Assembly (NCBI GenBank): GCA_937901395.1
Contig: CALCDB010000017.1
Span: 1-57,651 of the forward strand
Length of the DNA: 57,651 bases
From: an uncultured Verrucomicrobiota bacterium
Lineage (GTDB): Bacteria; Verrucomicrobiota; Kiritimatiellia; RFP12; UBA1067
Reading direction: 5' to 3'
A model generated the notes under the pieces. It did no database searches and was not told the origin of the DNA. It saw nothing but the letters and a program-made list of their open reading frames with translations. Positions 1-57,651 of this stretch are shown here, one piece after another. The translations under genes and the position numbers were made by a program. How positions within the stretch are numbered: the stretch's first letter is position 1; each line of letters starts with the position of its first letter.

Positions 1-834
1 CTGCCGGTCATCGATCTCACGACGGCGAAGCTCATCAGCGCGGCGGCGGTGAAGGCGAAGACGGTTGCGAAGGTGCACTTCAAGCTCGACACGGGCATGG
101 GACGGCTGGGTATCCTGGCGAAGGACGCGCTTCAGGTGATGCGCGAGGTGAGAAAGCTGCCGAACCTTGACTGCGAAGGAATCTTCTCGCACTGTCCCAT
201 GGCATATGCGCCCAAGGATCCATTCACCAATCGGCAGATAGCGAGATTCAAGGCGATCGTATCAGAGGCGGCGAAAGAAGGTTTCACCTTCAAGAAGGTG
301 CACATCGCAGCATCGGATGCGATTAATAATTTTCCACTTACGGCGAAGGCGCCATTCACGATGGTGCGTACGGGCATTAATCTGCATGGCTCGTTTGATC
401 CATTGGGACGCAAGGCGCTCAAGGTCGAGCCGGTATTGAGCTTAAAGACGAGAGTGGCGCAAGTGAGGGAGTTGCCTGCGGGCACGACTCTCGGCTATGG
501 GCGTACATGGTGCTTGAACCAGCCGACCAAGGTAGCCACGATTTCGGCGGGTTATGCGGATGGGTTGCCGCTCGCGCTCACGAATCGTGGGTTCGTGTTC
601 ATTGGCGGCAAGAGGTGTCCGATAATCGGCAGAATCTCCATGGACTACACGACCGTAGATGTGTCGGGCGTGAGGAATGTTCGCGCTGGAGACGAAGTAA
701 TATGCTTCGGCAGATGCGGTAACGATACAATCACGCCAGATGATTGGGCGGCCTTAAAGGGCACGCATGCGTATGACATAATCTGCTCGCTTGGCAACCG
801 CGTCGAGCGTGTGGTCAAACAAGGTGGCATTTGA
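1..834 (+). CDS. alr: alanine racemase, C-terminal part (5' end lies upstream of the window)
   Basis: Frame-1 ORF is open from base 1. KLDTGMGRLG, GYGRTW and GRISMDYTTVDV segments match the PLP-dependent alanine racemase family. Confidence 0.85.
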   Translation: MPVIDLTTAKLISAAAVKAKTVAKVHFKLDTGMGRLGILAKDALQVMREVRKLPNLDCEGIFSHCPMAYAPKDPFTNRQIARFKAIVSEAAKEGFTFKKVHIAASDAINNFPLTAKAPFTMVRTGINLHGSFDPLGRKALKVEPVLSLKTRVAQVRELPAGTTLGYGRTWCLNQPTKVATISAGYADGLPLALTNRGFVFIGGKRCPIIGRISMDYTTVDVSGVRNVRAGDEVICFGRCGNDTITPDDWAALKGTHAYDIICSLGNRVERVVKQGGI

Positions 835-840
835 TATAAT
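832..840 (+). promoter_or_regulatory. extended -10 element TGATATAAT (overlaps alr stop)
   Basis: TGATATAAT lies 6 nt before ATG 847, leaving no room for an SD. Predicts a leaderless mRNA. Confidence 0.6.
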
Positions 841-846
841 ACGCGT

Positions 847-3066
847 ATGTATTCTCGCAAGTTTATTATCGTAGTTGCAGTTGCAAGCACCATGATGAAT
901 GCGTTGGCGATGAAGCTTACGCAGAACGATGGAGAGTTTGCGCTTTCCGGCAAGGTATCATCAGCGTTGGCAGGAGTAAAGATTCCTCCAATATTGTGCA
1001 ATGAGACGGCGAAGTTTGATGTTGAGGATTTCGCGCGTCATTGCGAATCGGCTGTCGCCGCGCGGCTGAAGAAGGGAAAGTTGAAGGAGCTGGTAAATGA
1101 TCGGCGCTTCATCGTCAACGTGCTCGCCTTGGATGCGATTCGGACTGCGGGAGCGACAAACCTAAGCGCGCTGGTAGCGAAGGACGCTAAATACGCCACC
1201 TTCATGAAAAGCTTCTTTGCGGATGCAGAATTCCTCACGCTCTACGCTGGCGCAGGTTTGGTTCCTCGCGATACGGGAGTTGGCATTCGGGTAATGGCGG
1301 ATATTTGGTTTCGCGATGGCAAGAGCGCAGATTTCGACAAGCGGCTTGCCGCTGGAATAGGCGCAGCTTGGGGCGCGGGGCCACTAAGCGATACCTTGCA
1401 GCAAGGCGAGTTGTTGCCACACGGCGATGGCAATCGGTGCGATCCGGTATGGCGGTATTTCTTCTTTCGGCAGAGTGAACGCGAAGGGCTCTTGCACCCA
1501 AACTATTCATCGCTGCGGCCATGGGAGATACGCTTTATCGTTGGCAATCGCTGGGATGATGAATCGCTTTGGTGGTTGCAGAAGCGCGTGAATCTACCAT
1601 GGGATCAATATGGTTGGGCGTGTTGGGTAGCGAAGTATACGGGGATGAGCATCTTCGGGGCGACGGTTCAGGGCGCATTGTTTACGGTGCATGCACCGAC
1701 CGCAATGGGAAGCGGTGAAAACACAGTCTTGCACGGTGGAGTATGCGGGGCGTTGAGTCATACGGGTTGTCATGCGGCGGCGGCACATGGCATTCCGGCT
1801 TATACGGCTGGGCAACCTGGGCATTGCGCGTATGGTTTTCGCCTTGAACGCGGAAAGTGGATCGGTGGATTCGGCGGGCCCGATGGTAGCCCCCATAATT
1901 GGATATTCCCGGGAAATGCGCCAGACATGGTGGATTTGATGGAGAGCGCCTTCAAGAATGATACGCGCGTGGATAGGTGCGTAGTGTTGTTGGCAATCGC
2001 GCGGGCGGGATCGGATGAAGCTTGGAAGGAAGTGGTAAAGGCCTGGCCGTATAATTATTATGTGCAACAGGAGTACCTTGGTAAGCTTCGTTCCGAGGGT
2101 AAGGATCTCGCCAAATACGCTACTACATTGCTCAAGCCATACGCGAAGAAGGGCTTTGCCTTGGTTGAGGTATTAAAGCCATTCAACGGCGATATCGTTA
2201 GGCGAATGGACGATGCGAGTAAGGTAAAGTGGTATCTCGCGCTCAACAAGGCGATTGCGTCTTCACCCGCGAGTTGGACGGCCAAGAATCTATCGGAGAT
2301 TCTTGATGGCGAGGCGAAGTCGCTTAACAATGACAATGAGGCAGATTTCGTAAGCGGACTTTTCTCGCTTTACAACGCTGGCAGCAATAACGAGGCGTTC
2401 GGTACTATGCTGGGGTGGACAATCGACAGGTATGTAGGCAACGGGAGAGACGAGGTGTTTACGAAGGCGCTCAGCGGTATTTCGTCGGCACAATCCACCA
2501 AGGGCGGCAAGCCGGTCGATGGAGGGATTTTCTCAAAGGCGATTATTTCGGCGGAGAAGGCGGGCAGCATTACCGCCGTAACTGCGCTTACGCAATTGGC
2601 GAAGAGCAATGGCTTGGGCGGAAGTGGGGATAACGGGAGCAAATTGGAATTGCCTGCGAACGAGAAGTTGGTATCCGACAAGGGAATGCTTTCAATCTCG
2701 TCCACATGTAATTGGGATAAACCAGTTGCGCACTTAGATGTGCTTAGCGACGTTGGCGGGGTATTCCACACTGACAAGGAGACGGGCAACTGGGCGCTCG
2801 TGAAGCTACCGGAAAGCGTAGCGGTTTCATCAATAATACTGGCAAAGAATGCTGGCAATGAATCGCGGACTCGTCATGTGAAGGTTTCGCGCAGCACGGA
2901 TGGAGCCACATTCTTCACGGTGGCGGAAACGAACGATATGGGCAAGGAATGGCGGATTGACGCGAAAGGCGAGATGGCACAGTGGATCAAGGTCGAGCGG
3001 CTTGATAACGAGCCGGATTTCTTCCATCTGCGTAATATCCTTATTTTCACGGGGGTGAATAAATGA
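847..3066 (+). CDS. secreted hypothetical protein with C-terminal F5/8 type C (discoidin)-like domain
   Basis: 739-aa ORF with a signal-like N-terminus (MYSRKFIIVVAVASTMMNALA). The last ~130 aa (WALVKLPESVAVSSIIL..HVKVSRSTDGATF..FFHLRNILIF) look like a discoidin beta-sandwich. The central part is unassigned. Confidence 0.65.
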   Translation: MYSRKFIIVVAVASTMMNALAMKLTQNDGEFALSGKVSSALAGVKIPPILCNETAKFDVEDFARHCESAVAARLKKGKLKELVNDRRFIVNVLALDAIRTAGATNLSALVAKDAKYATFMKSFFADAEFLTLYAGAGLVPRDTGVGIRVMADIWFRDGKSADFDKRLAAGIGAAWGAGPLSDTLQQGELLPHGDGNRCDPVWRYFFFRQSEREGLLHPNYSSLRPWEIRFIVGNRWDDESLWWLQKRVNLPWDQYGWACWVAKYTGMSIFGATVQGALFTVHAPTAMGSGENTVLHGGVCGALSHTGCHAAAAHGIPAYTAGQPGHCAYGFRLERGKWIGGFGGPDGSPHNWIFPGNAPDMVDLMESAFKNDTRVDRCVVLLAIARAGSDEAWKEVVKAWPYNYYVQQEYLGKLRSEGKDLAKYATTLLKPYAKKGFALVEVLKPFNGDIVRRMDDASKVKWYLALNKAIASSPASWTAKNLSEILDGEAKSLNNDNEADFVSGLFSLYNAGSNNEAFGTMLGWTIDRYVGNGRDEVFTKALSGISSAQSTKGGKPVDGGIFSKAIISAEKAGSITAVTALTQLAKSNGLGGSGDNGSKLELPANEKLVSDKGMLSISSTCNWDKPVAHLDVLSDVGGVFHTDKETGNWALVKLPESVAVSSIILAKNAGNESRTRHVKVSRSTDGATFFTVAETNDMGKEWRIDAKGEMAQWIKVERLDNEPDFFHLRNILIFTGVNK

Positions 3067-4256
3067 AGCGTTTCCTGTTGATTGGTTTGATTGGTCTTGC
3101 GGGCATATCGCTTCAGGCGGGCGAGGTTATGGAATATGCGAAGGCGTTGAAGCGCGATAAGCATATTGCCGTATTATGCGTGGGCTCGGATTGGATGGTG
3201 GACGCCAATAAATACAAGAATGAATTTAAGGTTTTGGCCGCACGGGGATCGAGCGAGATTTCGTTTGCGCTTTATGATCGCGCCTCGGGGCTTAATGACG
3301 AGCAAGTGAAGGCATTAGGTAAATTGCCAGTGGAGTTCTTTGATTATCCATGCTTGATATTCATTGATGCGAAGGGGAATCCAATTAGGCAATACGAGGG
3401 GATAACTCTCACCGAATTGCATCAGATGGGGCCTAAGTTGATTGAGCTCGTGAAGCTTTGCCAAACGCGCGATGAAGCGCTTAAGAATGCGCGTACCGCC
3501 AAGGACCCGAAGACGCGTGCGCGATTAATCGGCATGGCGATTGCTCCGTGGATGGACCCGATAATCGATACGTATTCCGAGCGTGCGATTGGCGGGTATC
3601 AAAATGCCGTCAAGTCGTTGGTGGATGAAATGCGCGCCGCGGATCCCGTGGATGCGGAGGGCTGGGCGGAGAAGTATAGCTTTTGCTATATGCCGATAAT
3701 GGAAGGCAAGATTGCCAAGCAAGGCGGAGAAGCCGCGCGAAAGGAGATTGACCGTCTGCTCGGCAAGTCAGCGTTTCGTCCCGTTCAGCGCCAATTGGTA
3801 TATTGCATGCTTTTCAAATATGAGCTTGATCAGGTGAAGAGCGATGACGAGCCATTGGATCGCGCCATTAGAGCGTTACGCACCGGCATTGACATCGCCC
3901 CCTCGACGACAATCGCCGAGGCGATGCGCAACATAATCAATTATTACACGGAGCCAGTGCAGCTTAGAGATATGCGTTGGGTCAGTAGGGATAATCGTCC
4001 ACGCTGGCAAGCGGCGATGAGCGATGTATCCAAGGAGGTGAAAAACAAGGGCACTTATGTAGTCGAGTTTAGGCATCGCACGGGAGGAACGCAGATTCGC
4101 AAGGTGGCTTTCGCCGGCAACAGACCGGGCAAGCAAATCGCGGGAACCCAGAAATGGGAATGCGAATATACGGGCGATACGAAGCCGATAGTTACTTTTG
4201 AACTTAAGGGCTCGGGCTGGTTCTCGGGCACAGGTGAAATAATCATAACTAAATAG
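3063..4256 (+). CDS. secreted thioredoxin-like-fold protein without CxxC, with C-terminal beta-rich domain
   Basis: ATGA stop-start overlap with the upstream gene and a signal-like N-terminus. VLCVGSDWMVD..CLIFIDAKGNPI resembles a thioredoxin-like fold. Same layout as the 28019..29182 protein. Confidence 0.65.
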   Translation: MKRFLLIGLIGLAGISLQAGEVMEYAKALKRDKHIAVLCVGSDWMVDANKYKNEFKVLAARGSSEISFALYDRASGLNDEQVKALGKLPVEFFDYPCLIFIDAKGNPIRQYEGITLTELHQMGPKLIELVKLCQTRDEALKNARTAKDPKTRARLIGMAIAPWMDPIIDTYSERAIGGYQNAVKSLVDEMRAADPVDAEGWAEKYSFCYMPIMEGKIAKQGGEAARKEIDRLLGKSAFRPVQRQLVYCMLFKYELDQVKSDDEPLDRAIRALRTGIDIAPSTTIAEAMRNIINYYTEPVQLRDMRWVSRDNRPRWQAAMSDVSKEVKNKGTYVVEFRHRTGGTQIRKVAFAGNRPGKQIAGTQKWECEYTGDTKPIVTFELKGSGWFSGTGEIIITK

Positions 4257-4263
4257 GAGGAAG

Positions 4264-5049
4264 ATGATCGTGAAGAAGTTAATGCTTGGTATGCTAATGA
4301 TGTTGCCGATGATAGTCGTTGCGGCTACGTCCACGCCCAAGGGGTTTACGGATAATTTGGATGAAGCGCTCAAACGCGCCAAGGATTCCGGTAAGTTCGT
4401 TTACGCGTGTTTCTCGGGCAGTGATTGGTGCGGATGGTGCATTCGCTTGGAAAAGGAAGTATTCGCCGATGAGTCGTTCGTCAAGTCGCTCAAGGATGAT
4501 TACGAATTCGTGTTCATCGATTCGCCTCGTGATCAGTCGCGTCTTTCGGAATATGCGAAGGCGCATAATCGCGAGACCACCAAGAAGTATGGAATTCAGG
4601 GCTTCCCCTCGATGATTATCTTCGATGGCAAGGATGGCTCGATAGTCGCTCAAGATGCCGCCTATCGTCAAGGTGGAGCTCCGGAATATATCAAGTACCT
4701 TAAGGGCATTCGCAAGGATCCTGCGAAAATCAAGCTCGCCAAGCAATTGCGCGAAAAGTGGGTCGGGGCGCTGGAGAAGGAATATGATGTGCTTTTTCGT
4801 GAATTGGATGTCGAGTGCGGCAAGTACATCAACAAGAAACTCAATGAGCCGGGTAATACTCGCACTCGTGAAGAGCTTCGCCAAGATACGCTTTGCGTAG
4901 TCAAGGAGATGCTACCGAAGTTCCGTTCATTGCAAGAGAAGGCTGAGAAGCAGTCGAAGAAGGCGCCGCCGGAGATAAAGCCCGAAGTCGTCGAGTTCGC
5001 TCAAAGCATGGCGGATTGGATAAAGCAAATTGAAGGCATGAAGAAGTGA
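4264..5049 (+). CDS. thioredoxin-fold protein (CGWC active-site motif), exported or membrane-anchored
   Basis: AGGAGG SD upstream and a hydrophobic N-terminus. FSGSDWCGWCIRLEKEVF and GFPSMIIFD are typical of thioredoxin-family (thioredoxin_7-like) proteins. Confidence 0.8.
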   Translation: MIVKKLMLGMLMMLPMIVVAATSTPKGFTDNLDEALKRAKDSGKFVYACFSGSDWCGWCIRLEKEVFADESFVKSLKDDYEFVFIDSPRDQSRLSEYAKAHNRETTKKYGIQGFPSMIIFDGKDGSIVAQDAAYRQGGAPEYIKYLKGIRKDPAKIKLAKQLREKWVGALEKEYDVLFRELDVECGKYINKKLNEPGNTRTREELRQDTLCVVKEMLPKFRSLQEKAEKQSKKAPPEIKPEVVEFAQSMADWIKQIEGMKK

Positions 5050-6254
5050 AGTCATTAAAAGAGTTGTTCCGCATCGGCAAGGGCCCCAGTTCCAGTCATA
5101 CGATGGGGCCGGCCGCCGCAGCTCGTCAATTCTTGCTTGCGCATGGCGAGCTTGACGCGAAGGAGATGCGCTTCGAGGTAACGCTCTATGGATCATTGGC
5201 GGCTACGGGACGCGGACATCTCACGGATAAGGCGATAGTTTCCGAATTGGGCGAGAAGCGCACTTGCGTATTTTGGCGCGCCGATGAGGAGCTGCCGTTG
5301 CACCCCAATGGATTGGTAATTAGCGCGCTTTCGGCGAATGGCGAAAAACTCGCGGAGGAAACGTATTATTCAATTGGCGGTGGTGAAATACTGATTAACG
5401 GCAAGCGCGATGATTCGCCCGAGGTTTACGCATTTAAATCGACCGAACAGATATTGAGGCATTGCGATAAAACCGGTCTCGCGCTTTGGCAGGTCGTGGA
5501 AAATGCGGAAGGGACTGAGATCTGGAAGTATCTTGATAAGGTATGGAAGGTGATGCAGGAGGCGATTGAATCGGGCTTATCGAAGGATGGCGCATTGCCG
5601 GGCGGTCTTCACTTGCCGCGTCAGGCGAGAGCCAATTACCTCAAGGCGCGTTTCCATCGCAAGGACTTGCAACGCACTGGCTTGTTGGTATCGTATGCGC
5701 GGGCGGTGGCGGAGGAGAATGCCTCGCTTGGAACTATCGTTACGGCTCCGACTTGCGGCAGTTGCGGAGTATTGCCCGCCGTGCTTAGGTATCTTAAGGA
5801 TTCTCTCCACGCTTCGAAGACCGAAATATTGCATGCGCTGGCGACTGCCGGACTTTTCGGCAATGTCGTTAAGACAAATGGATCCATCTCCGGGGCGGAG
5901 GTTGGTTGTCAGGGCGAGGTCGGCGTCGCTTGCGCGATGGCTTCCGCCGCCGCCTCCTATCTATTGGGTGGCTCGCCGCGCCAATGCGAAGCGGCGGCGG
6001 AGATCGGACTCGAACATTTTCTCGGGCTTACCTGCGATCCCGTGATGGGGCTTGTGCAAGTTCCATGCATCGAACGCAATGCGCTCGCCGCCAATCGCGC
6101 GATGGTAGCGGGGGAAATGTCCGTTCTTTCGGATGGCTCGCATATCGTCTCGTTCGATGCGGTCATCAAGACGATGGTTGAAACTGGGCATGATCTGCCA
6201 TCGCTATATCGCGAAACGTCTACTGGCGGACTTTCCCGTCACGTGCGGAGATGA
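5046..6254 (+). CDS. sdaA: L-serine dehydratase, iron-sulfur dependent, single-chain
   Basis: The GTG start overlaps the upstream TGA. Signatures are FRIGKGPSSSHTMGP at the N-terminus and APTCGSCGVLPAV / GAEVGCQGEVGVA in the alpha domain. Confidence 0.9.
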   Translation: MKSLKELFRIGKGPSSSHTMGPAAAARQFLLAHGELDAKEMRFEVTLYGSLAATGRGHLTDKAIVSELGEKRTCVFWRADEELPLHPNGLVISALSANGEKLAEETYYSIGGGEILINGKRDDSPEVYAFKSTEQILRHCDKTGLALWQVVENAEGTEIWKYLDKVWKVMQEAIESGLSKDGALPGGLHLPRQARANYLKARFHRKDLQRTGLLVSYARAVAEENASLGTIVTAPTCGSCGVLPAVLRYLKDSLHASKTEILHALATAGLFGNVVKTNGSISGAEVGCQGEVGVACAMASAAASYLLGGSPRQCEAAAEIGLEHFLGLTCDPVMGLVQVPCIERNALAANRAMVAGEMSVLSDGSHIVSFDAVIKTMVETGHDLPSLYRETSTGGLSRHVRR

Positions 6255-6670
6255 AACGCGCCATTGTATCGTTAGGGTCGAACATTGAGCCGCGCCTAAC
6301 GTATCTTGATTGTGCCATCAAGGAGTTGGAGAAGTTGTCGGGCACTCGCCTCGTCGCCGCAAGTTCGGTCATCGAGACCGAACCTGTGGATGTGCCGGAC
6401 GAGTTCCGCAATCTTAAGTTCCTTAATCAAGTGGCCATCTTCGAGACCGATTTGGAAGTGCATGAGTTCGCCCGTCAAATGCACCTTATAGAAGATCGGT
6501 TGGGGAGGGTTAGAACGGTGCGTAATGGACCCCGCACCATCGATATCGACCTTATCGACTTTGACGGCATCGTAATCAACGAACCCGACCTCATCTTGCC
6601 CCATCCGCGCGCAAATCAGCGCGATTTCGTAATGAAGCCACTCGCCGAATTATCCCGTCTTGGTTATTGA
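6251..6670 (+). CDS. folK: 2-amino-4-hydroxy-6-hydroxymethyldihydropteridine diphosphokinase
   Basis: ATGA overlap with sdaA. HPPK motifs present: AIVSLGSNIEPR, ETEPV, GPRTIDIDLI, LILPHPR..RDFVMKPL. Confidence 0.9.
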   Translation: MKRAIVSLGSNIEPRLTYLDCAIKELEKLSGTRLVAASSVIETEPVDVPDEFRNLKFLNQVAIFETDLEVHEFARQMHLIEDRLGRVRTVRNGPRTIDIDLIDFDGIVINEPDLILPHPRANQRDFVMKPLAELSRLGY

Positions 6671-6694
6671 GACATTTTTATTGAAAGTGTCGTA

Positions 6695-6723
6695 TTGACT
6701 TTTGCGACAGAATATCATATAAT
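6695..6723 (+). promoter_or_regulatory. sigma70-type promoter (TTGACT - 17 nt - TATAAT)
   Basis: -35 TTGACT at 6695-6700, a 17-nt spacer, then -10 TATAAT at 6718-6723. An AGGAGG SD and ATG 6764 lie downstream. Confidence 0.6.
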
Positions 6724-6763
6724 GTCACCCTGATGTTCCCATTAGGGAGATTAGGAGGAAAAG

Positions 6764-7966
6764 ATGAGAAAAAGAGCGATATATGCGGTAATTTGTGGCT
6801 TTCTGGCAAGCGATGTTGTTGCGAGCGGGTTTGGTCTATATGAGGCCTCATCCTCGACCTATGCGCTTGGCGGGGCGGTTATTGGCAAGGCGTTTGATGC
6901 ATCGGCGAACTTTTACAATCCAGCGACGTTGAGTGATATTACCAACATTACCATTACGGCTGGTTTCATGAGCGAGCATCCGCGTGGGCGCATTAAGGTG
7001 AATGGCGGGCCTTCCGAGGTAATGAACCCCGGAATGTTTTATCTGCCTCACGTTCACTTCGCCATTCCGTTGCCATGCGATTTCACCTTTGGTTTGGGGG
7101 TGATGCCTGAATATGGGTTGGGCTCGAAGTACGATGACAATTGGTCGTTGGCGTATAATTCATTGGAGACGACGGTTACGAGCTTTACGGTGAACCCGAA
7201 TGTCGCGTGGAAGTGGGGAGATTTTTCCATTGGCGCCGGTCTGAGATTCCTTTACTTTGATTTTGAACAGTATTCTTATCCATCGCCGATTCATAATCGT
7301 CTTAAGGGAGATAATCGGATGGGCGACTTCGGTTATCAGGTGGGTATTAAGTATGATGTTACGGAGAGTTTCGCGCTTGGTTTGGCGTATAAGTCGCAGA
7401 CGATTGTGCGGGTGGATGGCAGCACCGCCAATACCTCCGATATCCCGGCGTTATCCGCGCAGGCGCTCAAGGCGAGCGGAAACGCGTCCACCGAGATTAC
7501 CTTGCCGCAATCGATTGCAGGTGGCTTCAACTGGGATATCACCGACGATTGGCATTTGGGCGGAGTGGTGATGTGGACTCAATGGTCGTCGATTGGCGAT
7601 CTCGACTTCAATCTCAACGGAACTCACAAGCAGGTGCGCTTGCGGTGGAATGATACCTGGCGAGTAGGGCTTGCGCCAAGTTGGGATTTCGCGGAAGATT
7701 GGACGGCGATGTGCTCGTACGTTTACGAGAACGATTGTTGCGGCGATCAGGAGTCGACGATGCTGCCGGCCGCGGATCGTCACATGCTTTCGTTGGGCTT
7801 GTGTTGGAGAGTTTCGGCTAATTTCGACATCGGCATTACGTATGGCATGATTTTGATGGATGGCAAGCTCACGAATGCGCGTAATCCGGCGGGTGCGCTT
7901 GATACGTATCGTGCGTATCGCGGAATCTCGCACGCGGCTGGCATTACCTTCACCTATCGTTTCTGA
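6764..7966 (+). CDS. outer-membrane transport protein, FadL/OmpP1/TodX family
   Basis: Signal peptide, then GFGLYEASS at the mature N-terminus. Amphipathic beta-strand pattern and a C-terminal ..ITFTYRF. Confidence 0.8.
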   Translation: MRKRAIYAVICGFLASDVVASGFGLYEASSSTYALGGAVIGKAFDASANFYNPATLSDITNITITAGFMSEHPRGRIKVNGGPSEVMNPGMFYLPHVHFAIPLPCDFTFGLGVMPEYGLGSKYDDNWSLAYNSLETTVTSFTVNPNVAWKWGDFSIGAGLRFLYFDFEQYSYPSPIHNRLKGDNRMGDFGYQVGIKYDVTESFALGLAYKSQTIVRVDGSTANTSDIPALSAQALKASGNASTEITLPQSIAGGFNWDITDDWHLGGVVMWTQWSSIGDLDFNLNGTHKQVRLRWNDTWRVGLAPSWDFAEDWTAMCSYVYENDCCGDQESTMLPAADRHMLSLGLCWRVSANFDIGITYGMILMDGKLTNARNPAGALDTYRAYRGISHAAGITFTYRF

Positions 7967-7991
7967 TCTCGTCTATCCATCTTCGCTCCTT

Positions 7992-8097
7992 GGAGACACT
8001 TGGCCTTTTTGATACCGACACATTAGGCGGACTATAGGGACACTTTGCCTTTTTGATACCGACATATCGGCCGGACTATAGGGACACTTTGGGTCGG
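7992..8097. repeat. ~44-45-bp head-to-tail tandem repeat, 2.4 copies
   Basis: Copy 1 at 7992-8036: GGAGACACTTGGCCTTTTTGATACCGACACATTAGGCGGACTATA. Copy 2 at 8037-8080: GGGACACTTTGCCTTTTTGATACCGACATATCGGCCGGACTATA. Partial copy 3 at 8081-8097: GGGACACTTTGGGTCGG. Confidence 0.9.
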
Positions 8098-8289
8098 CAA
8101 CCCCGAGAGATTGGCATGAGGGCTCAGAGGGGTTAAGATATTGACAGGATTAACAGGATTTACATGATTGGAGAGGTGAATGTGGAGATATTGACAGATT
8201 GCTTTTTGGTATAGTGATATTGCCAAACCCCAAAGAAGACAATAGAAACTGGTAATTGGGGAAAGTAATTGCGGGAATGGCAGTTAAAA

Positions 8290-8298
8290 TGATATAAT
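8290..8298 (+). promoter_or_regulatory. extended -10 element TGATATAAT
   Basis: Lies 7 nt before ATG 8306, with no SD. Confidence 0.55.
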
Positions 8299-8305
8299 AT
8301 ACACG

Positions 8306-10024
8306 ATGAATATGACGAGCGATGATTTTGAGTTTGCTGTTTTAGCAAATATGGTCGACTACCCCGACAAAGCATTTACGGGGATTCGAGACATTGGTAT
8401 AGACGAAAGTTATTTTCATAACCCTGTCTATGTTAGCGCTTTCACCGAATTGATGCAAATTAGTGAAGAACCTGATAGAGATACGCGACGGAAAAAACTT
8501 TCTTCTGTTTTGCGTGATAAGTTCAACCCAGACGAGTTTCGTGATCGTTTCGCCTCGTTCGTCGCTAATCCTGCTAAGGTCAACTATTATCTGTGTGGCT
8601 TAGCCGAACAGGCAATTCGATACAATTGCAAAAAATCCATCAGCGAGGTGTTTAACAACGCATCACTGCAGAGCGACATGATTCCAGAATATGTCGCCAG
8701 TATCACCTCGGAGATGAATGCCCGACTCGATGCACTTAAGGCGTTTCGCAAATTGCCCGTCGAAAGCGACAAGAACGAAATTGACGGCACTAAGCCAATT
8801 CCCGAAGAGTTGCTTAACGCCCCTGGATTCATTGACGAGTACATAAAGTTCACCATGCGCACCGCTCAACGCCCCAATCGTGTGCTCGCATTCTCAGGCG
8901 CGCTTGCTATACTCTCAATTCTTACTGCTCGTAAGTATCAAAGTGTTCGTAAGGCAACGCCCAATCTCTATATCGTGGCGCTTGCTGAATCTGGGGTTGG
9001 CAAAGCTCATGCTCGCCATATCAACAAATCAATCGCTTCCGCTTGTAATATGTGCGATGCGATCGCTGATCGTATTGGCTCGGGGGAAGGACTTGAAGAT
9101 GCGCTTCGGCGCACACCAGCGATGCTCTTTCAAATTGATGAATTTGATACCTTGCTTAACGCAATGAAAAGTCCAAGCAACATCAGCGAGGGAATTTATA
9201 CCTATATTCTTAATCTATTTTCCGAAGCGCGTGAAGTTCATCACATTCGCAAGAAAGCAATGAGTGGCGAGCGAACAACCGCTCCAGACAAAATATATGC
9301 GCCCTCGGTTACAATCTACGCTACCGCTACCCCACAGCATTTCTACGACTCCCTTTCAAAGCGGGCGTTAGACAATGGTTTTATTGCCCGTTTGTTGATT
9401 TTCGAAGTCGGTAAGCGCGGAAAAATTGGCGACCTTACGGCAAGTGAAACTCTGCCATCTGAAATTTTGGAGCCGGCGCGAGTTTTCACCAATCGGCTTT
9501 GCCCCATTGACCAAATGCCAAATCCATACGTTGTGCCAGACGATGTCGGAGCCGATGGACGCGCTAAGGCCATTTCAGATGAAGCCGATGCGCTTTACGA
9601 TAAAAGCTGTGAACAACACGATGGCGCAGGTTTGGCGATATGGAATCGTGGGTTTGAGATGACGGATAAGCTTGCGCTTCTCTATGCATTGAGCGAAAAT
9701 CCTGCAATGCCGAAAATTACCGCAAAGGGACTTGATTGGGCGTGGAAAATTGTGCGCTACTGTTTTGAGCGTATGCTCGCGATGTCAAAGGAATACGTCT
9801 CAGCCGACCAGTATGATGCCGACGCAAATGCGGTATTGCGCAAGATTCGCTCTTATGGTGCAAAAGGCGTAATGCACAGCGAGATTTCGAGAGTATTGGG
9901 CTACACCTCAAAACGAATGGAATCTGCCATTAAGACGCTAATTGACCGTGAGTCGATTATTGTAACCTCGGGCAATCGAAATGCGAAAATTTATCGCATC
10001 AAGCAGAAAGGTAAGTTGAAATGA
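8306..10024 (+). CDS. replicative helicase-like protein: DnaB N-terminal-like domain + DUF3987-type P-loop NTPase + C-terminal wHTH-like tail
   Basis: N-terminus DFEFAVLANMV..YFHNPVYVSAFTELM resembles the DnaB N-domain. Walker A-like LAESGVGKAHA, Walker B-like LFQIDEFD, and NGFIARLLIFEV are present. The layout is typical of YfjI/P4-type mobile-element helicases. Confidence 0.65.
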   Translation: MNMTSDDFEFAVLANMVDYPDKAFTGIRDIGIDESYFHNPVYVSAFTELMQISEEPDRDTRRKKLSSVLRDKFNPDEFRDRFASFVANPAKVNYYLCGLAEQAIRYNCKKSISEVFNNASLQSDMIPEYVASITSEMNARLDALKAFRKLPVESDKNEIDGTKPIPEELLNAPGFIDEYIKFTMRTAQRPNRVLAFSGALAILSILTARKYQSVRKATPNLYIVALAESGVGKAHARHINKSIASACNMCDAIADRIGSGEGLEDALRRTPAMLFQIDEFDTLLNAMKSPSNISEGIYTYILNLFSEAREVHHIRKKAMSGERTTAPDKIYAPSVTIYATATPQHFYDSLSKRALDNGFIARLLIFEVGKRGKIGDLTASETLPSEILEPARVFTNRLCPIDQMPNPYVVPDDVGADGRAKAISDEADALYDKSCEQHDGAGLAIWNRGFEMTDKLALLYALSENPAMPKITAKGLDWAWKIVRYCFERMLAMSKEYVSADQYDADANAVLRKIRSYGAKGVMHSEISRVLGYTSKRMESAIKTLIDRESIIVTSGNRNAKIYRIKQKGKLK

Positions 10025-10659
10025 AAAACTATTTGGACTACGACGAAGACGCTGAACACGACAAGGCTCAACAAGCCCGCCACAAGGAATTCGTGGCTGG
10101 GTTAAGAAAGAGCATGAGTTTTGGACAGGATGACCCCAAGGAAATCATTCAGCGAGCGATGAAATTCTTACAAGATTGCACGACCGAACTCGATGAGGGC
10201 AAGGTGTCGACACTTGAATTTACAACTTGGGATACGATAAAATACATCCTTTCTTTTGATATGGAATACACCTATGCTGGCTTCGATAAGGATCAATGCC
10301 TTGGTGGAGATAAGCCAAAATTGTGCATTTTCGGGGCGAGTGATATGTTGAGCGAATCAGCCGATCAAGAGCGACTACGCAAATTGCTTAAAGCGTATCT
10401 TACCGCAGGGGCGGCACTATCAAGAAAAGCATCGTCTTCTGCCTATGAAGAGTGGATTAAGCTATTAATGGAACTTGAATTCACTGGTAGACACGGAATC
10501 TGCCAGTTTTCGCGAAAAGATGACGCAAATAAGTTCTTTAATCGTATGCGCGTTGCCTTAAAGCGTACTTGGGCGGATAACGAGGTTTATCAGCATATTT
10601 TGATTACAAGTAAACCCCCTACCCCCACACGGAAAAAGGGCCAAAAAAACGCGGTGTGA
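10021..10659 (+). CDS. hypothetical protein (island 1)
   Basis: 212-aa ORF with ATGA overlap to the helicase gene. No recognisable motifs. Confidence 0.55.
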   Translation: MKNYLDYDEDAEHDKAQQARHKEFVAGLRKSMSFGQDDPKEIIQRAMKFLQDCTTELDEGKVSTLEFTTWDTIKYILSFDMEYTYAGFDKDQCLGGDKPKLCIFGASDMLSESADQERLRKLLKAYLTAGAALSRKASSSAYEEWIKLLMELEFTGRHGICQFSRKDDANKFFNRMRVALKRTWADNEVYQHILITSKPPTPTRKKGQKNAV

Positions 10660-10666
10660 GGGGGGT

Positions 10667-10872
10667 GTACTTGTGGTCAAGGTAAAAAAGGTAGATAATT
10701 AATAATATATTTATTTATTATTACTATTATCATCAAATAACGCACTTTCTTGACCACAAGTTAATAGCAAGTAGATAACAAGTAGACCACAAGTAGCACT
10801 TGTTATCAAGCCCCATTTTTCGTCTAAAACCCCAATTTTCACTTGTGGTCTACTTGTGGTCTACTTGTGGTC
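10667..10872. other. origin-of-replication-like region: ACTTGTGGTC iterons flanking an AT-rich tract
   Basis: ACTTGTGGTC at 10669-10678. AT-rich tract at ~10693-10740. Inverted copies at 10750-10761 and 10783-10795. Three direct copies at exact 11-bp spacing (10841-10850, 10852-10861, 10863-10872). Confidence 0.6.
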
Positions 10873-11001
10873 ATTTTGCAAGATGTTTTGGTGTCTCAGA
10901 AGTAACATTTTTACTTTTAACCATTTGCAAAAAGTTTATCACGCAAAATTTACCTATAAAGAAAATTTGCGCAGAGATGTGGACACTACACGCCAATTTT
11001 T

Positions 11002-11010
11002 TGGTATAAT
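11002..11010 (+). promoter_or_regulatory. extended -10 element TGGTATAAT (island cassette copy 1)
   Basis: Lies 6 nt before ATG 11017. Part of a ~45-bp sequence repeated at 40458-40502. Confidence 0.55.
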
Positions 11011-11016
11011 ATAGCC

Positions 11017-11085
11017 ATGTCGTATGAAGAAGCGATAAAGAAAAATGAGTTATATTCCTCCATATACAATAAGCGAATATTATGA
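11017..11085 (+). CDS. putative leaderless mini-ORF (22 aa, MSYEEAIKKNELYSSIYNKRIL)
   Basis: ATG lies 6 nt after the -10 box. The first 9 codons are near-identical to the mini-ORF at 40476. Coding status unproven. Confidence 0.3.
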   Translation: MSYEEAIKKNELYSSIYNKRIL

Positions 11086-11157
11086 TACGATGAGAGCGTT
11101 TGATTGATGAGAAAAGGTATTGAATGAAGATGCTTGTGATAGTCGAAAGGGAATAAG

Positions 11158-11472
11158 ATGAGCATAGCGGTGTGTAAAAGCTGTGGATTGCAATTCTTCG
11201 TGGAAAATCATCCGTTGCCACGTGTTGAGCAATGTCCTCAATGTGGAGAAGCGGTGCTGCTGTCTAAAGACGAACATAGAGATAATGACGAGTCTTCATT
11301 CTGGCTCGGTGCACTTTTTGGAGGGTGGGGTGTGTTGTTTTCCGGTGCTGTAAAGGGCAAATCAGGAATCGATCATGCTCTTGGCGGCGTCTTTGTCGTG
11401 TGGTTGGGCCGTATTCTCGTAATGGCCATCTTGTTTCTGGTTGTTTTAATTGCCTTGTGGCTAAAGTTCTGA
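11158..11472 (+). CDS. small zinc-ribbon membrane protein
   Basis: CKSCG..x19..CPQCG zinc ribbon followed by two hydrophobic helices, with a GGGAA-type SD. Same architecture as 45104..45412. Confidence 0.6.
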   Translation: MSIAVCKSCGLQFFVENHPLPRVEQCPQCGEAVLLSKDEHRDNDESSFWLGALFGGWGVLFSGAVKGKSGIDHALGGVFVVWLGRILVMAILFLVVLIALWLKF

Positions 11473-11523
11473 TGACGAAAAGGAAAAAAGATGGAATGGC
11501 CCCGAAATAAGCGTTAAGATCCT

Positions 11524-11982
11524 ATGAAATGCGTATTCTCTCTACTGCTGATAGTCACCATTGGTTGTTGCTCGTCAACGGCTCTAGAACAGGGTTTGTG
11601 CAAAGGTGATAATTCGGCTATCAAATATTCCATTGGACAATTAGATGGTGTTATTGACGCAAAATCCGTCGATGAGATTTTAGCGATTTTAGGCCCACCT
11701 TCATATATCATTGGAAGTGGTATTGTACGGTACATATGGGCTTTTGATAATGGTGAGCGTTTGCAAGTGAATTGGCCTTATAGTAATGGAAGATGGCCAG
11801 CTGCAAATGTAATTCCTGCTTGGCATATCGATCCTCCAGTAATATCGCTAAAATCTAATGATAATAGTGTTGCAATTGTTAAAATCAATCATAAGCGACC
11901 AAATTTTACATATGTTGTTGAGTCTGATTCACCTTTTGTTGATGTTGAAGGCTGTTTGTTGCGGATAAAAGGGCACTTCTAG
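11524..11982 (+). CDS. putative lipoprotein (island 1)
   Basis: N-terminus MKCVFSLLLIVTIGCCSS is a signal peptide with a lipobox-like IGC. No other motifs. Confidence 0.55.
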   Translation: MKCVFSLLLIVTIGCCSSTALEQGLCKGDNSAIKYSIGQLDGVIDAKSVDEILAILGPPSYIIGSGIVRYIWAFDNGERLQVNWPYSNGRWPAANVIPAWHIDPPVISLKSNDNSVAIVKINHKRPNFTYVVESDSPFVDVEGCLLRIKGHF

Positions 11983-12317
11983 AATCTGGAGTCTCTACAA
12001 CAAATATTAACTGTAGACTTTGGGTGATTAGAGATGTTGATCCTTATCCAAAATGTTTCGATGTCAGAAACATACTTATAGATATTTCAGGCGATTTTGG
12101 AGACACATCCCCGAAATAACTAGAAAAAGTGAAGCCAAGATGAATACAATTGTAAGAATATTGCTTTTTGCTGGTTTGATGAATTTATTCGGGAAAAGGA
12201 GTGAAAAGTCTGTATGGTAAAGAAGGGTGTCCCCAATGGGATGTTGGAGAGGAGGAGGTTGAATTTGAAAAGATTGTGCAAGGGATGGAAAAGTTTTCAG
12301 ATTCGCGCAATGAATTA

Positions 12318-12326
12318 TGATATAAT
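12318..12326 (+). promoter_or_regulatory. extended -10 element TGATATAAT
   Basis: Lies 8 nt before ATG 12335. The TTG at 12332 listed in the ORF track is too close to the -10 box. Confidence 0.55.
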
Positions 12327-12334
12327 ATCGCTTG

Positions 12335-13411
12335 ATGACGTATGATGATTTGAGTTTAAGCGAGTTTCGTGGTTACTTTCAAGCGAAGGAGCCAGGAAAG
12401 CGCGAACGGGCGTTCGCGTGGTCTACGGCCATTGGATTACAAGATGTTGACGGACTTTCCGTCTCTCGGTATTTGGTTGAGACAGCTAAGGACCATATTG
12501 AGGGACGAATTACTCAATCCCAGGCGCGACGACGCATACACGACTATTACGAGGCGAAGAGCGAACAGCGTGCGCCAAATCTCGAGTTGCTTGAACCAGA
12601 TAAGGTGGCGGAGCGAATTGCAGCTGTCATCAATGATGGAGGGTTTGCCTTTACTCCGGAATATTTCATTTCACTCCACGCCAAATTATTCCGTGGAGTC
12701 TTATCATCGGCAGGGAAACTGCGGACACACAACATCCGCAAGCATGAGTGGGTATTGAAGAATGATTCGGTTATTTATGGCGACAAGGCGACGCTGAAGG
12801 CCTCGTTAGTGAGGAACTTCGCGGATGAACGTGAATACGATTACGGCGGTAAGTCGTTGGCAGAGATCATTCCGCATTTTACGCGCTTTATCGCACAGGT
12901 TTGGCAGGTGCATCCTTTCGGTGAAGGCAATACGCGCACGACTGCGGTCTTTGCCATCAAGTATCTGTGTGCACTTGGTTATCGCGTTGCAATCGACATA
13001 TTTCGAGATAACTCTTGGTATTTTCGTAATGCGCTTGTCAGAGCCAATTATGCCGATTATGCGCGGGGGGTGAAGCGAGATTGGGGGTATCTTGAATTGT
13101 TTTTCCGCAACTTGCTTTTGGGCGAAAAGAATGAGCTTAAGAACCGCTATTTGCTAATTGGCTTCAATCGTCCGAAGGAAGATGGCAAAGGTTGTCAGAA
13201 AAAGGTTGTCAGAAAAGGTTGTCAGAAAACGGTTGAACGCTTATTCGGTTTGCTTAAGGCACGTCCGCATTTGACGCAAATTGATATGGCTACGGCATTG
13301 GGGATTTCGCGTCAAGCGGTGCAGAAGCATCTCGCCAACTTGAAGGCCGCAGGGCGTATCCGCCGTGTGGGCCCCGACAAGGGTGGTCATTGGGAGACGA
13401 GGGTAATTTGA
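12335..13411 (+). CDS. Fic/DOC family protein with C-terminal winged-HTH
   Basis: Fic motif variant HPFGEGNTRTTAVF. C-terminal LTQIDMATALGISRQAVQKHLANLKAAGRIRRVG is HTH-like. Confidence 0.85.
   Translation: MTYDDLSLSEFRGYFQAKEPGKRERAFAWSTAIGLQDVDGLSVSRYLVETAKDHIEGRITQSQARRRIHDYYEAKSEQRAPNLELLEPDKVAERIAAVINDGGFAFTPEYFISLHAKLFRGVLSSAGKLRTHNIRKHEWVLKNDSVIYGDKATLKASLVRNFADEREYDYGGKSLAEIIPHFTRFIAQVWQVHPFGEGNTRTTAVFAIKYLCALGYRVAIDIFRDNSWYFRNALVRANYADYARGVKRDWGYLELFFRNLLLGEKNELKNRYLLIGFNRPKEDGKGCQKKVVRKGCQKTVERLFGLLKARPHLTQIDMATALGISRQAVQKHLANLKAAGRIRRVGPDKGGHWETRVI
13187..13229 (+). repeat. 3x tandem AAGGTTGTCAGAA repeat with 14- and 13-nt spacing, inside the Fic gene linker
   Basis: Core copies at 13188-13200, 13202-13214 and 13215-13227. 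They are read in different frames (KGCQK / KVVRK / GCQK). Confidence 0.9.
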
Positions 13412-13447
13412 GGGTTGGAATGGGTATGGACGATGTGAGTTAAAATG

Positions 13448-13456
13448 TGGTATAAT
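13448..13456 (+). promoter_or_regulatory. extended -10 element TGGTATAAT
   Basis: TGGTATAATATAGCCATG is identical over 18 nt to the island cassette promoters. Lies 6 nt before ATG 13463. Confidence 0.55.
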
Positions 13457-13462
13457 ATAGCC

Positions 13463-14272
13463 ATGATTACATTGATTATTGCTATTGTAGTTGCGGGGGG
13501 CGTTTTCGCTTCCACGCATTATGTTTTTGATTGGAGTCTCATCTGGAGCATCGTGATGGGAGTCGTCGGATTTGGCGTTTTTCAAGTGCTGATGAGCATC
13601 TTGATTCAACGTCGAGTAAAGGCGGATATGTTGCGAGTTCAGGATATCCTTATGGGCGGGCAAAAACGTTTGCAACAGAAGATGCAACGTTGGCAGATGC
13701 GTCCACCGGGTTCGCTTCAAGCGGCGCAAAAGGAGATTTTCGAAGATACGAAGTTGTTCGTGAAATCGGCATTGGAAGAGACGGAAAAGCTCAGCAAGTA
13801 CAGACTTTGGGTGCCGATGATGGAGAGGCAGATCGCGACGGCGAGGGTGCAGCTTAGTTGGATGATAAAAGATTTCAAGGCGGTTGATAACAACATGAAG
13901 AAGGCGTTGTTATTGGATCCAAGCATGGCGGCGATTAAGATGGCGCGTATGTATATGCTCGATGAGCCGATAGATGCGATTATGAAGGTGTATCACAAGG
14001 GCGTCGCGAGAGTTCGCTACAATGGGAATGTGCTTTTGGCCGCTACGATGAGTTGGATTCAAGTGCATAGAAATGATGCGGATGGCGCATTCAAGACATT
14101 GACGGAGGCGCTTAAGAAGAGCGACAACGCGACATTGAAGCAAAATCACGAGCATCTTATGAATAATCGAGTTGCGCACTTCTCCAATTCGGGCATTGGC
14201 GATCAATGGTATTCGCTATTATTGGAAGAGCCGAAAGTTCATGTGCAGCGTCAGAGGAGCGTTTATCGTTAA
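13463..14272 (+). CDS. membrane protein (two N-terminal TM helices, helical C-terminal domain)
   Basis: The ORF-track start at 13445 lies inside the -10 box, so the next in-frame ATG at 13463 (MITLIIAIVVAGG..) is preferred. Confidence 0.65.
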   Translation: MITLIIAIVVAGGVFASTHYVFDWSLIWSIVMGVVGFGVFQVLMSILIQRRVKADMLRVQDILMGGQKRLQQKMQRWQMRPPGSLQAAQKEIFEDTKLFVKSALEETEKLSKYRLWVPMMERQIATARVQLSWMIKDFKAVDNNMKKALLLDPSMAAIKMARMYMLDEPIDAIMKVYHKGVARVRYNGNVLLAATMSWIQVHRNDADGAFKTLTEALKKSDNATLKQNHEHLMNNRVAHFSNSGIGDQWYSLLLEEPKVHVQRQRSVYR

Positions 14273-15866
14273 GAAAGCCATAGTTTTGGCGGCGGGGTTG
14301 GGGACGAGATTGCGACCACTCACTTGCGCCGTGCCGAAGCCCCTGATGCCAATATGGGGCGAGCAGATGCTCGCGCGAATCGTGAGGATGCTTAGGGAAT
14401 GGGGAGTTGACGATATCGTAGTGAATTGTCATTATCTGCATGAGCAAATCGAGCGGTGGTGCGCGGAAAATGGATGTAAGGCGAGTTACGAGCCGACGAT
14501 TTTAGGTACGGGTGGGGTGCTTAATCCCTTGCGCGATTGGATTAAGGACGAACCATTTTATTTGGTGAATGGCGATATCGTAGTCGAAGGAGCGAAGAGG
14601 TTGGAGCTGCCGGCGGATGATAGCGTAATCGGGTGTTGTTTGGTATCGCAGATGGGGCCGCGCACAATTGAAGTCGAACCCGAATATGGGTATGTGACGA
14701 ATTGGCGAAGCGATGATGCGGGAATGGAAGGAACGTGGACGTATTGCGGGATTGCGGCATTAAAGCCAGCAATCCTTAATTATGTGGAGAGAGAGGGTGA
14801 AGCCAGCATCGTTAGCGCATACACGAAGGCAATGATGGATGGACGATTCATCAAGGCCATCGCTCCAGATGATTTATTATGGGAAGACGCTGGCAGCATT
14901 GAACGTTATATCGAGCTTAATCACGACGACAAGGACAATGCATTCGCGGATATACCAGCGTTGAAGGCGGCTGGCGCGACGGCATCGGTAGAGTTCATTG
15001 GCGCACGAGGAAGCGAGCGGGTGTTCTTCAAGGATGGCGATAAGGTGTTCATCATCTATGACGATGCGAAGCGAAAGGAAAATGCTCGTTATGCGGGGCA
15101 CGCGAGGTGGTTGAAAGCGAAGGGGATTCCGGTTCCATCGGTGATTGCCGAATTGCCGGAATGGAAGACGATAGTAATGGAGAATGCGGGTAGCGAGCGC
15201 AAGTTCTCGCTTGAAGAATATGTCAAGATAGTCGAGGGCTTGGTGAAATTCAACGCATTGGGAGCGGAGAAGGATATGCCTGAACTTGAGCCGCCCTTCG
15301 ATATGAAGATATGGACATGGGAACAGAATCTATTCGCGGAGTATTGCTTGCAGGGCAGATATTTTATGGAGATGCCAAAAGCGGTAAGCGACGAGTTGAA
15401 GAATGTCGCATCGCTGTTGGAGCGTGAACCCAAAGCGCTGGTGCATCGTGATTTTCAATCGACGAATGTGCTATGGAAGAATGGAGATTTTAACTTCATC
15501 GATTTTCAGGGGATGCGATTGGGTCCGGCAGCGTATGATCTGGCTTCGCTCGTATATGATCCATACGTGCGGTTTACGGAAGGCGAGCGGAGGGCGTTGA
15601 TTAAATTATACGCAAGAACCGCGGGGCGCGAAGAGATCGTTAACATTATGCCATACGCGGCGGTTGAGCGTTTGGTGCAGTGTTTGGGAGCATACGGGCG
15701 ATTAGCATCGGTAGGTCAAAATCAATTCGAGAAGTATGTATTGCCGGCATTGGAGAATTTGTTGGATGTAGCGGACAAGGCGAATCTTGATGCGTTAGGC
15801 GGATTAGCCGAAGATTTGATAGCGAAGGAATCGCCGCATCATTGTCACCATCATCACCACGAATGA
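14241..15866 (+). CDS. bifunctional MurU-like nucleotidyltransferase / AmgK-like sugar kinase (peptidoglycan recycling), His-rich C-terminus
   Basis: N-terminal KKAIVLAAGLGTRLRPLT is a nucleotidyltransferase signature. C-terminal LVHRDFQSTNVLW..FIDFQGMRLGPAAYDLASLVYDP is an APH-type kinase as in AmgK. The tail is SPHHCHHHHHE. The start is uncertain (14241 ATG preferred over 14172). Confidence 0.8.
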   Translation: MCSVRGAFIVKKAIVLAAGLGTRLRPLTCAVPKPLMPIWGEQMLARIVRMLREWGVDDIVVNCHYLHEQIERWCAENGCKASYEPTILGTGGVLNPLRDWIKDEPFYLVNGDIVVEGAKRLELPADDSVIGCCLVSQMGPRTIEVEPEYGYVTNWRSDDAGMEGTWTYCGIAALKPAILNYVEREGEASIVSAYTKAMMDGRFIKAIAPDDLLWEDAGSIERYIELNHDDKDNAFADIPALKAAGATASVEFIGARGSERVFFKDGDKVFIIYDDAKRKENARYAGHARWLKAKGIPVPSVIAELPEWKTIVMENAGSERKFSLEEYVKIVEGLVKFNALGAEKDMPELEPPFDMKIWTWEQNLFAEYCLQGRYFMEMPKAVSDELKNVASLLEREPKALVHRDFQSTNVLWKNGDFNFIDFQGMRLGPAAYDLASLVYDPYVRFTEGERRALIKLYARTAGREEIVNIMPYAAVERLVQCLGAYGRLASVGQNQFEKYVLPALENLLDVADKANLDALGGLAEDLIAKESPHHCHHHHHE

Positions 15867-17962
15867 ATTGCATACGACAGTTTTTGAAAAGAGTAAGAAC
15901 CACGGGGGTGAAACTGAGTGGGGAAAAGAAAATTGTCTCAATGGGCAAGGAGCGTATCTTCGAGGCATTTGACATAGGGGATGACACCTTTATATTTGAG
16001 CGCGGGTTGTGCAGTCATTTAGATGAAAGACCAAGCGTATTAATCGTTAAGAAGAGCAAGTTGAGGCGGAGCGCGAATTGTGGGCGAGTAATGACAATTT
16101 CCACCGGCAATCATTCGGTAGCGGCTTTTCCATTGCTGGACGGCAGGTTTTGGAAACTTTCGCATTTGCAAAGCAATGCACGCAGCGGGGTGCTGATGAA
16201 TTCGATATTGTGCGCGAATATAGTCGATAATGGCATTGAAATATCGCAGCGAGAAATCTCCACCGCCGACTTGGTAGCTCATGATAAGTGGTTAATGGAG
16301 AAGGTAAACTTCGCCATGAACGATATTATCATGGGAGATCGAAACGATGGGGCGCTTGAGTATTATCGACATTTAGGGCAGGAATGGAGAGTCAAACCCT
16401 TGGCGTGGACCGACTTGGAGATGCGCACTGCGTTAAACGCGTCGCGCAAGCGAATCGCCAGTAAATTAAATTATTATCATTCCGCTCGTGGCGTGCATTT
16501 TCTTTCGTTTTCAGAATTCCGTAGATTTTCAAATTTAGCCGAGCAGAATTTAGATGAATTCATCTTGGGCTTGAAGGAATTGGTAAGCGTATATGAAGGC
16601 AACGATAGTTCGTTTACGAGAATGCCAAAATATCGCGGACATCATGAAATTGAGTTCTTTGGGATTCGGCGTGGCGTGGCATTAGAGCGGCTCATACCTG
16701 AGATCGAGCGACTTATGGAGGCGGTGGTTTTGCACCGAATGGGACAGCTTGGGATTATACAAAAGGCACAAGAAATAGTGGAGTTATACGCGTCGTTATT
16801 AACGCGTTCGGAATTGGGGGATGAGGAGAGCAAGGTATTCACGGAAACATTGTATATGTACATAACTGGTGAAATATATGCGGTGGTAGGAGAGGGCTCG
16901 ACGCCCGCATTCGATGATCGGCGCACCGCATTACCAGGAGCTACATACGTGAATGGACGGTTGGCGCTACATCCAGGCGCGGATGAGCGAACGGAAGTGT
17001 TGCTATCGAATCTACGTTCGATGATGTCGAAGGATGAGATAATTGAATACGCCAATGTATATGAGTTGCGCAATAATGATGACGGTGTGCAGTTGGGCAA
17101 GGGCTCTACGCGTGAAGTAGTATATAAAACCAATCGTCGTCCGCTTGAAAATAGTATGATTGAAAAGCGTCTCTCGCGCAGTTCCGTAGGCTATGGTTGC
17201 TATATGCTCTCGCGCATCGGCGCCTTGCGCGCGTTGGGAGTATCCTTAAGTTCGTTTTATCTGCTTTTGCGGCGGCGGGCTGGAACGGGGAAGAGACCTC
17301 ATGAATTTTATATCCGTCGGCGTTGCGAGGGCGAGCCGATGTGGGCGATTCCCGCCAATTATTTCCGTAATGCGGATGGAACGGGCGGAGAAGAGCGCGA
17401 GATAGTCTTGGCATTGGCGGTTTTGATGGGAGATGCGGCCGCGCAGAATATGGCGATGAAGAAGTTCGATCCCGAGACGGAATCGCCACTATATGGCATC
17501 GGGAAGGAGATATATGAATTCGAGTACGATATTACCAGGGAAATGGTAATACCCAAGAAGGTTTCCACATGTTCGATTAGAGGTAGTTTCGGTTGGCCCT
17601 CGCTTGAATATACGGATGAAAACTTATCGGCGTTGGCGAATTTCTATTTTGGACATTTTGCGCATGCGGTCAAGGATTATCAGCGCGTGCATAATTCGCT
17701 ATCGATGGCGGAGATCGCGGAAAAATTCATGGATGGTTTTGAATATCGCACGCATGCGATGGATTGGCAGTTATCGGTAATGCGAGATAAGTTTGAAACA
17801 TTTAAGCCAGATGTGCCATCGCGTTATAATTTTGAGCGAAAGTGGAGGTTTGTGATGTGGGCATTGGAGCGTCAGGAACGACGCTTGCCGATGTTGCGAA
17901 AACTATTTTTCGAGAAAGTGAGGGTAGTAGAAAATGAAGATATACGGAATAATCCCCAGTAG
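15842..17962 (+). CDS. large conserved-looking hypothetical protein (function unknown)
   Basis: 706-aa uninterrupted ORF within the operon, overlapping both neighbours by ~25-29 nt. The start is uncertain. Confidence 0.6.
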   Translation: MSPSSPRMNCIRQFLKRVRTTGVKLSGEKKIVSMGKERIFEAFDIGDDTFIFERGLCSHLDERPSVLIVKKSKLRRSANCGRVMTISTGNHSVAAFPLLDGRFWKLSHLQSNARSGVLMNSILCANIVDNGIEISQREISTADLVAHDKWLMEKVNFAMNDIIMGDRNDGALEYYRHLGQEWRVKPLAWTDLEMRTALNASRKRIASKLNYYHSARGVHFLSFSEFRRFSNLAEQNLDEFILGLKELVSVYEGNDSSFTRMPKYRGHHEIEFFGIRRGVALERLIPEIERLMEAVVLHRMGQLGIIQKAQEIVELYASLLTRSELGDEESKVFTETLYMYITGEIYAVVGEGSTPAFDDRRTALPGATYVNGRLALHPGADERTEVLLSNLRSMMSKDEIIEYANVYELRNNDDGVQLGKGSTREVVYKTNRRPLENSMIEKRLSRSSVGYGCYMLSRIGALRALGVSLSSFYLLLRRRAGTGKRPHEFYIRRRCEGEPMWAIPANYFRNADGTGGEEREIVLALAVLMGDAAAQNMAMKKFDPETESPLYGIGKEIYEFEYDITREMVIPKKVSTCSIRGSFGWPSLEYTDENLSALANFYFGHFAHAVKDYQRVHNSLSMAEIAEKFMDGFEYRTHAMDWQLSVMRDKFETFKPDVPSRYNFERKWRFVMWALERQERRLPMLRKLFFEKVRVVENEDIRNNPQ

Positions 17963-18677
17963 ATTCGGGTCGAGCAGATTTCCTGGCAAGCCTTTGGCCA
18001 TGTTGGCCGGCAAACCATTGGTTGCGTGGGTCGTCGAGGCGGTAAAGAAGGCGAAAAGCTTAGATGAGGTTCTTGTTGCCACTGATGATGAGCGCATAGT
18101 TGCGGCGGTGGAAAAGTATGGTGGGAAAGCGGTGATGACGCCATCAGAATTGCCGAGCGGCACGGATCGTATAGCATGTGCAGCGGGGGATTTCGCCGAT
18201 GATGATATTTTAGTAAATATTCAGGGCGATGAACCATTGATTGATCCCAACTTGATTGACGAGTTGGTAAGAAAATTGAAGAGCGATGATCGTTGGTCGA
18301 TGGCGACGGCGGTGACGCCGATCAAGAGTATAGCAGATTTTAATGCGAAGAGCGTGGTGAAAGTAGTAATGGATCGTGATGATGGCGCGTTGTATTTCTC
18401 TCGCGCACCAATACCCTGTGATAGAGATCATGAAAGCGATCTCGAGAATGGATTATACGTGCGACATTTAGGCATATATGCGTATCGAGGAGCGTTTTTG
18501 AAGCGTTATATCGCGGAACCGCCATGCGCTTTGGAAAAGATTGAAAAATTGGAACAGTTGCGGGCATTATGGATGGGCGCGAGGATTGCGGTAGTGAAGA
18601 CAACTGATGAAGGCATAGGCGTAGATACTCCGGAAGATGCAGAACGAGTAGCCAAAATACTTGCAAATCGTGAATAA
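17934..18677 (+). CDS. kdsB: 3-deoxy-manno-octulosonate cytidylyltransferase (CMP-KDO synthetase)
   Basis: Motifs present: IIPSRFGSSRFPGKPL, VATDDERI, SGTDR, NIQGDEPLI. Confidence 0.9.
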   Translation: MKIYGIIPSRFGSSRFPGKPLAMLAGKPLVAWVVEAVKKAKSLDEVLVATDDERIVAAVEKYGGKAVMTPSELPSGTDRIACAAGDFADDDILVNIQGDEPLIDPNLIDELVRKLKSDDRWSMATAVTPIKSIADFNAKSVVKVVMDRDDGALYFSRAPIPCDRDHESDLENGLYVRHLGIYAYRGAFLKRYIAEPPCALEKIEKLEQLRALWMGARIAVVKTTDEGIGVDTPEDAERVAKILANRE

Positions 18678-19281
18678 TAGACAAGAGCATAAGGCAATAT
18701 TAAAGCTGGCATTCGTCGATTCCGTGCCAGTCTTGATGGGCTACATATCGATGGGCTTTGCGGCGGGGGGGTTGTTGGCAGCGAAGGGAAATCTTCTGCT
18801 CGCGCCGGTATGGGCATTTCTTACTTCATTGACATGGATAACCGGAACAATGTCAATCGCTTGCGTTCCAGCCGTGGCGGCGCGAGCCTCCTTCGGGGCA
18901 TTGGCGCTGATGACACTCGCGGTGAACTTTCGTTATTCGTTTTATGGCTTTTCGATGCTACGCCCATGGAGAGGGCTACCGCTTCTACACAAGCTTTATC
19001 TGATTTTAATGTTGACGGATGAGACGTATGCGTTGGAAGAGGCGAGTGTTTTTAGGAATCCACATAAGAATCTACGGTATTGCACTTATATTTCAATGTT
19101 CAATCACATATATTGGATTGTCGGGGTTACATCTGGCGCGTTGGTGATTTTCCTGCTTGGGATGATAATTGACGAAGAGACGGTTCGTCGTTATACCAAT
19201 GGAATGGAGTTTTCAATGGTGGCGCTGATTATGGCGATTTTCACAGATCAGATTGTGGGGTTCATTCGACATGAAGGATGA
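18661..19281 (+). CDS. azlC: AzlC family branched-chain amino acid exporter subunit
   Basis: Polytopic membrane protein with FVDSVPVLMGYISMGFAAG at the N-terminus, followed by an azlD-like gene. Confidence 0.7.
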   Translation: MQIVNNRQEHKAILKLAFVDSVPVLMGYISMGFAAGGLLAAKGNLLLAPVWAFLTSLTWITGTMSIACVPAVAARASFGALALMTLAVNFRYSFYGFSMLRPWRGLPLLHKLYLILMLTDETYALEEASVFRNPHKNLRYCTYISMFNHIYWIVGVTSGALVIFLLGMIIDEETVRRYTNGMEFSMVALIMAIFTDQIVGFIRHEG

Positions 19282-19912
19282 AATTCTTTATATGCTTGGG
19301 GTATTGGCTACGGTGTTCGCAGTGAATTATACATTGCGAGCCCTGCCCTTTATACTCTTTCATAGACGCGATCAGGAATTGCCGAAGTGGGTAGCGCAAT
19401 TTGGCAGGATTATCTCGCCGATAATTTTCGGCGGGCTCATCATCTATTGCTATGCAGGTTTGCAGTGGCGTTCTCCATGGCCATACATTGCGGGGTTTGT
19501 TACGATCGCGTTGCAAGTATGGAGGCACAACGCGCTTGTTTCAATTGTGACGGGGACTATCCTATATATGATTTTGATTAACTGTTGCGGGTGTTCGACA
19601 GTTCATCGTTCAATTCAAGTCGATGCGAGGGAGCCTTCATTGCGCGTCACTACGAAGGGAGTGATGTTGGGTAATGAATACGTTGACCCATACGAAGTAG
19701 CCGATATTCTTGAGGATTTTGACATACCATACGATCGCACGATCCATATCCGCATCGATAACGACGTGACCGATCTCATGCCTTCGCGTACTTTGATGGG
19801 GCTTTTGGCCAAGGCTGGGTATACTAGCCCGGTGTTGGTAACGAAGCGTCATGCAGAATCGCGGGCTCTTGGGGATATGAAGAAGCAAGAGAAGGTGATA
19901 CGGCGGCGATGA
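19253..19912 (+). CDS. azlD: AzlD-like membrane protein with ~110-aa C-terminal extension
   Basis: The first ~105 aa are hydrophobic and AzlD-like (..YTLRALPFILF..). The soluble C-terminal part (TIHIRIDNDVTDLMPSRTLMGLLAKAGYTSPVLVT) is not part of canonical AzlD. Confidence 0.6.
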   Translation: MWGSFDMKDEILYMLGVLATVFAVNYTLRALPFILFHRRDQELPKWVAQFGRIISPIIFGGLIIYCYAGLQWRSPWPYIAGFVTIALQVWRHNALVSIVTGTILYMILINCCGCSTVHRSIQVDAREPSLRVTTKGVMLGNEYVDPYEVADILEDFDIPYDRTIHIRIDNDVTDLMPSRTLMGLLAKAGYTSPVLVTKRHAESRALGDMKKQEKVIRRR

Positions 19913-21975
19913 ACTTTGATGAGGCGCAATTACGAGTAAAGGAACTTCGTCGGCTGATCATCGAGGCGAATCATGCTTACTACGATCTCCATGCGCCTAC
20001 GGTCGGCGATGCTGATTATGATGGATGGGAGCGAGAACTGCTGAGATTAGAAAGCCTATTCCCCGCGCTTTCAACGGCGGATTCACCAGTCAAGAATGTA
20101 GCGGGGGGATTATTGGAGGGCTTCGCAAAAGTTGAACATAATCCACCAATGCAGTCGTTGGATAAGACCCATGCGAAAAGCGAATTGGCCGCCTTTGGAG
20201 AATTTTTGGAGCGTGAGTTGCGCATGGAAGCGAAGGGTTCGTGGCATTATATAGTGGAGCCAAAAGTGGATGGGGTTTCATTATCATTAAGGTACGAAAA
20301 CCGTATGCTTGTTCAAGCCGCAACGCGTGGAAATGGGCGGATAGGAGATGACATTACCGCCAATGCGAGAACTATCCGTACGATTCCGCAAGTATTACCA
20401 GCTACGGCGCCAGATTTGCTGGAAGTGCGTGGAGAGGCATATATGACGCGTGAAGGATTTGTGGAGCTTAATGCACGTCAGGCGGCAGCTGGACTTGACG
20501 AATTCGCCAATCCTCGGAATGCCTGCGCGGGATCGTTGAAACAACTTGATAGTCGCATTACCGCGGAGCGTCCATTGGATGTGGTAATATATAATGCGGG
20601 CGGAGTCGGGTGCGATGGTTTTGATAGTCACGCGGAAATGATTGAGGCATTCAAGAGTTGGGGTTTTCCGGTGACACCTTGGTCGCGTATGTGCGATTCA
20701 ATGGACGATGCATTCGCGGCGATTGATGCATTAGAGGAGCGTCGGCATAGTTTTCGATTTGAGATTGACGGGGCGGTATTGAAAGTGAATGAACGGCGCC
20801 TTTATGCCCGTTTAGGAACAACCGCGCATGGTCCGCGCTGGGCTAGAGCATATAAATACGAGCCAGAGCGCGCAGAAACGGAGATAGAAGATATTACGGT
20901 GCAAGTCGGGCGAACGGGGATTCTGACCCCGGTTGCGGAATTAAAGCCGACGGAATTGGCGGGTTCGGTAATTTCGCGCGCAACTTTACATAATGCCGAT
21001 CAAATCTCGCGTCAAGATATTCGCATTGGGGATCATGTATGGCTTGTAAAGGCGGGCGATGTAATACCTGCGATAGAATCGGTGATCATTGAGCGCCGCA
21101 CAGGCAAAGAACGGATGTTTACGATGCCAACGAATTGTCCTGTTTGTGGCGGCTTTGTTGAACGAAAAGAAGGCGAAGTTGCGATACGATGCATTAATTC
21201 GTTATGCCCAGCACAACTTTCGCGCAGGGTGGAACATTTTGCCAGTCGCAATGCATTAGATATTCGAGCTTTGGGCGAGACGGTCGTGGAGGCATTGGTA
21301 GATAAGCAGATGATTTCCGATCCATTGGATCTTTTTAATCTCAGAGAAGTGGATTTATACGCATTGGAGATTTCGGGGCATCGTTTTGGCGTTAACGCCA
21401 CGAAAGTGATAAATGCGCTTAAAGCCTCTCGCGAATTGCCATTGCATCGTTGGTTATTTGCCATTGGAATACCCAATGTCGGGGTAACCGTTGCGAAGGA
21501 TATTGCAGCCGAGCATTCATCATTGAGCGAATTGCCGGATTCTTCAATATTAAAGGAAGTTCTTGATAATGAGAATAGGAAGGGCAAGGATCATAAGGTT
21601 CTCAAGATCAAGGCAGAGGCGGCAAGGGCGGTTTTGAAGTTCTTTGATTCGCCATCGGGGAGGGGATTTTTGGAGAAGATGCTTGCGTTAGGGATTAATC
21701 CAAAATCAGAAGTCGCGATACCGAAGCAATCAAAGGGGCCATTGGTTGGAATGGGTTGCGTGCTCACGGGGACGCTATCGCGGCCAAGGAGTGAATATGC
21801 AAAACTCATCGAGGCGGCAGGTGGCATTGTGCAAAGTGCAGTTACGTCAAAGACCAGATATCTAATTGCCGGTGCAAACACGGGAGCGACGAAGATGGAG
21901 AAGGCTCGACAACTCGGCACTGAGATTATTGACGAACAACAATTGCTTGCCTTGACGCAAGATGAAGGGAAGTGA
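19909..21975 (+). CDS. ligA: NAD-dependent DNA ligase
   Basis: Adenylation motif EPKVDGVSLSL, zinc finger CPVCG..C.NSLCPAQ, HhH region and a C-terminal BRCT (GCVLTGTL..). Confidence 0.95.
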   Translation: MNFDEAQLRVKELRRLIIEANHAYYDLHAPTVGDADYDGWERELLRLESLFPALSTADSPVKNVAGGLLEGFAKVEHNPPMQSLDKTHAKSELAAFGEFLERELRMEAKGSWHYIVEPKVDGVSLSLRYENRMLVQAATRGNGRIGDDITANARTIRTIPQVLPATAPDLLEVRGEAYMTREGFVELNARQAAAGLDEFANPRNACAGSLKQLDSRITAERPLDVVIYNAGGVGCDGFDSHAEMIEAFKSWGFPVTPWSRMCDSMDDAFAAIDALEERRHSFRFEIDGAVLKVNERRLYARLGTTAHGPRWARAYKYEPERAETEIEDITVQVGRTGILTPVAELKPTELAGSVISRATLHNADQISRQDIRIGDHVWLVKAGDVIPAIESVIIERRTGKERMFTMPTNCPVCGGFVERKEGEVAIRCINSLCPAQLSRRVEHFASRNALDIRALGETVVEALVDKQMISDPLDLFNLREVDLYALEISGHRFGVNATKVINALKASRELPLHRWLFAIGIPNVGVTVAKDIAAEHSSLSELPDSSILKEVLDNENRKGKDHKVLKIKAEAARAVLKFFDSPSGRGFLEKMLALGINPKSEVAIPKQSKGPLVGMGCVLTGTLSRPRSEYAKLIEAAGGIVQSAVTSKTRYLIAGANTGATKMEKARQLGTEIIDEQQLLALTQDEGK

Positions 21976-21981
21976 TATAAT
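21973..21981 (+). promoter_or_regulatory. extended -10 element TGATATAAT (overlaps ligA stop)
   Basis: Lies 12 nt before the ATG 21994 of a 6-codon mini-ORF. Confidence 0.5.
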
Positions 21982-21993
21982 ACCCCTCAAACA

Positions 21994-22014
21994 ATGAAAA
22001 TCAAGCAACGATGA
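21994..22014 (+). CDS. putative 6-codon mini-ORF (MKIKQR) overlapping the downstream start by ATGA
   Basis: ATG AAA ATC AAG CAA CGA TGA. Its stop overlaps ATG 22011. Coding status unproven. Confidence 0.25.
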   Translation: MKIKQR

Positions 22015-23141
22015 TTCATTTCAATAGACCTTATATGACTGGAAATGAGACGGAATATATCCGTCAAGCCGTTCGGGATGGCAAGATTTCTGGTAATGGT
22101 GAATACACGAAGCGTTGTCAGCGGTTCTTTGAAGAGCGTTATGGTTTTGGCAAGTGCTTATTGACAACGTCTTGTACTGATGCATTGGAGATGGCGGCGA
22201 TATTGACTGGGGTTGGTCCAGGTGATGAGGTTATAGTGCCATCTTATACGTTTGTTTCTTCTGCCTTGGCGTTTGTCAGATGCGGAGCGAAGATAGTGTT
22301 TGCGGATAGCGGGTCGGAGGAGCCGAATTTGGATGTAAGCAAGCTTGAGGGATTGATTACTCCAAAGACGCGAGTAATTGTCCCGGTTCATTATGCTGGT
22401 TGTGCATGTGATATGGATGGAATCATGGCATTGGCGGAGAAGTATGGGTTATTGGTAGTCGAAGATGCAGCGCAAGCAATTGATTCGTATTATATCGGGA
22501 GGGATGGTTCGCGGCGAGCGCTCGGTTCAATTGGACATTTCGGTTGCTTTTCATTTCATGAGACGAAGAATATTATTTCCGGCGAGGGGGGGATGCTGAC
22601 GATTAACGATCCTCGATTTGTCCGTAGGGCGGAGATAATCTGGGAAAAGGGAACTAATCGCGCGGAGTTTTTCAGAGGCGAAGTCAATAAGTATGGATGG
22701 GTGGATATAGGTTCTTCGTTTTTGCCGACTGAGATCGTGTCTGCTTTTTTGTGGGCGCAGCTTGAGCATATTGAAGAGATTCAAACCGAGCGCAAGCGAC
22801 TTTGGTCGGTTTATCACGAAATGCTTGTGGATTATTTAGATCGCATCAAACTCCCAGTGATTCCGAGCTGGGCTACGAATAATGCGCATATGTTTTATGT
22901 GCTTTTCCCAGATTTGCAACGGCGTAGTGATTTTATCGCGAAGATGCGTGCGCAGGATGTGCTTTGCGTATTCCATTATCTGCCGCTTCATTCTTCGGAA
23001 TACTACAAGGCGAATCATGATGGTAGGGTGTTGGAGAATTGCGACCGCTATGCCGATACATTAGTAAGATTGCCATTGTATTGCGGATTGAAGAATGATC
23101 ATGAGCGCGTTTTGATGGCGCTGAAGAATGCCTTGTTATGA
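22011..23141 (+). CDS. wecE: dTDP-4-amino-4,6-dideoxy-sugar transaminase (DegT/DnrJ/EryC1 family, WecE-like)
   Basis: MIHFNRPYMTGNETEYIRQAV..GEYTKRCQ..LLTTSCTDALEMAA..GDEVIVPSYTFVSSA closely parallels the WecE N-terminus. Confidence 0.85.
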   Translation: MIHFNRPYMTGNETEYIRQAVRDGKISGNGEYTKRCQRFFEERYGFGKCLLTTSCTDALEMAAILTGVGPGDEVIVPSYTFVSSALAFVRCGAKIVFADSGSEEPNLDVSKLEGLITPKTRVIVPVHYAGCACDMDGIMALAEKYGLLVVEDAAQAIDSYYIGRDGSRRALGSIGHFGCFSFHETKNIISGEGGMLTINDPRFVRRAEIIWEKGTNRAEFFRGEVNKYGWVDIGSSFLPTEIVSAFLWAQLEHIEEIQTERKRLWSVYHEMLVDYLDRIKLPVIPSWATNNAHMFYVLFPDLQRRSDFIAKMRAQDVLCVFHYLPLHSSEYYKANHDGRVLENCDRYADTLVRLPLYCGLKNDHERVLMALKNALL

Positions 23142-24193
23142 AGGTAATTCATCTCGTACCCGCATTGGAACAGGGGGGCGTCGAAACAGTCGTCTGCGAG
23201 CTTAGCCGCGCACTGGTTGAAAAGGGCTGGCAGAGCGTAGTTATCTCCAAAGGCGGTAGATTGGCGGCGCGTATTGATTCATCCGGGGGGCGACATCTTA
23301 CACTGGATTTGAAATCGAAGAATCCGTTTACATATTTTCAGCGTGCTTTTAAGTTACGCGCATTAATCAGCAAAGAAAAGCCAGATTTAGTATTGGCGCA
23401 TTCGCGAGTTCCCGCATGGCTTTGGGTATGGGCGAATCGTACTCTTCGCATTCCGTGGATAACTTATGCGCATGGGGCAAACAGTGTTTCTCGCTATTCA
23501 AGCGTGATGACTTTTGGAGCTTTGACGATTGTCCCTTCGCATTTTCTCGCTGATTATCTCAAAAAGAATTATTCGTTGCAAGAAGAACGATTGCGTATCA
23601 TAAATCCATCAGTGGATTTCGAGCGATTTGATCCGCATCGATTGGATATCGAGTTCGTAGAAACAAAGAAGCGAGAGTGGGGGATTAAGGCGAATGATTT
23701 TGTGGTCATGGCAGTAGGTAGGATAACTCCGCTTAAGGGTTATGATACATTAATCAAGATGGTTAAAGACTATAAGTGCATAATTGTTGGGGATGCGGAT
23801 GAGGACCACAAGGAGTATCTTGACTATTTGAAGAGCATCGCCGGGCGAAATGTTGTCTTTGCTGGCGGGGAGACGAAAATTCCTGAATGTTTATCCATCG
23901 CGAATGTGCTTATATCGGCTAATGTGCGCAAGCCGGAGTCGTTTGGTCTATCAATGGCGGAGGCATTGGCGATGGAGGTTCCGGTTGTGGCGAAAGCATT
24001 TGGCGGAGCGTTAGATGTTGTCAATGATGGCGATGATGGTATTTTAGTGAAGTCGGAAGATGAATTTCTCGCGGCCATCGATAAGGCGAGGACGACGAAA
24101 TTCATTGGTCTGCGGGAGCGGGCAATGGCACGATTTAATCGCGAGCTCATGATTGAAAATACAATCGCCGCATATAGGGAGATCGTGAAATGA
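23138..24193 (+). CDS. glycosyltransferase family 4 (GT-B)
   Basis: ATGA overlap with the upstream gene. N-terminal GGVE motif and C-terminal E-x7-E (ESFGLSMAEALAMEVPVVA). Confidence 0.8.
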   Translation: MKVIHLVPALEQGGVETVVCELSRALVEKGWQSVVISKGGRLAARIDSSGGRHLTLDLKSKNPFTYFQRAFKLRALISKEKPDLVLAHSRVPAWLWVWANRTLRIPWITYAHGANSVSRYSSVMTFGALTIVPSHFLADYLKKNYSLQEERLRIINPSVDFERFDPHRLDIEFVETKKREWGIKANDFVVMAVGRITPLKGYDTLIKMVKDYKCIIVGDADEDHKEYLDYLKSIAGRNVVFAGGETKIPECLSIANVLISANVRKPESFGLSMAEALAMEVPVVAKAFGGALDVVNDGDDGILVKSEDEFLAAIDKARTTKFIGLRERAMARFNRELMIENTIAAYREIVK

Positions 24194-26118
24194 GGGATGT
24201 TGCGTTTTCCTGTGATGACAATGGGGCGAAATTTCTTCGGGTAACGGTATGGTCGTTGTTAAGCCATTATCATGGATCCGAGCCGATTCGTATTAATGTG
24301 TTGGATGGCTTTGGCGGACATTCCGCGGAGAATCGCGAGAAGTTACGAGAGTTAGTGGCTAAGTTTTCCAATGCTTCTGTTCGACATATCAATGTTGAAG
24401 GCGCGGTTGAGCCGTATAAAGATTTGATAATGAATCGTGAACATTCACGGTGGAATATCTTTACTTGGACGCCGATATTCGCGCCGCAATTAATTGCAGA
24501 TTCAACAGGCAACATCGTTCACTTCGATATTGACATGCTTTTTAATGACGATGTTTCTGAGCTTTTCGAGCTTGATCTTGGGGATAATTTAATAGCGGCA
24601 GTAGCTGAATACGGGCGTGAAGATAAGGATGTAAGCAACGCGGTTTGGGGTAGAGGTATCTTGCCGCCAGAAGCAGAGCGTTACTTCAATACGGGAACAT
24701 TGGTTTTTAATGCGGAGAAATGTCGCGCTGAACGCACTTGGGAAAAGATACTTGCCTGGTATCGCGAGCATTACGATATCGCCGATCGAATTGAGCAAGA
24801 TGCATGGAACGCATTATATTGGCGTAGAACTCAGCTGCTACCGTTAAGGTGGAACTTCCATGATCGGTTAATCAAGAGCTATCCAAAATGGAATCTTGCG
24901 GAAAAGTATTGGCTCGGCAATCCACCGCGCGAATGCTTAGAGGCGGCGCTTAACCCAGCGGTTCTGCATTTTTGGGGACCGAAAAAACCATGGAAGGTAT
25001 CGCATCGGCCATATCGTTCGCTTTATCACGAGGCCATGCGAGCGGTGGGGATGATTCCCCCAAGAGAACCGCGATTGGCAATTTGGCATAACCTTGTAAA
25101 TCGTCGTAATTTGAACGCGATTGCCAAACGATTGAGATTCATCAATGACACGACTTTACAGCAGGCCTTTTTCAACCAAAGGGCAGTGCGCAAAAAAGTG
25201 AAGCGGTTATTGGCTTTGCCTTTTGAATGGCTTGGCATTTTGCTTGCGCTGGCGATAATAGTTCCTTTGCCGCATTGTCTTATGCTTAGGATATGCGATC
25301 TCATATCGTCCGTTTATCATGCATGTGATAGAAAAGGAAGAAAAATAGCGGCCATTAATCTCGCCTTGATAGCTCCGCGCCTAAGCGAGAAATCGGCGCG
25401 CCTCATAATTCGCCGAGCATATCGTAATATGACTCGTTCGGTAGGGCATGCATTTTGGACGTGTCTAAACGCGAGAAGACGAGTCGAGCGAGTTGGTGAG
25501 ATTAATGAAAAGATCAAGAATTTTCTTCTGGTCAACAAACCTGCGGTTACGGTATCAGCGCATCTCGGATGCTGGGAGATACTTTCGCAACTTGCATATC
25601 TCAATGGACATTCGATGATGTCGGTTGCCAAAGATATTGGCACGCCTGCGATGACGAAACTGCTAATGCGAGCTCGGCGTTCAATTGGACAAGAGATTGT
25701 ACATGCGGAAGGGGCGTTCAAGGCGCTGATGAATGGCATACGTGCTGGAAAGTCATTGGGGCTATTGGTCGATCAGCGAGTCTCTCCATCAGATGGAGGA
25801 ATATGGATTCGTTTCTTGTCGCGGCCGATGCCGGTATCTGCGGCGCCTGCTTTCTTTTCCGCCAAGACGAAAAGTCCAATAATCATTGCTTGGTCGCGTC
25901 CATTGAAGAATGGTAAGTATCGTTGTGAATACATCGCTTCGTATAGTCCTGAAGAATCGCGTGATATTTGGCTGCAGACGCAACGTTGCGCTTCAGACTT
26001 AGAGCGTGTAATCAAGCGGCATCCATCTTGTTGGATTCTTAACTATGATTATTTCTGCTATGCGCCGACTCCGAAAATGTTAGCAGAACTTGTCAATCGG
26101 GAGCTTGCGCATAAATGA
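24190..26118 (+). CDS. fusion protein: glycosyltransferase family 8 + LpxL/HtrB-type lipid A (lysophospholipid) acyltransferase
   Basis: N-terminal GT8 motifs IVHFDIDMLFNDDV (DxD) and YFNTGTLVFN. A central TM helix. C-terminal VSAHLGCWE (HX4E) and LGLLVDQRV are typical of late acyltransferases. Confidence 0.8.
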   Translation: MRDVAFSCDDNGAKFLRVTVWSLLSHYHGSEPIRINVLDGFGGHSAENREKLRELVAKFSNASVRHINVEGAVEPYKDLIMNREHSRWNIFTWTPIFAPQLIADSTGNIVHFDIDMLFNDDVSELFELDLGDNLIAAVAEYGREDKDVSNAVWGRGILPPEAERYFNTGTLVFNAEKCRAERTWEKILAWYREHYDIADRIEQDAWNALYWRRTQLLPLRWNFHDRLIKSYPKWNLAEKYWLGNPPRECLEAALNPAVLHFWGPKKPWKVSHRPYRSLYHEAMRAVGMIPPREPRLAIWHNLVNRRNLNAIAKRLRFINDTTLQQAFFNQRAVRKKVKRLLALPFEWLGILLALAIIVPLPHCLMLRICDLISSVYHACDRKGRKIAAINLALIAPRLSEKSARLIIRRAYRNMTRSVGHAFWTCLNARRRVERVGEINEKIKNFLLVNKPAVTVSAHLGCWEILSQLAYLNGHSMMSVAKDIGTPAMTKLLMRARRSIGQEIVHAEGAFKALMNGIRAGKSLGLLVDQRVSPSDGGIWIRFLSRPMPVSAAPAFFSAKTKSPIIIAWSRPLKNGKYRCEYIASYSPEESRDIWLQTQRCASDLERVIKRHPSCWILNYDYFCYAPTPKMLAELVNRELAHK

Positions 26119-26819
26119 GAACTTTTGTAATCAACTTGAATCGTAACCCCGAGCGATTAGAATTCATGCGTTCGCAATTGACGCGATTGGGGATTGACTT
26201 CGAGCGGTTCCCCGCGATTTACGGGAAAGAGCTTTCACCGGAGATTCGTGCGCGTGATTTTGCCAAGAAGCGTTCGTTAATCGCGGCCAAGAAGCGGCTT
26301 AGTGACGCGGAAATTGGAGTGGCGTTATCGCATCTTGGTTGTTATAAGCGCATGATAGAAGCGAAAACACCGTACGCGTTAATTCTTGAAGATGATGTTG
26401 TTATTGCAGAAGAAATACATGAAACTCTTTCAAGGGTAACGAAATTCTTAAATTGTGACGAACCTCAGGTAGTGGTTCTTTCTGGATATGGCGTTGAAAA
26501 CGCCGAAAGACTTGCTCCGCAAATTCGTGAAGAGTCGTCAATATGGTGTGCTGATGCATACTGCCTTAATCTCAAGGCGGCGCAGTTGATATACGATGCG
26601 AACTATCCAGTAAGGACCGTTGCGGATTCTTTCAAGCGGTGGAGAAGATTTTATGGGCTAAAGTTGTATCGTGCGCTTCCCGCTACAGCGAGGCAAGATG
26701 ATGTACGTTTCGGCAGTGAGAATTTGGTGTTGCCCAAATCGAATTGGCTTGTTCGAAATTTGCTATGGCTCATCGACCGCGTGCTAATCGCGCTTGAAGG
26801 CGGCAAGCATAGCGTTTAA
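26115..26819 (+). CDS. glycosyltransferase family 25 (LPS core-type)
   Basis: MRTFVINLNRNPERLEFMRSQL..GIDFERFPAIYG is typical of GT25. ATGA overlap with the upstream gene. Confidence 0.8.
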   Translation: MRTFVINLNRNPERLEFMRSQLTRLGIDFERFPAIYGKELSPEIRARDFAKKRSLIAAKKRLSDAEIGVALSHLGCYKRMIEAKTPYALILEDDVVIAEEIHETLSRVTKFLNCDEPQVVVLSGYGVENAERLAPQIREESSIWCADAYCLNLKAAQLIYDANYPVRTVADSFKRWRRFYGLKLYRALPATARQDDVRFGSENLVLPKSNWLVRNLLWLIDRVLIALEGGKHSV

Positions 26820-27753
26820 GTAGCCAATGATACGCATCGAAGAATGCGCCCTCAATTGTTTTTAGCGGAGTCTCGCAGGGTAGGCGTTTCTTTATTAGCC
26901 CCAATTTGCGTAGGGTTGCACGATATTCAAGGCGTTCTGGACGATGTGTATAGTTCCATGGTTTGAAGCGGCCCATAAAATGGACGATACACGGATCGAT
27001 TGTAGCATCAATTACATCTTTAGGACGGTGCGAGAGCCAATTGTCGGCGAAGATATCGCGCTTAGGAAGTTGTTCGAGCCAAGTATCGCTATAATTCCAC
27101 TTAAGAGGCAAGCGTAAGGTTTTTGCGCCTAAGGTTACATTCTGCAAATCTTGATCGACGCCATAGAATTTCTGTTTATACTTGTCATAGAGCTCTGGTA
27201 TACGTTCGGCGATATGTTCGCGGCGATACATATCAGCATTCACGACCATTGTGCCATTGTTGAAGTATACGCCGGCTGCTTTTGGCCATTCACAATCTTC
27301 CAAAGCGGCGCGCATTTCTCGCGGACATTCATTGACCGCAGCGGCGATATATCCCATTCCAGCAAGATCAAGCGAGTAGAGCTCCTCTAGATCCTTGCGA
27401 ATGAACATATCCACATCAAGGTATACGACATTCCCCGTGATTTCTGGTAAGAGCTCGGTAAAGAGCGGGAAAGCCCATACGAGCGGGGGCCACTTACTTT
27501 CAGAACAGAGTTCATTCTGATGGCGCTTGAAAATTGGGCTGAAGTCGTGGAATTCGACTTTAGCGAATGGATATCGGGAAACGATTGCTTCAATGCGCTC
27601 ATTTAGCCGCGCATTAATGAACTCGGTATTTGTGGCAATATGAATAGTGAGCGGCTTATCGGCGTTACTATGAACCAACAGAGAATCAATCACCACGCAA
27701 AGTGGGGTAATGAAGTTCGGCTCGCAATTGAAGAATACTTGGCGTTCATTCAT
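26770..27753 (-). CDS. glycosyltransferase family 8
   Basis: VVYLDVDMFIRKDLEEL (DxD) and YFNNGTMVVN. The 3' end overlaps the convergent GT25 gene by 50 nt. Confidence 0.8.
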   Translation of the reverse strand: MNERQVFFNCEPNFITPLCVVIDSLLVHSNADKPLTIHIATNTEFINARLNERIEAIVSRYPFAKVEFHDFSPIFKRHQNELCSESKWPPLVWAFPLFTELLPEITGNVVYLDVDMFIRKDLEELYSLDLAGMGYIAAAVNECPREMRAALEDCEWPKAAGVYFNNGTMVVNADMYRREHIAERIPELYDKYKQKFYGVDQDLQNVTLGAKTLRLPLKWNYSDTWLEQLPKRDIFADNWLSHRPKDVIDATIDPCIVHFMGRFKPWNYTHRPERLEYRATLRKLGLIKKRLPCETPLKTIEGAFFDAYHWLLKRYACRLQARLARGR

Positions 27754-27872
27754 AAATCGTGAGATTCACCGCTGATTAATAACCAAAGTATTCAACAATG
27801 ACTTAATTTCACGAAGAAGGGGGATGATGGTGTTGGCCAGTGCGTCAGTCATTTGAATCTTTCTCTCGAAAT

Positions 27873-27949
27873 TGGTCGGGGCGGCGGGATTTGAACCCAC
27901 GGCCTTCTGCGCCCAAGGCAGACGCGCTACCAGACTGCGCTACACCCCG
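27873..27949 (-). tRNA. tRNA-Pro(UGG): tRNA-Pro (anticodon UGG), CCA encoded
   Basis: Reverse complement reads CGGGGTG TA GCGC AGTCTGGTA GCGC G TCTGC CTTGGGC GCAGA AGGCC GTGGG TTCAAAT CCCGC CGCCCCG A CCA. This folds as a full cloverleaf with a 7-nt anticodon loop holding TGG. Confidence 0.9.
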
Positions 27950-27964
27950 ACTTAGATGGCGCGT

Positions 27965-27973
27965 ATTATATCA
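27965..27973 (-). promoter_or_regulatory. extended -10 element TGATATAAT for tRNA-Pro
   Basis: Reverse complement of 27965-27973 is TGATATAAT, with 15 nt between the hexamer and the mature tRNA 5' end. Confidence 0.5.
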
Positions 27974-28002
27974 AAAATTTTTGCATTTGTGCGAATATAA
28001 TT

Positions 28003-28011
28003 TGATATAAT
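28003..28011 (+). promoter_or_regulatory. extended -10 element TGATATAAT
   Basis: Lies 7 nt before ATG 28019. A second TATAAT sits at 27996-28001. Confidence 0.55.
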
Positions 28012-28018
28012 ATTGCTC

Positions 28019-29182
28019 ATGAATTTAAAAATGCTATTATCAATGGGGTTGGCATTATTGCCAATTTGTAACTTTGCGGCTTCGAAAGTTCGACTGGTCT
28101 ATGGTGAGAAATGGTCGAGAGCGGGGCGTGATGTAAAGAAGATGCTACAGTCTTCGGAATGGAAATCATTGGCGAGGAATAATTATCTCGTTGAGTTTGT
28201 TGATGACAGCGGGGATAAACCGCCTGAGGAAAACATCGGTTCGTTGAAGTTGCCGTGCATTTTCGTATTGGACGAAAAGGGGCATTGTTATTTTGTCTAT
28301 GAGAATGTGCCCTATAACATCTCGGCGGAAAGACTTTTCCGGACGATTGTCAAGGTTGACAAGAAGAAGGATGAGATCATAAAGGAATATGGAGCGAACA
28401 CGATAGATGGGTGCGGCAAGTTATTGTTTGCAATGGAGCGTTATGTGGGCGGGCCTAAACGCGTAATTGACAAGAACTTTTACGCAGATGTATTCGATAA
28501 GCTCAAGACGTTGGATCCTCAAGATGTCGAGGGCTGGCAGCGCCACTTCTTGATGGGGGACGGCATTGAAATCGTCACGAAGGCGAATGAATTTAGGGAG
28601 GATAAGGATTTTGCAGGCGGGGCGCAATATATTGAGAATCAGTTCAAGTTGCCGCATAAGCATCTGACGGTAGAACAACAACAATCTCTATTTATGGCGA
28701 AGTTCGCGCTTTATCGGGAAGATATGACGAAGCGTCAGGAAATGATAGAGCTATTAAAGAAGGTAGCGGAAAAGGACGAGTCGACCTTATGGGGAACTGC
28801 GGCGGTAGGATGGTTGAACATTTTCAAAGAACCTCCGCTTTCGGTATATTGGGGGTGGCGCAAGGGGGATTTTCCAACGGGAGCGTTTAAGGATAAAAAG
28901 CTCAAATATGGGGTTCAGCATGCTTTCCCCAAGGCAGGGACTTGGACGATTACCTTTCAGACAACGAGTGGCCCGAAGGTGGAGGTAAGCTCGCTTTCAC
29001 TATATTGCGGAGACGAAGAAATCGCGAAGATAAATCGTCCTCCATTTGAAGTGAAGATATCGAGAGCGCAGGCCGGCAAGGTTACGCATATGATGTTGAC
29101 TGGTCATTCAGGCGGAGATAACTCGACAGGCGTAATCAAAATCGAGCGCAATATGTTGCGGCCGCGTAAGAATATAAAATGA
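28019..29182 (+). CDS. secreted thioredoxin-like-fold protein (paralogous layout to 3063..4256)
   Basis: Signal-like MNLKMLLSMGLALLPICNFAA. LKLPCIFVLDEKGHCYF is thioredoxin-like, and the C-terminus is beta-rich (GTWTITFQTTSGPKVEV..). The ORF-track TTG at 28013 is only 1 nt after the -10 box, so ATG 28019 is preferred. Confidence 0.65.
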   Translation: MNLKMLLSMGLALLPICNFAASKVRLVYGEKWSRAGRDVKKMLQSSEWKSLARNNYLVEFVDDSGDKPPEENIGSLKLPCIFVLDEKGHCYFVYENVPYNISAERLFRTIVKVDKKKDEIIKEYGANTIDGCGKLLFAMERYVGGPKRVIDKNFYADVFDKLKTLDPQDVEGWQRHFLMGDGIEIVTKANEFREDKDFAGGAQYIENQFKLPHKHLTVEQQQSLFMAKFALYREDMTKRQEMIELLKKVAEKDESTLWGTAAVGWLNIFKEPPLSVYWGWRKGDFPTGAFKDKKLKYGVQHAFPKAGTWTITFQTTSGPKVEVSSLSLYCGDEEIAKINRPPFEVKISRAQAGKVTHMMLTGHSGGDNSTGVIKIERNMLRPRKNIK

Positions 29183-31200
29183 GCGAGAGCGCGTTTTTCC
29201 AGGATTTGGCAATGTTGATGACTATCGCCGGCGCGGTGGCGGTAATCTTCGCTCGCTTAAGGTGGCCCAAGGTGCTTGGCTATATCTTGGTGGGCATTAT
29301 CATGAGTGAATACACATGGGGAGGAGGGTTTATCTCCAATGTGGAATCAGCGCGCACGATTGGTCAACTTGGCGTGGTATTTCTAATGTTTGGCATGGGG
29401 TTATCGTTCTCTTCGCGGGATATGGTAAAGATACGTGCGGTAGCGTTGCCAGCCGCGATTATCGATACGCTAATAATGATATGGCTTGGCTATATCATTG
29501 GCACGAAAGTAATGGGATGGGGAGCGGTGCCGTCTTTTTTCTTGGGCGTGGCAATATGCGATTCCGCTACCACGTTGCTCGCCAAGGTGATTGACGAGAT
29601 GAATTGGGGAAGCCGTCCATTCGCCAAATATGTATTGGGGACATCCATTTGCGAGGATATAATCTGCGTAGGCGCGATTGCGGTGGCGACTGGTTTTGCG
29701 AATGGCGGCGGGATGTCGGCAAGTTCGTTCTTCGCTTCCCTGGCGGGCTTAGGGGTTTTCTTTCTTACGGTATTGGTCGCCGGTTACATATTAGTTCCAA
29801 GATTGTTGCTTTCTGTATCTAAGCGCAATGATGATGAATCGCTGGTGCTGGCGTTATTGGGGTGTTGCTTTTTCGTTTCGTATATCGCATATCGTTTTAA
29901 TTATTCTCTGGCGTTGGGTGCATTCTTGGTTGGGTTGATAGGCGCGTCAAGCGATGTGCGCGATAAGCTCGCACGTTTGGTGGAGCCGCTCAAATCGATG
30001 TTTGCGGCGGTGTTCTTCGTGTCCATTGGTCTATTGGTCAATCCCATTGAGCTATGGCAGAATCTGCCTATGATATTGTTGCTTTCGGTGGTTGTGATTA
30101 TCGGCAAGGCATTTAATAATTTCATGGCGGCGATATTTTCCGGCATCGATATTAAGACCTCGGTTCAGATGGCCTTTTCATTGGCGCAGATTGGAGAATT
30201 CGCCTTCATGGTGGCGATTCTGTATGCGGATCTTTCGGAAGACGGAGGGGGCGATATGTTCCCAATTGCGATTGGTGTATCGTTATTGACCACGTTGCTG
30301 AATCCCTTCATGATACGTATCTCTGATAGAGTGGGGAATTTCGCGGAGCGCAAGGCGCCGGAGAAAGTTAAGAAGTGGCTTAATTCATATCATATCTGGC
30401 TTGAGAAACTTATGGTTTCAGCTGATCGCCGTGAGTTCATACGACTGAAGAACTTTGCACTCAAGTTGGGGATATATGCGATATTGATATTGTCGACATC
30501 GGTAGTGTGTTCGATATTATATCGTTTCGACTACACGAGATTCTCCAGTTTCTTCGAACGGTATGATCGGCTATTCTTCTTCGTGATTGCGAATGTGTTT
30601 TCGATTGCCATGTTACCGATGATCGTGTTTGCCGCGAGAGGCTTGGGCGATGAGGTAGCGGTGTTGTTGTCTGGAGATGGTAACAACAAGTGGCAAATGT
30701 CGGTTCGCCAATTGATAAGACTATTCATACTATGCGCGGTGATGGTGTTGTTCTTTTTCGAATGGGCGCTACTTAATGTGGCGACCTTCCCGGGGGAAAG
30801 GCATCTATTTTTGATAGTGCTTGCGATAATCATTGGCATCGGACTCGTGGGCTGGCGATTCTTTCTCAAGGCTGGCAGAAGGGCGACGCAACGATTTAAT
30901 GATGCCTTGAGCGCCGAGGAGCGTCGCGAAGGGTTCAAGAAGATGATGACGATTACGATTCCGGAAGGGACGTTGAACGAACTCAAGTTGGGCGCAAATT
31001 CTCCGGCGATTGGCGGCAATGTGGTTACGCTCAATATTCGCGCGAAGACTGGCGCTTCCATCGTTTCGGTTATTCGTGGCGGCAAGGCGTTTAGGAACAT
31101 TGGACCAGATTGGGAATTTCAGATTGGGGATGTGTTGGTAGCGATTGGAGACGCCCATGAAATCGCCGCGCTTAAGGATCTATTGGGGGTGATGGTATGA
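29179..31200 (+). CDS. cation:proton antiporter (CPA2 family) with C-terminal TrkA-C/RCK_C domain
   Basis: ~12 TM segments and a C-terminal LNELKLGANSPAIGGNVVTLNIRAKTGASIVSVIRGG..GDVLVAIGD. ATGA overlap with the upstream gene. Confidence 0.85.
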   Translation: MSESAFFQDLAMLMTIAGAVAVIFARLRWPKVLGYILVGIIMSEYTWGGGFISNVESARTIGQLGVVFLMFGMGLSFSSRDMVKIRAVALPAAIIDTLIMIWLGYIIGTKVMGWGAVPSFFLGVAICDSATTLLAKVIDEMNWGSRPFAKYVLGTSICEDIICVGAIAVATGFANGGGMSASSFFASLAGLGVFFLTVLVAGYILVPRLLLSVSKRNDDESLVLALLGCCFFVSYIAYRFNYSLALGAFLVGLIGASSDVRDKLARLVEPLKSMFAAVFFVSIGLLVNPIELWQNLPMILLLSVVVIIGKAFNNFMAAIFSGIDIKTSVQMAFSLAQIGEFAFMVAILYADLSEDGGGDMFPIAIGVSLLTTLLNPFMIRISDRVGNFAERKAPEKVKKWLNSYHIWLEKLMVSADRREFIRLKNFALKLGIYAILILSTSVVCSILYRFDYTRFSSFFERYDRLFFFVIANVFSIAMLPMIVFAARGLGDEVAVLLSGDGNNKWQMSVRQLIRLFILCAVMVLFFFEWALLNVATFPGERHLFLIVLAIIIGIGLVGWRFFLKAGRRATQRFNDALSAEERREGFKKMMTITIPEGTLNELKLGANSPAIGGNVVTLNIRAKTGASIVSVIRGGKAFRNIGPDWEFQIGDVLVAIGDAHEIAALKDLLGVMV

Positions 31201-31883
31201 TTCGCAAATCGTTGCTTGGCGTAGTCATAGTAATTCTATTGGGGCTCACGATATGGGGCGAGGTGTATTTGCGCGGCAAGCGAGCCGAGGCGGCGCCAGC
31301 GCTGATGGAAGGGACCTTGGCGACGATAGGCGGGTTGCGGAGTATCGCGGCGGAGATCGTGTGGTTTCGTGCGGATCGTCTGCAAGAGGAAGGGCGATAT
31401 GTGGAATTGGCGCAACTATCCAACATGCTGACATTCTTGGAGCCGCACACTCCGGAAGTGTGGAGCCATACCGCTTGGAATCTTGCATATAATGTTTCCA
31501 TAATGATGCCGACGGAGGAGGATCGTTGGCGCTGGGTAGAGGCTGCCATTCGCCTATTGCGGGATAGCGGATTGAAGCTCAACCCGAATTCTCCCGAGAT
31601 TTGTCGAGAATTGGCATGGCTATTCGAGATAAAGATTGGCACGGATGTGGATGCAGCGGCGCATGTCTATCGGGAAAAATGGCGTGCGATCGTGGAAGAC
31701 GTAAAGGCGCGGGGAGCGTGGGAGGAATTGGCGATGAAGCCGTATTTAATGTTGGAAATTGAACGTGATACCGGGTTTACGGATTGGGGAGATCCGCAAA
31801 TGTCGGCGATATATTTCGCAAGAATCGGGAAGTGCAGGGATATCGAAGCGTTGGCGGAGAGAATTTACAGGCGGAATCACTAA
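31197..31883 (+). CDS. membrane-anchored hypothetical protein
   Basis: 228-aa ORF with ATGA overlap and a single N-terminal TM helix. No motifs recognised. Confidence 0.55.
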   Translation: MIRKSLLGVVIVILLGLTIWGEVYLRGKRAEAAPALMEGTLATIGGLRSIAAEIVWFRADRLQEEGRYVELAQLSNMLTFLEPHTPEVWSHTAWNLAYNVSIMMPTEEDRWRWVEAAIRLLRDSGLKLNPNSPEICRELAWLFEIKIGTDVDAAAHVYREKWRAIVEDVKARGAWEELAMKPYLMLEIERDTGFTDWGDPQMSAIYFARIGKCRDIEALAERIYRRNH

Positions 31884-31895
31884 CTTCAAATTTTA

Positions 31896-31904
31896 TGATA
31901 TAAT
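31896..31904 (+). promoter_or_regulatory. extended -10 element TGATATAAT
   Basis: Lies 9 nt before ATG 31914. Confidence 0.5.
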
Positions 31905-31913
31905 AAGGATACT

Positions 31914-32396
31914 ATGAACTTGATATTGGCGACAATGTTGGCGACCGCTACGACGGTAGGCAGTACCGCGAAGATAACCGCGCAGACTACTTATTATGAT
32001 CGCAAGGAGGGCATCGCTTCGTTCAATGGCGGAGTTACCGTCGATGACGAACAGTATCAGCTCCACGCGGATCGCGCGTATGTATTCATGGATGAAAGCA
32101 ATGAGTTGAAACGAATTGTGGCGTTTGGCGATGTTGCGGTAACGAACGGCACTAAGCGCGCGTATGGCGGCAAGGTTTCGTATTATCGCGACCCGGGAAT
32201 GGTAGTCTTGTATGCGCCTGAAAAAGGCGTGGCGGAAGTGCGTGACGAAAAACCAGAAGGCGCGCAAGTAGTGCGAGGAAGAAAGATCAAGTTCTGGACG
32301 AATACCGAACAGGTGGAGGTGTTGGAGGCGGAGTTGTCAGCGCCAGTAACGGCGAGAGAACTCGGTATCGGCGATAAGTTGAGCATAGGGAAGTAA
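31914..32396 (+). CDS. LptA/OstA-family periplasmic protein
   Basis: Signal-like N-terminus. Repeating beta-jellyroll pattern ..ADRAYVFMDESNELKRIVAFGDVAVTNGTKRAYGGKVSYY.. as in LptA/OstA_N. Confidence 0.65.
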   Translation: MNLILATMLATATTVGSTAKITAQTTYYDRKEGIASFNGGVTVDDEQYQLHADRAYVFMDESNELKRIVAFGDVAVTNGTKRAYGGKVSYYRDPGMVVLYAPEKGVAEVRDEKPEGAQVVRGRKIKFWTNTEQVEVLEAELSAPVTARELGIGDKLSIGK

Positions 32397-32397
32397 A

Positions 32398-34902
32398 GTG
32401 ATGTTGAAGAAACTCTTGATTGTGGAATCACCGGCGAAAGCCAAGACGATTGGCAAGTATTTAGGCGGTGAATATATCGTGAAATCCTCAGTTGGGCATA
32501 TTCGCGATTTGCCGACCGAATCATCTGCGATTAGGATCGAGCCCAAAGACGAAGGGAAGTGGGAGTTCATTCCAAGGTATGAAGTTTCCAAAGACAAGGA
32601 AAAGGTCGTCAGCGATCTCAAGAACGCGGTGAAGTCGGCAAAGGAAATTTATCTCGCGAGCGATCCTGACCGAGAGGGAGAGGCGATTGCTTGGCATCTC
32701 AAGAATGTGCTATGCGGTGTAGCGGGGGATAAGCCATTTCATCGTGTTACCTATAATGAAATAACGAAGAATGCGGTATTGAAGGCGGTGGCTGCGCCGC
32801 GTGATATCGATATGCCGCTCGTCGATGCGCAACAGGCGCGAAGAATTCTCGATCGTCTGGTTGGCTACAAGGTATCGCCGCTATTATGGAAGAACATCAG
32901 TTGTCGTGATAACCGCACATTATCCGCAGGGCGAGTTCAGTCCGTGGCGCTGCGATTGCTGGTAGAGCGGCAACGCGAGATTGATGCGTTCAAGCCCGAG
33001 ACGTACTTCCTGATGGGCGTTGAAGCGCGCAAGGATGGTGACGAGCGCAGCTTCATCGCGAAGCTCGCGCGGTTCGATGGAAAGAAACCTGAGATTCGCG
33101 GCAAGGAAGAGGCGAACAATATTCTTTTGGATTTGGCGGATGCGCAACTTGAGGTGACAGGCGTGAAGGCGCAGCCTAAGGTTCGCCACGCATTGCCGCC
33201 ATTCACGACCTCCACATTACAACAGGCGGCGTCCAGCGTGCTGGGCTTCTCGCCTGGCAAGACGATGAAACTCGCGCAGTCGCTATACGAGCAAGGCCGC
33301 ATTACATATATGCGAACCGACTCGGTCAACATCTCGGTCGATGCGCAGTCCGCCGCCAAGAAGTACATCATCGATAATTTCGGCGAGCGTTTCTATCCGG
33401 AGAAGCCGAATTTCTTCAAGTCGAAGGCGGATTCGCAAGGCGCCCACGAAGCGATACGCCCGACCGATATCGGGTTAAGCCCGCAGTCCGCGGAGTTGGA
33501 AGCGGCGGAGCTTAAGTTATACGATCTCATTTGGCGTAGATTCATGGCCTCGCAGATGGCGGATGCGCAGACCACGGTGAATACGGTGACGCTCGAGGCG
33601 ACGCGCGGAGGGATGGTGCATAGATACGACTTCACGGCTTCGGCAACAGTCATCAACTTTGAGGGCTTTCTGAAGGTAATGAAGCTTTCGTTGAAGAAGA
33701 AGACGGCTGATGGCGATGAGGATGACGAGAGCGACGAGGTTGCGTATCTACCAACGGTAGTTCAGGGCGATAAGCTGATGGCATTGAGGTGGCTATCGGA
33801 TGAGAAGCAAACTAAGGGGCCTACGCACTATTCCGAGGCGTCGCTCATCAAGGCGCTGGAAGAGAATGGAGTGGGGCGTCCTTCGACATACGCCGCGACG
33901 ATCGAGACCATCAAGGCGCGTGGATATGCCAAGAGCGAGAAGCGCAAGTTGGTTCCCACCGAGCGCGGCATCATGGTCTGCGATTGGTTGGTAAAGAAGT
34001 TGGATTCGCTTTTCAACGTCGGCTACACTGCGCAGATGGAAGCGGAGTTGGACAAGGTGGAGGGCGGCGGCGAGCCGATGAATCAGATGCTCAGCGAATT
34101 CTACGCCAAGTTCCTGAAGGCGTTGGAGGCCTGCGCCGAACCATCGCCGGATATCTCCAAGTTCAGATTCGTGTTTTCGTTGCTGGATCAAGTCAAGGAA
34201 TGGAAACCCTCGAAGAAAGTAGGCCGGCGTACGTATGACGACAAGGCATTCGTCGAGAGCGTCAAGAAGCAGGCGATTGATGGCAAGCATCAGTTAACCG
34301 CGCGGCAATTGGAGTTCTTGGTGAAGATGGCGGTGATGTATGCCGATCAGATTCCGGAGGTGGAAGTGAAGCTGCGTGAAGCCGGGCTGGGCGCGGGAGC
34401 GTCGCTCGTCAAGCGCGCCGACCCGGAATTGGTAAAGTATTGCTTCGATGTAATGAACCGCATTCCGGAATTGGATGAAAACCCATTCTTGCATTCATTG
34501 CGCGACCAGAACGATCATGGCAGACCGCTTTCGATTCGTCAGCTTCAGGTATTAGGCAGGACGGTTGCGGAGAACGCCAACGTGTTGGAGGACGGTGCTG
34601 AGATACGCAAGCGCTTGGCGGACTTCCTGCCGGAGAATGTCAATGAGCGCGACTACGATCCCATAATCGATGGCTTGTTGGAATTGCTCAAGCAAGTCAA
34701 GAAATGGCGCCCGAAGGCGAAGCGCGGTAAGAAGATGTATGATGATGAATCGTTCGTGAAGTCGTTGGCCGATCAATATCGGCGGAGGCATACGCTTTCG
34801 CAGCGCCAAGTGCTGGCGCTTAAGAGCGTGTTGGCTACGTATCATGAGCAAATTCCGGATTACGTCGCGCGCACGAAAGAATTAGGACTCGCCCGAGGAT
34901 GA
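32398..34902 (+). CDS. topA: DNA topoisomerase I with non-zinc, internally repeated C-terminal domain
   Basis: Toprim motifs LLIVESPAKAKTIGKYLG and ASDPDREGEAIAWH. Active-site GRITYMRTDS. The C-terminal ~250 aa lack Cys4 ribbons and hold two ~75-aa repeats. Confidence 0.9.
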   Translation: MMLKKLLIVESPAKAKTIGKYLGGEYIVKSSVGHIRDLPTESSAIRIEPKDEGKWEFIPRYEVSKDKEKVVSDLKNAVKSAKEIYLASDPDREGEAIAWHLKNVLCGVAGDKPFHRVTYNEITKNAVLKAVAAPRDIDMPLVDAQQARRILDRLVGYKVSPLLWKNISCRDNRTLSAGRVQSVALRLLVERQREIDAFKPETYFLMGVEARKDGDERSFIAKLARFDGKKPEIRGKEEANNILLDLADAQLEVTGVKAQPKVRHALPPFTTSTLQQAASSVLGFSPGKTMKLAQSLYEQGRITYMRTDSVNISVDAQSAAKKYIIDNFGERFYPEKPNFFKSKADSQGAHEAIRPTDIGLSPQSAELEAAELKLYDLIWRRFMASQMADAQTTVNTVTLEATRGGMVHRYDFTASATVINFEGFLKVMKLSLKKKTADGDEDDESDEVAYLPTVVQGDKLMALRWLSDEKQTKGPTHYSEASLIKALEENGVGRPSTYAATIETIKARGYAKSEKRKLVPTERGIMVCDWLVKKLDSLFNVGYTAQMEAELDKVEGGGEPMNQMLSEFYAKFLKALEACAEPSPDISKFRFVFSLLDQVKEWKPSKKVGRRTYDDKAFVESVKKQAIDGKHQLTARQLEFLVKMAVMYADQIPEVEVKLREAGLGAGASLVKRADPELVKYCFDVMNRIPELDENPFLHSLRDQNDHGRPLSIRQLQVLGRTVAENANVLEDGAEIRKRLADFLPENVNERDYDPIIDGLLELLKQVKKWRPKAKRGKKMYDDESFVKSLADQYRRRHTLSQRQVLALKSVLATYHEQIPDYVARTKELGLARG

Positions 34903-35852
34903 ACTTCTGTCCGCTGAATGGTTTCGCAGGCGATGATCCATTGGTCATCGCGTTTCGTGAATATCTGTTGGCGGAGCGAAATGTATCCACGCATACGCTT
35001 AATGGGTACATGGCGGATATCTCGCAATTGGTGGCATCGAAGTGGGGCATTTCGGCGCAGGCGCCATTCGCGTGGAATGATTTGAGCGAGAGTGATGCGA
35101 GAAATCATTTCATGAAGTTGACGAAGGCGGGGGCGAATGCGACGACGATAAGGCGCAAGTTGGCGGCGGTAAGAACATTCTGCCATTTCCTGTTGAGAGA
35201 AGAAAAGATTTCGGATAATCCATTTTCGATGATAAGGGGACCTCGCAAGGCGAAGGTGCTGCCGAAGATATTGTCGGTAGAGGAGGTTCGTCGGTTCTTG
35301 GCGCAGCCGATGAAAGACCTTCGCAATGGGCTGATTGGCGAATACGATGCATTGCGCGACCTCGCCATCTTCGAGGCGCTGTATTCCACGGGCTGTCGAA
35401 TTAGCGAGATGCTATCGGTTACGTGGGGCGAGATAAATTTCAAGCAGGGAACGCTATTCGTTACCGGCAAGGGGAACAAGGAGCGCTTGGTGATTCTGGG
35501 GCGTCCCGCCATGGAAGCGCTGAATAATTTGCGGCGTAAAGCGAGCGAAGATATCCCGAATGGCGATGCTGGAGGGCAGCGCGTATTTCTTACGTCTCGT
35601 GGTTTGCGACTCTCTGCGCGTGCGGTGGAGCGGCGGATGAAGCGGTATCTGGCGGAGGCCTCGCTTTCGACCGCGCTCACCCCGCATAAGCTTCGGCACA
35701 GTTTCGCCACGCATCTATTGGATGCAGGCGCGGATTTGCGCTCCGTTCAGGAGATGCTCGGCCATTCTTCGCTTTCCACTACGCAGATATATACCCATGT
35801 ATCCATCGAGCGCTTGCGCGATGAATATGCAAAAAGCCATCCTCGGGCTTGA
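34899..35852 (+). CDS. tyrosine recombinase, XerC/XerD family
   Basis: ATGA overlap with topA. SAM-like N-domain, then catalytic RISE.., HKLRHSFATHLL and LGHSSLSTTQIYTHV. Confidence 0.9.
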   Translation: MNFCPLNGFAGDDPLVIAFREYLLAERNVSTHTLNGYMADISQLVASKWGISAQAPFAWNDLSESDARNHFMKLTKAGANATTIRRKLAAVRTFCHFLLREEKISDNPFSMIRGPRKAKVLPKILSVEEVRRFLAQPMKDLRNGLIGEYDALRDLAIFEALYSTGCRISEMLSVTWGEINFKQGTLFVTGKGNKERLVILGRPAMEALNNLRRKASEDIPNGDAGGQRVFLTSRGLRLSARAVERRMKRYLAEASLSTALTPHKLRHSFATHLLDAGADLRSVQEMLGHSSLSTTQIYTHVSIERLRDEYAKSHPRA

Positions 35853-35869
35853 TTATTGTGCGAATAATG

Positions 35870-35878
35870 TGATACAAT
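35870..35878 (+). promoter_or_regulatory. extended -10 element TGATACAAT (infC promoter)
   Basis: TGATACAAT is followed ~25 nt later by an AAGAGG SD at 35901-35906. Confidence 0.5.
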
Positions 35879-35912
35879 ATCAACATCATTAACCAAAAAG
35901 AAGAGGTGTGTT

Positions 35913-36491
35913 ATCGGACAGTTCACTCGTGTAAACTATAAGATTCGCGTTCCGCAGGTTCGCGTTCTTGATTCGCAAGGACAAATGCTCGGCGTTATGG
36001 CAACGCGAGATGCAATACGCTTAGCGGAGGATCGCGGGCAAGATTTGGTGGAGATTACGCCGAATGCGACTCCGCCAGTTTGCAAGATAATGGATTACGG
36101 TAAGTTCAAATACGAAGAGTCCATTAAGGAGAAGCAGGCGCGCAAAGCCCAGAAGGTGCAGAAGGTGAAGGAGATCAAGTTCCACCCAGGAACTGATACC
36201 AACGACTTCAACTACAAACTCAATCAGATACGCGGGTTCATCAAGGATGGTTGCAAGGTAAAACTCACGCTTCAGTATCGTGGACGCGAGAATGCGCACC
36301 GCGAATTGGGCGAGGATGTAATCAATCGCGTATTGGAAGCGCTTCAGGGCGAATGCTTCGTTGAACAGGCGCCGAAGACGCTGGGCAAGGTGCTTGGCGC
36401 ATTGATTGGTCCGCCGCGCAAGAATGGTCCGAAGTCTACGGGAAGTACGACATCGAGCAATTTCGGCGGCATTAAGATATCGGTATCATGA
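35913..36491 (+). CDS. infC: translation initiation factor IF-3, predicted non-AUG (AUC) start
   Basis: The reading frame is open from 35868. The conserved N-domain (VNYKIRVPQVRVLDSQGQMLGV) lies upstream of the first ATG (35985). In-frame ATC 35913 sits 6 nt after AAGAGG. PPVCKIMDYGKFKYE and the C-domain are present. Confidence 0.8.
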   Translation: MGQFTRVNYKIRVPQVRVLDSQGQMLGVMATRDAIRLAEDRGQDLVEITPNATPPVCKIMDYGKFKYEESIKEKQARKAQKVQKVKEIKFHPGTDTNDFNYKLNQIRGFIKDGCKVKLTLQYRGRENAHRELGEDVINRVLEALQGECFVEQAPKTLGKVLGALIGPPRKNGPKSTGSTTSSNFGGIKISVS

Positions 36492-37372
36492 GCAAATTCA
36501 GATTCAGGGGGCATAGGCATCGGCCTTTTGATCGCGAAGAACGACACGCCGAGAGAATTCCGCTTCGCTCGATCGTGCCTAATTTGGTTACTTCACTGGC
36601 CGCATGCGCCGGAATCACATCGATTGCGCTTTCTTCGGAAGGGCGTTTCTCCACTGCGCTATGGGCGCTATTGGTAGCCGCCGGCTGCGATGGAATGGAT
36701 GGCCGAATCGCGCGCTTGTTGAACGCGAGTTCGAAACTTGGCGCGGAACTTGATTCGCTTGCCGACTTCGTCAACTTCGGTGTCGCTCCGGCGATGTTCA
36801 TGTTTTACTGGCTGACGGGTAAACCTGGTGATGGCGCGGTGTCGAATACGATGGTGAGAGTGGTGTTAGGCTGTTCGCTGTATTATGCGATGTGCGATTG
36901 TTTTCGGTTGGCGCGTTTCAATACGATGCTTGAACAGGAGACCGCGCCATATTGGAAGCACTTCTTCACTGGCGTCCCCGCGCCTGGCGGCTGTTGGATG
37001 GTGCTTTCGCCTGCGATCCTCGCGGAGGAATTAAAAGCGAATGGATCCTCACTATCAATCGCCAACTTCATGCAAAATCCATGGACGGGTATCTTCATGT
37101 TGCTGTTCGTGGGTTCGCTGATGGCTTCGCGCTTGCCGACGATATCGCTCAAGCATCTGCATATCCACCGTACTTGGCTACCAGTCGTGCTGGCGGGGTT
37201 GCTGTTGCTGATTGCCTTCATGGTGTCAAACTTCTGGCTCACGGTCGGCTTCGCGGGGCTTCTTTATATTTTGACGATTCCAATTACGGGATTCATCTTC
37301 ATAAGAGTGCGCGCGAAGTATGCGCAGAATGAGTCTAATATCGCGCTTGACGCGAACGCAAAGAAAGTGTAA
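36488..37372 (+). CDS. pssA: CDP-diacylglycerol--serine O-phosphatidyltransferase
   Basis: CDP-alcohol phosphatidyltransferase motif DGMDGRIARLLNASSKLGAELDSLAD. Polytopic membrane protein with ATGA overlap to infC. Confidence 0.85.
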   Translation: MSKFRFRGHRHRPFDREERHAERIPLRSIVPNLVTSLAACAGITSIALSSEGRFSTALWALLVAAGCDGMDGRIARLLNASSKLGAELDSLADFVNFGVAPAMFMFYWLTGKPGDGAVSNTMVRVVLGCSLYYAMCDCFRLARFNTMLEQETAPYWKHFFTGVPAPGGCWMVLSPAILAEELKANGSSLSIANFMQNPWTGIFMLLFVGSLMASRLPTISLKHLHIHRTWLPVVLAGLLLLIAFMVSNFWLTVGFAGLLYILTIPITGFIFIRVRAKYAQNESNIALDANAKKV

Positions 37373-37418
37373 AATACCAACATTAAATTTCTACTATTTC
37401 TAAGGAGGTAAAAGTTAA

Positions 37419-38138
37419 ATGAATAAGCATATCAAGTTCGGTCTTATGGCAGTGGCGCTCGCTATGGTCGCGCCGGCCATCGCGCAGCAAGGTGAAGTAG
37501 TCGAGAATGAAGATGAAGTCGTGGGTTGGACGCCTATCGCGTTTGGTCTCGCTTCGCCAGTTCAGTTGCCTTGGGGGCATGCGAAGTGGGATGTGTTTGG
37601 TCTCGATCTCAACTTGCTCTATTCTGGCGCGCCGAAGATGTATGGTCTTGGCATCGGCGGCTTGGCGATGACTACGGCCGATGATATGATGGGATTGCAG
37701 GTTTCCGGGCTTTGCAACTGGAACGCCAAGGACGTGTATGGTATGCGCGTTACTCTCGGCGCCAACTTCTCGTTCGGCACGACGTACGGTTGGGATGCTG
37801 GCGGTTTCGCGTATCGCGAAGGGGAGATGTGGGGTCTCGACACCGAGTTCATCGGCTCGTATCAGAAGGATTTCTGGGGTGCGCAGTTCTCGGGCATCGT
37901 CAACTTCACGGATGGTCAGAGCTATGGCTGGACTACTTCCATCGGCGGCAACATGGCGCAGACGGCGTATGGCTTGCAGCTCGCGGGCGTCTTTAACTTC
38001 ACCGAAGAGCTTCACGGCTTCCAGATCGGCATCGTGAACTTCGCGAAGGAATGCCCATGGGGACTCCAGATCGGCATCGTTAATGTGATCATGGATAACA
38101 AGATCAAGGTGTTGCCAATCGTCAACTGCTATTTCTAA
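37419..38138 (+). CDS. secreted repeat protein with G-x-Q-(I/L/V)-(G/S/A)-G/I-x-N repeats
   Basis: AGGAGG SD and a signal peptide. Repeats: GLQVSGLCNWN, GAQFSGIVNFT, GLQLAGVFNFT, GFQIGIVNFA, GLQIGIVNVI. Confidence 0.7.
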   Translation: MNKHIKFGLMAVALAMVAPAIAQQGEVVENEDEVVGWTPIAFGLASPVQLPWGHAKWDVFGLDLNLLYSGAPKMYGLGIGGLAMTTADDMMGLQVSGLCNWNAKDVYGMRVTLGANFSFGTTYGWDAGGFAYREGEMWGLDTEFIGSYQKDFWGAQFSGIVNFTDGQSYGWTTSIGGNMAQTAYGLQLAGVFNFTEELHGFQIGIVNFAKECPWGLQIGIVNVIMDNKIKVLPIVNCYF

Positions 38139-39115
38139 TGGCGAAGGCGAATCCATATCTTAAGAAGGCGACGGGGGCTGGTAAAAAGGCCCCCGTATTG
38201 AATGGTGGGCATAATCGGCATCTTGGGCGCGGCTTGGATGGTCTGTTATCGAGCGCGAAGCCGGTAGCTGTATCTGGGGTAATCGCGCCGGCGCAAACGC
38301 CAAGCGCTTTCTTGGAACTCAAGATCAACGATATCGCGCGCAGCCCATATCAACCTCGTCGTGATTTCCGCGAGGAGGAATTGCGCGAATTGGCGGAATC
38401 GTTGAAGAACAATGGTTTGGTGCAGCCGCCAACCGTCCGCAAGAATTCAAACGGTAGGTATGAGCTTATCGCCGGTGAGCGTCGGCTTAGGGCGGCGCAG
38501 ATGGCGGGTTGGAGCAAGATTCGCGTTACGGTAGTAGAAGCCGATGATCAGACCGCGGCGGTAATGACCACTACGGAGAATCTTCAGCGCGAAGACCTCA
38601 ACCCCATCGAAGAGGCGGTATCGTATCGCACATTGCAGGATAAGTTCAAGTTGACGCAGGCGGAAGTCGCCGAGAAGGTAGGCAAGGGACGCGCCACGGT
38701 TGCCAACTCGATAAGATTGTTGGAGCTTCCTGAAGAAGTACGGCTACTTTTGGCCAATGCCACGATCTCCACCGGTCACGCGAAAGTGCTGCTTTCGGTC
38801 GATAGTGAGAAGGATCGTATCTTGCTCGCGCGTGATTGCGTGAACGAGCAACTTACCGTGCGTGCGCTTGAGAAGAAGGTGGCGAAACTGCATGCGCCTG
38901 TGGTTGAGCGCAAGGCGGGAACGCCGGATCTTTCAGATGCGTATGTGCGCAATCTCGTGGACAAGATGAAGCGCTATCTCGGGTGCGCGGTGCGGTTAAC
39001 GCCGGGCATTACCCATCAAAATGGTAATCATACCAAGGGCGTGTTGGAGATTGACTTCTTCGATAACGATGATCTCGACCGCATCATCCAGATGCTCGGC
39101 GTCAAGATCGATTGA
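38138..39115 (+). CDS. parB: ParB/Spo0J chromosome partitioning protein
   Basis: Motifs present: LGRGLDGLL, GLVQPPTVRK, YELIAGERRLRAA, and HTH LTQAEVAEKVGKGRATVANSIRLL. Confidence 0.9.
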   Translation: MAKANPYLKKATGAGKKAPVLNGGHNRHLGRGLDGLLSSAKPVAVSGVIAPAQTPSAFLELKINDIARSPYQPRRDFREEELRELAESLKNNGLVQPPTVRKNSNGRYELIAGERRLRAAQMAGWSKIRVTVVEADDQTAAVMTTTENLQREDLNPIEEAVSYRTLQDKFKLTQAEVAEKVGKGRATVANSIRLLELPEEVRLLLANATISTGHAKVLLSVDSEKDRILLARDCVNEQLTVRALEKKVAKLHAPVVERKAGTPDLSDAYVRNLVDKMKRYLGCAVRLTPGITHQNGNHTKGVLEIDFFDNDDLDRIIQMLGVKID

Positions 39116-39124
39116 TACTGAAAA

Positions 39125-39973
39125 ATGATTCCATTCCTTTTGGCGGCGGCTCTGAGCTTTTCTCCAGTGGATGCGCAGTTCGCATACGACGAAGCGAAGG
39201 AATTGGTAACGAACCACACTCCTCGTGACGCGGGGACGATTCGCGGCAAATTGGCCGCCAACCATATTCTGGATGTGGCGAGCGCGATTGGCGCGAATGT
39301 CCGGCGCGATGCCTTCAGGGCAGATGCGCCGAATGGCGCAATGGACTTCACCAACCTCTATGCGGAACTCAATGGCGCGAAGAATGATGATCGTTGGGTA
39401 GTAATCGTATCGCATTACGACACGAAGCGTGGGGTCGCGACGCCTGGCGCGAATGATGGGGCTTCGACTTCCGCGCTACTAATCGCGCTCGCCAGAGCGT
39501 ATATCAATTGGAAGGATAGTAAGGGCAATTTGCTATTGGTATGGACGGACGGCGAGGAGTGCATCAATAGTTATGGCGAGAATGACGGATTCTGGGGCTC
39601 TCGCAGAGCGGTGGAATATCTGCAAAGCAAAGATCGCAAGGTAATGGCGGTAATTTGCATCGATATGCTCGGCGATCGTGATTTGGATATTATGATTCCA
39701 TCCAATGTAACGCCGGAGCTCGCCTCAATTGCTATGCATGCGGCCAGAAGGGCTGGCTGCCAAGATGTAATTAGGCGGTCGGAATTCACGGTTAAGGATG
39801 ATCACATGGCATTCTTGGAAAAGGGATATAATTCCATCGTTTTAATCGACTTTAATTATGGTCCCAATAATGCATATTGGCATACGGCTGAAGATACGAT
39901 AGATAAGATTTCGGAGGCCTCGCTCCTTAAGAGCGGTAAGATACTTGCCGAATTGCTTAATATCTTACTTTAA
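39125..39973 (+). CDS. M28 family zinc peptidase (glutaminyl-cyclase-like)
   Basis: Motifs present: VVIVSHYDTK, GANDGASTSALLIALAR, LVWTDGEE. Confidence 0.8.
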   Translation: MIPFLLAAALSFSPVDAQFAYDEAKELVTNHTPRDAGTIRGKLAANHILDVASAIGANVRRDAFRADAPNGAMDFTNLYAELNGAKNDDRWVVIVSHYDTKRGVATPGANDGASTSALLIALARAYINWKDSKGNLLLVWTDGEECINSYGENDGFWGSRRAVEYLQSKDRKVMAVICIDMLGDRDLDIMIPSNVTPELASIAMHAARRAGCQDVIRRSEFTVKDDHMAFLEKGYNSIVLIDFNYGPNNAYWHTAEDTIDKISEASLLKSGKILAELLNILL

Positions 39974-40049
39974 TAGTAAGAAAGTAATGCCGACGCATTG
40001 GGCTTACCATATAGGCACTAAATCTTTTTGATGTCGTTATATCGCCTTT

Positions 40050-40093
40050 CCCATACCGTTGCATGGTTCATTCCATACCGTTGCATGATTCGT
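40050..40093. repeat. 22-bp tandem direct repeat x2 (CCATACCGTTGCATG core), followed by further GTTGCA(T) motifs to ~40130
   Basis: CCCATACCGTTGCATGGTTCAT at 40050-40071 and TCCATACCGTTGCATGATTCGT at 40072-40093. These are followed by CGATGCATGA, GCGTTGCATA and AGTTGCAC. Confidence 0.85.
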
Positions 40094-40137
40094 TGCTCCC
40101 CGATGCATGAGGCGTTGCATATAGTTGCACGGGTGAG

Positions 40138-40174
40138 AAATGGCGCCATTTGTGGGGTGAAATGCCGCCATTTC
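40138..40174. promoter_or_regulatory. pair of 14-16-bp palindromes (operator-like)
   Basis: Perfect palindrome AAATGGCGCCATTT at 40138-40151. Near-palindrome GAAATGCCGCCATTTC at 40159-40174. Their centres are 22 bp apart. Confidence 0.45.
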
Positions 40175-40460
40175 TGAGTCGTGCACTTGCTCAACATGAA
40201 AAATGCATATTTTTAGCATTATTTCGTCATATTTTAACTATCGATTCAACATACGCTCAAGTTTGCAGATTGGTGGTTGAAGAGGGAGATTTCGACAGGA
40301 TTAACTTCGATTGGAGATGTGGGAGGTTGAAGGTAAACAGTGGCATTTAAATTGATTTGTAAGATATTTCGCTTTCCTTTGCTGACCCAGTAGATATTAC
40401 CATTCTTTGGAAAAAATTGGAATAATATATTATTAGAATGAAACATGAAAGAAAAAATTT

Positions 40461-40469
40461 TGGTATAAT
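40461..40469 (+). promoter_or_regulatory. extended -10 element TGGTATAAT (island cassette copy 2)
   Basis: Lies 6 nt before ATG 40476. Part of the ~45-bp repeat shared with 11001-11045. Confidence 0.55.
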
Positions 40470-40475
40470 ATAGCC

Positions 40476-40514
40476 ATGTCGTATGAAGATGCAATAAAGA
40501 AAGCGGAGGAATGA
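40476..40514 (+). CDS. putative leaderless mini-ORF (12 aa, MSYEDAIKKAEE) translationally coupled to the next gene
   Basis: Its codons GCG GAG GAA TGA supply a GGAGGA SD and an ATGA overlap with ATG 40511. The peptide start is shared with the mini-ORF at 11017. Confidence 0.3.
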   Translation: MSYEDAIKKAEE

Positions 40515-41227
40515 GCGAGAATAGAGGCGATAGTGGGGCTAGAGATTCTAGAAGCTTTAGTTCTTCTAGAGGGACGATGGGTTCTAGTACCCCGCCTCGC
40601 ATTCTTAGGCCTCAGGCGAAATGGGAAGACCTTTATTTTTACAAAAAGGCGGTGGTTCTCGATCAGCTTACTTTTATTTTTTGTCAGAGGTTTTTGCCGA
40701 AGTATGGCGATAGAACAGTAGATCAAATGATCCAAGCGGCGCGGAGCGGAAAGCAAAATATCGTTGAGGGGCTTGCTGATGGCGTTACTTCGACCGAGAT
40801 GGAACTTAAGCTACTCAATGTCGCGAGGGCGAGTTTGAAGGAACTCAAGGAGGATTACCTCGATTATCTTAGACGGCATGAGCTTGAACTTTGGAATGCG
40901 AAGCATCCGCGCTATGATGGGCTATTGAAGTTTTGCCGTGAACGCAATGAGCTTGCCGACTATCAGCCGTTTTTGGGGAAGTGGACGGATGAGGAGCTTG
41001 CGAATTGTGCGAATACGCTTTGTCACATGGTAGATAAGATGATGTCGACATTTCTTGCGAAGAAGGAAAAGGATTTCACGGAGAATGGGGGAATTAAAGA
41101 GCGCATGATGGCAGCGCGTCTTGGTCGGCGACGGACGCAAAGCGAGGAGATTGCTGCGCTCAAGGCGGAAAATGCGTGGCTTAAGCACAAGATTGAAAGT
41201 TTGAAGCGGGGGATGGGAAATGATTGA
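40511..41227 (+). CDS. four-helix-bundle protein (23S rRNA intervening-sequence protein family) with C-terminal suffix/coiled-coil region
   Basis: LYFYKKAVVLDQLTFIFCQRFLP..DQMIQAARSGKQNIVEG..ELKLLNVARASLKEL matches the four-helix-bundle family pattern. The N-terminus is disordered and Ser/Arg-rich. Confidence 0.7.
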   Translation: MSENRGDSGARDSRSFSSSRGTMGSSTPPRILRPQAKWEDLYFYKKAVVLDQLTFIFCQRFLPKYGDRTVDQMIQAARSGKQNIVEGLADGVTSTEMELKLLNVARASLKELKEDYLDYLRRHELELWNAKHPRYDGLLKFCRERNELADYQPFLGKWTDEELANCANTLCHMVDKMMSTFLAKKEKDFTENGGIKERMMAARLGRRRTQSEEIAALKAENAWLKHKIESLKRGMGND

Positions 41228-41282
41228 TGCCGGATTGCTTTGTCGCAAGCTTCTTTTGCTAGCAGCCATATAGGGAAAGGTC

Positions 41283-43391
41283 GTGAGAGGAAATATAAGT
41301 TTGAGCGATAAGTGTATAAGCCCTGATTTTTATCATGCGAGCATTGCCGATTTTTGTTTGGCGAATGCTGGGAATGTCTTTGCTACTATTCAGACTACAA
41401 ATAATAATGACCTTAAGCAACAGCAATCTGCGACTTGGGAGACCGAGATCAAATGTCTGCAAGATGCGTTGCTTAGTATAAAGGATGGTTCGATTTCTTT
41501 TGAATATAATATTCCCCGTTTGGGTAAGCGTATCGATGTAGTAATTCTTGTTAATGGGATTGTCTTTGTTCTTGAATTCAAGGATAATGCAGATAAGATT
41601 TTGACGGAAGATGTGAATCAAGTTTGGGATTATGCGCTTGATCTTAAGAACTTCCATTCAACAAGTCATACTTTGCCGATAGTGCCGGTTTTGGTTGGAA
41701 CAAATTATGAGCTTAACGGATTTGGAGTGATTGAAAAAGGTGAGGGTGAAGTTTATCGTCCTTTGGTTATTAATGAGCAAGATATTGCATCTTTAATACA
41801 TGAAGTATCCCAGGTAATTGGGGCAAGTGATTTTGATTATACCGATTGGCGCAAAGGCGTTTATTCTCCAACGCCGACAATTATAGATGCTGCACGAACA
41901 TTATATTCGCGTCATAGTGTGGCTGAAATTAAGCGCGCAGATGCTGATGCAAAGAATCTAACTGATACGTGTGCTGCGATTGATAAAATCATTGAACGCG
42001 CTAAATGGAATAAAGAAAAGATAGTTTGTTTTGTAACTGGTGTGCCTGGTGCGGGCAAGACATTGGTTGGGTTAAATGTTGCAACCAGTTTTACTCCTGA
42101 AACAAGTAAATCCGCTGAAGATAATATGGCGGTATATCTTAGCGGGAATGGCCCTTTGGTGAAGATTCTCATTGAAGTTCTAACGCGAGATGCTTGCGCG
42201 AAGCAGAAAGCATTGATTGCTGCTGGCAAAATGGAGAAGAAGTCGGCGGAGACCAAAAAGAGCATTGGGTCGAAAATAAATAAGTTTATACAAGCAGTTC
42301 ATCATTTCAGAGACGCTTATCTTATTGGCATTAAAGTTGACAATGGTGAGATTGTGCCGGATGAAAATTATTGGGGTTCACCTGAGAGCGCAAAGCATAA
42401 GTGGTGTCCACCTGAGCATATAGCAATCTTTGATGAAGCTCAGCGAGCATGGAATCATGAAATGCTGTTTGATTTCATGAAGCGCAAGAAGCATTTTGAT
42501 GGCTTTCCGATGAGTGAACCAGAGTTTTTAATTTCCTGCATGGATCGTCGCGATGATTGGGCGGTTGTGGTTTGCTTAGTCGGTGAGGGTCAGGAAATTA
42601 ATCGTGGTGAGATGGGAATAAATGGGTGGGTTGAGGCGTTGCAAAATAGATTCTCGAATTGGAAGGCGTGTATTTCGGAGGAAATGTTTGACGAACGATT
42701 TGGCGCAAAAGAGTCGCTGACGAAGTTAGAAGCAGAGGGGCGTATTGAGCGCTCAAAAGATTTGCATTTAAGTGTAAGTTTGCGAAGCTTTAGAAGCGGG
42801 CATTTAGCGTCATTCGTTCAATCGGTCTTAGATCACGATATTGAAAACGCTAAAGAAACATATAATAAGCTTGAAAAGTATCCGATTGTATTGACGCGTG
42901 ATATTGATAAGGCTAAAAGTTGGCTTCGGGTGCGTGCTCGTGGTACGGAGAGATATGGGCTTGTTGTAAGTTCGCAAGCTTATCGATTGAAACCAATGGC
43001 AATTGATGTTCGTGTTAAGGCAGACCCTGTCCTTTGGTTTCTAAATGATTATACAGATATTCGTAGTTCCTATTACATGGAAGATGTTGCGACTGAGTTT
43101 GATATTCAAGGGTTGGAATTGGATTGGGTTGGCGTTGTTTGGGATGGTGATTTCCGTAGTATGGGCAGTGATTGGGCGAATTTTAGCTTCAAAGGCAGCA
43201 AATGGCAAAAGGTCAATAAAGAGGAGCGCAAGCAGTATCAGAAGAATGCTTATCGTGTGCTTTTAACTCGTGCTCGGCAGGGAATGGTAATTTGTGTGCC
43301 CAAAGGAAGCGACGACGATCCAACCCGCAAGCCAGCATTTTATGATTCAACATATAACTATCTCAAGTCGCTTGGAATGAAAGAGATATAG
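41283..43391 (+). CDS. PD-(D/E)xK nuclease-like N-domain fused to DUF2075 (Schlafen-type) P-loop ATPase/helicase
   Basis: N-domain GKRIDVVILVNGIVFVLEFKD (D..ExK). Walker A VTGVPGAGKTLVG and Walker B IAIFDEAQRAW. Also VVCLVGEGQEINRGE and YRVLLTRARQGMVICVP. GTG start with an AGGGAAAGG SD. Confidence 0.8.
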   Translation: MRGNISLSDKCISPDFYHASIADFCLANAGNVFATIQTTNNNDLKQQQSATWETEIKCLQDALLSIKDGSISFEYNIPRLGKRIDVVILVNGIVFVLEFKDNADKILTEDVNQVWDYALDLKNFHSTSHTLPIVPVLVGTNYELNGFGVIEKGEGEVYRPLVINEQDIASLIHEVSQVIGASDFDYTDWRKGVYSPTPTIIDAARTLYSRHSVAEIKRADADAKNLTDTCAAIDKIIERAKWNKEKIVCFVTGVPGAGKTLVGLNVATSFTPETSKSAEDNMAVYLSGNGPLVKILIEVLTRDACAKQKALIAAGKMEKKSAETKKSIGSKINKFIQAVHHFRDAYLIGIKVDNGEIVPDENYWGSPESAKHKWCPPEHIAIFDEAQRAWNHEMLFDFMKRKKHFDGFPMSEPEFLISCMDRRDDWAVVVCLVGEGQEINRGEMGINGWVEALQNRFSNWKACISEEMFDERFGAKESLTKLEAEGRIERSKDLHLSVSLRSFRSGHLASFVQSVLDHDIENAKETYNKLEKYPIVLTRDIDKAKSWLRVRARGTERYGLVVSSQAYRLKPMAIDVRVKADPVLWFLNDYTDIRSSYYMEDVATEFDIQGLELDWVGVVWDGDFRSMGSDWANFSFKGSKWQKVNKEERKQYQKNAYRVLLTRARQGMVICVPKGSDDDPTRKPAFYDSTYNYLKSLGMKEI

Positions 43392-43412
43392 AGTTGCATT
43401 GAGTGTAGTGGA

Positions 43413-45089
43413 ATGAGCGGAAGCAGTCGAGAAATATCTTCTATGGGAGTAAGCCTACCAGCAATCAGGGGTAGGAGTAGAATTAAGACAATAATTTCGC
43501 GCGACGGTGGATTTTCTGACAAGGAATTGTTGCTAGACTGGGACTGGCAGAAGAATAGTGAAAGACCTGAGAATTATACAAAGCATAGCAGTTTTTATGT
43601 GTGGTGGAAGTGTCATGTGTGTGGATATGAATGGAAATCAAGAATCTCAAATCGTGTTAATAGACGAGGGTGCCCAGCATGTTCTGGTAGGGTGTTGCAT
43701 GTCGGGCACAATGATTTTGCGACAACAGAACCAGAACTTGCCAAAGAATGGCACCCTGTAAATAATGGATTATTGAGACCGACTGATGTTATGCGGGGGC
43801 AGGCGAGGTTAGTATGGTGGCTTTGCCCGAATGGGCATTCGTATCGGGCTTCGTTAAATAAGCGGACATCAGACAGAACAGGATGCCCGATTTGTAATAG
43901 TGGGCGGCAAACATCATTTCGAGAACAGGCATTTTACTACTACATCAAGAAGATATATCCTAGCGCGATTAGTCGGTATAAGCCAGATTGGCTAAAACGT
44001 ATGGAGCTTGATATTTACATCCCAGAGAAACGATTGGCGATTGAGTATGATGGGGCAGCATGGCATAAAATATCAAACTTTGATCGTGAACGGCTTAAGT
44101 ATGAGTTATGTACAAAACATGGTGTTAAACTTTGGCGTGTTAAAGAGCATATGCCAGAATCTGGTTATGGACTTGCGCATCAACTATTTAGTGTGCCTAA
44201 TGTGGAGACAGCGCACGGCTTTAAGACATTGTTGATGGTTGTCGTGTCGGCCCTGGATCCAAAGTGTAATATGTGGACAAAAAACAATCCACTTAAGGTA
44301 TGGACGGATGTTGATATTGATATTGAACGAGATCGTTATGAAATTAATCAATATCGGTTTGTGGTTAAGAACTCATTACAAGAGATGCGGCCAAATATTG
44401 CGAAGGAATGGCATCCGACGAAAAATGATGGATGGTCTCCAATTGGTCTTTCATGGAAGAGCGAACGAAAGGTTTGGTGGCTGTGTGACAAATGTGGCAA
44501 TGAATATGAAATGACGGTTGCACATCGTGTAACTGGTAATGGATGTCCAGTTTGTGCAAAAGAAAAGTTCGCAAGAACTTACCGTAAAAACCGAGTCAAT
44601 AAATATGGTGGAATAGTTGATTCAAAGTTACTTAATGAGTGGAATTACGAAAAAAATAAAGGTCTAACACCAGATGCATTCCCTAAAGGATCTAATGATA
44701 AGGTATGGTGGAAATGTGAGAAATGCGGATATGAATGGAAGGCGAAGATATCTAACCGACATCATGGAAGGGGGTGCCCATGTTGCTCAAATCGTATTGT
44801 GGTCAAGGGTAAAAATGACCTCTTGACGCTATATCCAGAATTGTGCAAGGAGTGGGATTACGAGAAGAATGGGTTATTATTGCCAAATCAGATTACTCCT
44901 GGAAGGAATGCTAAGGTTTGGTGGAAATGCTCTAAGTGCGGACATTCTTATGCGGCTCCACCTAATAGAAGAACTTCGCAAAGGTCTGGTTGTCGTAAAT
45001 GTGCTGATAAAATGATATGGGATATTCGTAGGGCTAATGTCTTAAAGCGCATGCAGGTTGGTCGAATTTCACAAAGTCTTAGTAATTAG
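43413..45089 (+). CDS. five-fold zinc-ribbon repeat protein with central Vsr/DUF559-like PD-(D/E)xK endonuclease core
   Basis: Five copies of (V)WW(K/L)C..CG..W......R.....GCP.C, for example VWWKCHVCGYEWKSRISNRVNRRGCPACSG. Central core is MELDIYIPEKRLAIEYDGAAWHK. The exact start is uncertain. Confidence 0.8.
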   Translation: MSGSSREISSMGVSLPAIRGRSRIKTIISRDGGFSDKELLLDWDWQKNSERPENYTKHSSFYVWWKCHVCGYEWKSRISNRVNRRGCPACSGRVLHVGHNDFATTEPELAKEWHPVNNGLLRPTDVMRGQARLVWWLCPNGHSYRASLNKRTSDRTGCPICNSGRQTSFREQAFYYYIKKIYPSAISRYKPDWLKRMELDIYIPEKRLAIEYDGAAWHKISNFDRERLKYELCTKHGVKLWRVKEHMPESGYGLAHQLFSVPNVETAHGFKTLLMVVVSALDPKCNMWTKNNPLKVWTDVDIDIERDRYEINQYRFVVKNSLQEMRPNIAKEWHPTKNDGWSPIGLSWKSERKVWWLCDKCGNEYEMTVAHRVTGNGCPVCAKEKFARTYRKNRVNKYGGIVDSKLLNEWNYEKNKGLTPDAFPKGSNDKVWWKCEKCGYEWKAKISNRHHGRGCPCCSNRIVVKGKNDLLTLYPELCKEWDYEKNGLLLPNQITPGRNAKVWWKCSKCGHSYAAPPNRRTSQRSGCRKCADKMIWDIRRANVLKRMQVGRISQSLSN

Positions 45090-45103
45090 ATAAGGGGAAA
45101 AAG

Positions 45104-45412
45104 ATGATTATTAAATGTTTAGAGTGTGGCCATGATGTGAGTGATAAGGCGATGGCGTGCCCAAATTGTGGTGCGCCAATTGCACAAACGCGCGATTACA
45201 CGCCAGTTCGTTATGATGTAAAAGCGGATGAGCAGTATGGGACATTTTGTTGGTGGTTAGGTTTTTTATTTAATCTATTTGGCATCCTAATTGGAGCGAT
45301 AATTTCTCGTGGATATGGCGCAAAGAAAGCATTTATTGGGATGTTGTGGAGCTGGCTGTTGTTCGCTATTTTAGCTATTGGCGTTGTTATACATGGGATG
45401 CGCACATATTGA
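45104..45412 (+). CDS. small zinc-ribbon membrane protein
   Basis: CLECG..x11..CPNCG zinc ribbon plus two TM helices, with an AAGGGGA SD. Same architecture as 11158..11472. Confidence 0.65.
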   Translation: MIIKCLECGHDVSDKAMACPNCGAPIAQTRDYTPVRYDVKADEQYGTFCWWLGFLFNLFGILIGAIISRGYGAKKAFIGMLWSWLLFAILAIGVVIHGMRTY

Positions 45413-45450
45413 TTTTCTCATTCAGTGACAGCGGTTCCGCATGGTGATTA

Positions 45451-46101
45451 ATGATTATTGTGTTTGAGATTGTACTTCTATTTGCACTTTTTGGTGCCGT
45501 TTTTGCGTTGCGACGATGGATTAGCAATCCAGCGACCATTGGCAAGTTAGGCGAAAGGGTAATTGCCAAGCGGTTGAGGGCGGGGTTGCCAAAAGATGAG
45601 TATTTGATTTTGAGTGATATTTATTTACCGATTGAGGATAATGCGACGACACAAATCGATCATGTGGTCGTAAGTAGATATGGGATCTTTGTTGTAGAGT
45701 CGAAGAATTATAGCGGATGGATTTTCGGAGATAAGGATTCGCCTAAGTGGACACAGACGATGTTCCGCAAGAAAAGCACTTTTCAGAATCCAATTCGTCA
45801 GAACTATCGCCATATTTGCGCCATAGCTGAAAATTTGGGAATTCCGAAAATGTATTTGAAAAGTGTGGTTGTGTTTACGGGGGACTGCGAATTCAAGACG
45901 GAAATGCCGGAATGTGTGGTTTATTCACACAAGGTCGCGACTTATATTTGCACATTTACCGAGCCAATCATTAATGAGAAGCAAGTGTCTGAAATAGCCG
46001 AGGTTATGCAAGAATGGAATCAATGTGTTACTGATGCGCAGCGAAAGAAGCATGTTAGCAATTTGAGGCGAAAGCATCAATTGCATGCCGAACTGCCTTA
46101 A
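45451..46101 (+). CDS. membrane-anchored NERD (nuclease-related domain) protein
   Basis: N-terminal TM helix, then GKLGERVIAKRL..YLILSDIYLP..QIDHVVVSRYGIFVVESKNYSGWI, the NERD D..ExK core. Confidence 0.8.
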   Translation: MIIVFEIVLLFALFGAVFALRRWISNPATIGKLGERVIAKRLRAGLPKDEYLILSDIYLPIEDNATTQIDHVVVSRYGIFVVESKNYSGWIFGDKDSPKWTQTMFRKKSTFQNPIRQNYRHICAIAENLGIPKMYLKSVVVFTGDCEFKTEMPECVVYSHKVATYICTFTEPIINEKQVSEIAEVMQEWNQCVTDAQRKKHVSNLRRKHQLHAELP

Positions 46102-46274
46102 TGTGCATTGTGGGCGATTCAGATAATTTGAGGGACATACCCTCGGAAAGGCAATAAAATCAGGGGGTTGGGAAAATTGAGGTTGGAAGGGGAAGAGAAG
46201 ACACGATTGGAAAGGTGGAAGAAGAGTTGGATGCGAAGAGCCAAAATATAATTTCACACGGAGACGGGAAAATA

Positions 46275-46283
46275 TGGTATAAT
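46275..46283 (+). promoter_or_regulatory. extended -10 element TGGTATAAT
   Basis: Lies 8 nt before ATG 46292. Confidence 0.55.
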
Positions 46284-46291
46284 TCTCGGCA

Positions 46292-47983
46292 ATGGATCAG
46301 ATTCTTCAGTTGTTAGTACAGAATGGCTATATCGATGAGGCCAGTGCGAAAGATCTTCAAGATCTTTCAAAGACGGAGTCGAAGACAGTTCGTCAGTTGG
46401 TCATTGACCAAGGGATTGTCGATGAGGATACTTTGTTGTCGGTGATGGCGGCGTATCAAGACACCGAGGCGATAGACTTGGGGTCGATGACGATAGAATC
46501 CGAAGTAACCGAGGCGATACCCGCATCCACTGCGCGGATGTATAATGTATTTCCGATTAGCAGTGATGATAGTTCGGTTACGTTGGTTACCTACGATCTT
46601 ATCGATCCGCGGATATCGGACGAGTTGCTGTTTTCGCTTTCGAAGGAAGTGAAGTTCGTCTTTGCGCGCGAGCAGGACGTAAGGGAGCGCATCGCGCAAT
46701 ACTATGGCGACTCAAACGATTCGGTCGCAGATATGATCAAGTCGTTGGGCGAGGGGATGACGGATGACGAGAGCCTCGCGGCGACGGCGAATTCGAACGA
46801 TATCGCCTCGATGGAGAATGCGGCGAATTCGAGCGCGATCGTGAAGTTCGTGAATTTAGTTTTGTATCAGGGGGTAGTGGATCACGCGGCGGATATTCAT
46901 ATCGAGCCATTTGAGAATGATTTCAAGATTCGTTATCGTGTAGATGGCGCGCTTTACGAGATGAAGGCGCCGGACGTTAAGATGGCGCCAGCGATTATTT
47001 CACGCGTGAAGATTTTGGCGAACTTGAATATCGCGGAGCGTCGCGTGCCGCAGGATGGGCGCATCGCGCTCACGGTCGCGGGAAGGCCGGTGGATTTGCG
47101 CGTTTCGTGCTTGCCGACTTCGCATGGCGAATCGGTGGTAATGCGTATTCTCGACCAGACCACGACATCGTTGGATTTGGAGAACGTTGGGTTGCCGGAA
47201 GACGTGTACGAGCAAATCACGATGGATATCGAGAAGCCGAATGGCATCTTCATCGTGACTGGTCCGACGGGTTCGGGCAAGACGACTACATTGTATTCGG
47301 TATTGCGGCGCATCAACACGATTGATTCGAAGTTGCTTACGGCGGAGGAGCCGGTTGAATACAACGTCGATGGAATCGTGCAAGTTCCGATTGATGCGCA
47401 TGCCGGCAATACCTTCGCGAAGGTGTTGCGCGCATTCTTGCGTCAAGACCCCGATATCATGATGATTGGAGAGATTCGTGATTTGGAGACGGCGGAAATC
47501 GCGGTCCAGGCGGCGCTCACTGGGCACTTCGTATTCTCCACTCTGCACACCAATGATGCGGCGGGCGCGGTAATGCGTTTGGTGGATATGAACGTTGCGC
47601 CATATTTGTTGTCTTCCACGCTGGAGGGTGTCTTGGGGCAGCGCTTGGTAAGAACCTGCTGCAAGGAATGCAAGCAAAGCTACGAGCCGGATGACGAGAC
47701 ATTGGAGCGCATCGAAATGACGCGCGATCAGATCGGCGGGCGTCCATTCTATTTCGGCAAGGGCTGCAAGACGTGTAACGGCACCGGATACAAGGGGCGC
47801 AAGGGGGTGTTCGAATATTTGCGGATGTCGAATCCATTGCGCGAGCTGGTGAACAACCGTGCGCCTACCTTGATTATTCGCGAGAAGGCGCGAGAGTTGG
47901 GGATGCGGACGATGCGTGAGGATGGTATACGTTCCATTCTCGACGGTTACACGACCGTTGACGAGGTATTGCGTTACACCTAA
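46292..47983 (+). CDS. GspE/PilB-family secretion/type IV pilus assembly ATPase
   Basis: N-terminal GSPII_E_N-like domain. Walker A GPTGSGKTTTLY, Asp box MIGEIRD, His box FSTLHTNDA, and tetracysteine CKECK..CKTCNGTG. Confidence 0.9.
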   Translation: MDQILQLLVQNGYIDEASAKDLQDLSKTESKTVRQLVIDQGIVDEDTLLSVMAAYQDTEAIDLGSMTIESEVTEAIPASTARMYNVFPISSDDSSVTLVTYDLIDPRISDELLFSLSKEVKFVFAREQDVRERIAQYYGDSNDSVADMIKSLGEGMTDDESLAATANSNDIASMENAANSSAIVKFVNLVLYQGVVDHAADIHIEPFENDFKIRYRVDGALYEMKAPDVKMAPAIISRVKILANLNIAERRVPQDGRIALTVAGRPVDLRVSCLPTSHGESVVMRILDQTTTSLDLENVGLPEDVYEQITMDIEKPNGIFIVTGPTGSGKTTTLYSVLRRINTIDSKLLTAEEPVEYNVDGIVQVPIDAHAGNTFAKVLRAFLRQDPDIMMIGEIRDLETAEIAVQAALTGHFVFSTLHTNDAAGAVMRLVDMNVAPYLLSSTLEGVLGQRLVRTCCKECKQSYEPDDETLERIEMTRDQIGGRPFYFGKGCKTCNGTGYKGRKGVFEYLRMSNPLRELVNNRAPTLIIREKARELGMRTMREDGIRSILDGYTTVDEVLRYT

Positions 47984-48816
47984 TGAAATTCTCGGTGCGG
48001 ATATGCCTAATCGCGCTTGCGATTTATTTGGCAGCGGCGATTTTTGGGGAGATACAATATCGCATTGCGGAATATAGGGATGTAACGGCGGCGTATAACA
48101 TAGTCGATGCGGAGCATCGTTACGAGCCGCCCAGCGCTCAACATTGGCTGGGCACGGATAATTTAGGACGAGACGTTGGGCTACGGGTAATTCAGGGGGC
48201 GCGAATCGCCTTTCACGTAGGCATAGTAACTTCGTTAATCGCAATTCCATTGGGTGTAATACTCGGCTTGTTGGGAGGATATTTTGGCGGTAAGACGGAT
48301 GCGATCGTAGTTTGGTTATGCGCTACGGTAGCATCGATGCCTGGGTTGCTGTTCATATTGGCGATTTCGTTAGTAGTAGGTCAGGGGTTGATGGGGATTT
48401 ATATGGGCATTGGGCTTACGACTTGGGTAAGCACCTGCAGAACCATTCGTGCGGAAGTAATGAAGCATAAGGATCGCGCCTACATTCAGGCCGCGCGAAC
48501 GCTTGGATATTCGCATGCGCGAATCATGTTTCGTCACATCTTGCCGAATGTGGCGCATATCATACTCATTCAATTTTCCATTCGCTTTCCCTCCGCGGTA
48601 TCAACGGAAGTGTTCATTTCCTTTTTAGGCATTGGGGTTCAGGGCGAGCCGAGTTGGGGGATCATGATCAATAATGCGCGAATGCGTCTTTGGCAGGGGG
48701 TTTGGTGGGAGATGACATTTACTACTCTCGCGATTTTCATTTTAGTATTAATCTTCAATCATCTTGCAGATTATCTACGAGATCGGTTAGACCCCGCGCT
48801 AAGAAATGAGAGGTAA
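47983..48816 (+). CDS. ABC transporter permease (DppC/OppC type)
   Basis: HWLGTDNLGRDV at the N-terminus, six TM segments, and the EAA-like loop IQAARTLGYSHARIMFRHILPN. Confidence 0.85.
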   Translation: MKFSVRICLIALAIYLAAAIFGEIQYRIAEYRDVTAAYNIVDAEHRYEPPSAQHWLGTDNLGRDVGLRVIQGARIAFHVGIVTSLIAIPLGVILGLLGGYFGGKTDAIVVWLCATVASMPGLLFILAISLVVGQGLMGIYMGIGLTTWVSTCRTIRAEVMKHKDRAYIQAARTLGYSHARIMFRHILPNVAHIILIQFSIRFPSAVSTEVFISFLGIGVQGEPSWGIMINNARMRLWQGVWWEMTFTTLAIFILVLIFNHLADYLRDRLDPALRNER

Positions 48817-48819
48817 AGT

Positions 48820-49602
48820 ATGTTAGCGATGAAACGTCCATTAGTGGTTTTCGACATTGAATCCACGGGACTCTCCCCGCGCAAGGATCGCATTATTGAA
48901 TTGGCGGCAGTCAAGGTTTTCCCAGACGGCAGGGAGGAAAAGCGTTGCTGGTTGGTTAATCCCACGGTTCATATTCCAGAAGAGACGACGTCGATTCACG
49001 GGATATCGGATGAAGACGTGAAGGAGTGTCCGACATTTGCAGATTATGCGAAGGAGATATTCGAGTTCTTTCGAGATTGCGATTTATCGGGTTTCAACAT
49101 AGATCGATTTGACGTTTCATGTCTTGAGGAAGAATTCGCGAGGGTAGGGTATAATTTTGGGGCGGCGTTGCGCAAGCATGTTGACGTGATGCGGTTATAT
49201 CATCGCAAGGAGAGGCGAGATCTATCGGCGGCGGTTGAGTTCTATTGTCATCGTTCGCATGATGGCGCGCATGGTGCCGAGGCCGATGCGGTTGCTACAT
49301 TGGACGTATTGAAGGCGCAACTTGAGCATTATGCCGATCTACCGAAGAGCGTGGACGAGATGGATGAATTCTTAGTTCCGCACGATCCATTGAACGCAGA
49401 TCGCAATGGGATGTTCCGCTGGCGCGATGGGGAATGGTGCATTAACTTCGGCAAGAAAAATGGGGAGAGTCTAAAGCGGATAATGCTGGAGGAGCCGAAT
49501 TTTCTCAAGTGGATGGTGAAGGGCGATTTCGATACCGATGCGCGTATGATCGCGGCCGATGCCTTAGAAGGACGCTTACCACCACCGCCGAAAAACGTAT
49601 GA
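48820..49602 (+). CDS. DEDDh 3'-5' exonuclease (DnaQ/epsilon-like) with C-terminal extension
   Basis: ExoI VVFDIESTGL, ExoII ..IHGISDEDV.. and ExoIII HGAEADAVAT. Confidence 0.85.
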   Translation: MLAMKRPLVVFDIESTGLSPRKDRIIELAAVKVFPDGREEKRCWLVNPTVHIPEETTSIHGISDEDVKECPTFADYAKEIFEFFRDCDLSGFNIDRFDVSCLEEEFARVGYNFGAALRKHVDVMRLYHRKERRDLSAAVEFYCHRSHDGAHGAEADAVATLDVLKAQLEHYADLPKSVDEMDEFLVPHDPLNADRNGMFRWRDGEWCINFGKKNGESLKRIMLEEPNFLKWMVKGDFDTDARMIAADALEGRLPPPPKNV

Positions 49603-50696
49603 AGCGATACAAGCGCATCATATACACGATATTGATTTTTCTACCGGCGACCTTAATTACCGCGGTTGGCGCCTATTTGGTATTCACTTTCGTTCCGTCC
49701 GCGATAAAGAACGCGCCACGAAGGATAAGTTTGGAGTATCGTACATACGCCGAGAATTTGGCGGAGAATCCCGCGGCGGCCACATATATCGGCGAGCGCA
49801 AGCGGGGATGGCGGCAGATTGGCAAGATTGATGGACATTCTTGGGGAATCGACAAGGATGATGGCAACAAGTTGGCAGTGGTTTGGCTCAAGATGGCGGA
49901 TGATGAGTATCGGGCAATTGAGACGACGCGACTGAAGGCGTTTCCATACGAGATCGTATTCTACGGCGGGGGATTACTGGTAGCAATAATACTCTTTTGG
50001 CTGTCGGCGATAGCGGCAGAATATTTTCATAAGTTCATACGTGAGCGCGATGATTTTCTCGCGGCGGTAGCGCATGATTTGACGACGCCACTATTGGGGA
50101 TGCGGCTTATCATTGGCAGGGATGAAATGGAGGCGAAACGACTCACGGAGCGCATGTTGGTAATCGTGAATAATCTCAAGGAATTCCTAAGGTTAGATGG
50201 TCAGAAGGCGAAGCCAAAGCGCGAGCGCATCGATCTCGAGGCATTGGCGCACGAAGCATATACGCTTTTTTCGGCAGATTACGAGGCGGAGGAATGCGGG
50301 GCGGTGGAATTCGACAATTCGGAATTGGGAGGAAAGGCACTCATGGCATTGGGGGACGAGGGAATGACGCTACAGATTCTCTGGAATCTATTTGGCAACG
50401 ATCTAAAGTACGCAGCGCCATTTGGCAAGGTGAGGGTAAAGTTTTTGGCGGCGGAGAAGGGGATGGTTGGCGTGGAGTTCATAGACGATGGGCCAGGAAT
50501 GAGCTTATTGGCGCGTCATCGGGCATTTGATCGATACTATCGGGCGCAGACTGTACTGGCATCCGGCAAAGGCGGTTTCGGCATCGGGTTATGCAACGCG
50601 CGTGAACATGCAATCGCAATGGGAGGGATGCTTTCGTTGCGAAAGAATCGTCCCCATGGTTGTGTATTTACCTTGAAGTTGCCAATCGCTTCGTGA
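49599..50696 (+). CDS. sensor histidine kinase (orphan)
   Basis: The start is moved to ATG 49599 (ATGA overlap with the upstream stop; MKRYKRIIYTIL.. TM helix). H-box FLAAVAHDLTTPL, N-box LFGNDLKY, G-boxes DDGPGM and GGFGIGL. Confidence 0.8.
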   Translation: MKRYKRIIYTILIFLPATLITAVGAYLVFTFVPSAIKNAPRRISLEYRTYAENLAENPAAATYIGERKRGWRQIGKIDGHSWGIDKDDGNKLAVVWLKMADDEYRAIETTRLKAFPYEIVFYGGGLLVAIILFWLSAIAAEYFHKFIRERDDFLAAVAHDLTTPLLGMRLIIGRDEMEAKRLTERMLVIVNNLKEFLRLDGQKAKPKRERIDLEALAHEAYTLFSADYEAEECGAVEFDNSELGGKALMALGDEGMTLQILWNLFGNDLKYAAPFGKVRVKFLAAEKGMVGVEFIDDGPGMSLLARHRAFDRYYRAQTVLASGKGGFGIGLCNAREHAIAMGGMLSLRKNRPHGCVFTLKLPIAS

Positions 50697-50699
50697 GAA

Positions 50700-51002
50700 T
50701 CAATGGCCGGCGTGGTCGTTGGTCTTCTCGGGGAAAACTACCTTGACGCCCGCTTCATCAAGCGCATATCGAATATTCGATTGGGCGGTCTTCATAGAAT
50801 CGTAGCTAAGGGTAAGGGTGCGCTTGGCGAGATCGAAGCAAAGGGAATTCGTGTTAACCCCATTGCAATGAGTGACGATCTCAATGATCTTAGGCTGGAG
50901 GGCTTCGTTGAGATCCGGTAATTGAACGGACATTTCGCGAATGTCGCTTTGGCGGCAACCGATCAGCATCATCAAGGATAGGGAAAAGAATAGTTTTTTC
51001 AT
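50700..51002 (-). CDS. small lipoprotein, ferredoxin-like/HMA-like fold without CxxC (tentative)
   Basis: MKKLFFSLSLMMLIGC lipobox. The start is taken at the internal ATG 51002, just downstream of the nifS stop. Confidence 0.5.
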   Translation of the reverse strand: MKKLFFSLSLMMLIGCRQSDIREMSVQLPDLNEALQPKIIEIVTHCNGVNTNSLCFDLAKRTLTLSYDSMKTAQSNIRYALDEAGVKVVFPEKTNDHAGH

Positions 51003-51006
51003 AAGC

Positions 51007-52182
51007 TTATTTGAAGGTAGTGACATTTGAGTTAGGTCCGAAAGGAGAGAGCGCACGAAGATTCTTTATTATTGGAGGCAGCTTCTCAAGTACGTAGTCG
51101 ATATCCGCCATCGTATTGTAGCGAGAGAGGGAGAAGCGGATGGAGCCGTGAATTGCGGTGAAGGGAACGCCCATCGCGCGAATCACGTGGCTGGGGTCGA
51201 GCGAGCCGCTCGCGCAAGCGGAGCCAGTGGAGATGCAAATGCCAATATCCGAAAGATGATAAGCGATGGCTTCGCCTTCAATATATTCAAACGACACATT
51301 AAGGGTATTGGGCAAGCGAGAGGTCTTATCGCCATTCACGCGAACATTTGGGCAGGTGGCGAGGATGCCAGATTCCAATTTATCCCTAAGAGCGGCGAGC
51401 TGTACCTGTTCTGCGTTCATCCCGAGGCGAGCCAATTCGCAAGCTTTGGCGAGTCCGACGATATAGGGCACGTTTTCCGTTCCAGCGCGGCGAGAATGTT
51501 CTTGATGTCCGCCAAGCATGAATGGCTTAAGTTTGGTTCCCTTGCGCACATAGAAGATACCGACGCCCTTAGGCGCATGGAATTTATGGCCTGACATCGA
51601 AAGCATATCGACGGGAACTTTTTTTACATCCACTGGAATCTTACCGGCAACTTGTACCGCATCGGTATGGAGAATTGCGCCAGCTTCCTTGCAAAGCTCG
51701 GCAATCTTATCAATGGGGAAGATAACGCCAGTTTCATTATTCGCCCACATGATACTGACCAAAGAGCCGGGCTTCAACTCGCGGCGTAATTGATCGAGAT
51801 CGAGGCGGCCGAGAGAATCGACAGGCAGTTCGACGACTTCATGGCCAAGCGCTTTGAGACGGCGACAGGGCTGTAGCACGGCGGGGTGCTCGACGGCGCT
51901 GGTAATTACCTTAAGGTCTTTGCCATAATATTCGGCGGTTCCGCGAATTGCGGCGTTATCGGATTCGGTGGCGCAAGAAGTGAAGATGATTTCGTCGCTT
52001 TCGGCGTTAATGAAACGTGCGACTTCTTCGCGCGCCTTGTCGATGTATTTTGCGATTTCACCGCCAAAGGCGTGCATGGAACTGGGGTTGCCGTATAATT
52101 CGCCGAAAAACGGAAGCATGGCTTCGCGAACTTCAGGGGCAATCCGAGTCGTGGCATTGTTATCAAGATATACTGTTTTCAT
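51007..52182 (-). CDS. nifS: cysteine desulfurase, NifS/IscS class
   Basis: MKTVYLDNNATTRIAPEV..YGNPSSMH, PLP-lysine region SMSGHKFHAPKG, and the active-site loop STGSACASG. The ORF-track start at 52239 lies upstream of the -10 box. Confidence 0.9.
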   Translation of the reverse strand: MKTVYLDNNATTRIAPEVREAMLPFFGELYGNPSSMHAFGGEIAKYIDKAREEVARFINAESDEIIFTSCATESDNAAIRGTAEYYGKDLKVITSAVEHPAVLQPCRRLKALGHEVVELPVDSLGRLDLDQLRRELKPGSLVSIMWANNETGVIFPIDKIAELCKEAGAILHTDAVQVAGKIPVDVKKVPVDMLSMSGHKFHAPKGVGIFYVRKGTKLKPFMLGGHQEHSRRAGTENVPYIVGLAKACELARLGMNAEQVQLAALRDKLESGILATCPNVRVNGDKTSRLPNTLNVSFEYIEGEAIAYHLSDIGICISTGSACASGSLDPSHVIRAMGVPFTAIHGSIRFSLSRYNTMADIDYVLEKLPPIIKNLRALSPFGPNSNVTTFK

Positions 52183-52194
52183 AATGTAAGCGAT

Positions 52195-52203
52195 ATTATA
52201 CCA
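52195..52203 (-). promoter_or_regulatory. extended -10 element TGGTATAAT for nifS
   Basis: Reverse complement of 52195-52203 is TGGTATAAT, 12 nt before ATG 52182. It sits back-to-back with the dnaE promoter. Confidence 0.5.
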
Positions 52204-52209
52204 CAAATT

Positions 52210-52218
52210 TGATATAAT
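52210..52218 (+). promoter_or_regulatory. extended -10 element TGATATAAT for dnaE
   Basis: Lies 7 nt before ATG 52226. Confidence 0.55.
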
Positions 52219-52225
52219 ATCCGCA

Positions 52226-55200
52226 ATGTCTGAATTCATTCATCTTCATTTGCATACGACATACTCATTGCTCGATGGGCAATGTCAGATCGTGCCATTG
52301 ATAGCGAAGGCGAAGAAAATGGGGATGAATGCGGTTGCGGTAACCGACCATGGCAATCTTTTTGCGCTCAAGGGGTTCTATGACGAATGTCGCGCCAAGG
52401 GGATCAAGCCGATTCTCGGGGTCGAGGCGTACGTGACCTCAAGCGGCGATTATCGTAGCCGCGATAAGAATGAGCGGCGGCATCACCTTTGCCTGCATGC
52501 GAAGAACTTGACGGGGTATCATAATTTGGTGAAGCTCATTTCGGAAGCGCATATCAATGGGTTTTATCACAATGCGCGTATTGATCACGCGTTATTGGAG
52601 AAGTATCATGAGGGCTTGCACTGTTCTTCGGCTTGCATTTACGGCGAAGTAGCATACTATCTTGACGATGACTTGGAGTCAGGGGGGAATGATCCGGCGA
52701 AAGCGGAGGAGATAGCGAGGTGGTATCACAATTTATTTGGCGATGATTATTCATTGGAAGTAATGTTGCATCCATCTGGCAAGGGCGAGGGGGTATCTTC
52801 GATACCGGCGAAGGAGCCGATACCAGTGGAAGCGATAGCCGGTTTTCGTAGCCTGTATCAACGCCAGAAGCGCATTACCGAAAAGATGATTGCGCTTGGC
52901 AAGAAACTTGGGATACGGGTAATTGCAACGAACGACGTGCATTTTCTGGAAAAGGAAGATGATGATTCGCATGATGTATTATTAGCGCTTTCGACGGGCA
53001 AGAAGATGTCAGAATCGGGGCGCATGATCTATACGGGGCAGGAATATTTCAAGTCGGAAGAGGAGATGCTGGAATTATTCAAGGAATATCCAGAAGTAGT
53101 CGCGGCAACGAAGGAAGTAGCGGATAGGGTCGAGGAATACGAGCTTAATTCCGATCCGATTATGCCGAAGTTTCCGATTCCCGAAAGCTTTGGCACGGAG
53201 GCGCAATATGCCGAACGTTACGACGAGGCGGCGTTAAGAAAAGAGTTCAACACCGAGGAAAAGCCGAAGAACTTCGAGCGTCTGGGGGGCTATGACAAGG
53301 TCTTGCGAATCAAGTTCGAGGCGGATTATCTATCGGCGTTAGTTTACGAGGGAGCCAAGCGCAGATGGGGCGAACCGCTGGATAGCGATATCAGGGAACG
53401 AATAGATTTTGAATTGAATGTAATCAAGACGATGGGTTTTCCTGGGTACTTTCTTATCGTCAACGATTATATTTCGAATGCGCGCAAAATGGGAGTATGG
53501 GTAGGACCGGGGCGTGGTTCGGCGGCTGGCGCGGCGGTAGCTTATGCGCTTGGTATAACCAATGTGGATCCGCTAAAATATGATTTGCTATTTGAACGCT
53601 TCCTCAACCCCGATCGAATTTCGATGCCAGATATCGATGTCGATTTTGATGATGCCGGACGCGCCAAGGTGTTTGATTTCATAACCGCCAAATATGGTCA
53701 AGATCATGTAGCGCATATCGTTACCTTTGGTCAGATGGCCGCGAAGAGCGTAATCAAGGATGTGGGGCGGGTAATGGGGTATAAACTGGCAGATACGAAC
53801 AAGTTGGTTTCGTATGTTCCCGATACTCCAAAGATAACCTTCAACAAGGCGATTGAGGTGTCGCCAGAATTAAAGGCGGCCTTTGAATCGAAAGATCCAG
53901 TAATCCACCTTCTGATGCAACGCGCGAAGCGACTTGAGGGGGGAATGCGTCAACCAGGAGTGCACGCTTGCGGAGTGATTATTTCGCGAGATCCGTTAAT
54001 TGACACCTTGCCGGTAATGCCGACGGAAGGCGAGTCATTAATGACTACGCAATATGATGGACATTTCGTGGAGCCGGTTGGGCTGCTCAAGATGGATTTC
54101 TTAGGGCTTAAGACGCTCACGGTGGAAAAGGAATGCGTGGAACTATTGGGGGCGAACAATCCGCGAGTTCCGAAAGAGCTTTGGGGCAAGGACGGAAAGT
54201 TGGACCCAGATAAGATACCTGATGACGATCGCGAAACCTACGAGTTATTCGGACGAGGCGAGACGACGGGACTATTTCAATTTGAATCTGACGGGATGAA
54301 GAAATGGTTGATCGCCTTGCAGCCGGAGAAGCTTACGGATTTGGTGGCGATGAACGCATTGTATCGTCCGGGACCGATGGATTATATTCCAACCTTCGTT
54401 CGGCGTAAGCAAGGCGAGGAGCCGATTAAATACGATCATCCTTTGATGGAGCGGTATTTGAAGGATACGTATGGCGTATGCGTATATCAAGAGCAGGTGA
54501 TGTTGCTTTCGCGATTATTGGGAGGATTCACGCGCGGGATGTCGGATGCGCTTCGCAAGGCGATGGGCAAGAAGAAGCTTGATGTAATGGAGGCGCTGAA
54601 GGTTAAGTTCATAGACGGGTGTTTGGCGAACAAGGAATTCAGGGTAGACAAGTGGGCCGATGAAGCGGAAGCGCGTGCGTTAATCGATAAGATATGGAAT
54701 GATTGGCGGGCATTCGCATCGTATGCGTTTAACAAGTCGCATGCAGTGTGCTACGCGTGGATAGCATATCAGACGGGATACTTAAAGGCGCACTATCCAT
54801 CGGAGTTCATGTGTGCGCAAATCAGTTCGGAAATTGGCAACTTCGATAAGCTACCCGGGTTCGTTGCTGAAGCGCAGGAGATGGGCTTAAAGTTGATGTT
54901 GCCAGAAGTAAATGAATCGGGTTCACGATTCGTTCCAACGAAAGATTCGAAGGGTATCCGTTATGGGCTTTCTGGCATCAAGGGCGTTGGGAATGCGGGC
55001 GAGATAATCGTTGCGGAGCGCAAGAAGAATGGTCCATACGCGGGATTTCTTGATTTTTGCATGCGGTTAGCGGGCACGCAGGCGGCGAACAAGCGAGTAT
55101 TGGAGAATCTGACGCGCACGGGAGCATTTAGTTCCCTTGAGCCCAATCGTGCATTGCTTTTCAACAATATAGAATTTGCCTTACGCAAGGCGCAGCAACG

Positions 55201-56134
55201 CGCGAAGGAGCGGCAAAGCAATCAGGCGAATTTCTTCGATTTGATGGGAGGCGATGAGAAGCCCTCCGATTCGGAACTTGTAAAATCGCCACCATTCGCG
55301 CCGACGGAAGACCTTAAGCACGAACGAGATTTTCTCGGGGTTTACATTTCTGGGAATCCGCTGCAAAGTTGCAGCAGGGTAATTTCGGAGGTAGCTACTT
55401 TTCGAGCATCGCAACTTGGTGATGTGGCGGTAGTCGACGCGCTATTGAAGGCGCAGCCAGTTGACGAGTGGAAGAAGAAGGGGAATCCGCATCTCAAGGA
55501 TCATCGAGGGTTGACGCATCTTGATGTGCGGATGGTTGGCATTTTAAGCGCATGCACGATAAAGGTAGGCAAGGCAAGAGCGAATGGCGCGCCTGGACAG
55601 AAGTGGGCGATTTTGCAATTGGACGATGGATCTACGATAGATGCGTTTTGCTTTGCGAAGGCCTGGGAAAAGTATGGAGAGGGAATTGAATCTTCGGTTG
55701 ACAAGTTGGTGTTGCTTTGCGGAGAGGTATCGCATAGGGTTGATTACGAGAAGGACGATAAGATAACGAAGCTGAATCCAAGCGTAGGCGATCTCAACTT
55801 CACCGTTCGCGAGGCGTATCCGTTGGATGTGGCGATGATGAAGCTTTCCAAGGGCGTGTACATAAGAATGCAATACGTAGACCCAGAGATTAAGGCGAAG
55901 GTCGACAACATTCGTGAGATCGCGACGCATAATTCGGGGTCGATGCCGATTTACATAGAATTGCATTATCCCAACGGCAAAGTCCTAGATGTGGATTTGG
56001 GGCCTAAGTTTCATGTTAGCTGTTCAATTGGTTTTATCGCAGAGCTTGGCAAGATCGTAGCGCAAAATGAGATATCGTTTCGTCCAAGTTCGACGATATA
56101 TCTAAATCCACCAGAACCTTACTTCAAGCATTAG
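52226..56134 (+). CDS. dnaE: DNA polymerase III alpha subunit
   Basis: PHP domain IHLHLHTTYSLLDG. Also GFPGYFLIV, GPGRGSAAGAAVAYALGIT and PDIDVDF, with a C-terminal OB-fold region. 1302 aa. Confidence 0.95.
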   Translation: MSEFIHLHLHTTYSLLDGQCQIVPLIAKAKKMGMNAVAVTDHGNLFALKGFYDECRAKGIKPILGVEAYVTSSGDYRSRDKNERRHHLCLHAKNLTGYHNLVKLISEAHINGFYHNARIDHALLEKYHEGLHCSSACIYGEVAYYLDDDLESGGNDPAKAEEIARWYHNLFGDDYSLEVMLHPSGKGEGVSSIPAKEPIPVEAIAGFRSLYQRQKRITEKMIALGKKLGIRVIATNDVHFLEKEDDDSHDVLLALSTGKKMSESGRMIYTGQEYFKSEEEMLELFKEYPEVVAATKEVADRVEEYELNSDPIMPKFPIPESFGTEAQYAERYDEAALRKEFNTEEKPKNFERLGGYDKVLRIKFEADYLSALVYEGAKRRWGEPLDSDIRERIDFELNVIKTMGFPGYFLIVNDYISNARKMGVWVGPGRGSAAGAAVAYALGITNVDPLKYDLLFERFLNPDRISMPDIDVDFDDAGRAKVFDFITAKYGQDHVAHIVTFGQMAAKSVIKDVGRVMGYKLADTNKLVSYVPDTPKITFNKAIEVSPELKAAFESKDPVIHLLMQRAKRLEGGMRQPGVHACGVIISRDPLIDTLPVMPTEGESLMTTQYDGHFVEPVGLLKMDFLGLKTLTVEKECVELLGANNPRVPKELWGKDGKLDPDKIPDDDRETYELFGRGETTGLFQFESDGMKKWLIALQPEKLTDLVAMNALYRPGPMDYIPTFVRRKQGEEPIKYDHPLMERYLKDTYGVCVYQEQVMLLSRLLGGFTRGMSDALRKAMGKKKLDVMEALKVKFIDGCLANKEFRVDKWADEAEARALIDKIWNDWRAFASYAFNKSHAVCYAWIAYQTGYLKAHYPSEFMCAQISSEIGNFDKLPGFVAEAQEMGLKLMLPEVNESGSRFVPTKDSKGIRYGLSGIKGVGNAGEIIVAERKKNGPYAGFLDFCMRLAGTQAANKRVLENLTRTGAFSSLEPNRALLFNNIEFALRKAQQRAKERQSNQANFFDLMGGDEKPSDSELVKSPPFAPTEDLKHERDFLGVYISGNPLQSCSRVISEVATFRASQLGDVAVVDALLKAQPVDEWKKKGNPHLKDHRGLTHLDVRMVGILSACTIKVGKARANGAPGQKWAILQLDDGSTIDAFCFAKAWEKYGEGIESSVDKLVLLCGEVSHRVDYEKDDKITKLNPSVGDLNFTVREAYPLDVAMMKLSKGVYIRMQYVDPEIKAKVDNIREIATHNSGSMPIYIELHYPNGKVLDVDLGPKFHVSCSIGFIAELGKIVAQNEISFRPSSTIYLNPPEPYFKH

Positions 56135-56141
56135 TCATTTA

Positions 56142-56150
56142 TGATATAAT
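56142..56150 (+). promoter_or_regulatory. extended -10 element TGATATAAT
   Basis: Lies 6 nt before ATG 56157. Confidence 0.55.
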
Positions 56151-56156
56151 ATTGGC

Positions 56157-57014
56157 ATGGAAATATCTTCACCCAGTAATCCAAAACTTAAATACGTAGT
56201 TCGCCTACGTAATTGTTCCGCTCGCGAAGAATCGGGGGAGATGATAGTCGAGGGGTATCGTGAATGTCGGAGAGCGCTCGATAATAAATACAAGCCGCGA
56301 GCCATCTTTCATTGTCCGGAACTTTATTTGAAGAATGAGAATGAGCCAGAATTAGTTGAAGAATGCAGGAGGATCGGGGCTGAGGTGTATACATGCTCAA
56401 AGGTCTGTTTTGAGAAGATCGCATATAAGGAGCGGCCAGACGGGTTGTTGATGATCGGTCCGCATATATCGATTACGTTGAAGGATTTGAAGTTGCCAGA
56501 AAATGCGTTGGTAATCGTGACGGAGGCGATTGAGAAACCGGGGAATTTGGGGACGATTCTGCGTTCTGCGGATGCGGGGAAAGTTGCGGCGGTAATAGTA
56601 TGCGATCGGACTACTGATATTCACAACCCCAATGTCGTTCGCGCATCCACTGGTACGATGTTTTCAGTTCCGATAGTGGAGGCGACGAGCGAAGAGGCAT
56701 TGGCGTATTTAAAGGCGCATGATTTTAAGATATTGGCGGCCACGCCACATGCGGAGAAGTTGCATTTTGAAGAGGATCTTACGGGGAATGTAGCGATAGC
56801 ATTGGGGGCAGAGCAATATGGGCTTACGGCGAAGTGGATGGATGGAGCGGAATTAAGAGTAAGAATTCCGATGTTAGGATTGGCAGATTCGCTTAACGTA
56901 TCGGCGGCGGCGACGATTTTGGTTTACGAGGCGGTTCGGCAACGAATCGCGAAGGGGATAGACAGTGTTCCAGGCTTCATTCCTTGGCATGGCGAGAGGA
57001 GGCATGATCACTAA
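56157..57014 (+). CDS. SpoU/TrmH-family RNA 2'-O-methyltransferase
   Basis: Motifs present: PGNLGTILRSA, AIALGAEQYGL, IPMLGLADSLNVSAAATILVYE. Confidence 0.85.
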   Translation: MEISSPSNPKLKYVVRLRNCSAREESGEMIVEGYRECRRALDNKYKPRAIFHCPELYLKNENEPELVEECRRIGAEVYTCSKVCFEKIAYKERPDGLLMIGPHISITLKDLKLPENALVIVTEAIEKPGNLGTILRSADAGKVAAVIVCDRTTDIHNPNVVRASTGTMFSVPIVEATSEEALAYLKAHDFKILAATPHAEKLHFEEDLTGNVAIALGAEQYGLTAKWMDGAELRVRIPMLGLADSLNVSAAATILVYEAVRQRIAKGIDSVPGFIPWHGERRHDH

Positions 57015-57651
57015 ATGAATTTTGCATATCCAGTAATGCTGATCTTTACGGCGTTAGTCCCCATCGTCGGATTGTGGTGGGCGTTTCTCAAGGCTCGTCG
57101 AGAGAAGGCGCTAACGCGAATAACATTCAATGTGCCAAAGACTTCGACGGCGGGTTTGCAGATGTGGCTGGTGATCATAGGTTTGGCGTTGACATTATTT
57201 GCGGCGGCGCGTCCACAATGGGGAAGGACGATGGAAAAGACGGCTGAGCGCAGTCGCAACGTGGTGGTGGCGATCGACGTGTCGCGTTCGATGCTGGCGC
57301 AGGATGTGCGGCCGAATCGGCTGGAACGGGCGAAGGCGGATGTTGCGGACCTCGTCGATTCGCTCGAAGGTGACCGCTGCGCGCTTGTCGCGTTCCGGCG
57401 AACGGGTGTGGTGATTTGTCCCCTTACGACGGATCATGCCTATCTCAGGAGCGCCTTGGAGCAGCTGACGCCCGAGAGCGCGCCGCGCGGCGAGACGGAT
57501 CTCGGAAGCGCGATCCGCGCATCGCTCGACGCGCTTGATCCGGCGGCGGACGACCATAATGCGATCATCCTCATCTCGGATGGCGGAGACCTGCGCGGCG
57601 AGGCGCTCGCAAACGCGGAGCTTGCGAAGAAGCGCGGCATACCGATCTTCA
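57015..57651 (+). CDS. VWA domain protein, BatA-like (3' end outside the window)
   Basis: ATG follows directly after the TAA at 57012-57014, and the ORF stays open to the window end. Two N-terminal TM helices, a MIDAS motif VVVAIDVSRSM, and IILISDGGD. Confidence 0.8.
   Translation, partial: MNFAYPVMLIFTALVPIVGLWWAFLKARREKALTRITFNVPKTSTAGLQMWLVIIGLALTLFAAARPQWGRTMEKTAERSRNVVVAIDVSRSMLAQDVRPNRLERAKADVADLVDSLEGDRCALVAFRRTGVVICPLTTDHAYLRSALEQLTPESAPRGETDLGSAIRASLDALDPAADDHNAIILISDGGDLRGEALANAELAKKRGIPIF

Follow-up and report, generated by a model that had tools for sequence, protein, structure and literature searches.

The window analysed here is a 57,651-nt stretch of contig CALCDB010000017.1 from an uncultured gut or rumen Kiritimatiellia bacterium. 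It contains 14 copies of the sequence TG(A/G)TATAAT, compared with 1.2 expected from shuffles, and 0 of 100 shuffles of the window sequence attain this number. A search of the window for further TGNTATAAT variants found none beyond these 14 boxes. Eleven of the copies are followed by an ATG after 6-9 nt (spacers of 6, 7, 6, 8, 6, 7, 9, 6, 8, 7 and 6 nt), an arrangement that 11 or more of 14 boxes would show by chance with P = 1.7e-11. The boxes and the genes that they precede are listed in Table 1. The divergent nifS and dnaE ATGs are only 43 bp apart with two boxes between them and so have no space for leaders.

The initial annotation of this DNA listed the boxes and the eleven box/ATG pairs with coordinates and spacers that are all exact. 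It assigned the pairs to eleven first genes; each pair is present, but two of the eleven ATGs (11017 and 40476) open mini-ORFs of 22 and 12 codons, respectively. Its four short-leader cases (21973, nifS on the minus strand, tRNA-Pro and infC) match their description, as do the internal genes, which use AGGAGG (4264 and 37419) or 4-nt ATGA/GTGA overlaps. The infC start is probably a non-AUG codon, ATC at 35913, in frame with 35985. At least two other promoter types are present in the window: a TTGACT-17-TATAAT promoter at 6695-6723 and the imperfect box of infC.

Table 1. TG(A/G)TATAAT boxes of the window, the related infC box and the features downstream of them
Box	Position (strand)	Spacer (nt)	Start	Downstream feature	Remarks
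TGATATAAT	832..840 (+)	6	ATG 847	gene 847-3066, 739 aa	TGA of box is stop codon of upstream ORF (ends 834)
TGATATAAT	8290..8298 (+)	7	ATG 8306	DUF3987 protein gene 8306-10024	
TGGTATAAT	11002-11010 (+)	6	ATG 11017	22-codon mini-ORF MSYEEAIKK... 11017-11085	
TGATATAAT	12318..12326 (+)	8	ATG 12335	Fic/HTH protein gene 12335-13411	TTG 12332 within spacer
TGGTATAAT	13448..13456 (+)	6	ATG 13463	membrane protein gene 13463-14272	box overlapped by ATG 13445
TGATATAAT	21973-21981 (+)	12		6-codon mini-ORF MKIKQR-stop 21994-22014	TGA of box is stop of gene 19909-21975; TGA of mini-ORF overlaps ATG 22011 of DegT aminotransferase gene
TGATATAAT	27965-27973 (-)	15		tRNA-Pro 27873-27949	
TGATATAAT	28003..28011 (+)	7	ATG 28019	gene 28019-29182	back to back with tRNA-Pro box; TTG 28013 within spacer
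TGATATAAT	31896..31904 (+)	9	ATG 31914	LptA-like gene 31914-32396	
TGATACAAT	35870-35878 (+)			infC (feature 35870..35915)	imperfect box, then leader with GAAGAGG
TGGTATAAT	40461-40469 (+)	6	ATG 40476	12-codon mini-ORF MSYEDAIKKAEE-stop (feature 40461..40514)	GGAGGAATGA end is Shine-Dalgarno site and overlaps ATG 40511 of following gene
TGGTATAAT	46275..46283 (+)	8	ATG 46292	GspE/PilB-type ATPase gene 46292-47983	
TGGTATAAT	52195-52203 (-)	12	ATG 52182-52180	class-V aminotransferase (NifS/cysteine desulfurase) gene 51007-52182	
TGATATAAT	52210..52218 (+)	7	ATG 52226	dnaE 52226-56134	6 bp from divergent nifS box
TGATATAAT	56142..56150 (+)	6	ATG 56157	SpoU/TrmH methyltransferase gene 56157-57014	8 nt past dnaE stop

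The box as a promoter element

Judged from its sequence and its neighbours, TG(A/G)TATAAT is the extended -10 of the organism's housekeeping (sigma-70-type) promoter and not a ribosome site. This assignment is supported by the presence of the same box before tRNA genes: TGATATAAT, TGATATACT or a close variant precedes 14 of 16 tRNA genes (those standing alone or leading a cluster), 14-20 nt from the mature 5' end. The fuller promoter consensus is A-A-T-n-T-G-R-TATAAT-A, with a weak TTG alone in the -35 region. Genome-wide, the TG is present in 84 of the 102 TATAAT boxes that abut starts, together with T at -17 and R at -16, and T-36, T-35 and G-34 each occur in about 45-50% of promoters (0.14-0.24 bit at -36 to -34). 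The initial annotation had found no clear -35 elements; this largely holds in the window, where a 4/6 match at 16-18 nt accompanies only 3 of the 14 boxes, but not for the genome, where about half of the promoters have the weak TTG.

Extended -10 (TGn) promoters, a class that includes the "-16 region" promoters (TRTGnTATAAT) of Bacillus and further Firmicutes, normally feed leadered mRNAs that contain a Shine-Dalgarno site. The promoters described here resemble them in the TG one base 5' of a consensus or near-consensus TATAAT hexamer, the T at -17, the R at -16, the scarcity of -35 information and the occurrence of the motif at promoter distance before non-coding genes. They differ from the Firmicutes promoters in that about 42% of the perfect boxes abut an ATG.

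The Shine-Dalgarno system has not been lost, since the 16S rRNA 3' tail GGATCACCTCCTT is a canonical anti-Shine-Dalgarno sequence and internal genes have AGGAGG or 4-nt overlaps. An AU-rich UAUAAU could in principle act mainly in the RNA, as a non-Shine-Dalgarno ribosome- or S1-binding element on read-through transcripts, as in Bacteroidota (GeneMarkS-2 group B). Many boxes do lie 8-40 nt past a co-directional upstream gene with no terminator between, so that read-through transcripts containing the motif probably exist. A mainly RNA-level role is nevertheless very unlikely, because the TG of those 84 instances and the T at -17 are features of DNA, the tRNA genes behind the motif are untranslated, and the motif also lies 23-35 nt before ATGs, with a separate GGAGG in several of these cases. 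In addition, genes that overlap their predecessor by 4 nt have no box and use the overlap or GGAGG instead. Nor does the genome show the pattern of non-Shine-Dalgarno ribosome-binding sites (group B, Bacteroidota type), in which one motif stands before first and internal genes alike on leadered mRNAs, as 4-nt-overlap genes lack the box and tRNA genes have it.

Box spacing, start codons and conservation

The 1.55-Mb genome contains 234 perfect TG(A/G)TATAAT 9-mers, compared with roughly 60 expected by scaling from the window shuffles. Distances were counted from the box to ATGs at the head of ORFs of 100 aa or more, using crude longest-ORF gene calls. There are 0, 1 and 0 cases at 3-5 nt, then 13, 22, 21, 18, 10, 7 and 5 at 6-12 nt, followed by about one per position at 14-22 nt and a second hump at 23-35 nt. 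This second hump marks short leaders, and several of its boxes come with a separate GGAGG. The tabulation of TGNTATAAT-to-ATG distances that the initial annotation had suggested as a check bears out its rule: the distances cluster at 6-9 nt and have a hard lower bound of 6 nt. Such a floor is predicted if transcription starts 7 nt after the hexamer. Of the strong promoters, about half lie 6-12 nt ahead of an ATG; of the perfect boxes, about 42% abut one.

Start codons 5-12 nt after a box comprise 96 ATG, 5 GTG, 4 TTG and 0 CTG. The resulting ATG share of 91% is not much higher than the 83% of strongly Shine-Dalgarno-led genes. The enrichment of pyrimidines at -1 and -2 before the ATG that a transcription start at the A would produce is only modest (52-78%).

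It is extremely unlikely that boxes and ATGs lie so close together only as a result of genome compaction or chance, with the true starts lying downstream behind Shine-Dalgarno sites. The crude gene calls would allow for this, as would the two mini-ORF ATGs among the eleven, each of which has a longer gene behind it. Against it, TGnTATAAT lies 5-12 nt before the 5'-proximal ATG of 75 genes, compared with 0.3 predicted from internal in-frame ATGs; this is an enrichment of more than 100-fold, and the 6-nt floor is sharp. The protein N-termini also argue against it. Those of dnaE and the 13463 family are conserved to the first residue among orthologues, the protein starting at 52182 matches the Pfam NifS profile from its residue 4 onwards, and signal-peptide-like N-termini begin directly at the predicted Met of the 847, 28019 and 31914 genes. 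Replacement of the ORF starts at 13445, 12332, 28013 and 52239, made in the initial annotation, appears reasonable; the box is overlapped by ATG 13445, which is out of frame in L102, the single orthologue inspected manually.

The arrangement is conserved in the 18 same-genus genomes first sampled. Each genome has 50-271 matches to TGNTATAAT-N5-10-ATG and 9-89 to an N17-22 control, and the 5-10 nt spacing exceeds the 17-22 nt control approximately 2.5- to 6-fold in all 18. Orthologues of the 13463 gene have the box 6-9 nt before a shared M-(I/V/L)-T-L start in 13 of the 18 genomes, with unalignable flanks; the other five lie directly behind the stop codon of an upstream gene. In orthologues of dnaE with 51-74% identity (L001, L004, L005, L007 and L008), TG-n-TATAAT or TATACT lies 6-12 nt ahead of the conserved MS-FxHLH start. 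Three independent lines, namely the box before tRNA genes, its retention with its spacing between unrelated flanks, and the conserved protein N-termini (an indirect indication), support the promoter identity and the start codons.

Predicted leaderless transcripts

The box-abutting genes probably yield leaderless or near-leaderless mRNAs. Where exactly transcription starts and how ribosomes load are inferred from sequence. RNA polymerase bound at the box would start about 7-10 nt past the hexamer. With an ATG 6-9 nt downstream, the 5' end of the transcript would coincide with the A of the AUG or precede it by 1-3 nt, while spacers of 10-12 nt would place it a few bases further upstream. Such mRNAs have no Shine-Dalgarno site because the leader is too short. 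Translation would presumably follow the leaderless route, in which the ribosome with initiator tRNA recognises the 5'-terminal AUG, and downstream cistrons would be translated via GGAGG sites or 4-nt stop/start overlaps.

The leaderless mRNAs predicted in the initial annotation are supported in this analysis, although spacers of 7-12 nt may leave 1-6 leader bases. If most transcripts started exactly 7 nt past the hexamer of these promoters, only the spacer-6 genes would be leaderless; the majority (spacers of 7-12) would have leaders of 1-6 nt, and translation efficiency may differ. We consider this possible but the less probable case. The spacing mode, 7-8 nt and not 6, with a tail to 12-13 nt genome-wide, favours it and implies that many mRNAs may have 1-6 nt leaders instead of none. 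So does the purine at the 7th position ahead of the ATG at the boxes at 8290 (G at -1), 31896 (A at -3) and 52210 (A at -1). In E. coli, transcription can begin at any of positions 7-10 past the hexamer, and purines are preferred. A range of 7-10 would allow a start on the A for spacers of 6-9 nt, which account for 74 of the 96 ATG cases, and the pyrimidine-rich positions -2 and -1 also speak against a fixed start. A fixed start would be a refinement of the leaderless reading and not its opposite.

In 31 of 57 co-directional strict cases, the box lies inside the upstream gene or at most 25 nt from its end, and terminator-like hairpins are not enriched. Read-through is therefore likely, which makes the division of the window into about 14 operons in the initial annotation tentative. 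Longer mRNAs may also serve these genes, and translation from such mRNAs would require a different initiation route.

Comparison with known leaderless systems

In genomes of GeneMarkS-2 group C, a Pribnow box lies about 10 nt from first-gene starts (PMC6028130), and genes with a "TA-like signal" have been described by Zheng et al. 2011 (PMC3160421). As in group C (Actinobacteria such as Mycobacterium tuberculosis, and Deinococcus-Thermus) and the TA-like genes, a -10 box is found here 6-10 nt before first-gene starts that lack a Shine-Dalgarno site. A sizeable fraction of promoters is of this type, AUG is the start codon, and internal and leadered genes retain Shine-Dalgarno sites along with the anti-Shine-Dalgarno tail of the 16S rRNA. 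The present lineage differs from group C in belonging to Kiritimatiellia, in the PVC group, in a spacing tail that reaches 12 nt and in being known from sequence alone. Its box, a TG-extended TATAAT, is also nearly perfect at a G+C content of about 52%, unlike the loose TANNNT of leaderless-rich phyla with high GC.

Cappable-seq of Akkermansia muciniphila in mouse caecum placed about 10% of transcription starts, leaderless, on annotated start codons, with TATAAT at -10 (PMC4782308). This species is likewise a gut bacterium, from the related Verrucomicrobia, and shares the TATAAT. It belongs to a different class, however, and its leaderless starts are experimental where those reported here are predictions. 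A literature search pairing "leaderless" with Kiritimatiellota found no paper.

A broader proposal is about as likely as not: gut and rumen Kiritimatiellia of one family-level clade would constitute an undescribed leaderless-rich lineage, in which about half of the consensus promoters would put the AUG at the 5' end or only a few bases from it. Recognition would occur almost wholly via an extended -10 of about 15 nt, compact enough to sit in the last codons of the upstream gene and even to share its TGA stop, and a box would be gained whenever the upstream partner of a gene is lost (as in gspE orthologues). Leaderless mini-ORFs with a terminal Shine-Dalgarno site might be ribosome-loading cassettes for the next gene.

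Leaderless expression itself is well known, and knowledge of its mechanism is unchanged by these results, which would place a PVC-group lineage among the bacteria that make heavy use of it. The promoter consensus is unusually clean and could help to predict transcription units in uncultured Kiritimatiellia from rumen and gut. In such genomes, starts will be misplaced by gene callers built on Shine-Dalgarno-led initiation, as at the four ORF starts replaced above. Similarly, operon inference from short intergenic gaps will fuse units whose promoters sit inside the preceding gene.

Extended -10 boxes and start codons

The window contains 14 copies of the extended -10 promoter element TG(A/G)TATAAT (the box, TGNTATAAT), compared to 1.2 expected from dinucleotide-preserving shuffles; a search of the window for further variants of the element found none. 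The initial annotation had proposed that transcription units begin with a box 6-9 nt before the ATG, giving leaderless mRNAs. Its eleven pairs of box and ATG are confirmed by site-by-site reading, as are the boxes that it assigned short leaders and the infC box (see table). With a chance of 4/64 per box, the probability that at least 11 of 14 boxes have an ATG at this spacing is 1.7e-11. The pairs had been described as eleven first genes. All are real as pairs, but two of the ATGs (11017 and 40476) open mini-ORFs, of 22 and 12 codons respectively.

Boxes of the window and the features that follow them
Box	Strand	Spacer (nt)	Downstream feature
			
		6	ATG 847
		7	ATG 8306
		6	ATG 11017, mini-ORF
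		8	ATG 12335
		6	ATG 13463, membrane protein gene
		7	ATG 28019
		9	ATG 31914
		6	ATG 40476, mini-ORF
		8	ATG 46292, gspE-type ATPase
		7	ATG 52226, dnaE
		6	ATG 56157
21973		12	Six-codon ORF (MKIKQR, then stop); stop overlaps ATG 22011 of a DegT-type aminotransferase
52195-52203	minus	12	ATG 52182, class-V aminotransferase (NifS type)
27965-27973	minus	15	tRNA-Pro
35870-35878 (imperfect, TGATACAAT)			infC, with GAAGAGG leader next

The Pfam profile begins at residue 4 of the NifS-type protein when this is started at 52182. The infC start appears to be non-AUG, an ATC at 35913 that follows the GAAGAGG and shares its frame with 35985; a non-AUG start is usual for IF3 autoregulation. The box is not the only promoter type in the window: TTGACT-17-TATAAT at 6695-6723 lies ahead of a Shine-Dalgarno-led gene at 6764.

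There are 234 perfect boxes in the genome (assembly of 1.55 Mb in 210 contigs, 71% complete, 51.8% G+C, in which the window is contig C17). Their distance to ATGs that open ORFs of at least 100 aa peaks at 6-9 nt, as predicted by the initial annotation. The counts are 0, 1 and 0 at 3-5 nt, 13, 22, 21, 18, 10, 7 and 5 at 6-12 nt and approximately 1 per position at 14-22 nt, followed by a second, broader hump at 23-35 nt (short leaders). The abrupt floor at 6 nt is expected if the transcript has to include the AUG and its start site cannot be less than approximately 7 nt from the hexamer. A perfect TGnTATAAT is found 5-12 nt before a 5'-proximal ATG of 75 ORFs, compared to 0.3 if the frequency at internal in-frame ATGs applied. 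When the box is relaxed, 114 genes qualify where approximately 18 are expected, which is about 7% of approximately 1400 ORFs in a crude, longest-ORF gene set. Of the perfect boxes, 99 (42%) adjoin a long ORF and 23 a mini-ORF; the other 112 have no ATG at 5-12 nt. Start codons 5-12 nt after a box comprise 96 ATG, 5 GTG, 4 TTG and no CTG; this 91% ATG differs too little from the 83% of strongly Shine-Dalgarno-led genes to weigh much as a discriminator. An estimate of the leaderless share among first genes from intergenic distances was dropped as unreliable, because the longest-ORF set is crude and promoters often lie 8-40 nt from the upstream stop.

Nature of the box and proposed mode of expression

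Alignment of 102 TATAAT boxes abutting starts gives the consensus A(-19) A(-18) T(-17) n T(-15) G(-14) R(-13) TATAAT A(-6), with the TG present in 84 of them. The -35 region of these boxes carries only weak information (0.14-0.24 bit, at T-36, T-35 and G-34). Eighteen tRNA genes were found, of which 16 stand alone or lead a cluster, and in 14 of these 16 the mature 5' end is preceded, at 14-20 nt, by TGATATAAT, TGATATACT or a close variant. Because the box precedes untranslated tRNA genes, the element is the housekeeping promoter rather than a signal for ribosome binding. The 16S rRNA terminates in GGATCACCTCCTT, and internal genes of the window have AGGAGG (4264, 6764 and 37419) or 4-nt ATGA/GTGA overlaps. 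The Shine-Dalgarno system is therefore intact and merely unused at boxed first cistrons, where the hexamer takes up the place in which a Shine-Dalgarno site would be needed.

The proposed model for boxed genes, which is considered highly probable on this sequence evidence, is as follows. RNA polymerase at the extended -10 box would place the 5' end of the transcript on the AUG or a few bases away from it, and translation of such transcripts would follow the leaderless route. The sequences show the rule at the DNA level and its conservation; from them we infer the precise 5' end and the mode of ribosome loading. Spacing is most often 7-8 nt, tailing off to 12 nt, and in some spacers the seventh position is a purine, so a good share of these mRNAs may carry leaders of 1-6 nt. 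Pyrimidine at -1 with purine at +1 was tried as an indicator of where transcription starts; the enrichment of pyrimidines at -2 and -1 before the ATG is modest and so not decisive. The observation made by the initial annotation stands, and the sequence evidence supports its leaderless interpretation. Its value lies mainly in annotation and in the choice of this lineage for transcription-start mapping.

The box-ATG architecture is that of the "TA-like signal about 10 bp upstream of the start" (Zheng et al. 2011, PMC3160421), which corresponds to GeneMarkS-2 group C. In this group, which is common among Actinobacteria and Deinococcus-Thermus, 25-50% of operons are leaderless (PMC6028130). In Akkermansia muciniphila, one of the related Verrucomicrobia, approximately 10% of transcription starts are leaderless by Cappable-seq (PMC4782308). 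A literature search found no paper pairing "leaderless" with Kiritimatiellota or "promoter" with Kiritimatiellia.

Conservation in relatives

The product of dnaE (52226-56134) shares 73-74% identity with rumen and gut MAG proteins labelled Kiritimatiellia or Kiritimatiellae, which identifies the genome as an uncultured gut or rumen member of the Kiritimatiellia (PVC group). A dnaE from a contig labelled Agathobacter rectalis (L006, 52% identity to the window protein) ranks among the Kiritimatiellia matches; this contig is probably mis-binned.

At the DNA level, the spacing rule is conserved. TGNTATAAT-N5-10-ATG has 50-271 matches per genome in 18 other sampled genomes of the same GTDB genus, compared to 0-9 for the reversed pattern and 9-89 for a same-width N17-22 window. 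A further 120 genomes of the class give high counts only in three of the four sampled genera of the same family (own genus included), in two other families of the order to which this genome belongs (f9 and f11) and in f13, a family whose reversed-pattern control is also high. Looser boxes may be in use in other families. In dnaE orthologues from two distant relatives, L005 and L008, TGCTATACT stands 9 and 6 nt before the ATG, respectively. The dnaE N-terminus of the window, MSEFIHLH, matches homologues from many phyla to the first residues.

Orthologue comparisons provide the strongest indirect evidence. The membrane protein at 13463 has 18 genus orthologues that could be evaluated (58-74% identity). 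In 13 of them, a box is retained 6-9 nt upstream of the same start, M-(I/V/L)-T-L, in otherwise unalignable DNA; the remaining five directly follow the stop codon of an upstream gene. The corrected start at 13463 is preferred to the in-frame ATG at 13445, which overlaps its own box and whose counterpart in one orthologue (L102) is out of frame. The gspE-type ATPase (46292) lies 2-8 nt past the stop of a conserved upstream gene in 15 of 20 orthologues. Four others (own genome, G002, G005 and G149) carry the box 8-12 nt ahead of the ATG, and that of G018 has a box and an AGGAGA-containing mini-ORF overlapping the start. In the own genome, an island of approximately 6.3 kb lies upstream of gspE. 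From these sequences, a gene turned first in its unit seems to acquire a compact promoter rather than a promoter and leader. Across the gspE loci (L082-L100), where translational coupling alternates with the box, the second residue follows the switch (MDQ in boxed genes; ML, MN, MV or MI in most coupled genes).

Transcription units and mini-ORFs

In 14 of 57 co-directional strict cases, the box overlaps the upstream ORF or directly adjoins it (at 832 and 21973, the TGA of the box doubles as the stop codon of that ORF), and in 17 more it is at most 25 nt from the upstream ORF end. As a check on the operon partition, intrinsic terminators were sought ahead of the boxes; terminator-like hairpins do not exceed shuffled expectation in any third of the window. 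The boxes therefore mark starts, not necessarily insulated operons; read-through into boxed genes is likely, and the proposed partition into "about 14 operons" is plausible.

The ATGs of the divergent nifS and dnaE genes are 43 bp apart and have two boxes between them, a geometry that is workable only with -35-poor promoters and mRNAs of little or no leader. The window has two such back-to-back box pairs (27965-28011, 29 bp apart, and 52195-52218, 6 bp apart). Simultaneous occupation of a pair by two polymerases would hardly be possible, so paired promoters may compete. All but approximately four window genes are on the plus strand, an unusually strong bias for 57 kb, and GC skew is positive throughout 1-57651 (+0.10 to +0.27 in 5-kb windows).

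Leaderless mini-ORFs were considered as a class. The 23 boxes with a short-ORF ATG at 5-12 nt compare to approximately 16 by chance (our estimate, over the 135 boxes without a long-ORF ATG), so the class as a whole is not clearly enriched; only the ATGA-overlapping mini-ORFs look deliberate. A cassette of promoter and MSYE(E/D)AIKK mini-ORF occurs at 11002-11085 and 40461-40514 and again on contig C91, with the same box, spacer and N-terminus but different C-terminal ends. Contigs C31, C39 and C206 have minimal "ATG-stop" ORFs 5-10 nt past a perfect box, after which come GGAGG and, 18-24 nt on, the real ATG. Small hydrophobic peptides of one family (26-43 codons, starting MGAVEASVVKLALISLLGIGG or MSWEIEVSVVKLALMSLLGIGG) are encoded on contigs C76 (two copies) and C132, each ORF 8 nt behind TGRTATAAT with the spacer ACGAG[GT]CG.

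What the first reader, a model, noticed from the sequence alone, without database searches (positions are those of the whole stretch)
7967..13447. Island 1: integrase-less replicon-like module (DnaB-N/DUF3987 helicase + iteron origin) carrying Fic cargo
An AT-richer 5.5-kb block sits between the fadL-type gene and the murU-amgK operon. It contains a tandem-repeat region, a 572-aa protein combining a DnaB-N-like domain with a DUF3987-type P-loop (as in P4/YfjI-like mobile-element helicases), and an unknown 212-aa protein. These are followed directly by iterons around an AT-rich tract, then a zinc-ribbon membrane protein, a lipoprotein and a Fic-wHTH protein, each set with its own leaderless-type promoter. 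No integrase, transposase, relaxase or capsid gene is visible. It is therefore either a decayed integrated plasmid or satellite, or an element mobilised in trans.
Basis: partly seen in the sequence, partly recalled or inferred. Interest (0 to 1): 0.65.

Follow-up and report, generated by a model that had tools for sequence, protein, structure and literature searches.

The report
Recombinase-less replicon island with defence cargo
A 5.5-kb foreign block in a gut Kiritimatiellia chromosome carries an intact phage-satellite-type replication unit (an origin-reading helicase, a partner protein and its origin) that drives a small cargo of candidate anti-phage genes. Neither this copy nor its relatives elsewhere carries any gene for cutting itself in or out of the chromosome.

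Summary
Window 7967-13447 is a lower-GC block. It holds a 572-aa DUF3987 helicase, a translationally coupled 212-aa orphan protein, an iteron origin, and a cargo of Zn-ribbon membrane protein, lipoprotein and Fic-wHTH (PADLOC PDC-S72).

The three-part unit helicase + orfX + origin recurs in at least 9 other metagenomic loci. The origin layout is the same each time, but every locus has its own iteron sequence. The helicase's C-terminal winged helix diverges exactly where the iterons change (53-57% identity against 86-93% next to it). The helicase gene is under purifying selection (39 synonymous vs 7 non-synonymous differences).

This is the logic of SaPI/PICI Rep-ori self-loading helicases. The lineage looks phage-derived, not plasmid-derived: 260 phage records hold a homologue, against 1 of 72,556 plasmids.

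No recombinase was found in the island, among the 30 window ORFs scanned, or within about 10 kb of five related loci. None of 45 related species has the block upstream of the same conserved gene, although the upstream neighbour also differs, so no true empty site exists. Cargo downstream of a conserved outward promoter varies (Fic here, an LlaJI-type R-M system in a relative).

"Decayed" and "plasmid" are disfavoured. How the element inserts remains unknown.

Verdict: new variant of a known kind, moderately interesting.

The parts
7967..8131 (+). Left noncoding end of the island, with a 44-nt tandem repeat (7995-8091, 2.2 copies; each unit ends CTATAGGGACACTTTG). Possibly operator or end sites; function not established.
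   Evidence: Other loci also have short repeats upstream of the helicase, with different sequences. There is weak similarity to the left end of island 2 (score 33 vs shuffle mean 19.6, though 1 of 200 shuffles tied).
8132..8305 (+). Helicase upstream region and promoter (extended -10 TGATATAAT at 8290-8298, ATG 7 nt downstream, leaderless type).
   Evidence: Homology with the 99%-identical contig L001 begins at 8132.
8306..10024 (+). Initiator-helicase (572 aa). N-terminal helical domain (1-150, weakly DnaB-N-like), DUF3987 AAA+ ATPase core (~165-500; Walker A SGVGK 229-233, Walker B DEFD 278-281) and C-terminal winged helix (~505-568) that probably reads the iterons.
10021..10659 (+). orf212: an all-alpha orphan protein with one beta-hairpin. 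Its start overlaps the helicase stop (ATGA). It accompanies the helicase in every locus where the DNA just downstream of the helicase is held. Probable helicase partner or regulator.
10612..10668 (+). Conserved C-run/G-run inverted repeat (CCCCCACAC...GTGTGAGGGGGG) that overlaps the orf212 stop codon and abuts the first iteron.
   Evidence: Present in 5 loci despite about 30% protein identity; fold z-scores -1.9 to -3.6.
10669..10873 (.). Origin of replication. Iteron 10669-10678; AT-rich tract ~10690-10745; inverted iterons 10752-10807 (two exact, two degenerate); spacer; three direct iterons 10841-10873 at 11-nt period.
   Evidence: Same layout with different iteron sequences in L213, L002, L003, L049, L050, L212 and L216.
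10874..11085 (+). Conserved tail of the backbone. About 130 nt are followed by an outward promoter (TGGTATAAT, 11002-11010) and a leader or small ORF (11017-11085, MSYEEAIKK...) that heads the variable cargo region.
   Evidence: 80% identity to L213 over 448 nt; 45 nt are 96% identical to window 40458-40502..
11158..11472 (+). Cargo 1: Zn-ribbon (CxxC...CxxC) protein with C-terminal transmembrane segments (104 aa).
   Evidence: weak Zn-ribbon hits only.
11524..11982 (+). Cargo 2: putative lipoprotein (152 aa; signal peptide ending ...VTIGC).
   Evidence: sequence. No family hits.
12332..13411 (+). Cargo 3: Fic domain (HPFGEGNTR) plus C-terminal wHTH. Member of PADLOC candidate defence family PDC-S72. 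Has its own promoter, TGATATAAT at 12318-12326.
   Evidence: (PDC-S72 at E 1.1e-110; SoFic at 5.5e-8).
13448..13465 (+). Right boundary: native leaderless promoter and start codon (ATG 13463) of the conserved chromosomal 269-aa gene.
   Evidence: TGnTATAAT-N6/7-ATG is present upstream of most of the 39 orthologues examined..

Best explanation
The island is a horizontally acquired element of phage/satellite ancestry, built around a self-contained Rep-ori replicon of the SaPI/PICI type.

Proposed mechanism, with shown and inferred steps marked:
1. The 572-aa protein is both initiator and replicative helicase. Its C-terminal winged helix recognises the 10-11-nt iterons, which lie in opposite orientation on either side of an AT-rich unwinding element just downstream of the operon. 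This step is inferred. It rests on the change of wHTH and iteron sequence together across loci, and on analogy with SaPI Rep.
2. Hexamers of the DUF3987 AAA+ core assemble on each side of the AT tract, melt it and self-load. The ATPase fold and intact motifs are shown; loading is inferred.
3. The family has no fused PrimPol domain. Its N-terminal helical domain replaces the PrimPol and perhaps recruits the host DnaG primase, as the DnaB N-domain does. This link is weak and inferred.
4. The translationally coupled 212-aa orphan protein is a stoichiometric partner, acting as loader, regulator or copy control. This is inferred from the gene overlap and strict co-occurrence only.
5. A conserved outward promoter and leader just past the origin expresses a swappable cargo. 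Here the cargo is a Zn-ribbon membrane protein, a lipoprotein and a Fic-wHTH candidate defence protein. In a close relative it is an LlaJI-type restriction-modification system.
6. The element encodes no recombinase. Insertion and excision must therefore depend on functions supplied in trans by a helper phage, another integrative element or the host. Otherwise the origin fires in situ.
For: Architecture in the window.

Family conservation. Helicase + orfX + origin, with the same origin layout but locus-specific iterons, occurs in L213, L002, L003, L049, L050, L212 and L216. In L209, L210 and L211 the helicase-orfX pair is present and the contig stops right after orfX.

Specificity. The wHTH (residues 518-566) is 53% identical to L213 and 57% to L002, both of which have different iterons. 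The adjacent segment 446-517 is 93% and 86% identical. The wHTH is 100% identical in L001, whose near-identical sister contig L214 keeps the same iterons. orf212 is 90% identical to its L213 homologue, with scattered changes.

Functionality. 39 synonymous vs 7 non-synonymous codon differences against L001. Walker A and B and other catalytic columns are invariant across 18 family members.

Fold. AlphaFold2 model, pLDDT 81.8. Top PDB matches are MCM7/5/2, ORC, ClpX and DnaB. Residues 505-568 match the RPC6 winged helix.

Ancestry. Homologues are PrimPol-DUF3987 primase-helicases in phages, with 260 phage records against 1 plasmid. The gut phage locus L053 has terminase, AntA and Bro genes and an AT-rich repeat region directly after its helicase gene.

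Literature. SaPI Reps are self-loading helicases whose C-terminal WHD reads iterons that lie immediately downstream of rep, on both sides of an AT-rich centre, in opposite orientation (PMC9371898). A DUF3987 protein (AgaPH) is an experimentally shown helicase in defence-carrying MGEs (PMC11724360).

Foreignness. Low GC. The island genes are absent upstream of the orthologous gene in 45 species.

Cargo. Fic matches PDC-S72 at 1.1e-110. L213 carries DUF1016 plus an LlaJI-type R-M after the same backbone. An MmeI-type R-M gene lies next to the L002 module.

No recombinase. None was found in the island, among the 30 window ORFs scanned, or among the flanking genes examined by Pfam within about 10 kb of L003, L049, L050, L216 and L211.
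Against: - No biochemical evidence, and no circular or excised form was seen: 0 of 9 related contigs have terminal overlaps.
- No att-type direct repeats bound the island. The 18-nt repeat TGGTATAATATAGCCATG (11002 and 13448) is largely explained by the lineage's promoter consensus, and a third copy lies at 40461.
- No helper element has been identified.
- Unlike SaPI, an extra gene lies between rep and ori. There is no sequence-level similarity to SaPI Rep or Cch structures.
- The DnaB-N assignment is weak (E 0.002-0.02).
- Relatives share only 56-75% identity and also lack fadL at this site. There is therefore no true empty-site junction.
- GC skew does not change at the origin, so it does not act as a long-term chromosomal origin.
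Confidence: 0.6

Rival explanations
1. It is an inert remnant of a prophage, satellite or integrative element. The recombination and packaging genes were deleted and the replication genes simply have not decayed yet.
For: No integrase, att sites, packaging genes or regulators are present. The helicase lineage is phage-derived. Island 2 in the same window keeps only the 54-nt promoter/leader plus cargo, which suggests such elements do erode.
Against: The helicase is under strong purifying selection: 39 synonymous vs 7 non-synonymous differences. The iterons are perfect and the catalytic motifs invariant. The same three-part unit, and nothing else phage-like, recurs in at least 5 loci with both flanks available. 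Independent erosion would not produce this repeatedly.
Confidence: 0.12
2. It is an integrated small iteron plasmid. The plasmid entered the chromosome by homologous or illegitimate recombination and can also exist free.
For: It is a compact rep + origin + cargo layout of about 3-5 kb. Several family members sit on 2-5-kb contigs.
Against: None of those contigs is circular, and most carry chromosomal flanks. Only 1 of 72,556 PLSDB plasmids holds a homologue, against 260 phage records. There are no partition or mobilisation genes. The initiator is a helicase, not a WH-WH RepA-type protein.
Confidence: 0.1
3. It is a chromosomally resident amplification unit that has been domesticated or is semi-selfish. 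On a trigger such as phage infection, the helicase fires the origin in situ. This over-replicates the adjacent defence cargo or flanking DNA, either for gene dosage or for lateral-transduction-like spread. Excision is never needed.
For: The lack of a recombinase is a family trait, across 5 loci with about 10 kb on both sides. The cargo hot-spot lies immediately downstream of the origin, behind a conserved outward promoter. Several metagenome contigs break exactly at the origin, which is consistent with heterogeneity or a copy-number change there.
Against: Three modules have no obvious defence cargo next to them (L003, L049, L216). The distribution is sporadic and GC is low, which points to mobility. 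A tRNA gene sits directly upstream in 2 loci, which suggests site-specific integration. No precedent is known to me for this system type.
Confidence: 0.13

Closest known systems
SaPI/PICI Rep-ori replicons (self-loading initiator helicases Rep1, PriRep5, Rep2; PMC9371898)
   Same: A single protein is both initiator and hexameric AAA+ helicase. A C-terminal winged helix gives origin specificity. The origin lies directly 3' of the replication operon, with iterons in opposite orientation flanking an AT-rich centre. Close relatives have different iterons matched by divergent DNA-binding domains. Related family members are fused to a primase (as pri-rep is in SaPI5).
   Different: No detectable sequence similarity to SaPI Reps. 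The ATPase is DUF3987. An extra, coupled 212-aa gene lies between the helicase and the origin. The iterons are 10-11 nt at 11-nt period, against penta- or hexanucleotide iterons in SaPIs. There is no integrase, Stl-type repressor, terS or capsid-remodelling genes. The host phylum is Kiritimatiellota.
Integrative MGEs with PrimPol + PriCT-DUF3987 helicase (AgaPP/AgaPH) carrying pAgo and other defence genes (PMC11724360; PrimPol-PV1 elements, PMC5862659)
   Same: A DUF3987 helicase is the replicative motor of a chromosomally integrated element. Defence genes are the variable cargo. Some copies lie next to a tRNA gene.
   Different: Those elements have a tyrosine or serine integrase, att repeats and an AEP primase. 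Here there is no integrase and no primase, and the PriCT/PrimPol part is replaced by a DnaB-N-like helical domain.
P4-like satellites (alpha primase-helicase, ori/crr, defence hot-spot)
   Same: A satellite-sized element with a primase-helicase-type initiator binding repeated sites. It has a hot-spot of variable anti-phage genes.
   Different: P4 has an integrase, a cos site, psu/delta/sid and a Toprim primase domain. None of these is present here.
Iteron plasmids (pSC101, R6K, RK2, pPS10 RepA/pi/TrfA)
   Same: Directly repeated initiator sites lie next to an AT-rich DUE. Spacing is about one helical turn.
   Different: Plasmid initiators are WH-WH proteins without helicase activity and rely on DnaA/DnaB/DnaC. 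This helicase family is nearly absent from 72,556 plasmids.
CIMEs
   Same: Integrated elements that lack their own recombination genes and are thought to move with help in trans.
   Different: CIMEs are defined by retained att sites. No att sites could be identified here.

Membership tests
DUF3987 (PF13148) helicase family | Match to the Pfam model above the gathering threshold; Walker A and B motifs | tested here: met
   E 5.9e-9, 36 bits against a cut-off of 27. SGVGK and DEFD are invariant in 18 members. The model has an AAA+ fold.
SaPI/PICI-type Rep-ori replicon | Initiator-helicase with a C-terminal winged-helix DNA-binding domain | tested here: met
   Residues 505-568 match the RPC6/RPC39 winged helix. 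The model shows helix-helix-helix-beta-beta at 502-565. DNA binding itself cannot be tested here.
SaPI/PICI-type Rep-ori replicon | Origin immediately downstream of rep, with iterons on both sides of an AT-rich region in opposite orientation | tested here: met
   The difference is that a 212-aa gene lies between the helicase and the origin.
SaPI/PICI-type Rep-ori replicon | Iteron specificity changes together with the DNA-binding domain | tested here: met
   wHTH is 53-57% identical against 86-93% in the adjacent segment where the iterons differ, and 100% where they are the same.
PICI / phage satellite (as an element class) | Integrase and att sites | tested here: not met
   No recombinase domain was found in the island ORFs, in 25 further window ORFs, or among the flanking genes examined by Pfam within about 10 kb of 5 related loci. 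No flanking direct repeats beyond the promoter consensus.
PICI / phage satellite (as an element class) | Master repressor and packaging/hijacking genes (terS, cpm, ppi, alpA and similar) | tested here: not met
   PHROG, Pfam and NCBIfam scans of all island ORFs give none.
PICI / phage satellite (as an element class) | Induction and transfer by a helper phage | not testable with these tools
   Needs experiments or paired virome data.
DnaB N-terminal domain (PF00772) | Significant profile match of residues 1-150 | tested here: inconclusive
   PHROG 19 at E 0.0024. Pfam DnaB matches 5 of 16 members, best E 0.023, below threshold. hhalign P 0.011, in register with DnaB 30-79. DnaB chains are among the Foldseek hits.
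Iteron plasmid replicon | RepA-type WH-WH initiator; occurrence on plasmids; circular form | tested here: not met
   The initiator is a helicase. Only 1 of 72,556 plasmids holds a homologue. No circular contigs were found.
Fic / PDC-S72 candidate defence protein (cargo) | Fic domain with an HPFx(D/E)GNxR motif; match to the PADLOC model | tested here: met
   Pfam Fic at 2.3e-9. The motif HPFGEGNTR is present. PDC-S72 at 1.1e-110. Defence activity was not tested.
IMEX (Xer-dependent integrative elements) | A dif-like site, and integration at the chromosomal dif site | not tested
   The lineage's dif sequence is unknown. The modules lie at many different loci and GC skew does not switch here, which argues against this family.

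The most novel reading that the evidence does not exclude
The ~3-kb unit promoter-helicase-orfX-origin is itself a new kind of recombinase-free genetic element in PVC bacteria. It could be an autonomous mobile replicon that inserts by an unknown, replication-linked route involving the orphan orfX. Alternatively it could be a resident accessory origin that amplifies the neighbouring defence cargo in situ when triggered.
Probability: 0.13. Interest if true: 0.85.

Novelty: new variant of a known kind. Interest (0 to 1): 0.58.

Why it matters
Three points make this worth attention.
- It extends the SaPI/PICI style of replication (a self-loading initiator-helicase with a private iteron origin) to an uncultured gut and rumen phylum, with a new domain architecture and an obligatory orphan partner protein.
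- It shows that such replicons can sit in chromosomes without any recombinase while staying under selection.
- It marks a hot-spot where anti-phage genes are exchanged.

If the unit proves to move or amplify without a recombinase, that would be a new mechanism of island mobility or gene-dosage control. A practical benefit is also possible: a compact 3-kb replicon with predictable specificity could seed genetic tools for Kiritimatiellia, which currently lack vectors.

Tried and rejected
1. The 18-nt direct repeat TGGTATAATATAGCCATG (11002 and 13448) as att sites. Rejected as evidence. The extended -10 plus leaderless ATG is the lineage's promoter consensus, conserved upstream of most of the 39 orthologues, and a third identical copy lies at 40461. 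Only the 45-54-nt identity that includes the leader goes beyond consensus.
2. An empty-site comparison. Across 45 related species, none shares the upstream fadL neighbour, so no junction could be defined.
3. Exact-protein look-ups of FadL and the helicase found nothing.
4. orf212 as a hidden recombinase. The AlphaFold2 model (pLDDT 79) has no match in PDB or BFVD (best E 0.28-0.6). There is no Pfam, PHROG, NCBIfam or PADLOC hit. Larger proteins that contain its C-terminal half also have no domains. The pattern of invariant residues does not fit tyrosine or serine recombinases.
5. Circular plasmid forms: no terminal overlaps in 9 contigs.
6. Terminal inverted or direct repeats around the module in 5 loci. 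Only a 15-nt low-complexity repeat in L050 and an 11-nt promoter-like repeat in the window were found.
7. A tRNA 3'-end duplication downstream of the tRNA-adjacent modules: none found.
8. Rfam scan of the island: no hits.
9. The 44-nt repeat unit as a dispersed element. It does not occur elsewhere in the window or in 200+ loci.
10. The origin as the chromosomal origin. Rejected, because GC skew stays positive on both sides.
11. A viral-contig scan for the 29-nt junction sequence: 0 hits.
12. An RNAalifold attempt on the hairpin was spoiled by my coordinates. It was replaced by per-locus folds.

Full report

Yes. Between the stop codon of a FadL/TodX-type outer-membrane gene (6764-7966; Pfam Toluene_X at 1e-46) and the promoter of a conserved 269-aa gene lies a block whose GC content drops to 0.37-0.48. 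The left flank is 0.49-0.58 and the right flank 0.47-0.51.

The block contains, in order:
- a 44-nt tandem repeat at 7995-8091;
- a 572-aa ORF (8306-10024);
- a 212-aa ORF whose start overlaps the previous stop (10021-10659);
- an iteron region;
- three cargo ORFs.

All six exact copies of ACTTGTGGTC in the 57.6-kb window fall within 10669-10872. They are arranged as one direct copy, a ~55-nt AT tract, inverted copies, a ~45-nt spacer and three head-to-tail copies at 11-nt period.

The cargo is a CxxC...CxxC protein with transmembrane segments, a signal/lipobox protein, and a Fic + wHTH protein (Pfam Fic 2.3e-9, HTH_11 1e-7). Extended -10 promoters (TGnTATAAT) sit 6-8 nt before the start codons at 8290, 11002 and 12318. 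The pattern TGNTATAAT-N6-ATG occurs 5 times in the window against 0.1 expected.

No island ORF hits any integrase, transposase, relaxase or capsid family in Pfam, PHROGs, NCBIfam or PADLOC. Nor do 25 further window ORFs, which are plainly chromosomal: alanine racemase, topoisomerase I, DnaE, a GspE-type secretion ATPase and others. Together these are 30 of the 44 window ORFs of at least 200 aa.

**2. Host and foreignness**

The gene downstream of the island has orthologues (56-75% identity) in 45 GTDB species of gut and rumen Kiritimatiellia. In those species it is followed by the same murU/amgK fusion and a 706-aa gene. None of them has the helicase, orf212 or Fic within 10 kb upstream.

FadL is not there either, so the upstream side is a synteny break and no exact empty site can be drawn.

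Most of the 39 orthologues examined keep TGnTATAAT-N6/7-ATG directly at the start codon. This fixes the true start at 13463. It also shows that leaderless extended -10 promoters are the norm in this lineage.

**3. The replication module is a conserved, co-evolving unit**

A search of 5.8 billion proteins found about 20 full-length relatives of the helicase (31-99% identity). It also found many more distant proteins that align only over residues ~164-565 and carry an N-terminal PrimPol domain (PF09250) instead.

I recovered DNA for relatives from five sources. In every locus where the DNA just downstream of the helicase is held, the helicase is followed by a ~170-223-aa homologue of orf212, often with a 4-nt ATGA overlap.

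Wherever the contig continues, the same origin layout follows:
- a C-run/G-run inverted repeat over the orfX stop codon;
- one iteron;
- a 55-65-nt AT tract;
- 3-4 inverted iterons at 11-nt period;
- a spacer;
- about 3 direct iterons.

The iteron sequence itself differs from locus to locus:

| Locus | Iteron |
|---|---|
| window | ACTTGTGGTC |
| L213 | ACTTGCAAYC |
| L002 | TTGATAGCAGT |
| L003 | CCATTGCACAA |
| L049 | AGATATCACCA |
| L050 | CCAAGTTCCC |
| L212 | TGACTGCACAA |

The inverted repeat folds better than shuffled sequence in five loci (z -1.9 to -3.6).

**4. Who reads the iterons?**

The close relative L213 has an orf212 homologue that is 90% identical, with scattered changes. Its helicase is 93% identical over residues 446-517 but only 53% identical over 518-566, and its iterons differ.

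L002 shows the same picture: 86% against 57%, again with different iterons. L001 is 100% identical in the wHTH, and its near-identical sister contig L214 has the same iterons.

Residues 505-568 match the RPC6/RPC39 winged helix. In the AlphaFold2 model they form a helix-helix-helix-beta-beta unit. I therefore assign iteron recognition to the helicase's C-terminal winged helix. This is an inference from co-variation, not a binding assay.

**5. Helicase core and N-domain**

The AlphaFold2 model (pLDDT 81.8) finds MCM7/5/2, ORC, ClpX and DnaB chains as its best PDB matches. Walker A (SGVGK, 229-233), Walker B (DEFD, 278-281) and several arginines are invariant across 18 members.

A DUF3987 protein has been shown experimentally to be a helicase (AgaPH, PMC11724360).

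Against a 99% relative, the gene differs at 39 synonymous and 7 non-synonymous codons. That is purifying selection, not decay.

- PHROG 19 at E 0.0024;
- Pfam DnaB in 5 of 16 members, best E 0.023;
- hhalign P 0.011 against E. coli DnaB 30-79, aligned in register with the E..VL...DF...H..IF signature.

If the label is right, a DnaG-recruiting role would neatly explain why this sub-family lacks the PrimPol domain. That remains a hypothesis.

**6. orf212**

Its family has only 80 representatives among 1.84 billion cluster representatives. The model (pLDDT 79) is a helical bundle with one beta-hairpin and has no match in PDB or BFVD. No library recognises it. Larger proteins that contain its C-terminal half have no domains either.

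It shows no sign of being a recombinase. Coupling and co-occurrence argue that it is a partner of the helicase. Its role (loader, regulator or copy control) is unknown.

**7. Backbone tail and cargo**

Homology with L213 continues past the iterons to 11043, at 80% over 448 nt. This stretch includes about 130 nt, the promoter TGGTATAAT and a leader or small ORF (MSYEEAIKK...). After that point the two elements diverge completely:
- Zn-ribbon protein, lipoprotein and Fic in the window;
- DUF1016 and an LlaJI-type restriction-modification system (two methylases, an AAA_5 protein and RE_LlaJI) in L213.

The Fic protein matches PADLOC candidate family PDC-S72 at 1.1e-110. L002 has an MmeI-type R-M gene on its other side. 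The region just downstream of the origin therefore behaves as a cargo hot-spot for defence genes, expressed from a conserved outward promoter.

Several contigs (L209, L210, L211) end within a few bases to 50 nt after orfX. This fits population heterogeneity at that point, though assembly artefacts cannot be excluded.

**8. Absence of a recombinase is a family trait**

Five related loci have about 10 kb on at least the upstream side, and four of them on both sides:

| Locus | Context |
|---|---|
| L003 | PriA...Mla...tRNA-synt_1c, module, acetyltransferase |
| L049 | BACON-repeat protein, module, TPR protein |
| L050 | HisRS, YmdB, tRNA-Ser, module, unknown proteins, glycosyltransferase |
| L216 | iPGM, amidase, ABC-F, module, FabH... 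|
| L211 | ...fmt, module |

None of the flanking genes examined is a recombinase.

Two modules lie directly downstream of a tRNA gene (tRNA-Ser in L050, tRNA-Pro in L212). That is the classic position of site-specific integration. However, no duplicated tRNA 3' end was found in the sequence available.

No contig is circular.

**9. Ancestry**

Helicase homologues occur in 260 phage records, annotated as primase or primase/helicase at 22-26% identity. They occur in a single one of 72,556 plasmids.

A 37%-identical gut relative (L053) sits among terminase, AntA, Bro and ParB-methylase genes. It has an AT-rich repeat region right after its helicase gene. The lineage is thus phage or satellite-derived rather than plasmid-derived.

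**10. Comparison with known systems**

The working logic matches SaPI/PICI Rep-ori replicons as described in PMC9371898. Those are self-loading initiator-helicases whose C-terminal WHD reads iterons located immediately downstream of rep. The iterons lie on both sides of an AT-rich centre and in opposite orientation.

Membership in the PICI class fails on integrase/att, repressor and packaging genes. Membership in the integrase + PrimPol + PriCT-DUF3987 defence-carrying MGEs (PMC11724360, PMC5862659) fails on integrase and primase.

I therefore call this a new variant of a known kind: a recombinase-less, PrimPol-less DUF3987 Rep-orfX-ori replicon with a defence-cargo hot-spot, in Kiritimatiellia.

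**11. What remains unknown**

How the unit gets in and out of chromosomes is not known. The candidates are:
- help in trans, which I favour, mainly because of the tRNA adjacency and sporadic distribution;
- in-situ firing without excision;
- an unrecognised activity of orfX.

The rival readings and their weights are listed separately.

**12. Verdict**

The replicon, the lack of an integrase and the cargo hold up. 'Decayed' and 'plasmid' are disfavoured. 'Mobilised in trans' is open. Interest is moderate (0.58), with a minority chance that this is a new mode of island mobility or amplification.

Noticed in passing
window 39975-46290: A second low-GC island (GC 0.38-0.45) lies between an M28 peptidase gene and a GspE-type ATPase gene. 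Its cargo looks defence-like: a PDC-S41/Schlafen-type helicase (702 aa, E 1e-262), a NERD protein, a DUF4379 zinc-finger/REase-like protein, a Zn-ribbon + TM protein like the one in island 1, and a 23S_rRNA_IVP-like protein. It has no helicase/origin module. However, positions 40458-40511 are 100% identical over 54 nt to the promoter/leader of L213, and 40458-40502 are 96% identical to window 10999-11043. This suggests a related element that lost, or never had, the replicon.
   Followed up: partly
window 13448-13465, 11002-11019, 40461-40478; loci L004-L047: Leaderless extended -10 promoters (TGnTATAAT, 6-7 nt, ATG) appear to be the standard promoter type in this Kiritimatiellia lineage. They are conserved upstream of most of the 39 orthologues of the 269-aa gene. 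The 18-mer TGGTATAATATAGCCATG occurs three times in the window.
   Followed up: partly
window 13445-14272: The mechanical ORF starts at ATG 13445. The conserved start is ATG 13463 (MITLI...), which lies directly after the -10 element.
   Followed up: yes
L209, L210, L211 (contig ends); L001, L214: Metagenome contigs that carry the module repeatedly end within a few bases to 50 nt after orfX, at the origin. This may reflect branching of the assembly graph where cargo differs between strains, or a copy-number step.
   Followed up: no
L050 5572-5658; L212 21-97: tRNA-Ser(tga) and tRNA-Pro(ggg) genes lie directly upstream of the helicase module in two relatives. No duplicated tRNA 3' end was found downstream.
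   Followed up: partly
L213 10034-10066 and 10425-10457: Two copies of a 33-nt hairpin-containing repeat (GGGTCGCAGTGGGGTCTGACCCCATTGGTACGT) bracket a small ORF at the far end of the R-M cargo. This could be a terminator, a REP-like element or a cassette boundary. It is absent from the window.
   Followed up: no
window 13175-13235: A 13-14-nt tandem repeat (AAAGGTTGTCAGA, 3.6 copies) lies inside the Fic gene, in the linker between the Fic domain and the wHTH. It encodes a repeated KGCQKxV peptide.
   Followed up: no
window 14172-15866: The MurU-like nucleotidyltransferase and the AmgK-like kinase are fused in one ORF (mechanical ORF 564 aa from TTG 14172; orthologue alignments suggest a later start). 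It ends in a His-rich tail (HHCHHHHHE). The fusion is conserved in the relatives.
   Followed up: no
upstream of the helicase in window (7995-8091), L212, L049, L051, L050: Each locus has its own short repeat array just upstream of the helicase promoter. Examples are CTATAGGGACACTTTG x3, AGGGACTTTTCGC x2, TAGGTC x4 and GGTAGCGCTACCTTT x3. These differ from that locus's iterons and may be operators for a second DNA-binding activity, perhaps orfX.
   Followed up: partly

Follow-up and report, generated by a model that had tools for sequence, protein, structure and literature searches.

A putative integrase-less replication module in an uncultured Verrucomicrobiota bacterium: a predicted helicase-initiator, its partner gene and iterons around an AT-rich tract

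On a chromosomal contig of an uncultured Verrucomicrobiota bacterium, within the 57.6-kb stretch of DNA analysed here (the window), two overlapping genes are followed by a 270-bp block, 10602-10872, in which repeated 10-letter words surround an easily melted AT-rich stretch (Table 1). The 572-aa product of the first gene matches the Pfam family PF13148 (DUF3987) with 36 bits against a cut-off of 27. Members of this family are MCM-related replicative helicases of SF6; they carry a wHTH at the C-terminus and are usually linked to a primase (PMC4889955), and one DUF3987 helicase has been characterised as oligomeric and active in the 5'-3' direction in vitro (PMC11724360). The 572-aa protein also matches phrog_3022, a PHROG annotated as DNA primase, over profile positions 283-774 of 788 alone, so that the primase part is missing, and no adjacent primase gene was found near the helicase gene with Pfam and PHROGs. 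The AF2 model (pLDDT 86) places an N-terminal domain, a linker, the ATPase core and a winged helix in that order. Searched with Foldseek, it retrieved AAA+ proteins, MCM2 and DnaB chains, all of them weak matches, and the winged helix has a weak match to DUF7646. A profile of the N-terminal domain aligned with the DnaB N-terminal domains of the same genus over 134 columns (hhalign probability 95.8%, E 7.7e-9). Full-length relatives of ~580-600 aa form a small subfamily, more distant ones of 710-820 aa carrying an N-terminal Prim-Pol domain. These comparisons indicate that a DnaB-type N-terminal domain replaces the primase-polymerase in the 572-aa protein. The helicase looks functional, given the DUF3987 match, the Walker A (AESGVGKA, residues 227-234) and Walker B (DE, 278-279) motifs, in which S229, G232, K233, D278 and E279 are invariant, and a dN/dS of 0.14.

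The second gene (gene 2) starts in an ATGA overlap with the helicase stop codon and is predicted to be translationally coupled to the helicase gene. It evolves with a dN/dS of 0.16-0.24 and encodes a mostly helical 212-aa protein with a conserved lysine-rich C-terminal tail, modelled by AF2 with a pLDDT of 92.7. The model has no fold match in PDB or BFVD; OspC-like helical bundles were considered and rejected, their best Foldseek E of 0.15 being meaningless. No family for the protein was found in Pfam, PHROGs, NCBIfam or PADLOC, and a search of 1.84 billion proteins found just 90 cluster representatives of its own family. Transcription of the pair probably starts without a leader from an extended -10 promoter just upstream of the helicase gene. 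The arrangement TGnTATAAT-N5-7-ATG occurs 47 times in the assembly, which identifies the extended -10 promoter as the usual signal of the host.

Table 1. Features of the two-gene module, its repeat block and its flanks (positions refer to the window)
Feature	Position	Strand	Remarks
Extended -10 promoter TGATATAAT	8290..8305	+	Ends 7 nt before helicase ATG
Predicted 572-aa helicase-initiator gene	8306..10024	+	DnaB-N-like domain, DUF3987/SF6 ATPase and C-terminal winged helix
DnaB-N-like domain, helical	about residues 5-139 to 5-148 (nt 8318-8722 for 5-139)		hhalign, AF2 model
DUF3987/SF6 (MCM-related) ATPase	about residues 165-500		Pfam PF13148
C-terminal winged helix	residues 502-566 (nt 9809-10003)		AF2 model
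212-aa partner gene (gene 2)	10021..10659	+	ATGA overlap with helicase stop
Degenerate inverted iteron GATTACAAGT	10602..10611	-	Inside 3' end of gene 2
Imperfect GC-rich hairpin CCCCCACAC / GTGTGAGGGGG	10622..10664		Spans gene 2 stop codon
Exact iteron ACTTGTGGTC, left flank of AT tract	10669..10678	+	Read from the sequence
AT-rich tract, proposed DNA-unwinding element	10691..10745		Duplex stability; conserved in L023, L024 and L025
Four inverted iterons in 11-bp phase: GACCACAAGT, AATAGCAAGT, GATAACAAGT, GACCACAAGT	10752..10794	-	Outer two exact, inner two degenerate
Degenerate direct iteron ACTTGTTATC	10798..10807	+	10-bp inverted pair with 10774-10783
Three exact direct iterons in 11-bp phase	10841..10872	+	L037 has three direct 11-bp units at the equivalent place
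Conserved spacer, host-type promoter (GTGGACA ... TGGTATAAT) and leaderless ATG 11017	10873..11019	+	Shared with L023 to just past the ATG, then unrelated

A first-pass annotation of this DNA had picked out an origin-like array of repeats, and on re-reading the sequence all of its elements lay where it had placed them. The word ACTTGTGGTC occurs in six exact copies in 10669-10872, on the plus strand at 10669, 10841, 10852 and 10863 and on the minus strand at 10752 and 10785. With at most one mismatch allowed the window holds 8 matches, against a mean of 1.3 in dinucleotide-preserving shuffles (n = 100), none of which reached 8. A repeat search combined with a mismatch scan added four degenerate iterons, at 10602-10611, 10763-10772, 10774-10783 and 10798-10807. 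Thus, besides the three direct iterons said to be spaced 11 bp apart at the right-hand end, all of which are exact, the inverted copies reported across the AT tract prove to be two exact minus-strand words with degenerate inverted units between them, the two degenerate inner copies making 10752-10794 a four-unit array in 11-bp phase. The first exact iteron begins 10 bp past the stop of the two-gene operon. The AT tract has one exact copy (10669) and the degenerate copy inside gene 2 on its left and eight copies on its right, and the iterons nearest to it on the two sides have opposite orientation. No second cluster of ACTTGTGGTC was found within the 57.6-kb window. A search for the iteron elsewhere in the genome, which the first-pass annotation had proposed, turned up one further exact copy in the 1.55-Mb assembly (C39:4705), where about three would be expected by chance for a random 10-mer, and ACTTGTGGTC is therefore no dispersed repeat.

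The tract between the iterons had been described as very AT-rich, and 10691-10740 is indeed 90% A+T. Of all 50-bp duplexes in the window this one has the lowest stability (-46.7 kcal/mol; mean -70.7, standard deviation 5.0), and only three loci in the whole assembly, this one included, are as unstable. The imperfect hairpin to its left is present, although not after the 212-aa gene as had been thought, since the stop codon (10657-10659) sits in its 3' arm. Its folding energy is no better than that of shuffles (z = -1.3), and the hairpin region (10605-10680) was rejected as a terminator on that ground and for want of a T-run. The arms CCCCCACAC/GTGTGGGGG recur in L037, a relative whose helicase is 42% identical.

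Beyond the block, variable genes begin at the spacer and promoter of 10873..11019, a segment shared with the metagenome contig L023; two other close relatives, L024 and L025, are on contigs that end before the promoter. The 18-mer TGGTATAATATAGCCATG (11002, 13448) was considered as a cassette boundary and rejected, because it is a host consensus leaderless promoter with four occurrences in the assembly among the 47 similar sites. Downstream of the block in the window lies a gene for a Fic-wHTH protein that matches the PADLOC candidate PDC-S72 (E 1e-110) and is a candidate phage-defence gene. At this place L023 has genes for a YhcG-like protein and two DNA methylases, together with genes whose products give faint matches to AAA_5 and weak ones of the LlaJI type. 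In L024 a gene for an MmeI-type enzyme is found on the upstream side of the helicase gene. On the other side, host genes abut the helicase promoter, a FadL-type gene here and a class-I tRNA synthetase gene and fmt in relatives. Integrase, excisionase and packaging genes are absent from the vicinity of the module in the window, a finding counted against the origin reading developed below; likewise no integrase was found in L037-L041, where host housekeeping genes abut the helicase promoter, and in none of the relatives inspected does a recombinase adjoin the module. L041 has one transposase, upstream of the helicase gene. A tRNA-Pro gene at 27873 was rejected as an attachment site, its neighbours being glycosyltransferase genes with no integrase. 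In a search for an empty site the FadL homologues of sister species were not syntenic with the locus, and a search of a plasmid collection gave one weak match and no others.

The same arrangement recurs in sister genomes and metagenome contigs in which the helicase is 34-44% identical and is always followed by a gene of ~210-230 aa. Homologues of gene 2 that could be aligned directly follow the helicase gene in L009, L010, L011 and L024, and L037-L039 have a gene of its size in its place. In all relatives inspected where the sequence continues, an iteron block lies directly 3' of the gene pair, each with an iteron sequence of its own, and in those with complete downstream DNA the iterons surround an AT-rich tract. 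The order of elements in L037, built on the word TTGTGCAAT, is the same as in the window: a hairpin, one direct unit and an AT tract, then four inverted units at 11 bp, a spacer of ~35 bp and three direct units at 11 bp. More distant modules use the words ATCCAGATTCGCA (L009, helicase 37% identical; immediately 3' of gene 2, in both orientations around an AT tract), CCAAGTTCC (L010, 36%; both orientations, the contig ending close to the repeats) and TTTGCGTACTTGGATTT (L011, 34%; both orientations, after gene 2). L010 is a 4-kb contig and showed no terminal overlap that would point to circularity. An architecture that is kept while its sequence varies freely is what would be predicted for an initiator-specific site.

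The wider family was drawn from 263 IMG/VR stretches that encode relatives of helicase residues 150-570, of which 80 loci, with helicases that carry a PrimPol domain, were kept; over these residues the PrimPol-DUF3987 relatives are 35-38% identical to the 572-aa protein. None of the 80 loci has a gene of the 212-aa family. Repeats are nevertheless found there: on 23 of 64 PrimPol-DUF3987 contigs the 480 bp that span and follow the helicase stop contain one 9-mer at least four times, a count reached by no control window of these 23 contigs. An AT tract equivalent to that of the window was found in L037, L009 and L076, lying in the last of these between inverted iterons.

The most informative comparison is with the near relatives, the metagenome contigs L023, L024 and L025, across which gene 2 identities are 98%, ~90% and 81%. 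When their blocks are aligned with that of the window, the hairpin, AT tract and spacers are conserved and all ten repeat positions change together. L025 is a 98-99% identical copy; it shares the iteron type ACTTGTGGTC, with one base different in the last copy, and its helicase is 100% identical over the C-terminal residues compared. The iteron type is ACTTGCAAY in L023 and AACTGCWRT in L024. Between the window and L023 the iterons differ at 4-5 of their 10 bases, and the iteron columns are 68% identical against 83% for the other columns (p = 0.0015). Even at the degenerate site inside gene 2 (10602..10611 in the window) L023 has GATTGCAAGT, one of its own iteron variants. The helicases diverge over the same comparisons at one end: against L023, residues 446-519 are 92% identical and residues 520-566 53% (Fisher p = 1.4e-6), and against L024 the figures are 81% and 55% (p = 2e-4). 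In L023, dS climbs from 0.22 to 2.19 at the winged helix, which indicates that this domain was exchanged by recombination, while gene 2, lying between the winged helix and the repeats, has a dS of 0.26 and is ~89-90% identical, with scattered changes and a differing tail. The iterons thus differ to match the winged helix although the intervening DNA does not, which argues for a functional pairing and cannot be put down to linkage alone; a concerted switch of this kind is what an initiator and its origin would predict. The N-terminal domain of the helicase also diverges in L024 (55% identity), so that the winged helix is not the sole candidate for the specificity determinant, and this was counted against the origin reading. 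What the sequences show directly is how the block is built, which domains are homologous, that the architecture is conserved and that iterons and winged helix co-vary.

Collectively these results suggest, with a probability of about 0.78, that a small two-gene replicon module has its replication origin at 10602-10872 and that the winged helix of the helicase reads this origin. The first-pass annotation had recognised in the block the textbook layout of theta-type plasmid and phage origins. Its origin reading gains support from the conserved architecture and the co-variation; the RepA/DnaA-dependent theta type does not stand, since no Rep-type initiator was matched by Pfam, PHROGs or NCBIfam and no DnaA box (TTATCCACA) is present within one mismatch in 10590-11020. 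The layout appears instead to be that of the origins of self-loading helicase-initiators of the SaPI/PICI/P4 type. The 572-aa protein would then serve as both initiator and replicative helicase, its C-terminal winged helix reading the 10-bp iterons. The 11-bp phasing would set successive sites on one face of the duplex, and the opposite orientations of the sites across the AT tract would let helicase rings assemble in opposing directions and open the duplex within the tract. Priming would probably be left to the host DnaG, recruited via the DnaB-N-like domain, since there is no primase domain and the N-terminal domain is homologous to the primase-binding domain of DnaB. The co-translated 212-aa protein would be an obligatory partner, perhaps in loading or control. 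It is by comparison with known systems that we infer DNA binding, melting, DnaG recruitment and replication by the module.

An origin could also operate with a different division of labour, in which the 212-aa protein is the specific iteron-binding initiator and recruits the helicase, as in O/P-like or Rep-plus-helicase arrangements. Gene 2 adjoins the repeats, and the first degenerate copy lies within it. Wherever this helicase subfamily was found, a gene of such size and position comes with it; the 80 viral loci with PrimPol helicases lack one. The conserved lysine-rich tail of the protein differs between the window and L023. We nevertheless regard this arrangement as decidedly unlikely. Across iterons that differ at 4-5 of 10 positions the protein remains 89% identical with scattered changes, no DNA-binding fold can be recognised in its model, which matches nothing in PDB or BFVD, and in the PrimPol-DUF3987 relatives, which lack the 212-aa protein, iteron blocks follow the helicase gene all the same.

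The preferred reading, an origin recognised by the helicase itself, has its closest parallel in the SaPIs. SaPI Reps are helicases that load themselves and also act as initiators; with a C-terminal WHD they read iterons that lie just 3' of rep around an AT-rich centre (PMC9371898), and the Rep2/SaPIbov1 Rep is of the SF6 type (PMC9371898; bioRxiv 10.64898/2026.10.17.759575). A SaPI-type origin has a central AT-rich region with at least two iterons per side in opposite directions (PMC9371898). The module shares with these systems a helicase that doubles as initiator through a C-terminal winged helix (predicted here), iterons in both orientations 3' of the replication gene around an AT-rich centre, an iteron sequence specific to each element, and the lack of a known separate loader. 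It differs in that the SaPI iterons are 5-6 nt long whereas those of the module are 10 bp at 11-bp phase, in that the 212-aa gene lies between the helicase gene and the origin, and in that a DnaB-N-like domain stands in place of a primase gene. Integrase, regulators and packaging genes are lacking, and the host is an uncultured bacterium of Gram-negative type. The module is also asymmetric, as one iteron and one degenerate copy stand left of the AT tract against eight on its right. This asymmetry was counted against the origin reading, as was the 5'-3' polarity of the characterised DUF3987 helicase, opposite to that of the SaPI Reps, on account of which details of loading may differ. When all PDB chain sequences, presumably with the solved SaPI Reps of PMC9371898 among them, were searched with a profile of 22 subfamily members, no helicase came up at E <= 1. 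The module would thus work like a SaPI-type self-loading helicase origin and yet appears to fall outside the SaPI Rep families and the satellite classes, since a sequence match, an integrase and a primase are all lacking.

Other systems share single features with the module. The alpha protein of P4 combines helicase activity with C-terminal origin binding to short repeated words, a combination predicted here too; alpha, a member of another helicase family, includes a primase domain, and P4 needs ori and crr several kb apart, whereas the module has one compact repeat block and no second cluster in the window. In iteron theta plasmids DnaA/DnaC load the host DnaB, and the iterons exceed in length the 10-bp units at 11-bp phase of the module. 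These plasmids (pPS10, RK2, F; PMC4980987) likewise have repeated initiator sites beside an AT-rich unwinding element, but the module has neither a Rep/WH1-WH2 initiator nor a DnaA box within one mismatch. The PrimPol-PriCT-DUF3987 modules (AgaPP/AgaPH, PMC11724360; phage helicases, PMC4889955) have the same helicase family with a small C-terminal winged helix and often an iteron block directly after the gene; they differ in having a primase-polymerase where the 572-aa protein has a DnaB-N-like domain, and the partner gene is restricted to the subfamily of the latter. No description of the origins of these modules was found in the literature consulted. The PICI/PICMI satellites (PMC10803314) are likewise small chromosomal islands with a DUF3987-type replication gene, but their int, alpA and PICMI fis-site are absent here and in all relatives inspected.

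Whether such a module is still alive bears on a further alternative, that the block is a silent relic of a plasmid or satellite origin, or a set of arm sites for recombination or attachment. The module is chromosomal and has no integrase, two inner iterons are degenerate, and the first small ORF after the promoter, from 11017, is cut to 22 codons in the window and continues past that point in L023. This alternative is very improbable nonetheless: both genes are intact and under purifying selection (dN/dS 0.14-0.24), six iterons are exact, and the 98-99% identical copy in L025 has the same iterons bar one base in the last copy. Purifying selection together with exact repeats makes a dead relic unlikely, the architecture is conserved in L037 with a helicase just 42% identical, and no recombinase lies beside the module in the relatives inspected, where the one transposase is that upstream of the L041 helicase gene. 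It is scarcely credible that the repeats are instead a centromere-like partition site, such as the two sets of five iterons in parC of plasmid R1 (PMC2241845), or a transcriptional operator array. Arrays phased by 11 bp on one face of the helix would suit either, a promoter for the downstream genes lies ~130 bp 3' of the repeats, and origin iterons are often autoregulatory too, which leaves room for a second role. But the module lacks ParA, ParM and TubZ-type genes and any RHH/HTH centromere-binding protein (genes for partition NTPases and centromere-binding proteins being absent from 8000-14300), and the repeats overlap neither promoter, bracket the most meltable tract of the window and co-vary with a domain of the helicase.

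Phage satellites of the PICI/PICMI kind often carry defence genes. A broader scenario, tentative and on the unlikely side, is that these modules are chromosome-resident, integrase-less cassettes that do not leave the chromosome as plasmids and that fire in place when triggered, for instance by phage attack. Firing would over-replicate the variable genes beside them (the PDC-S72-type Fic gene here; methylases and a restriction-enzyme-like gene in the near relative), and the resulting DNA could feed transducing particles. The DnaB-N-like domain would hijack the host DnaG, the 212-aa protein would be a new co-factor or switch of the helicase, and recombination of winged helix and iterons would keep co-resident cassettes orthogonal.

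An origin recognised by its own helicase would be of a known kind, and what is undescribed here is an integrase-less variant beside a candidate phage-defence gene. The near relatives provide a natural series of close helicase/origin pairs, with three iteron types on one backbone. Because the change is concentrated in a winged helix of ~50 residues, the recognition code of MCM-like self-loading helicases could be tested by domain swaps, although one of the two relatives in the series differs in the N-terminal domain as well. The exchange of a primase-polymerase for a DnaB-type N-terminal domain leads to a prediction of how a mobile helicase could borrow the primase of its host. A rare and confidently modelled 212-aa protein, for which the searched libraries hold no fold match, would be tied to replication initiation. 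The module would also strengthen the view that defence-type genes move together with small replication modules that lack an integrase.

Synonymous divergence between the helicase gene and its counterpart in the near relative L023, a metagenome contig, rises tenfold, from 0.22 to 2.19, exactly where the part coding for the winged helix begins (L023 2-385 compared with window 9641-10021). The jump marks a recombination breakpoint lying inside the helicase gene itself. At the other end of the module, the first open reading frame after the conserved promoter is stopped after 22 codons in the window, and in L023 the frame that opens at the equivalent of the 11017 start extends past that point. Exchange of the downstream genes appears to have taken place immediately beyond this start. 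Further 3′ of the origin, the window encodes a Fic-wHTH protein whose match to PDC-S72, a candidate defence family in PADLOC, has an E of 1e-110; there is also a weak match to SoFic. The Fic-wHTH gene contains 13/14-nt tandem repeats at 13187-13235. Genes of restriction-modification type adjoin the module in the near relatives L023 and L024 (see table).

Upstream of the helicase promoter, the two 44-bp tandem units do not appear to belong to the conserved module, because the corresponding intergenic regions of L024 and of the distant relatives L037 and L039 span only ~80-180 bp and leave no room for such an array. Past the iteron block, the distant relatives L037, L011 and L009 have a second array with a 22-24-bp period, unrelated to the iterons and exemplified by CCTACGGGTAAGAGCGTCAGCCC, of which L011 has at least five copies. 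The window contains no clear counterpart of this periodic array, the sole resemblance being TTTGCAAGATGTTT / TTTGCAAAAAGTTT at 10875 and 10924, 49 bp apart. Among the IMG/VR loci L043-L122, many PrimPol-DUF3987 genes on viral contigs have a 9-mer repeated 4-10 times after them. The 9-mer is often GGTGAAAGA or GTGAAGGAA, and in L076 the copies enclose an AT tract.

Coordinates of features in the window, in the assembly and in related loci
Feature	Location	Remarks
Two 44-bp tandem units	window 7995-8082	89% identical; between FadL-type gene and helicase promoter
Copies of TGGTATAATATAGCCATG	window 11002-11019, 13448-13465, 40461-40478; assembly contig C91:3149
First ORF after conserved promoter (11002-11019)	window 11017-11085
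Fic-wHTH protein gene	window 12332-13411
tRNA-Pro(TGG)	window 27873-27949	minus strand
Restriction-modification-type genes	L023 1496-9047	YhcG/DUF1016 protein; two DNA (C5-type) methylases; faint AAA_5 and weak LlaJI-type matches
Restriction-modification-type gene	L024 3-2054	MmeI-type enzyme
Second array, 22-24-bp period	L037 12614-12860; L011 297-457; L009 325-398
9-mer repeats after PrimPol-DUF3987 gene (examples)	L076 11230-11550; L111; L060; L072

Elsewhere in the assembly, 50-bp duplexes as unstable as the origin tract occur only at C112:9219-9282 and C125:2412, on two other contigs. The tRNA-Pro(TGG) gene adjoins genes for family 8 and family 25 glycosyltransferases, with no sign of an integrase or of a second copy of the tRNA end.

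The exact 18-mer TGGTATAATATAGCCATG, present in four copies in the assembly, consists of an extended −10 box with an ATG 6 nt downstream, and a looser form of it, TGnTATAAT-N5-7-ATG, is found at 47 sites. Leaderless mRNAs seem to be in wide use by the host organism, and the replicon module relies on this extended −10/ATG signal too.

Follow-up and report, generated by a model that had tools for sequence, protein, structure and literature searches.

A chromosomal defence/mobile-gene hotspot between an M28 peptidase gene and pilB in a Kiritimatiellia bacterium, probably holding separate nuclease modules

The interval that separates the M28 peptidase gene from pilB in the chromosome of this gut Kiritimatiellia bacterium is probably a hotspot for defence and mobile genes, in which separate modules are held side by side. 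The locus would accordingly consist of a resident gene and three separate nuclease modules, mostly catalogued already. A preliminary description of the window (the whole stretch of 57,651 nt that was analysed) had proposed one five-gene system. This proposal was not upheld, because the five genes were not found together elsewhere in the sampled loci and a sister strain swaps g2-g5 while it keeps g1.

Locus layout and cassette exchange

The five same-strand open reading frames described previously were all found, the intergenic gaps of 55, 21, 14 and 38 nt were confirmed, and the peptide motifs quoted for them were all present in the translations. The features of the locus are as follows.

39974-40510, + strand: non-coding leader; hotspot frame outside the swapped cassette, matching the sister strain
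40511-41227, + strand: g1, 238 aa, four-helix-bundle gene
41283-43391, + strand: g2, 702 aa, start codon GTG, nuclease-helicase
43413-45089, + strand: g3, 558 aa, putative multi-finger endonuclease
45104-45412, + strand: g4, 102 aa, zinc-ribbon protein with two hydrophobic segments
45451-46101, + strand: g5, 216 aa, NERD-domain protein
41284-46243, + strand: variable cassette (g2-g5 and 142 nt), bounded by blastn breakpoints against the sister strain
46244-46291, + strand: pilB promoter region, kept in the sister strain and outside the cassette

In the blastn comparison with the sister strain, homology ends at 41283, the first base of g2, and restarts at 46244. The flanks, the leader (96.7-98.6% identity) and g1 are common to both strains, and in place of g2-g5 the sister strain has a different 14.4-kb stack comprising PDC-S05, a DrmMII-like methylase, PDC-S57, two further methylases and a REase_II-like AAA_5 protein. 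No repeats were found at the cassette junctions. Since the sister cassette is made of separately catalogued systems stacked on one strand, stacks of genes in one direction are what this site normally holds. The frame is formed by the leader and g1 at the left and the pilB promoter at the right, with an exchangeable cassette between them. Cassettes would be swapped by homologous recombination via the flanks. The cassette of the present strain would carry three stacked modules (g2; g3; g4 with g5), each working alone.

The acquired look of the locus was borne out, but its bounds, as set by the sister-strain breakpoints, are 41284-46243 (g2-g5) and not 39974-46291. Its reading as a defence-type island also stood, as did the presence of three different PD-(D/E)xK-superfamily nuclease domains together with a DUF2075 ATPase, and the domain calls for the five proteins held in profile searches. 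The insert is indeed AT-richer, GC falling from ~0.54 to 0.38-0.45 across the region. The GC of g2-g5 is 0.415-0.421 versus 0.50-0.55 for the flanking genes, and g1 has a GC of 0.483 and a GC3 of 0.515, versus 0.42 and 0.37 in g2-g4.

Since the sister strain keeps g1 (98% identical) and then continues into different cargo, g1 is a frame gene of the hotspot that marks its fixed left edge, and is not cargo. It matches the four-helix-bundle model TIGR02436 at 28.4 bits (cut-off 24) and 4helix_suffix TIGR04258 at E 3e-15, passing both NCBIfam cut-offs, and is a member of this four-helix-bundle/23S rRNA IVS family, which is related to DGR Avd. A role of g1 as a DGR component was considered and rejected, the island having neither a reverse transcriptase nor a template/variable repeat pair. 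A homologue with 57% identity is solitary in Prevotella nigrescens, and g1 was never found near relatives of g2, g3 or g5 in the loci sampled outside the species.

The leader contains an extended -10 motif, TGGTATAAT, at 40461-40469. The motif was described earlier as a single promoter; it is present there but not single, with five copies in the window against 0.42 expected, and an identical second copy lies at 46275-46283, ahead of pilB. In this organism TGGTATAAT serves as the general extended -10 signal. The leader had also been called repeat-laden, which was overstated: it has a ~22-nt direct repeat pair, an imperfect inverted repeat of 26 nt and a single weak TRF array. Searches of the leader for Rfam matches and tRNA gave none. 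No intergenic terminators were found between the five genes, and because of this and of their tight spacing a single transcript from the g1 promoter may cover them all. Such co-transcription reflects stacking at the locus, not one machine.

The three nuclease modules

The g2 protein consists of an N-terminal PD-(D/E)xK nuclease and a DUF2075/Schlafen-type SF1 helicase-like ATPase, and is a member of PDC-S41, a candidate phage defence of one gene (Payne et al. 2024 preprint 10.1101/2024.01.29.577857). It aligns along its whole length with the PADLOC PDC-S41 profile (E 1.4e-262, positions 5-653 of 657), and its SLFN-g3_helicase/DUF2075 domain (PF09848) was found at E 9e-77. Residues D85, E98 and K100, the Walker A motif GVPGAGKT and the DEAQ motif are invariant in 40 homologues. 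In the AF2 model (pLDDT 81) the N-terminal domain has the order αβββαβ, with weak matches to HSDR_N and NERD, and the best Foldseek matches of the model were SLFN11, RecD, SLFN14, Upf1 and Dna2. The PDC systems, each of one gene or several, are candidates obtained by guilt-by-embedding. PDC-S41 members are abundant in Bacteroidota, and g2 from Kiritimatiellia is only ~55% identical to these. Close relatives of g2 stand alone in varied contexts. Nine foreign loci with g2 relatives were examined: those at 80-82% identity have no g1, g3, g4 or g5 nearby, the Bacteroides relatives (54% identity) lie on a mobilisable element with other partners, and the four IMG/VR relatives are without g1, g3 and g5; at L142, which is one of these four, a weak g4-like ORF lies 6.5 kb away. 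Within the hotspot reading as a whole, it is likely that g2 works autonomously as a single-gene module. Nhi (Staphylococcus epidermidis SERP2475) and Nhi-like (Millman et al. 2022), validated defences that each act as a single gene, also carry an N-terminal PD-(D/E)xK nuclease and an SF1-type helicase with DUF2075 on a single chain, and g2 has kept the catalytic D/E/K residues as well as Walker A and B. However, the PADLOC Nhi model matches g2 only in the P-loop region (E 5e-4), with no useful sequence similarity. By analogy with Nhi, g2 would detect replication intermediates of foreign origin and degrade them, with the SF1-type ATPase motor and the N-terminal nuclease as its tools.

Judged by its sequence, g3 is most likely a free-standing EDxHD/Vsr-type endonuclease gene, either selfish and homing-type or domesticated. 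Five DUF4379 repeats (E 3e-92) form treble-clef fingers, two of them N-terminal and three C-terminal of a nuclease core. The assignment of this core as a nuclease rests on sub-threshold profile matches: it is weakly similar to the Vsr-clan Pfam models (MTES_1575/DUF559/Vsr), and the only solved structure matched by its profile in PDB was 3r3p, the EDxHD/Vsr homing endonuclease I-Bth0305I (PMC3239194). The residues E198, D200, E211, D213, H218 and K229 of the core are invariant, and g3 also matches PHROG HNH/homing endonuclease families. A Foldseek search with the whole g3 model found the fingers only, and not the nuclease core. The fingers would bind DNA and the central nuclease would cut it. 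A CapR/DUF4379/DUF723-repeat outgroup of the EDxHD/Vsr homing endonucleases has recently been described in phage introns (PMC12350094). It shares with g3 several ~60-aa DUF4379 modules and a Vsr-type nuclease domain; however, its nuclease is C-terminal whereas that of g3 is central (two fingers, core, three fingers), and g3 is a putative homing gene on a bacterial chromosome. No intron or intein was found around g3, and the free-standing state is common among homing endonuclease genes. Only four phage records matched g3. A single-T deletion causes a frameshift of g3 in 4/8 conspecific contigs, in which the other four genes are intact. Among 18 foreign loci with g3 relatives, none has g1, g2 or g4 nearby, and one (L025) has a NERD gene, immediately upstream of two g3-like genes. 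Relatives of g3 also occur as tandem copies and next to housekeeping genes.

The remaining two genes, g4 and g5, are to be taken as one unit, the split form of a single-chain zinc-ribbon/TM/NERD membrane protein predicted from sequence, because fused single-chain relatives exist, both genes co-occur in another lineage and g5 has no zinc ribbon of its own. Zn_Ribbon_1 and two hydrophobic segments (residues 47-70 and 74-101) were found in g4, which aligns over its full length to residues 65-165 of the single-chain NERD proteins P0308 and P0315. In these proteins the g5-homologous part comes directly after the g4-like extension. Most relatives of g5 have either such an N-terminal extension or a C-terminal Zn_ribbon_Top1. 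The NERD domain of g5 (E 2e-34) follows an N-terminal hydrophobic segment (residues 1-25), and D70, H71, E83 and K85 are invariant. In the other lineage (L044), a g4 homologue (60% identity) adjoins a g5 homologue (77%). The pair would make a membrane-anchored nuclease that acts on nucleic acid at the inner membrane. NERD proteins have been experimentally linked to defence, and HEC-02B, ZwsA and the N-termini of PglW and MAD6 share the NERD domain with g5 (triad D...ExK). In contrast to these named proteins, g5 is devoid of VHS and S4 domains and of a kinase, is membrane-anchored and is paired with a separate zinc-ribbon/2-TM protein; it lacks the ABC ATPase partner of HEC-02B and scores far below the cut-off of the PglW/MAD6 profiles (40 bits vs 460). 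Relatives of g5 were found on 1730 plasmid records, 1459 of which are conjugative plasmids, and they frequently stand alone next to genes for partition or replication.

Co-occurrence and alternative readings

Outside the species, the five genes were never found together in the sampled loci (18 for g3, 9 for g2 and 13 for g5), a modest number in which small partners that have diverged strongly may have escaped tblastn at E 1e-3. At most three of the five genes occur in any one foreign locus, and g3 never occurs with g2. The five-gene combination is unnamed, as had been claimed, but its content is not undescribed, since g2 is PDC-S41, and g3 and g4 with g5 are of known kinds. Both outcomes that the preliminary description had named as speaking against a single system, namely that the genes never co-occur and that they are assigned to named systems, are thus largely what was found. 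In conspecific contigs the five genes are always together (~99% identity), so that these population data cannot separate them.

The one relevant recurrence is L044, where a DUF2075 gene (50% identity) lies with the g5 and g4 homologues within 4.7 kb, and it leaves a small chance that the genes cooperate. It is possible but unlikely that g2 and the split NERD pair act as one system into which g3 has intruded as a selfish endonuclease gene. In that case foreign nucleic acid would be processed or sensed by the DUF2075 motor, with the membrane NERD nuclease as a second effector. Consistent with this, L044 repeats the grouping with other genes in between and no g3, in L045 and L046 the last 4 nt of a UvrD-type SF1 helicase gene overlap a NERD gene (77% identity), on a plasmid a NERD gene and a DUF3883 gene next to QatA overlap, the L142 g2 relative has its weak g4-like ORF, and the validated system HEC-02 pairs NERD with an ATPase partner. 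However, the closest g2 relatives are without NERD or g4 nearby, the L044 g2 is no closer than the Bacteroides relatives that likewise have no NERD, and a DUF2075 gene is absent from nine other loci with g5 relatives and from three annotated plasmid loci. Furthermore, g2 has its own nuclease, PADLOC models PDC-S41 as a single-gene system, and a single recurrence in defence islands is no more than chance would allow.

There is also only a slim chance that the locus has no immune role and that g2, g3 and g4/g5 are selfish or addiction-type genes, such as a homing endonuclease and nucleases derived from plasmids, or DNA-repair factors, which have built up at a recombination-prone site. The resemblance of g3 to homing endonucleases would fit this, as would the mostly conjugative-plasmid and often solitary occurrence of g5-like NERD genes, the candidate status of PDC-S41 and the absence of PHROG matches for g1 or g2. 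Against it, phage protection has been shown in experiments for proteins built like g2, defence roles have been demonstrated for NERD proteins, and the alternative cargo at the site is restriction-modification systems and PADLOC candidates.

Very improbable is that the five genes, or g2-g5, are one integrated undescribed multi-nuclease defence operon: one strand, tight spacing, the lack of an intergenic terminator, one upstream promoter motif, the constant association in conspecific contigs and the uniformly low GC of g2-g5, swapped as a single block against the sister strain, agree with it, but g1 stays during cargo exchange and differs in composition, foreign loci hold at most three of the genes and never g3 beside g2, roughly every second conspecific contig has a frameshifted g3 next to intact copies of the others, g2 falls into a single-gene candidate that is already catalogued, and the sister cassette, too, is a one-strand series of systems catalogued separately.

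Separately from the hotspot reading, which is preferred here, cooperation of a NERD protein with a helicase is plausible from the L044 grouping and from the overlap of NERD genes with UvrD or DUF3883 helicase-type genes elsewhere.

An exchangeable cassette within a fixed frame

The region between the M28 peptidase gene, which ends at 39973, and pilB, which starts at 46292, carries five plus-strand ORFs (g1 to g5) with intergenic gaps of 55, 21, 14 and 38 nt. These ORFs and gaps lie exactly where they had been placed in the preliminary description, which proposed the whole interval 39974-46291 as one operon and a candidate undescribed defence system, and its domain calls for all five genes were upheld by profile and segment analysis.

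Genes between the M28 peptidase gene and pilB
40511-41227, plus strand: g1, 238 aa, four-helix bundle and suffix domain
41283-43391, plus strand: g2, 702 aa, GTG start, DUF2075/SLFN-g3 helicase domain
43413-45089, plus strand: g3, 558 aa, five DUF4379 fingers with a weak MTES_1575/Vsr-clan core between them
45104-45412, plus strand: g4, 102 aa, zinc ribbon and two hydrophobic segments
45451-46101, plus strand: g5, 216 aa, NERD domain with an N-terminal hydrophobic anchor

The GC content falls from about 0.54 to 0.38-0.45 over the region, and the dip noticed earlier was confirmed both by the profile and by the values per gene (0.415-0.421 for g2-g5 vs 0.50-0.55 for flanking genes). The leader ahead of g1 (39974-40510), previously called repeat-laden, contains a few short repeats only, and it matched no Rfam family and held no tRNA.

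Exact-sequence look-ups of g2, M28 and P0001 had no match; by the members of its protein clusters, the window belongs to a Kiritimatiellia MAG. A 69.6-kb contig of a sister strain (L003 and L129; ENA ERZ27247118 k141_468164) has the same ParB-M28 and pilB flanks, and was aligned to the window by blastn.

Segments shared with the sister strain
36001-40176: left flank, 98.6% identity
40137-41283: leader and g1, 96.7% identity, ending on the first base of g2
46244-50000: pilB side, 98.9% identity, beginning 48 nt 5' of pilB and including its promoter

Between the two breakpoints (L003 10769 to L129 9960) the sister strain has instead a 14.4-kb set of unrelated genes, all on the same strand.

Cargo of the sister strain at the same site
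PDC-S05 (ORF6N), by PADLOC
DrmMII-like methylase and HATPase_c_3 protein, by PADLOC
436-aa protein, no family given
PDC-S57 (T5orf172), by PADLOC
two Dcm-type methylases, by PADLOC
type II REase-like (REase_II-like) AAA_5 protein, by PADLOC
781-aa protein, no family given, and three small ORFs

Since the homology stops at 41283 and resumes at 46244, the exchangeable cassette is 41284-46243 (g2-g5), which is narrower than the island as first delimited. The comparison demonstrates a hotspot structure at the M28-pilB site, in which g1 and the leader are a conserved frame outside the cassette. A search for recombination sites found no repeats at the cassette junctions, and exchange would proceed by homologous recombination in the flanks. 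No empty site, with M28 directly beside pilB, was obtained; the PilB cluster member P0166 comes from another species with other synteny. If this reading is correct, the site would be a clean natural example of a defence hotspot, whose frame gene stays fixed while its cargo is exchanged at boundaries resolved to the base pair, and it would come from Kiritimatiellia, a little-studied phylum of the gut.

The protein encoded by g1 passes both NCBIfam curated cut-offs (TIGR04258, 55.9 bits vs 40; TIGR02436, 28.4 bits vs 24). Its assignment to the frame is also argued for by its near-genomic composition (GC 0.483 and GC3 0.515; GC3 is about 0.37 in g2-g4), by a 57% identical homologue in Prevotella nigrescens that stands alone, with a prolyl oligopeptidase gene on one side and msrAB on the other, and by the absence of g1 relatives beside relatives of g2, g3 or g5 in the loci examined. 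A role of g1 as an Avd-type accessory of a diversity-generating retroelement (DGR) was ruled out because no RT domain occurs among the island proteins. Long direct repeats, which a template/variable pair would form, were not found.

The predicted nuclease-helicase and the zinc-ribbon/NERD pair

The preliminary description recognised no named system here. The PADLOC HMM for PDC-S41, however, matches g2 at full length (E 1.4e-262, 870.8 bits; residues 16-702 on profile positions 5-653 of 657), and by this match g2 is a member of that catalogued single-gene candidate. The PDC systems are 145 single- and multi-gene candidates derived from 'guilt-by-embedding' (10.1101/2024.01.29.577857); the name PDC-S41 was found neither in the literature nor in the PADLOC preprint supplements searched. 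The DUF2075 match (PF09848) covers residues 247-673, and D85, E98, K100, the Walker A motif GVPGAGKT and the DEAQ box are invariant in 40 g2 homologues. In the AlphaFold model (pLDDT 81) the N-terminal domain has the order αβββαβ, and the best PDB matches found by Foldseek (SLFN11, RecD, SLFN14, Upf1 and Dna2) are of the SF1 helicase/Schlafen type; no sequence relatives of g2 were found in the PDB. The N-terminal domain gave weak matches to HSDR_N and NERD, and its membership of the PD-(D/E)xK group is supported. It was not called as NERD, the hhalign comparison being not significant (probability 1%, E 0.049).

The same architecture, in which a PD-(D/E)xK nuclease precedes a DUF2075 helicase in one protein, is found in Nhi and the Nhi-like protein of Millman, each of which defends as a single protein. 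At the sequence level, however, g2 is not a member of Nhi, as the PADLOC Nhi model aligned at E 5e-4 to residues 235-272 only and had no passing stretch. By analogy with the proposal for Nhi, g2 would degrade foreign replication intermediates by its helicase and nuclease activities. The neighbours of g2 relatives vary among the loci compared (L001, L002, L127/L128, L139-L142 and L044), with no conserved partner gene: an 80% identical relative stands alone between queH and HU-HIG genes, an 82% identical one has unrelated genes downstream, and an abundant Bacteroides relative (L127/L128; listed in 362 collection blocks) lies on a mobilisable element with a relaxase and MobC. NERD, DUF4379 and four-helix genes are absent near four relatives in IMG/VR. 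As a PDC-S41 candidate with Nhi-like architecture, g2 would be a lead ready for cloning.

Two further details of these loci were recorded. The Bacteroides relative sits in a recurring neighbourhood, between AAA_5 and T5orf172 proteins and followed by a Fic or a 341-aa protein. In L142, one of the four IMG/VR loci, the g2 relative (42% identity) has a weak g4-like ORF 6.5 kb upstream (1218-1451; 33% identity across 95 aa, E 8e-8).

The NERD profile (PF08378) matched g5 with 118.7 bits (gathering cut-off 22.1). The members of the g5 family are NERD proteins anchored at the N-terminus, in which H71 and the D...(D/E)xK triad of D70, E83 and K85 are invariant; no sequence relatives of g5 were found in the PDB. 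Most g5 relatives bear a C-terminal Top1-type zinc ribbon, which g5 itself lacks. Among the best 120 g5 relatives, 14 form a group of 339-366 aa, and six of the seven long relatives read have the order membrane segment, CxxC...CxxC ribbon, TM helices and NERD domain. The alignment to this extension takes in g4 as a whole: residues 2-102 of g4 align to residues 70-165 of one compared protein (P0315; 32% identity, E 7e-9), and residues 2-97 to residues 65-161 of another (P0308; 28% identity, E 2e-8); in both, the part homologous to g5 follows directly after the g4-like extension at 64-65% identity. The alignments thus show g4 and g5 as one predicted unit, the split form of single-chain NERD proteins. 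In L044, a locus from outside this species, homologues of both adjoin in reversed order.

Gene order in L044, 955-6640 (GCA_045599105.1, JAZRVL010000014.1)
DUF2075 protein, 50% identical to g2
341-aa protein
141-aa lipoprotein
NERD protein, 77% identical to g5
zinc-ribbon/2-TM protein, 60% identical to g4
Fic/Bro-N protein

Remote g4-like ribbon proteins (33-39% identity) at 80 metagenome loci had no NERD neighbour, which indicates that the pairing is specific to this NERD clade; that scan had the generic zinc ribbon at the N-terminus as its seed, most of the proteins recovered were unrelated ribbon proteins, and it serves as a background control only. The viral scan contained no g4 relatives. 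Relatives of g5 occur in 1730 plasmid records, mostly conjugative, where they are usually solitary genes. NERD nucleases of other architectures, HEC-02 and ZwsA, have experimental defence roles. HEC-02 combines an ABC ATPase with NERD, whereas the island has no ABC ATPase and, for g5, PADLOC gave nothing but weak PglW matches. With the NCBIfam profiles of two kinase-containing proteins, g5 scored 40.3 bits for MADS MAD6 (cut-off 460) and 20.6 bits for BREX PglW (cut-off 990), in each case in the N-terminal NERD region only. By analogy, g4 and g5 would act as a membrane-bound nuclease. If the modular reading is right, the split and fused forms would show a zinc ribbon to be a requirement of membrane NERD nucleases, and the pair would be a tractable two-gene unit.

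The probable multi-finger endonuclease

The g3 family is large, with 7451 proteins at E ≤ 1e-5 among the 8000 candidates scored, and has E198, D200, E211, D213, H218 and K229 invariant. Five DUF4379 stretches were aligned in g3, conspecific copies gave a faint DUF723 match, and the core (residues ~165-260) has finger 2 on one side and finger 3 on the other. The one solved structure matched by a core-only profile was 3r3p (E 4.7e-4), which holds the catalytic domain of the prototypic EDxHD/Vsr homing endonuclease, I-Bth0305I (PMC3239194). Against Pfam, the core sequences matched MTES_1575 (13/13), DUF559 (4/13), Vsr (2/13) and in some cases DUF2726, all below cut-offs; in PHROG, the families matched carry the annotation HNH or homing endonuclease. 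In the Foldseek search with the whole model the fingers dominated and the core had no significant match.

It has been reported that homing endonucleases of phage introns consist of three to five DUF4379/CapR/DUF723-like modules of ~60 aa and an EDxHD/Vsr domain, that thousands of their relatives are unannotated, and that genes for homing endonucleases commonly stand free (PMC12350094). The protein encoded by g3 is built of the same blocks, but its nuclease lies between fingers 2 and 3 and not C-terminal to the repeats; no intron model matched around it. Neighbourhoods within 10 kb were compared at 18 foreign loci whose g3 relatives are full-length, from Kiritimatiellia, Clostridia, Bacilli, Muribaculaceae and Saccharibacteria. 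None of these has a relative of g1, g2 or g4, and a NERD gene occurs in one (L025). The relatives lie in unrelated surroundings, with neighbours that include AAA_14/DUF4143 ATPases, a β-galactosidase, GlmS and an aminotransferase, and tandem g3 copies occur. On these sequence comparisons, g3 is probably an autonomous multi-finger Vsr/EDxHD-type endonuclease of homing type, which would bind DNA through its finger array and cut it with a Vsr-type site. It would be a bacterial free-standing member of a large and barely recognised DUF4379-repeat EDxHD/Vsr group, whose fingers may be useful for DNA recognition.

No site was seen to be polymorphic for presence and absence of the gene. A single-T deletion (GATTGG to GATGG, codon ~193, region 43989) is present in four of eight conspecific contigs (L005, L007, L008 and L010), is identical across different sequencing runs and leaves ORFs of 193 aa and 362 aa, with g4 and g5 intact. 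The cluster counts agree, the 193-aa fragment being on nine contigs and intact g3 on eight. Since a restart at M197 could keep a core-containing ORF, loss of function is not certain.

Some further features of g3 and its relatives were observed. At residues 1-30 (43413-43500) the first zinc finger of most relatives is absent, and residues ~11-25 align to a finger with lost cysteines, so the N-terminus, which lies 21 nt past g2, looks degenerate. Among solved structures, the DUF4379 fingers (43521-45017) have as their only relatives the kinetoplastid mitoribosomal proteins mS66 and mt-SAF33, which are RNA-contacting zinc modules. In L025 (6949-12241; a rumen Bacilli MAG), the stretch from glmS to an aminotransferase gene holds two g3-like genes in tandem, preceded immediately by a gene for a NERD protein that bears a Top1 zinc ribbon.

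Probable stacking of modules, promoter motifs and the second low-GC region

The island is of defence type and does hold three PD-(D/E)xK nucleases, as first described, but its reading as a single undescribed system is not supported, in view of the sister-strain swap, the PDC-S41 match and the lack of conserved co-occurrence. The largest foreign subset is that of L044 (g2, g5 and g4, in another order and with other genes between), which repeats the combination of DUF2075, NERD and g4-like proteins and is the sole foreign locus with three of the five. Cooperation of g2, g4 and g5 could be read from it, and NERD-helicase partnerships do exist, as indicated by a 77% identical NERD gene overlapping a UvrD-type helicase gene (L045/L046) and by another overlapping a DUF3883 gene beside QatA. 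We nevertheless consider such cooperation unlikely: g2 of the window is closest to solitary genes and the g2 relative of L044 is a distant clade member, so any association would be convergent, and L044 is a single case. The fuller version, in which g2 and the split g4/g5 came together on at least two occasions (at this locus and in L044) and g3 is an embedded homing-type gene or a third domesticated effector, appears slightly less likely still; in it, a cytoplasmic SF1 motor-nuclease would couple to a membrane-anchored nuclease. A system of all five genes is highly improbable: the genes are inseparable within the species, but the foreign loci sampled never hold all five.

If stacked modules are the correct reading, the locus would represent no new immune mechanism. 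Its value would come mainly from a hotspot that is cleanly resolved, from the NERD pair in its split form and from a bacterial DUF4379/Vsr endonuclease that stands free. The result is also a warning that close spacing of genes on one strand of an island need not mean a single system.

In L045 (485-3912) and L046, the gene for a 932-aa UvrD helicase with a Top1-type zinc ribbon shares its last 4 nt with the g5 homologue; the two may form a helicase-NERD unit of two genes.

The motif TGGTATAAT is present at 40461-40469, ahead of g1, but is not unique as had been thought: the window contains five copies (11002, 13448, 40461 and 46275 on the plus strand, 52195 on the minus strand) against 0.42 expected. 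It therefore looks like the standard extended -10 promoter of this genome. No terminators were found between the genes, which makes co-transcription of g1-g5 from the g1 promoter plausible. The identical copy at 46275-46283 ends 8 nt ahead of the pilB ATG, which suggests that the pilB mRNA is leaderless or near-leaderless; the sister strain has TGATATAAT at this position. A 12-codon ORF (MSYEDAIKKAEE, then stop; 40476-40514) starts 7 nt past the -10 motif ahead of g1, and its TGA overlaps the g1 ATG (ATGA), so that coupling to g1 as a leaderless upstream ORF is possible.

A second low-GC region (~10000-13500, GC ~0.41), with two TGGTATAAT motifs, is probably the 'Island 1' of the preliminary description. 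The lipoprotein and Fic genes found both here and in L044 were rejected as real partners of g4, as the lipoproteins are non-homologous and the Fic proteins share a generic motif only.

Genes of the second low-GC region
11158-11472: distant g4 paralogue, zinc ribbon and 2 TM (28% identity, E 9e-6)
11524-11982: lipoprotein
12332-13411: Fic-domain protein
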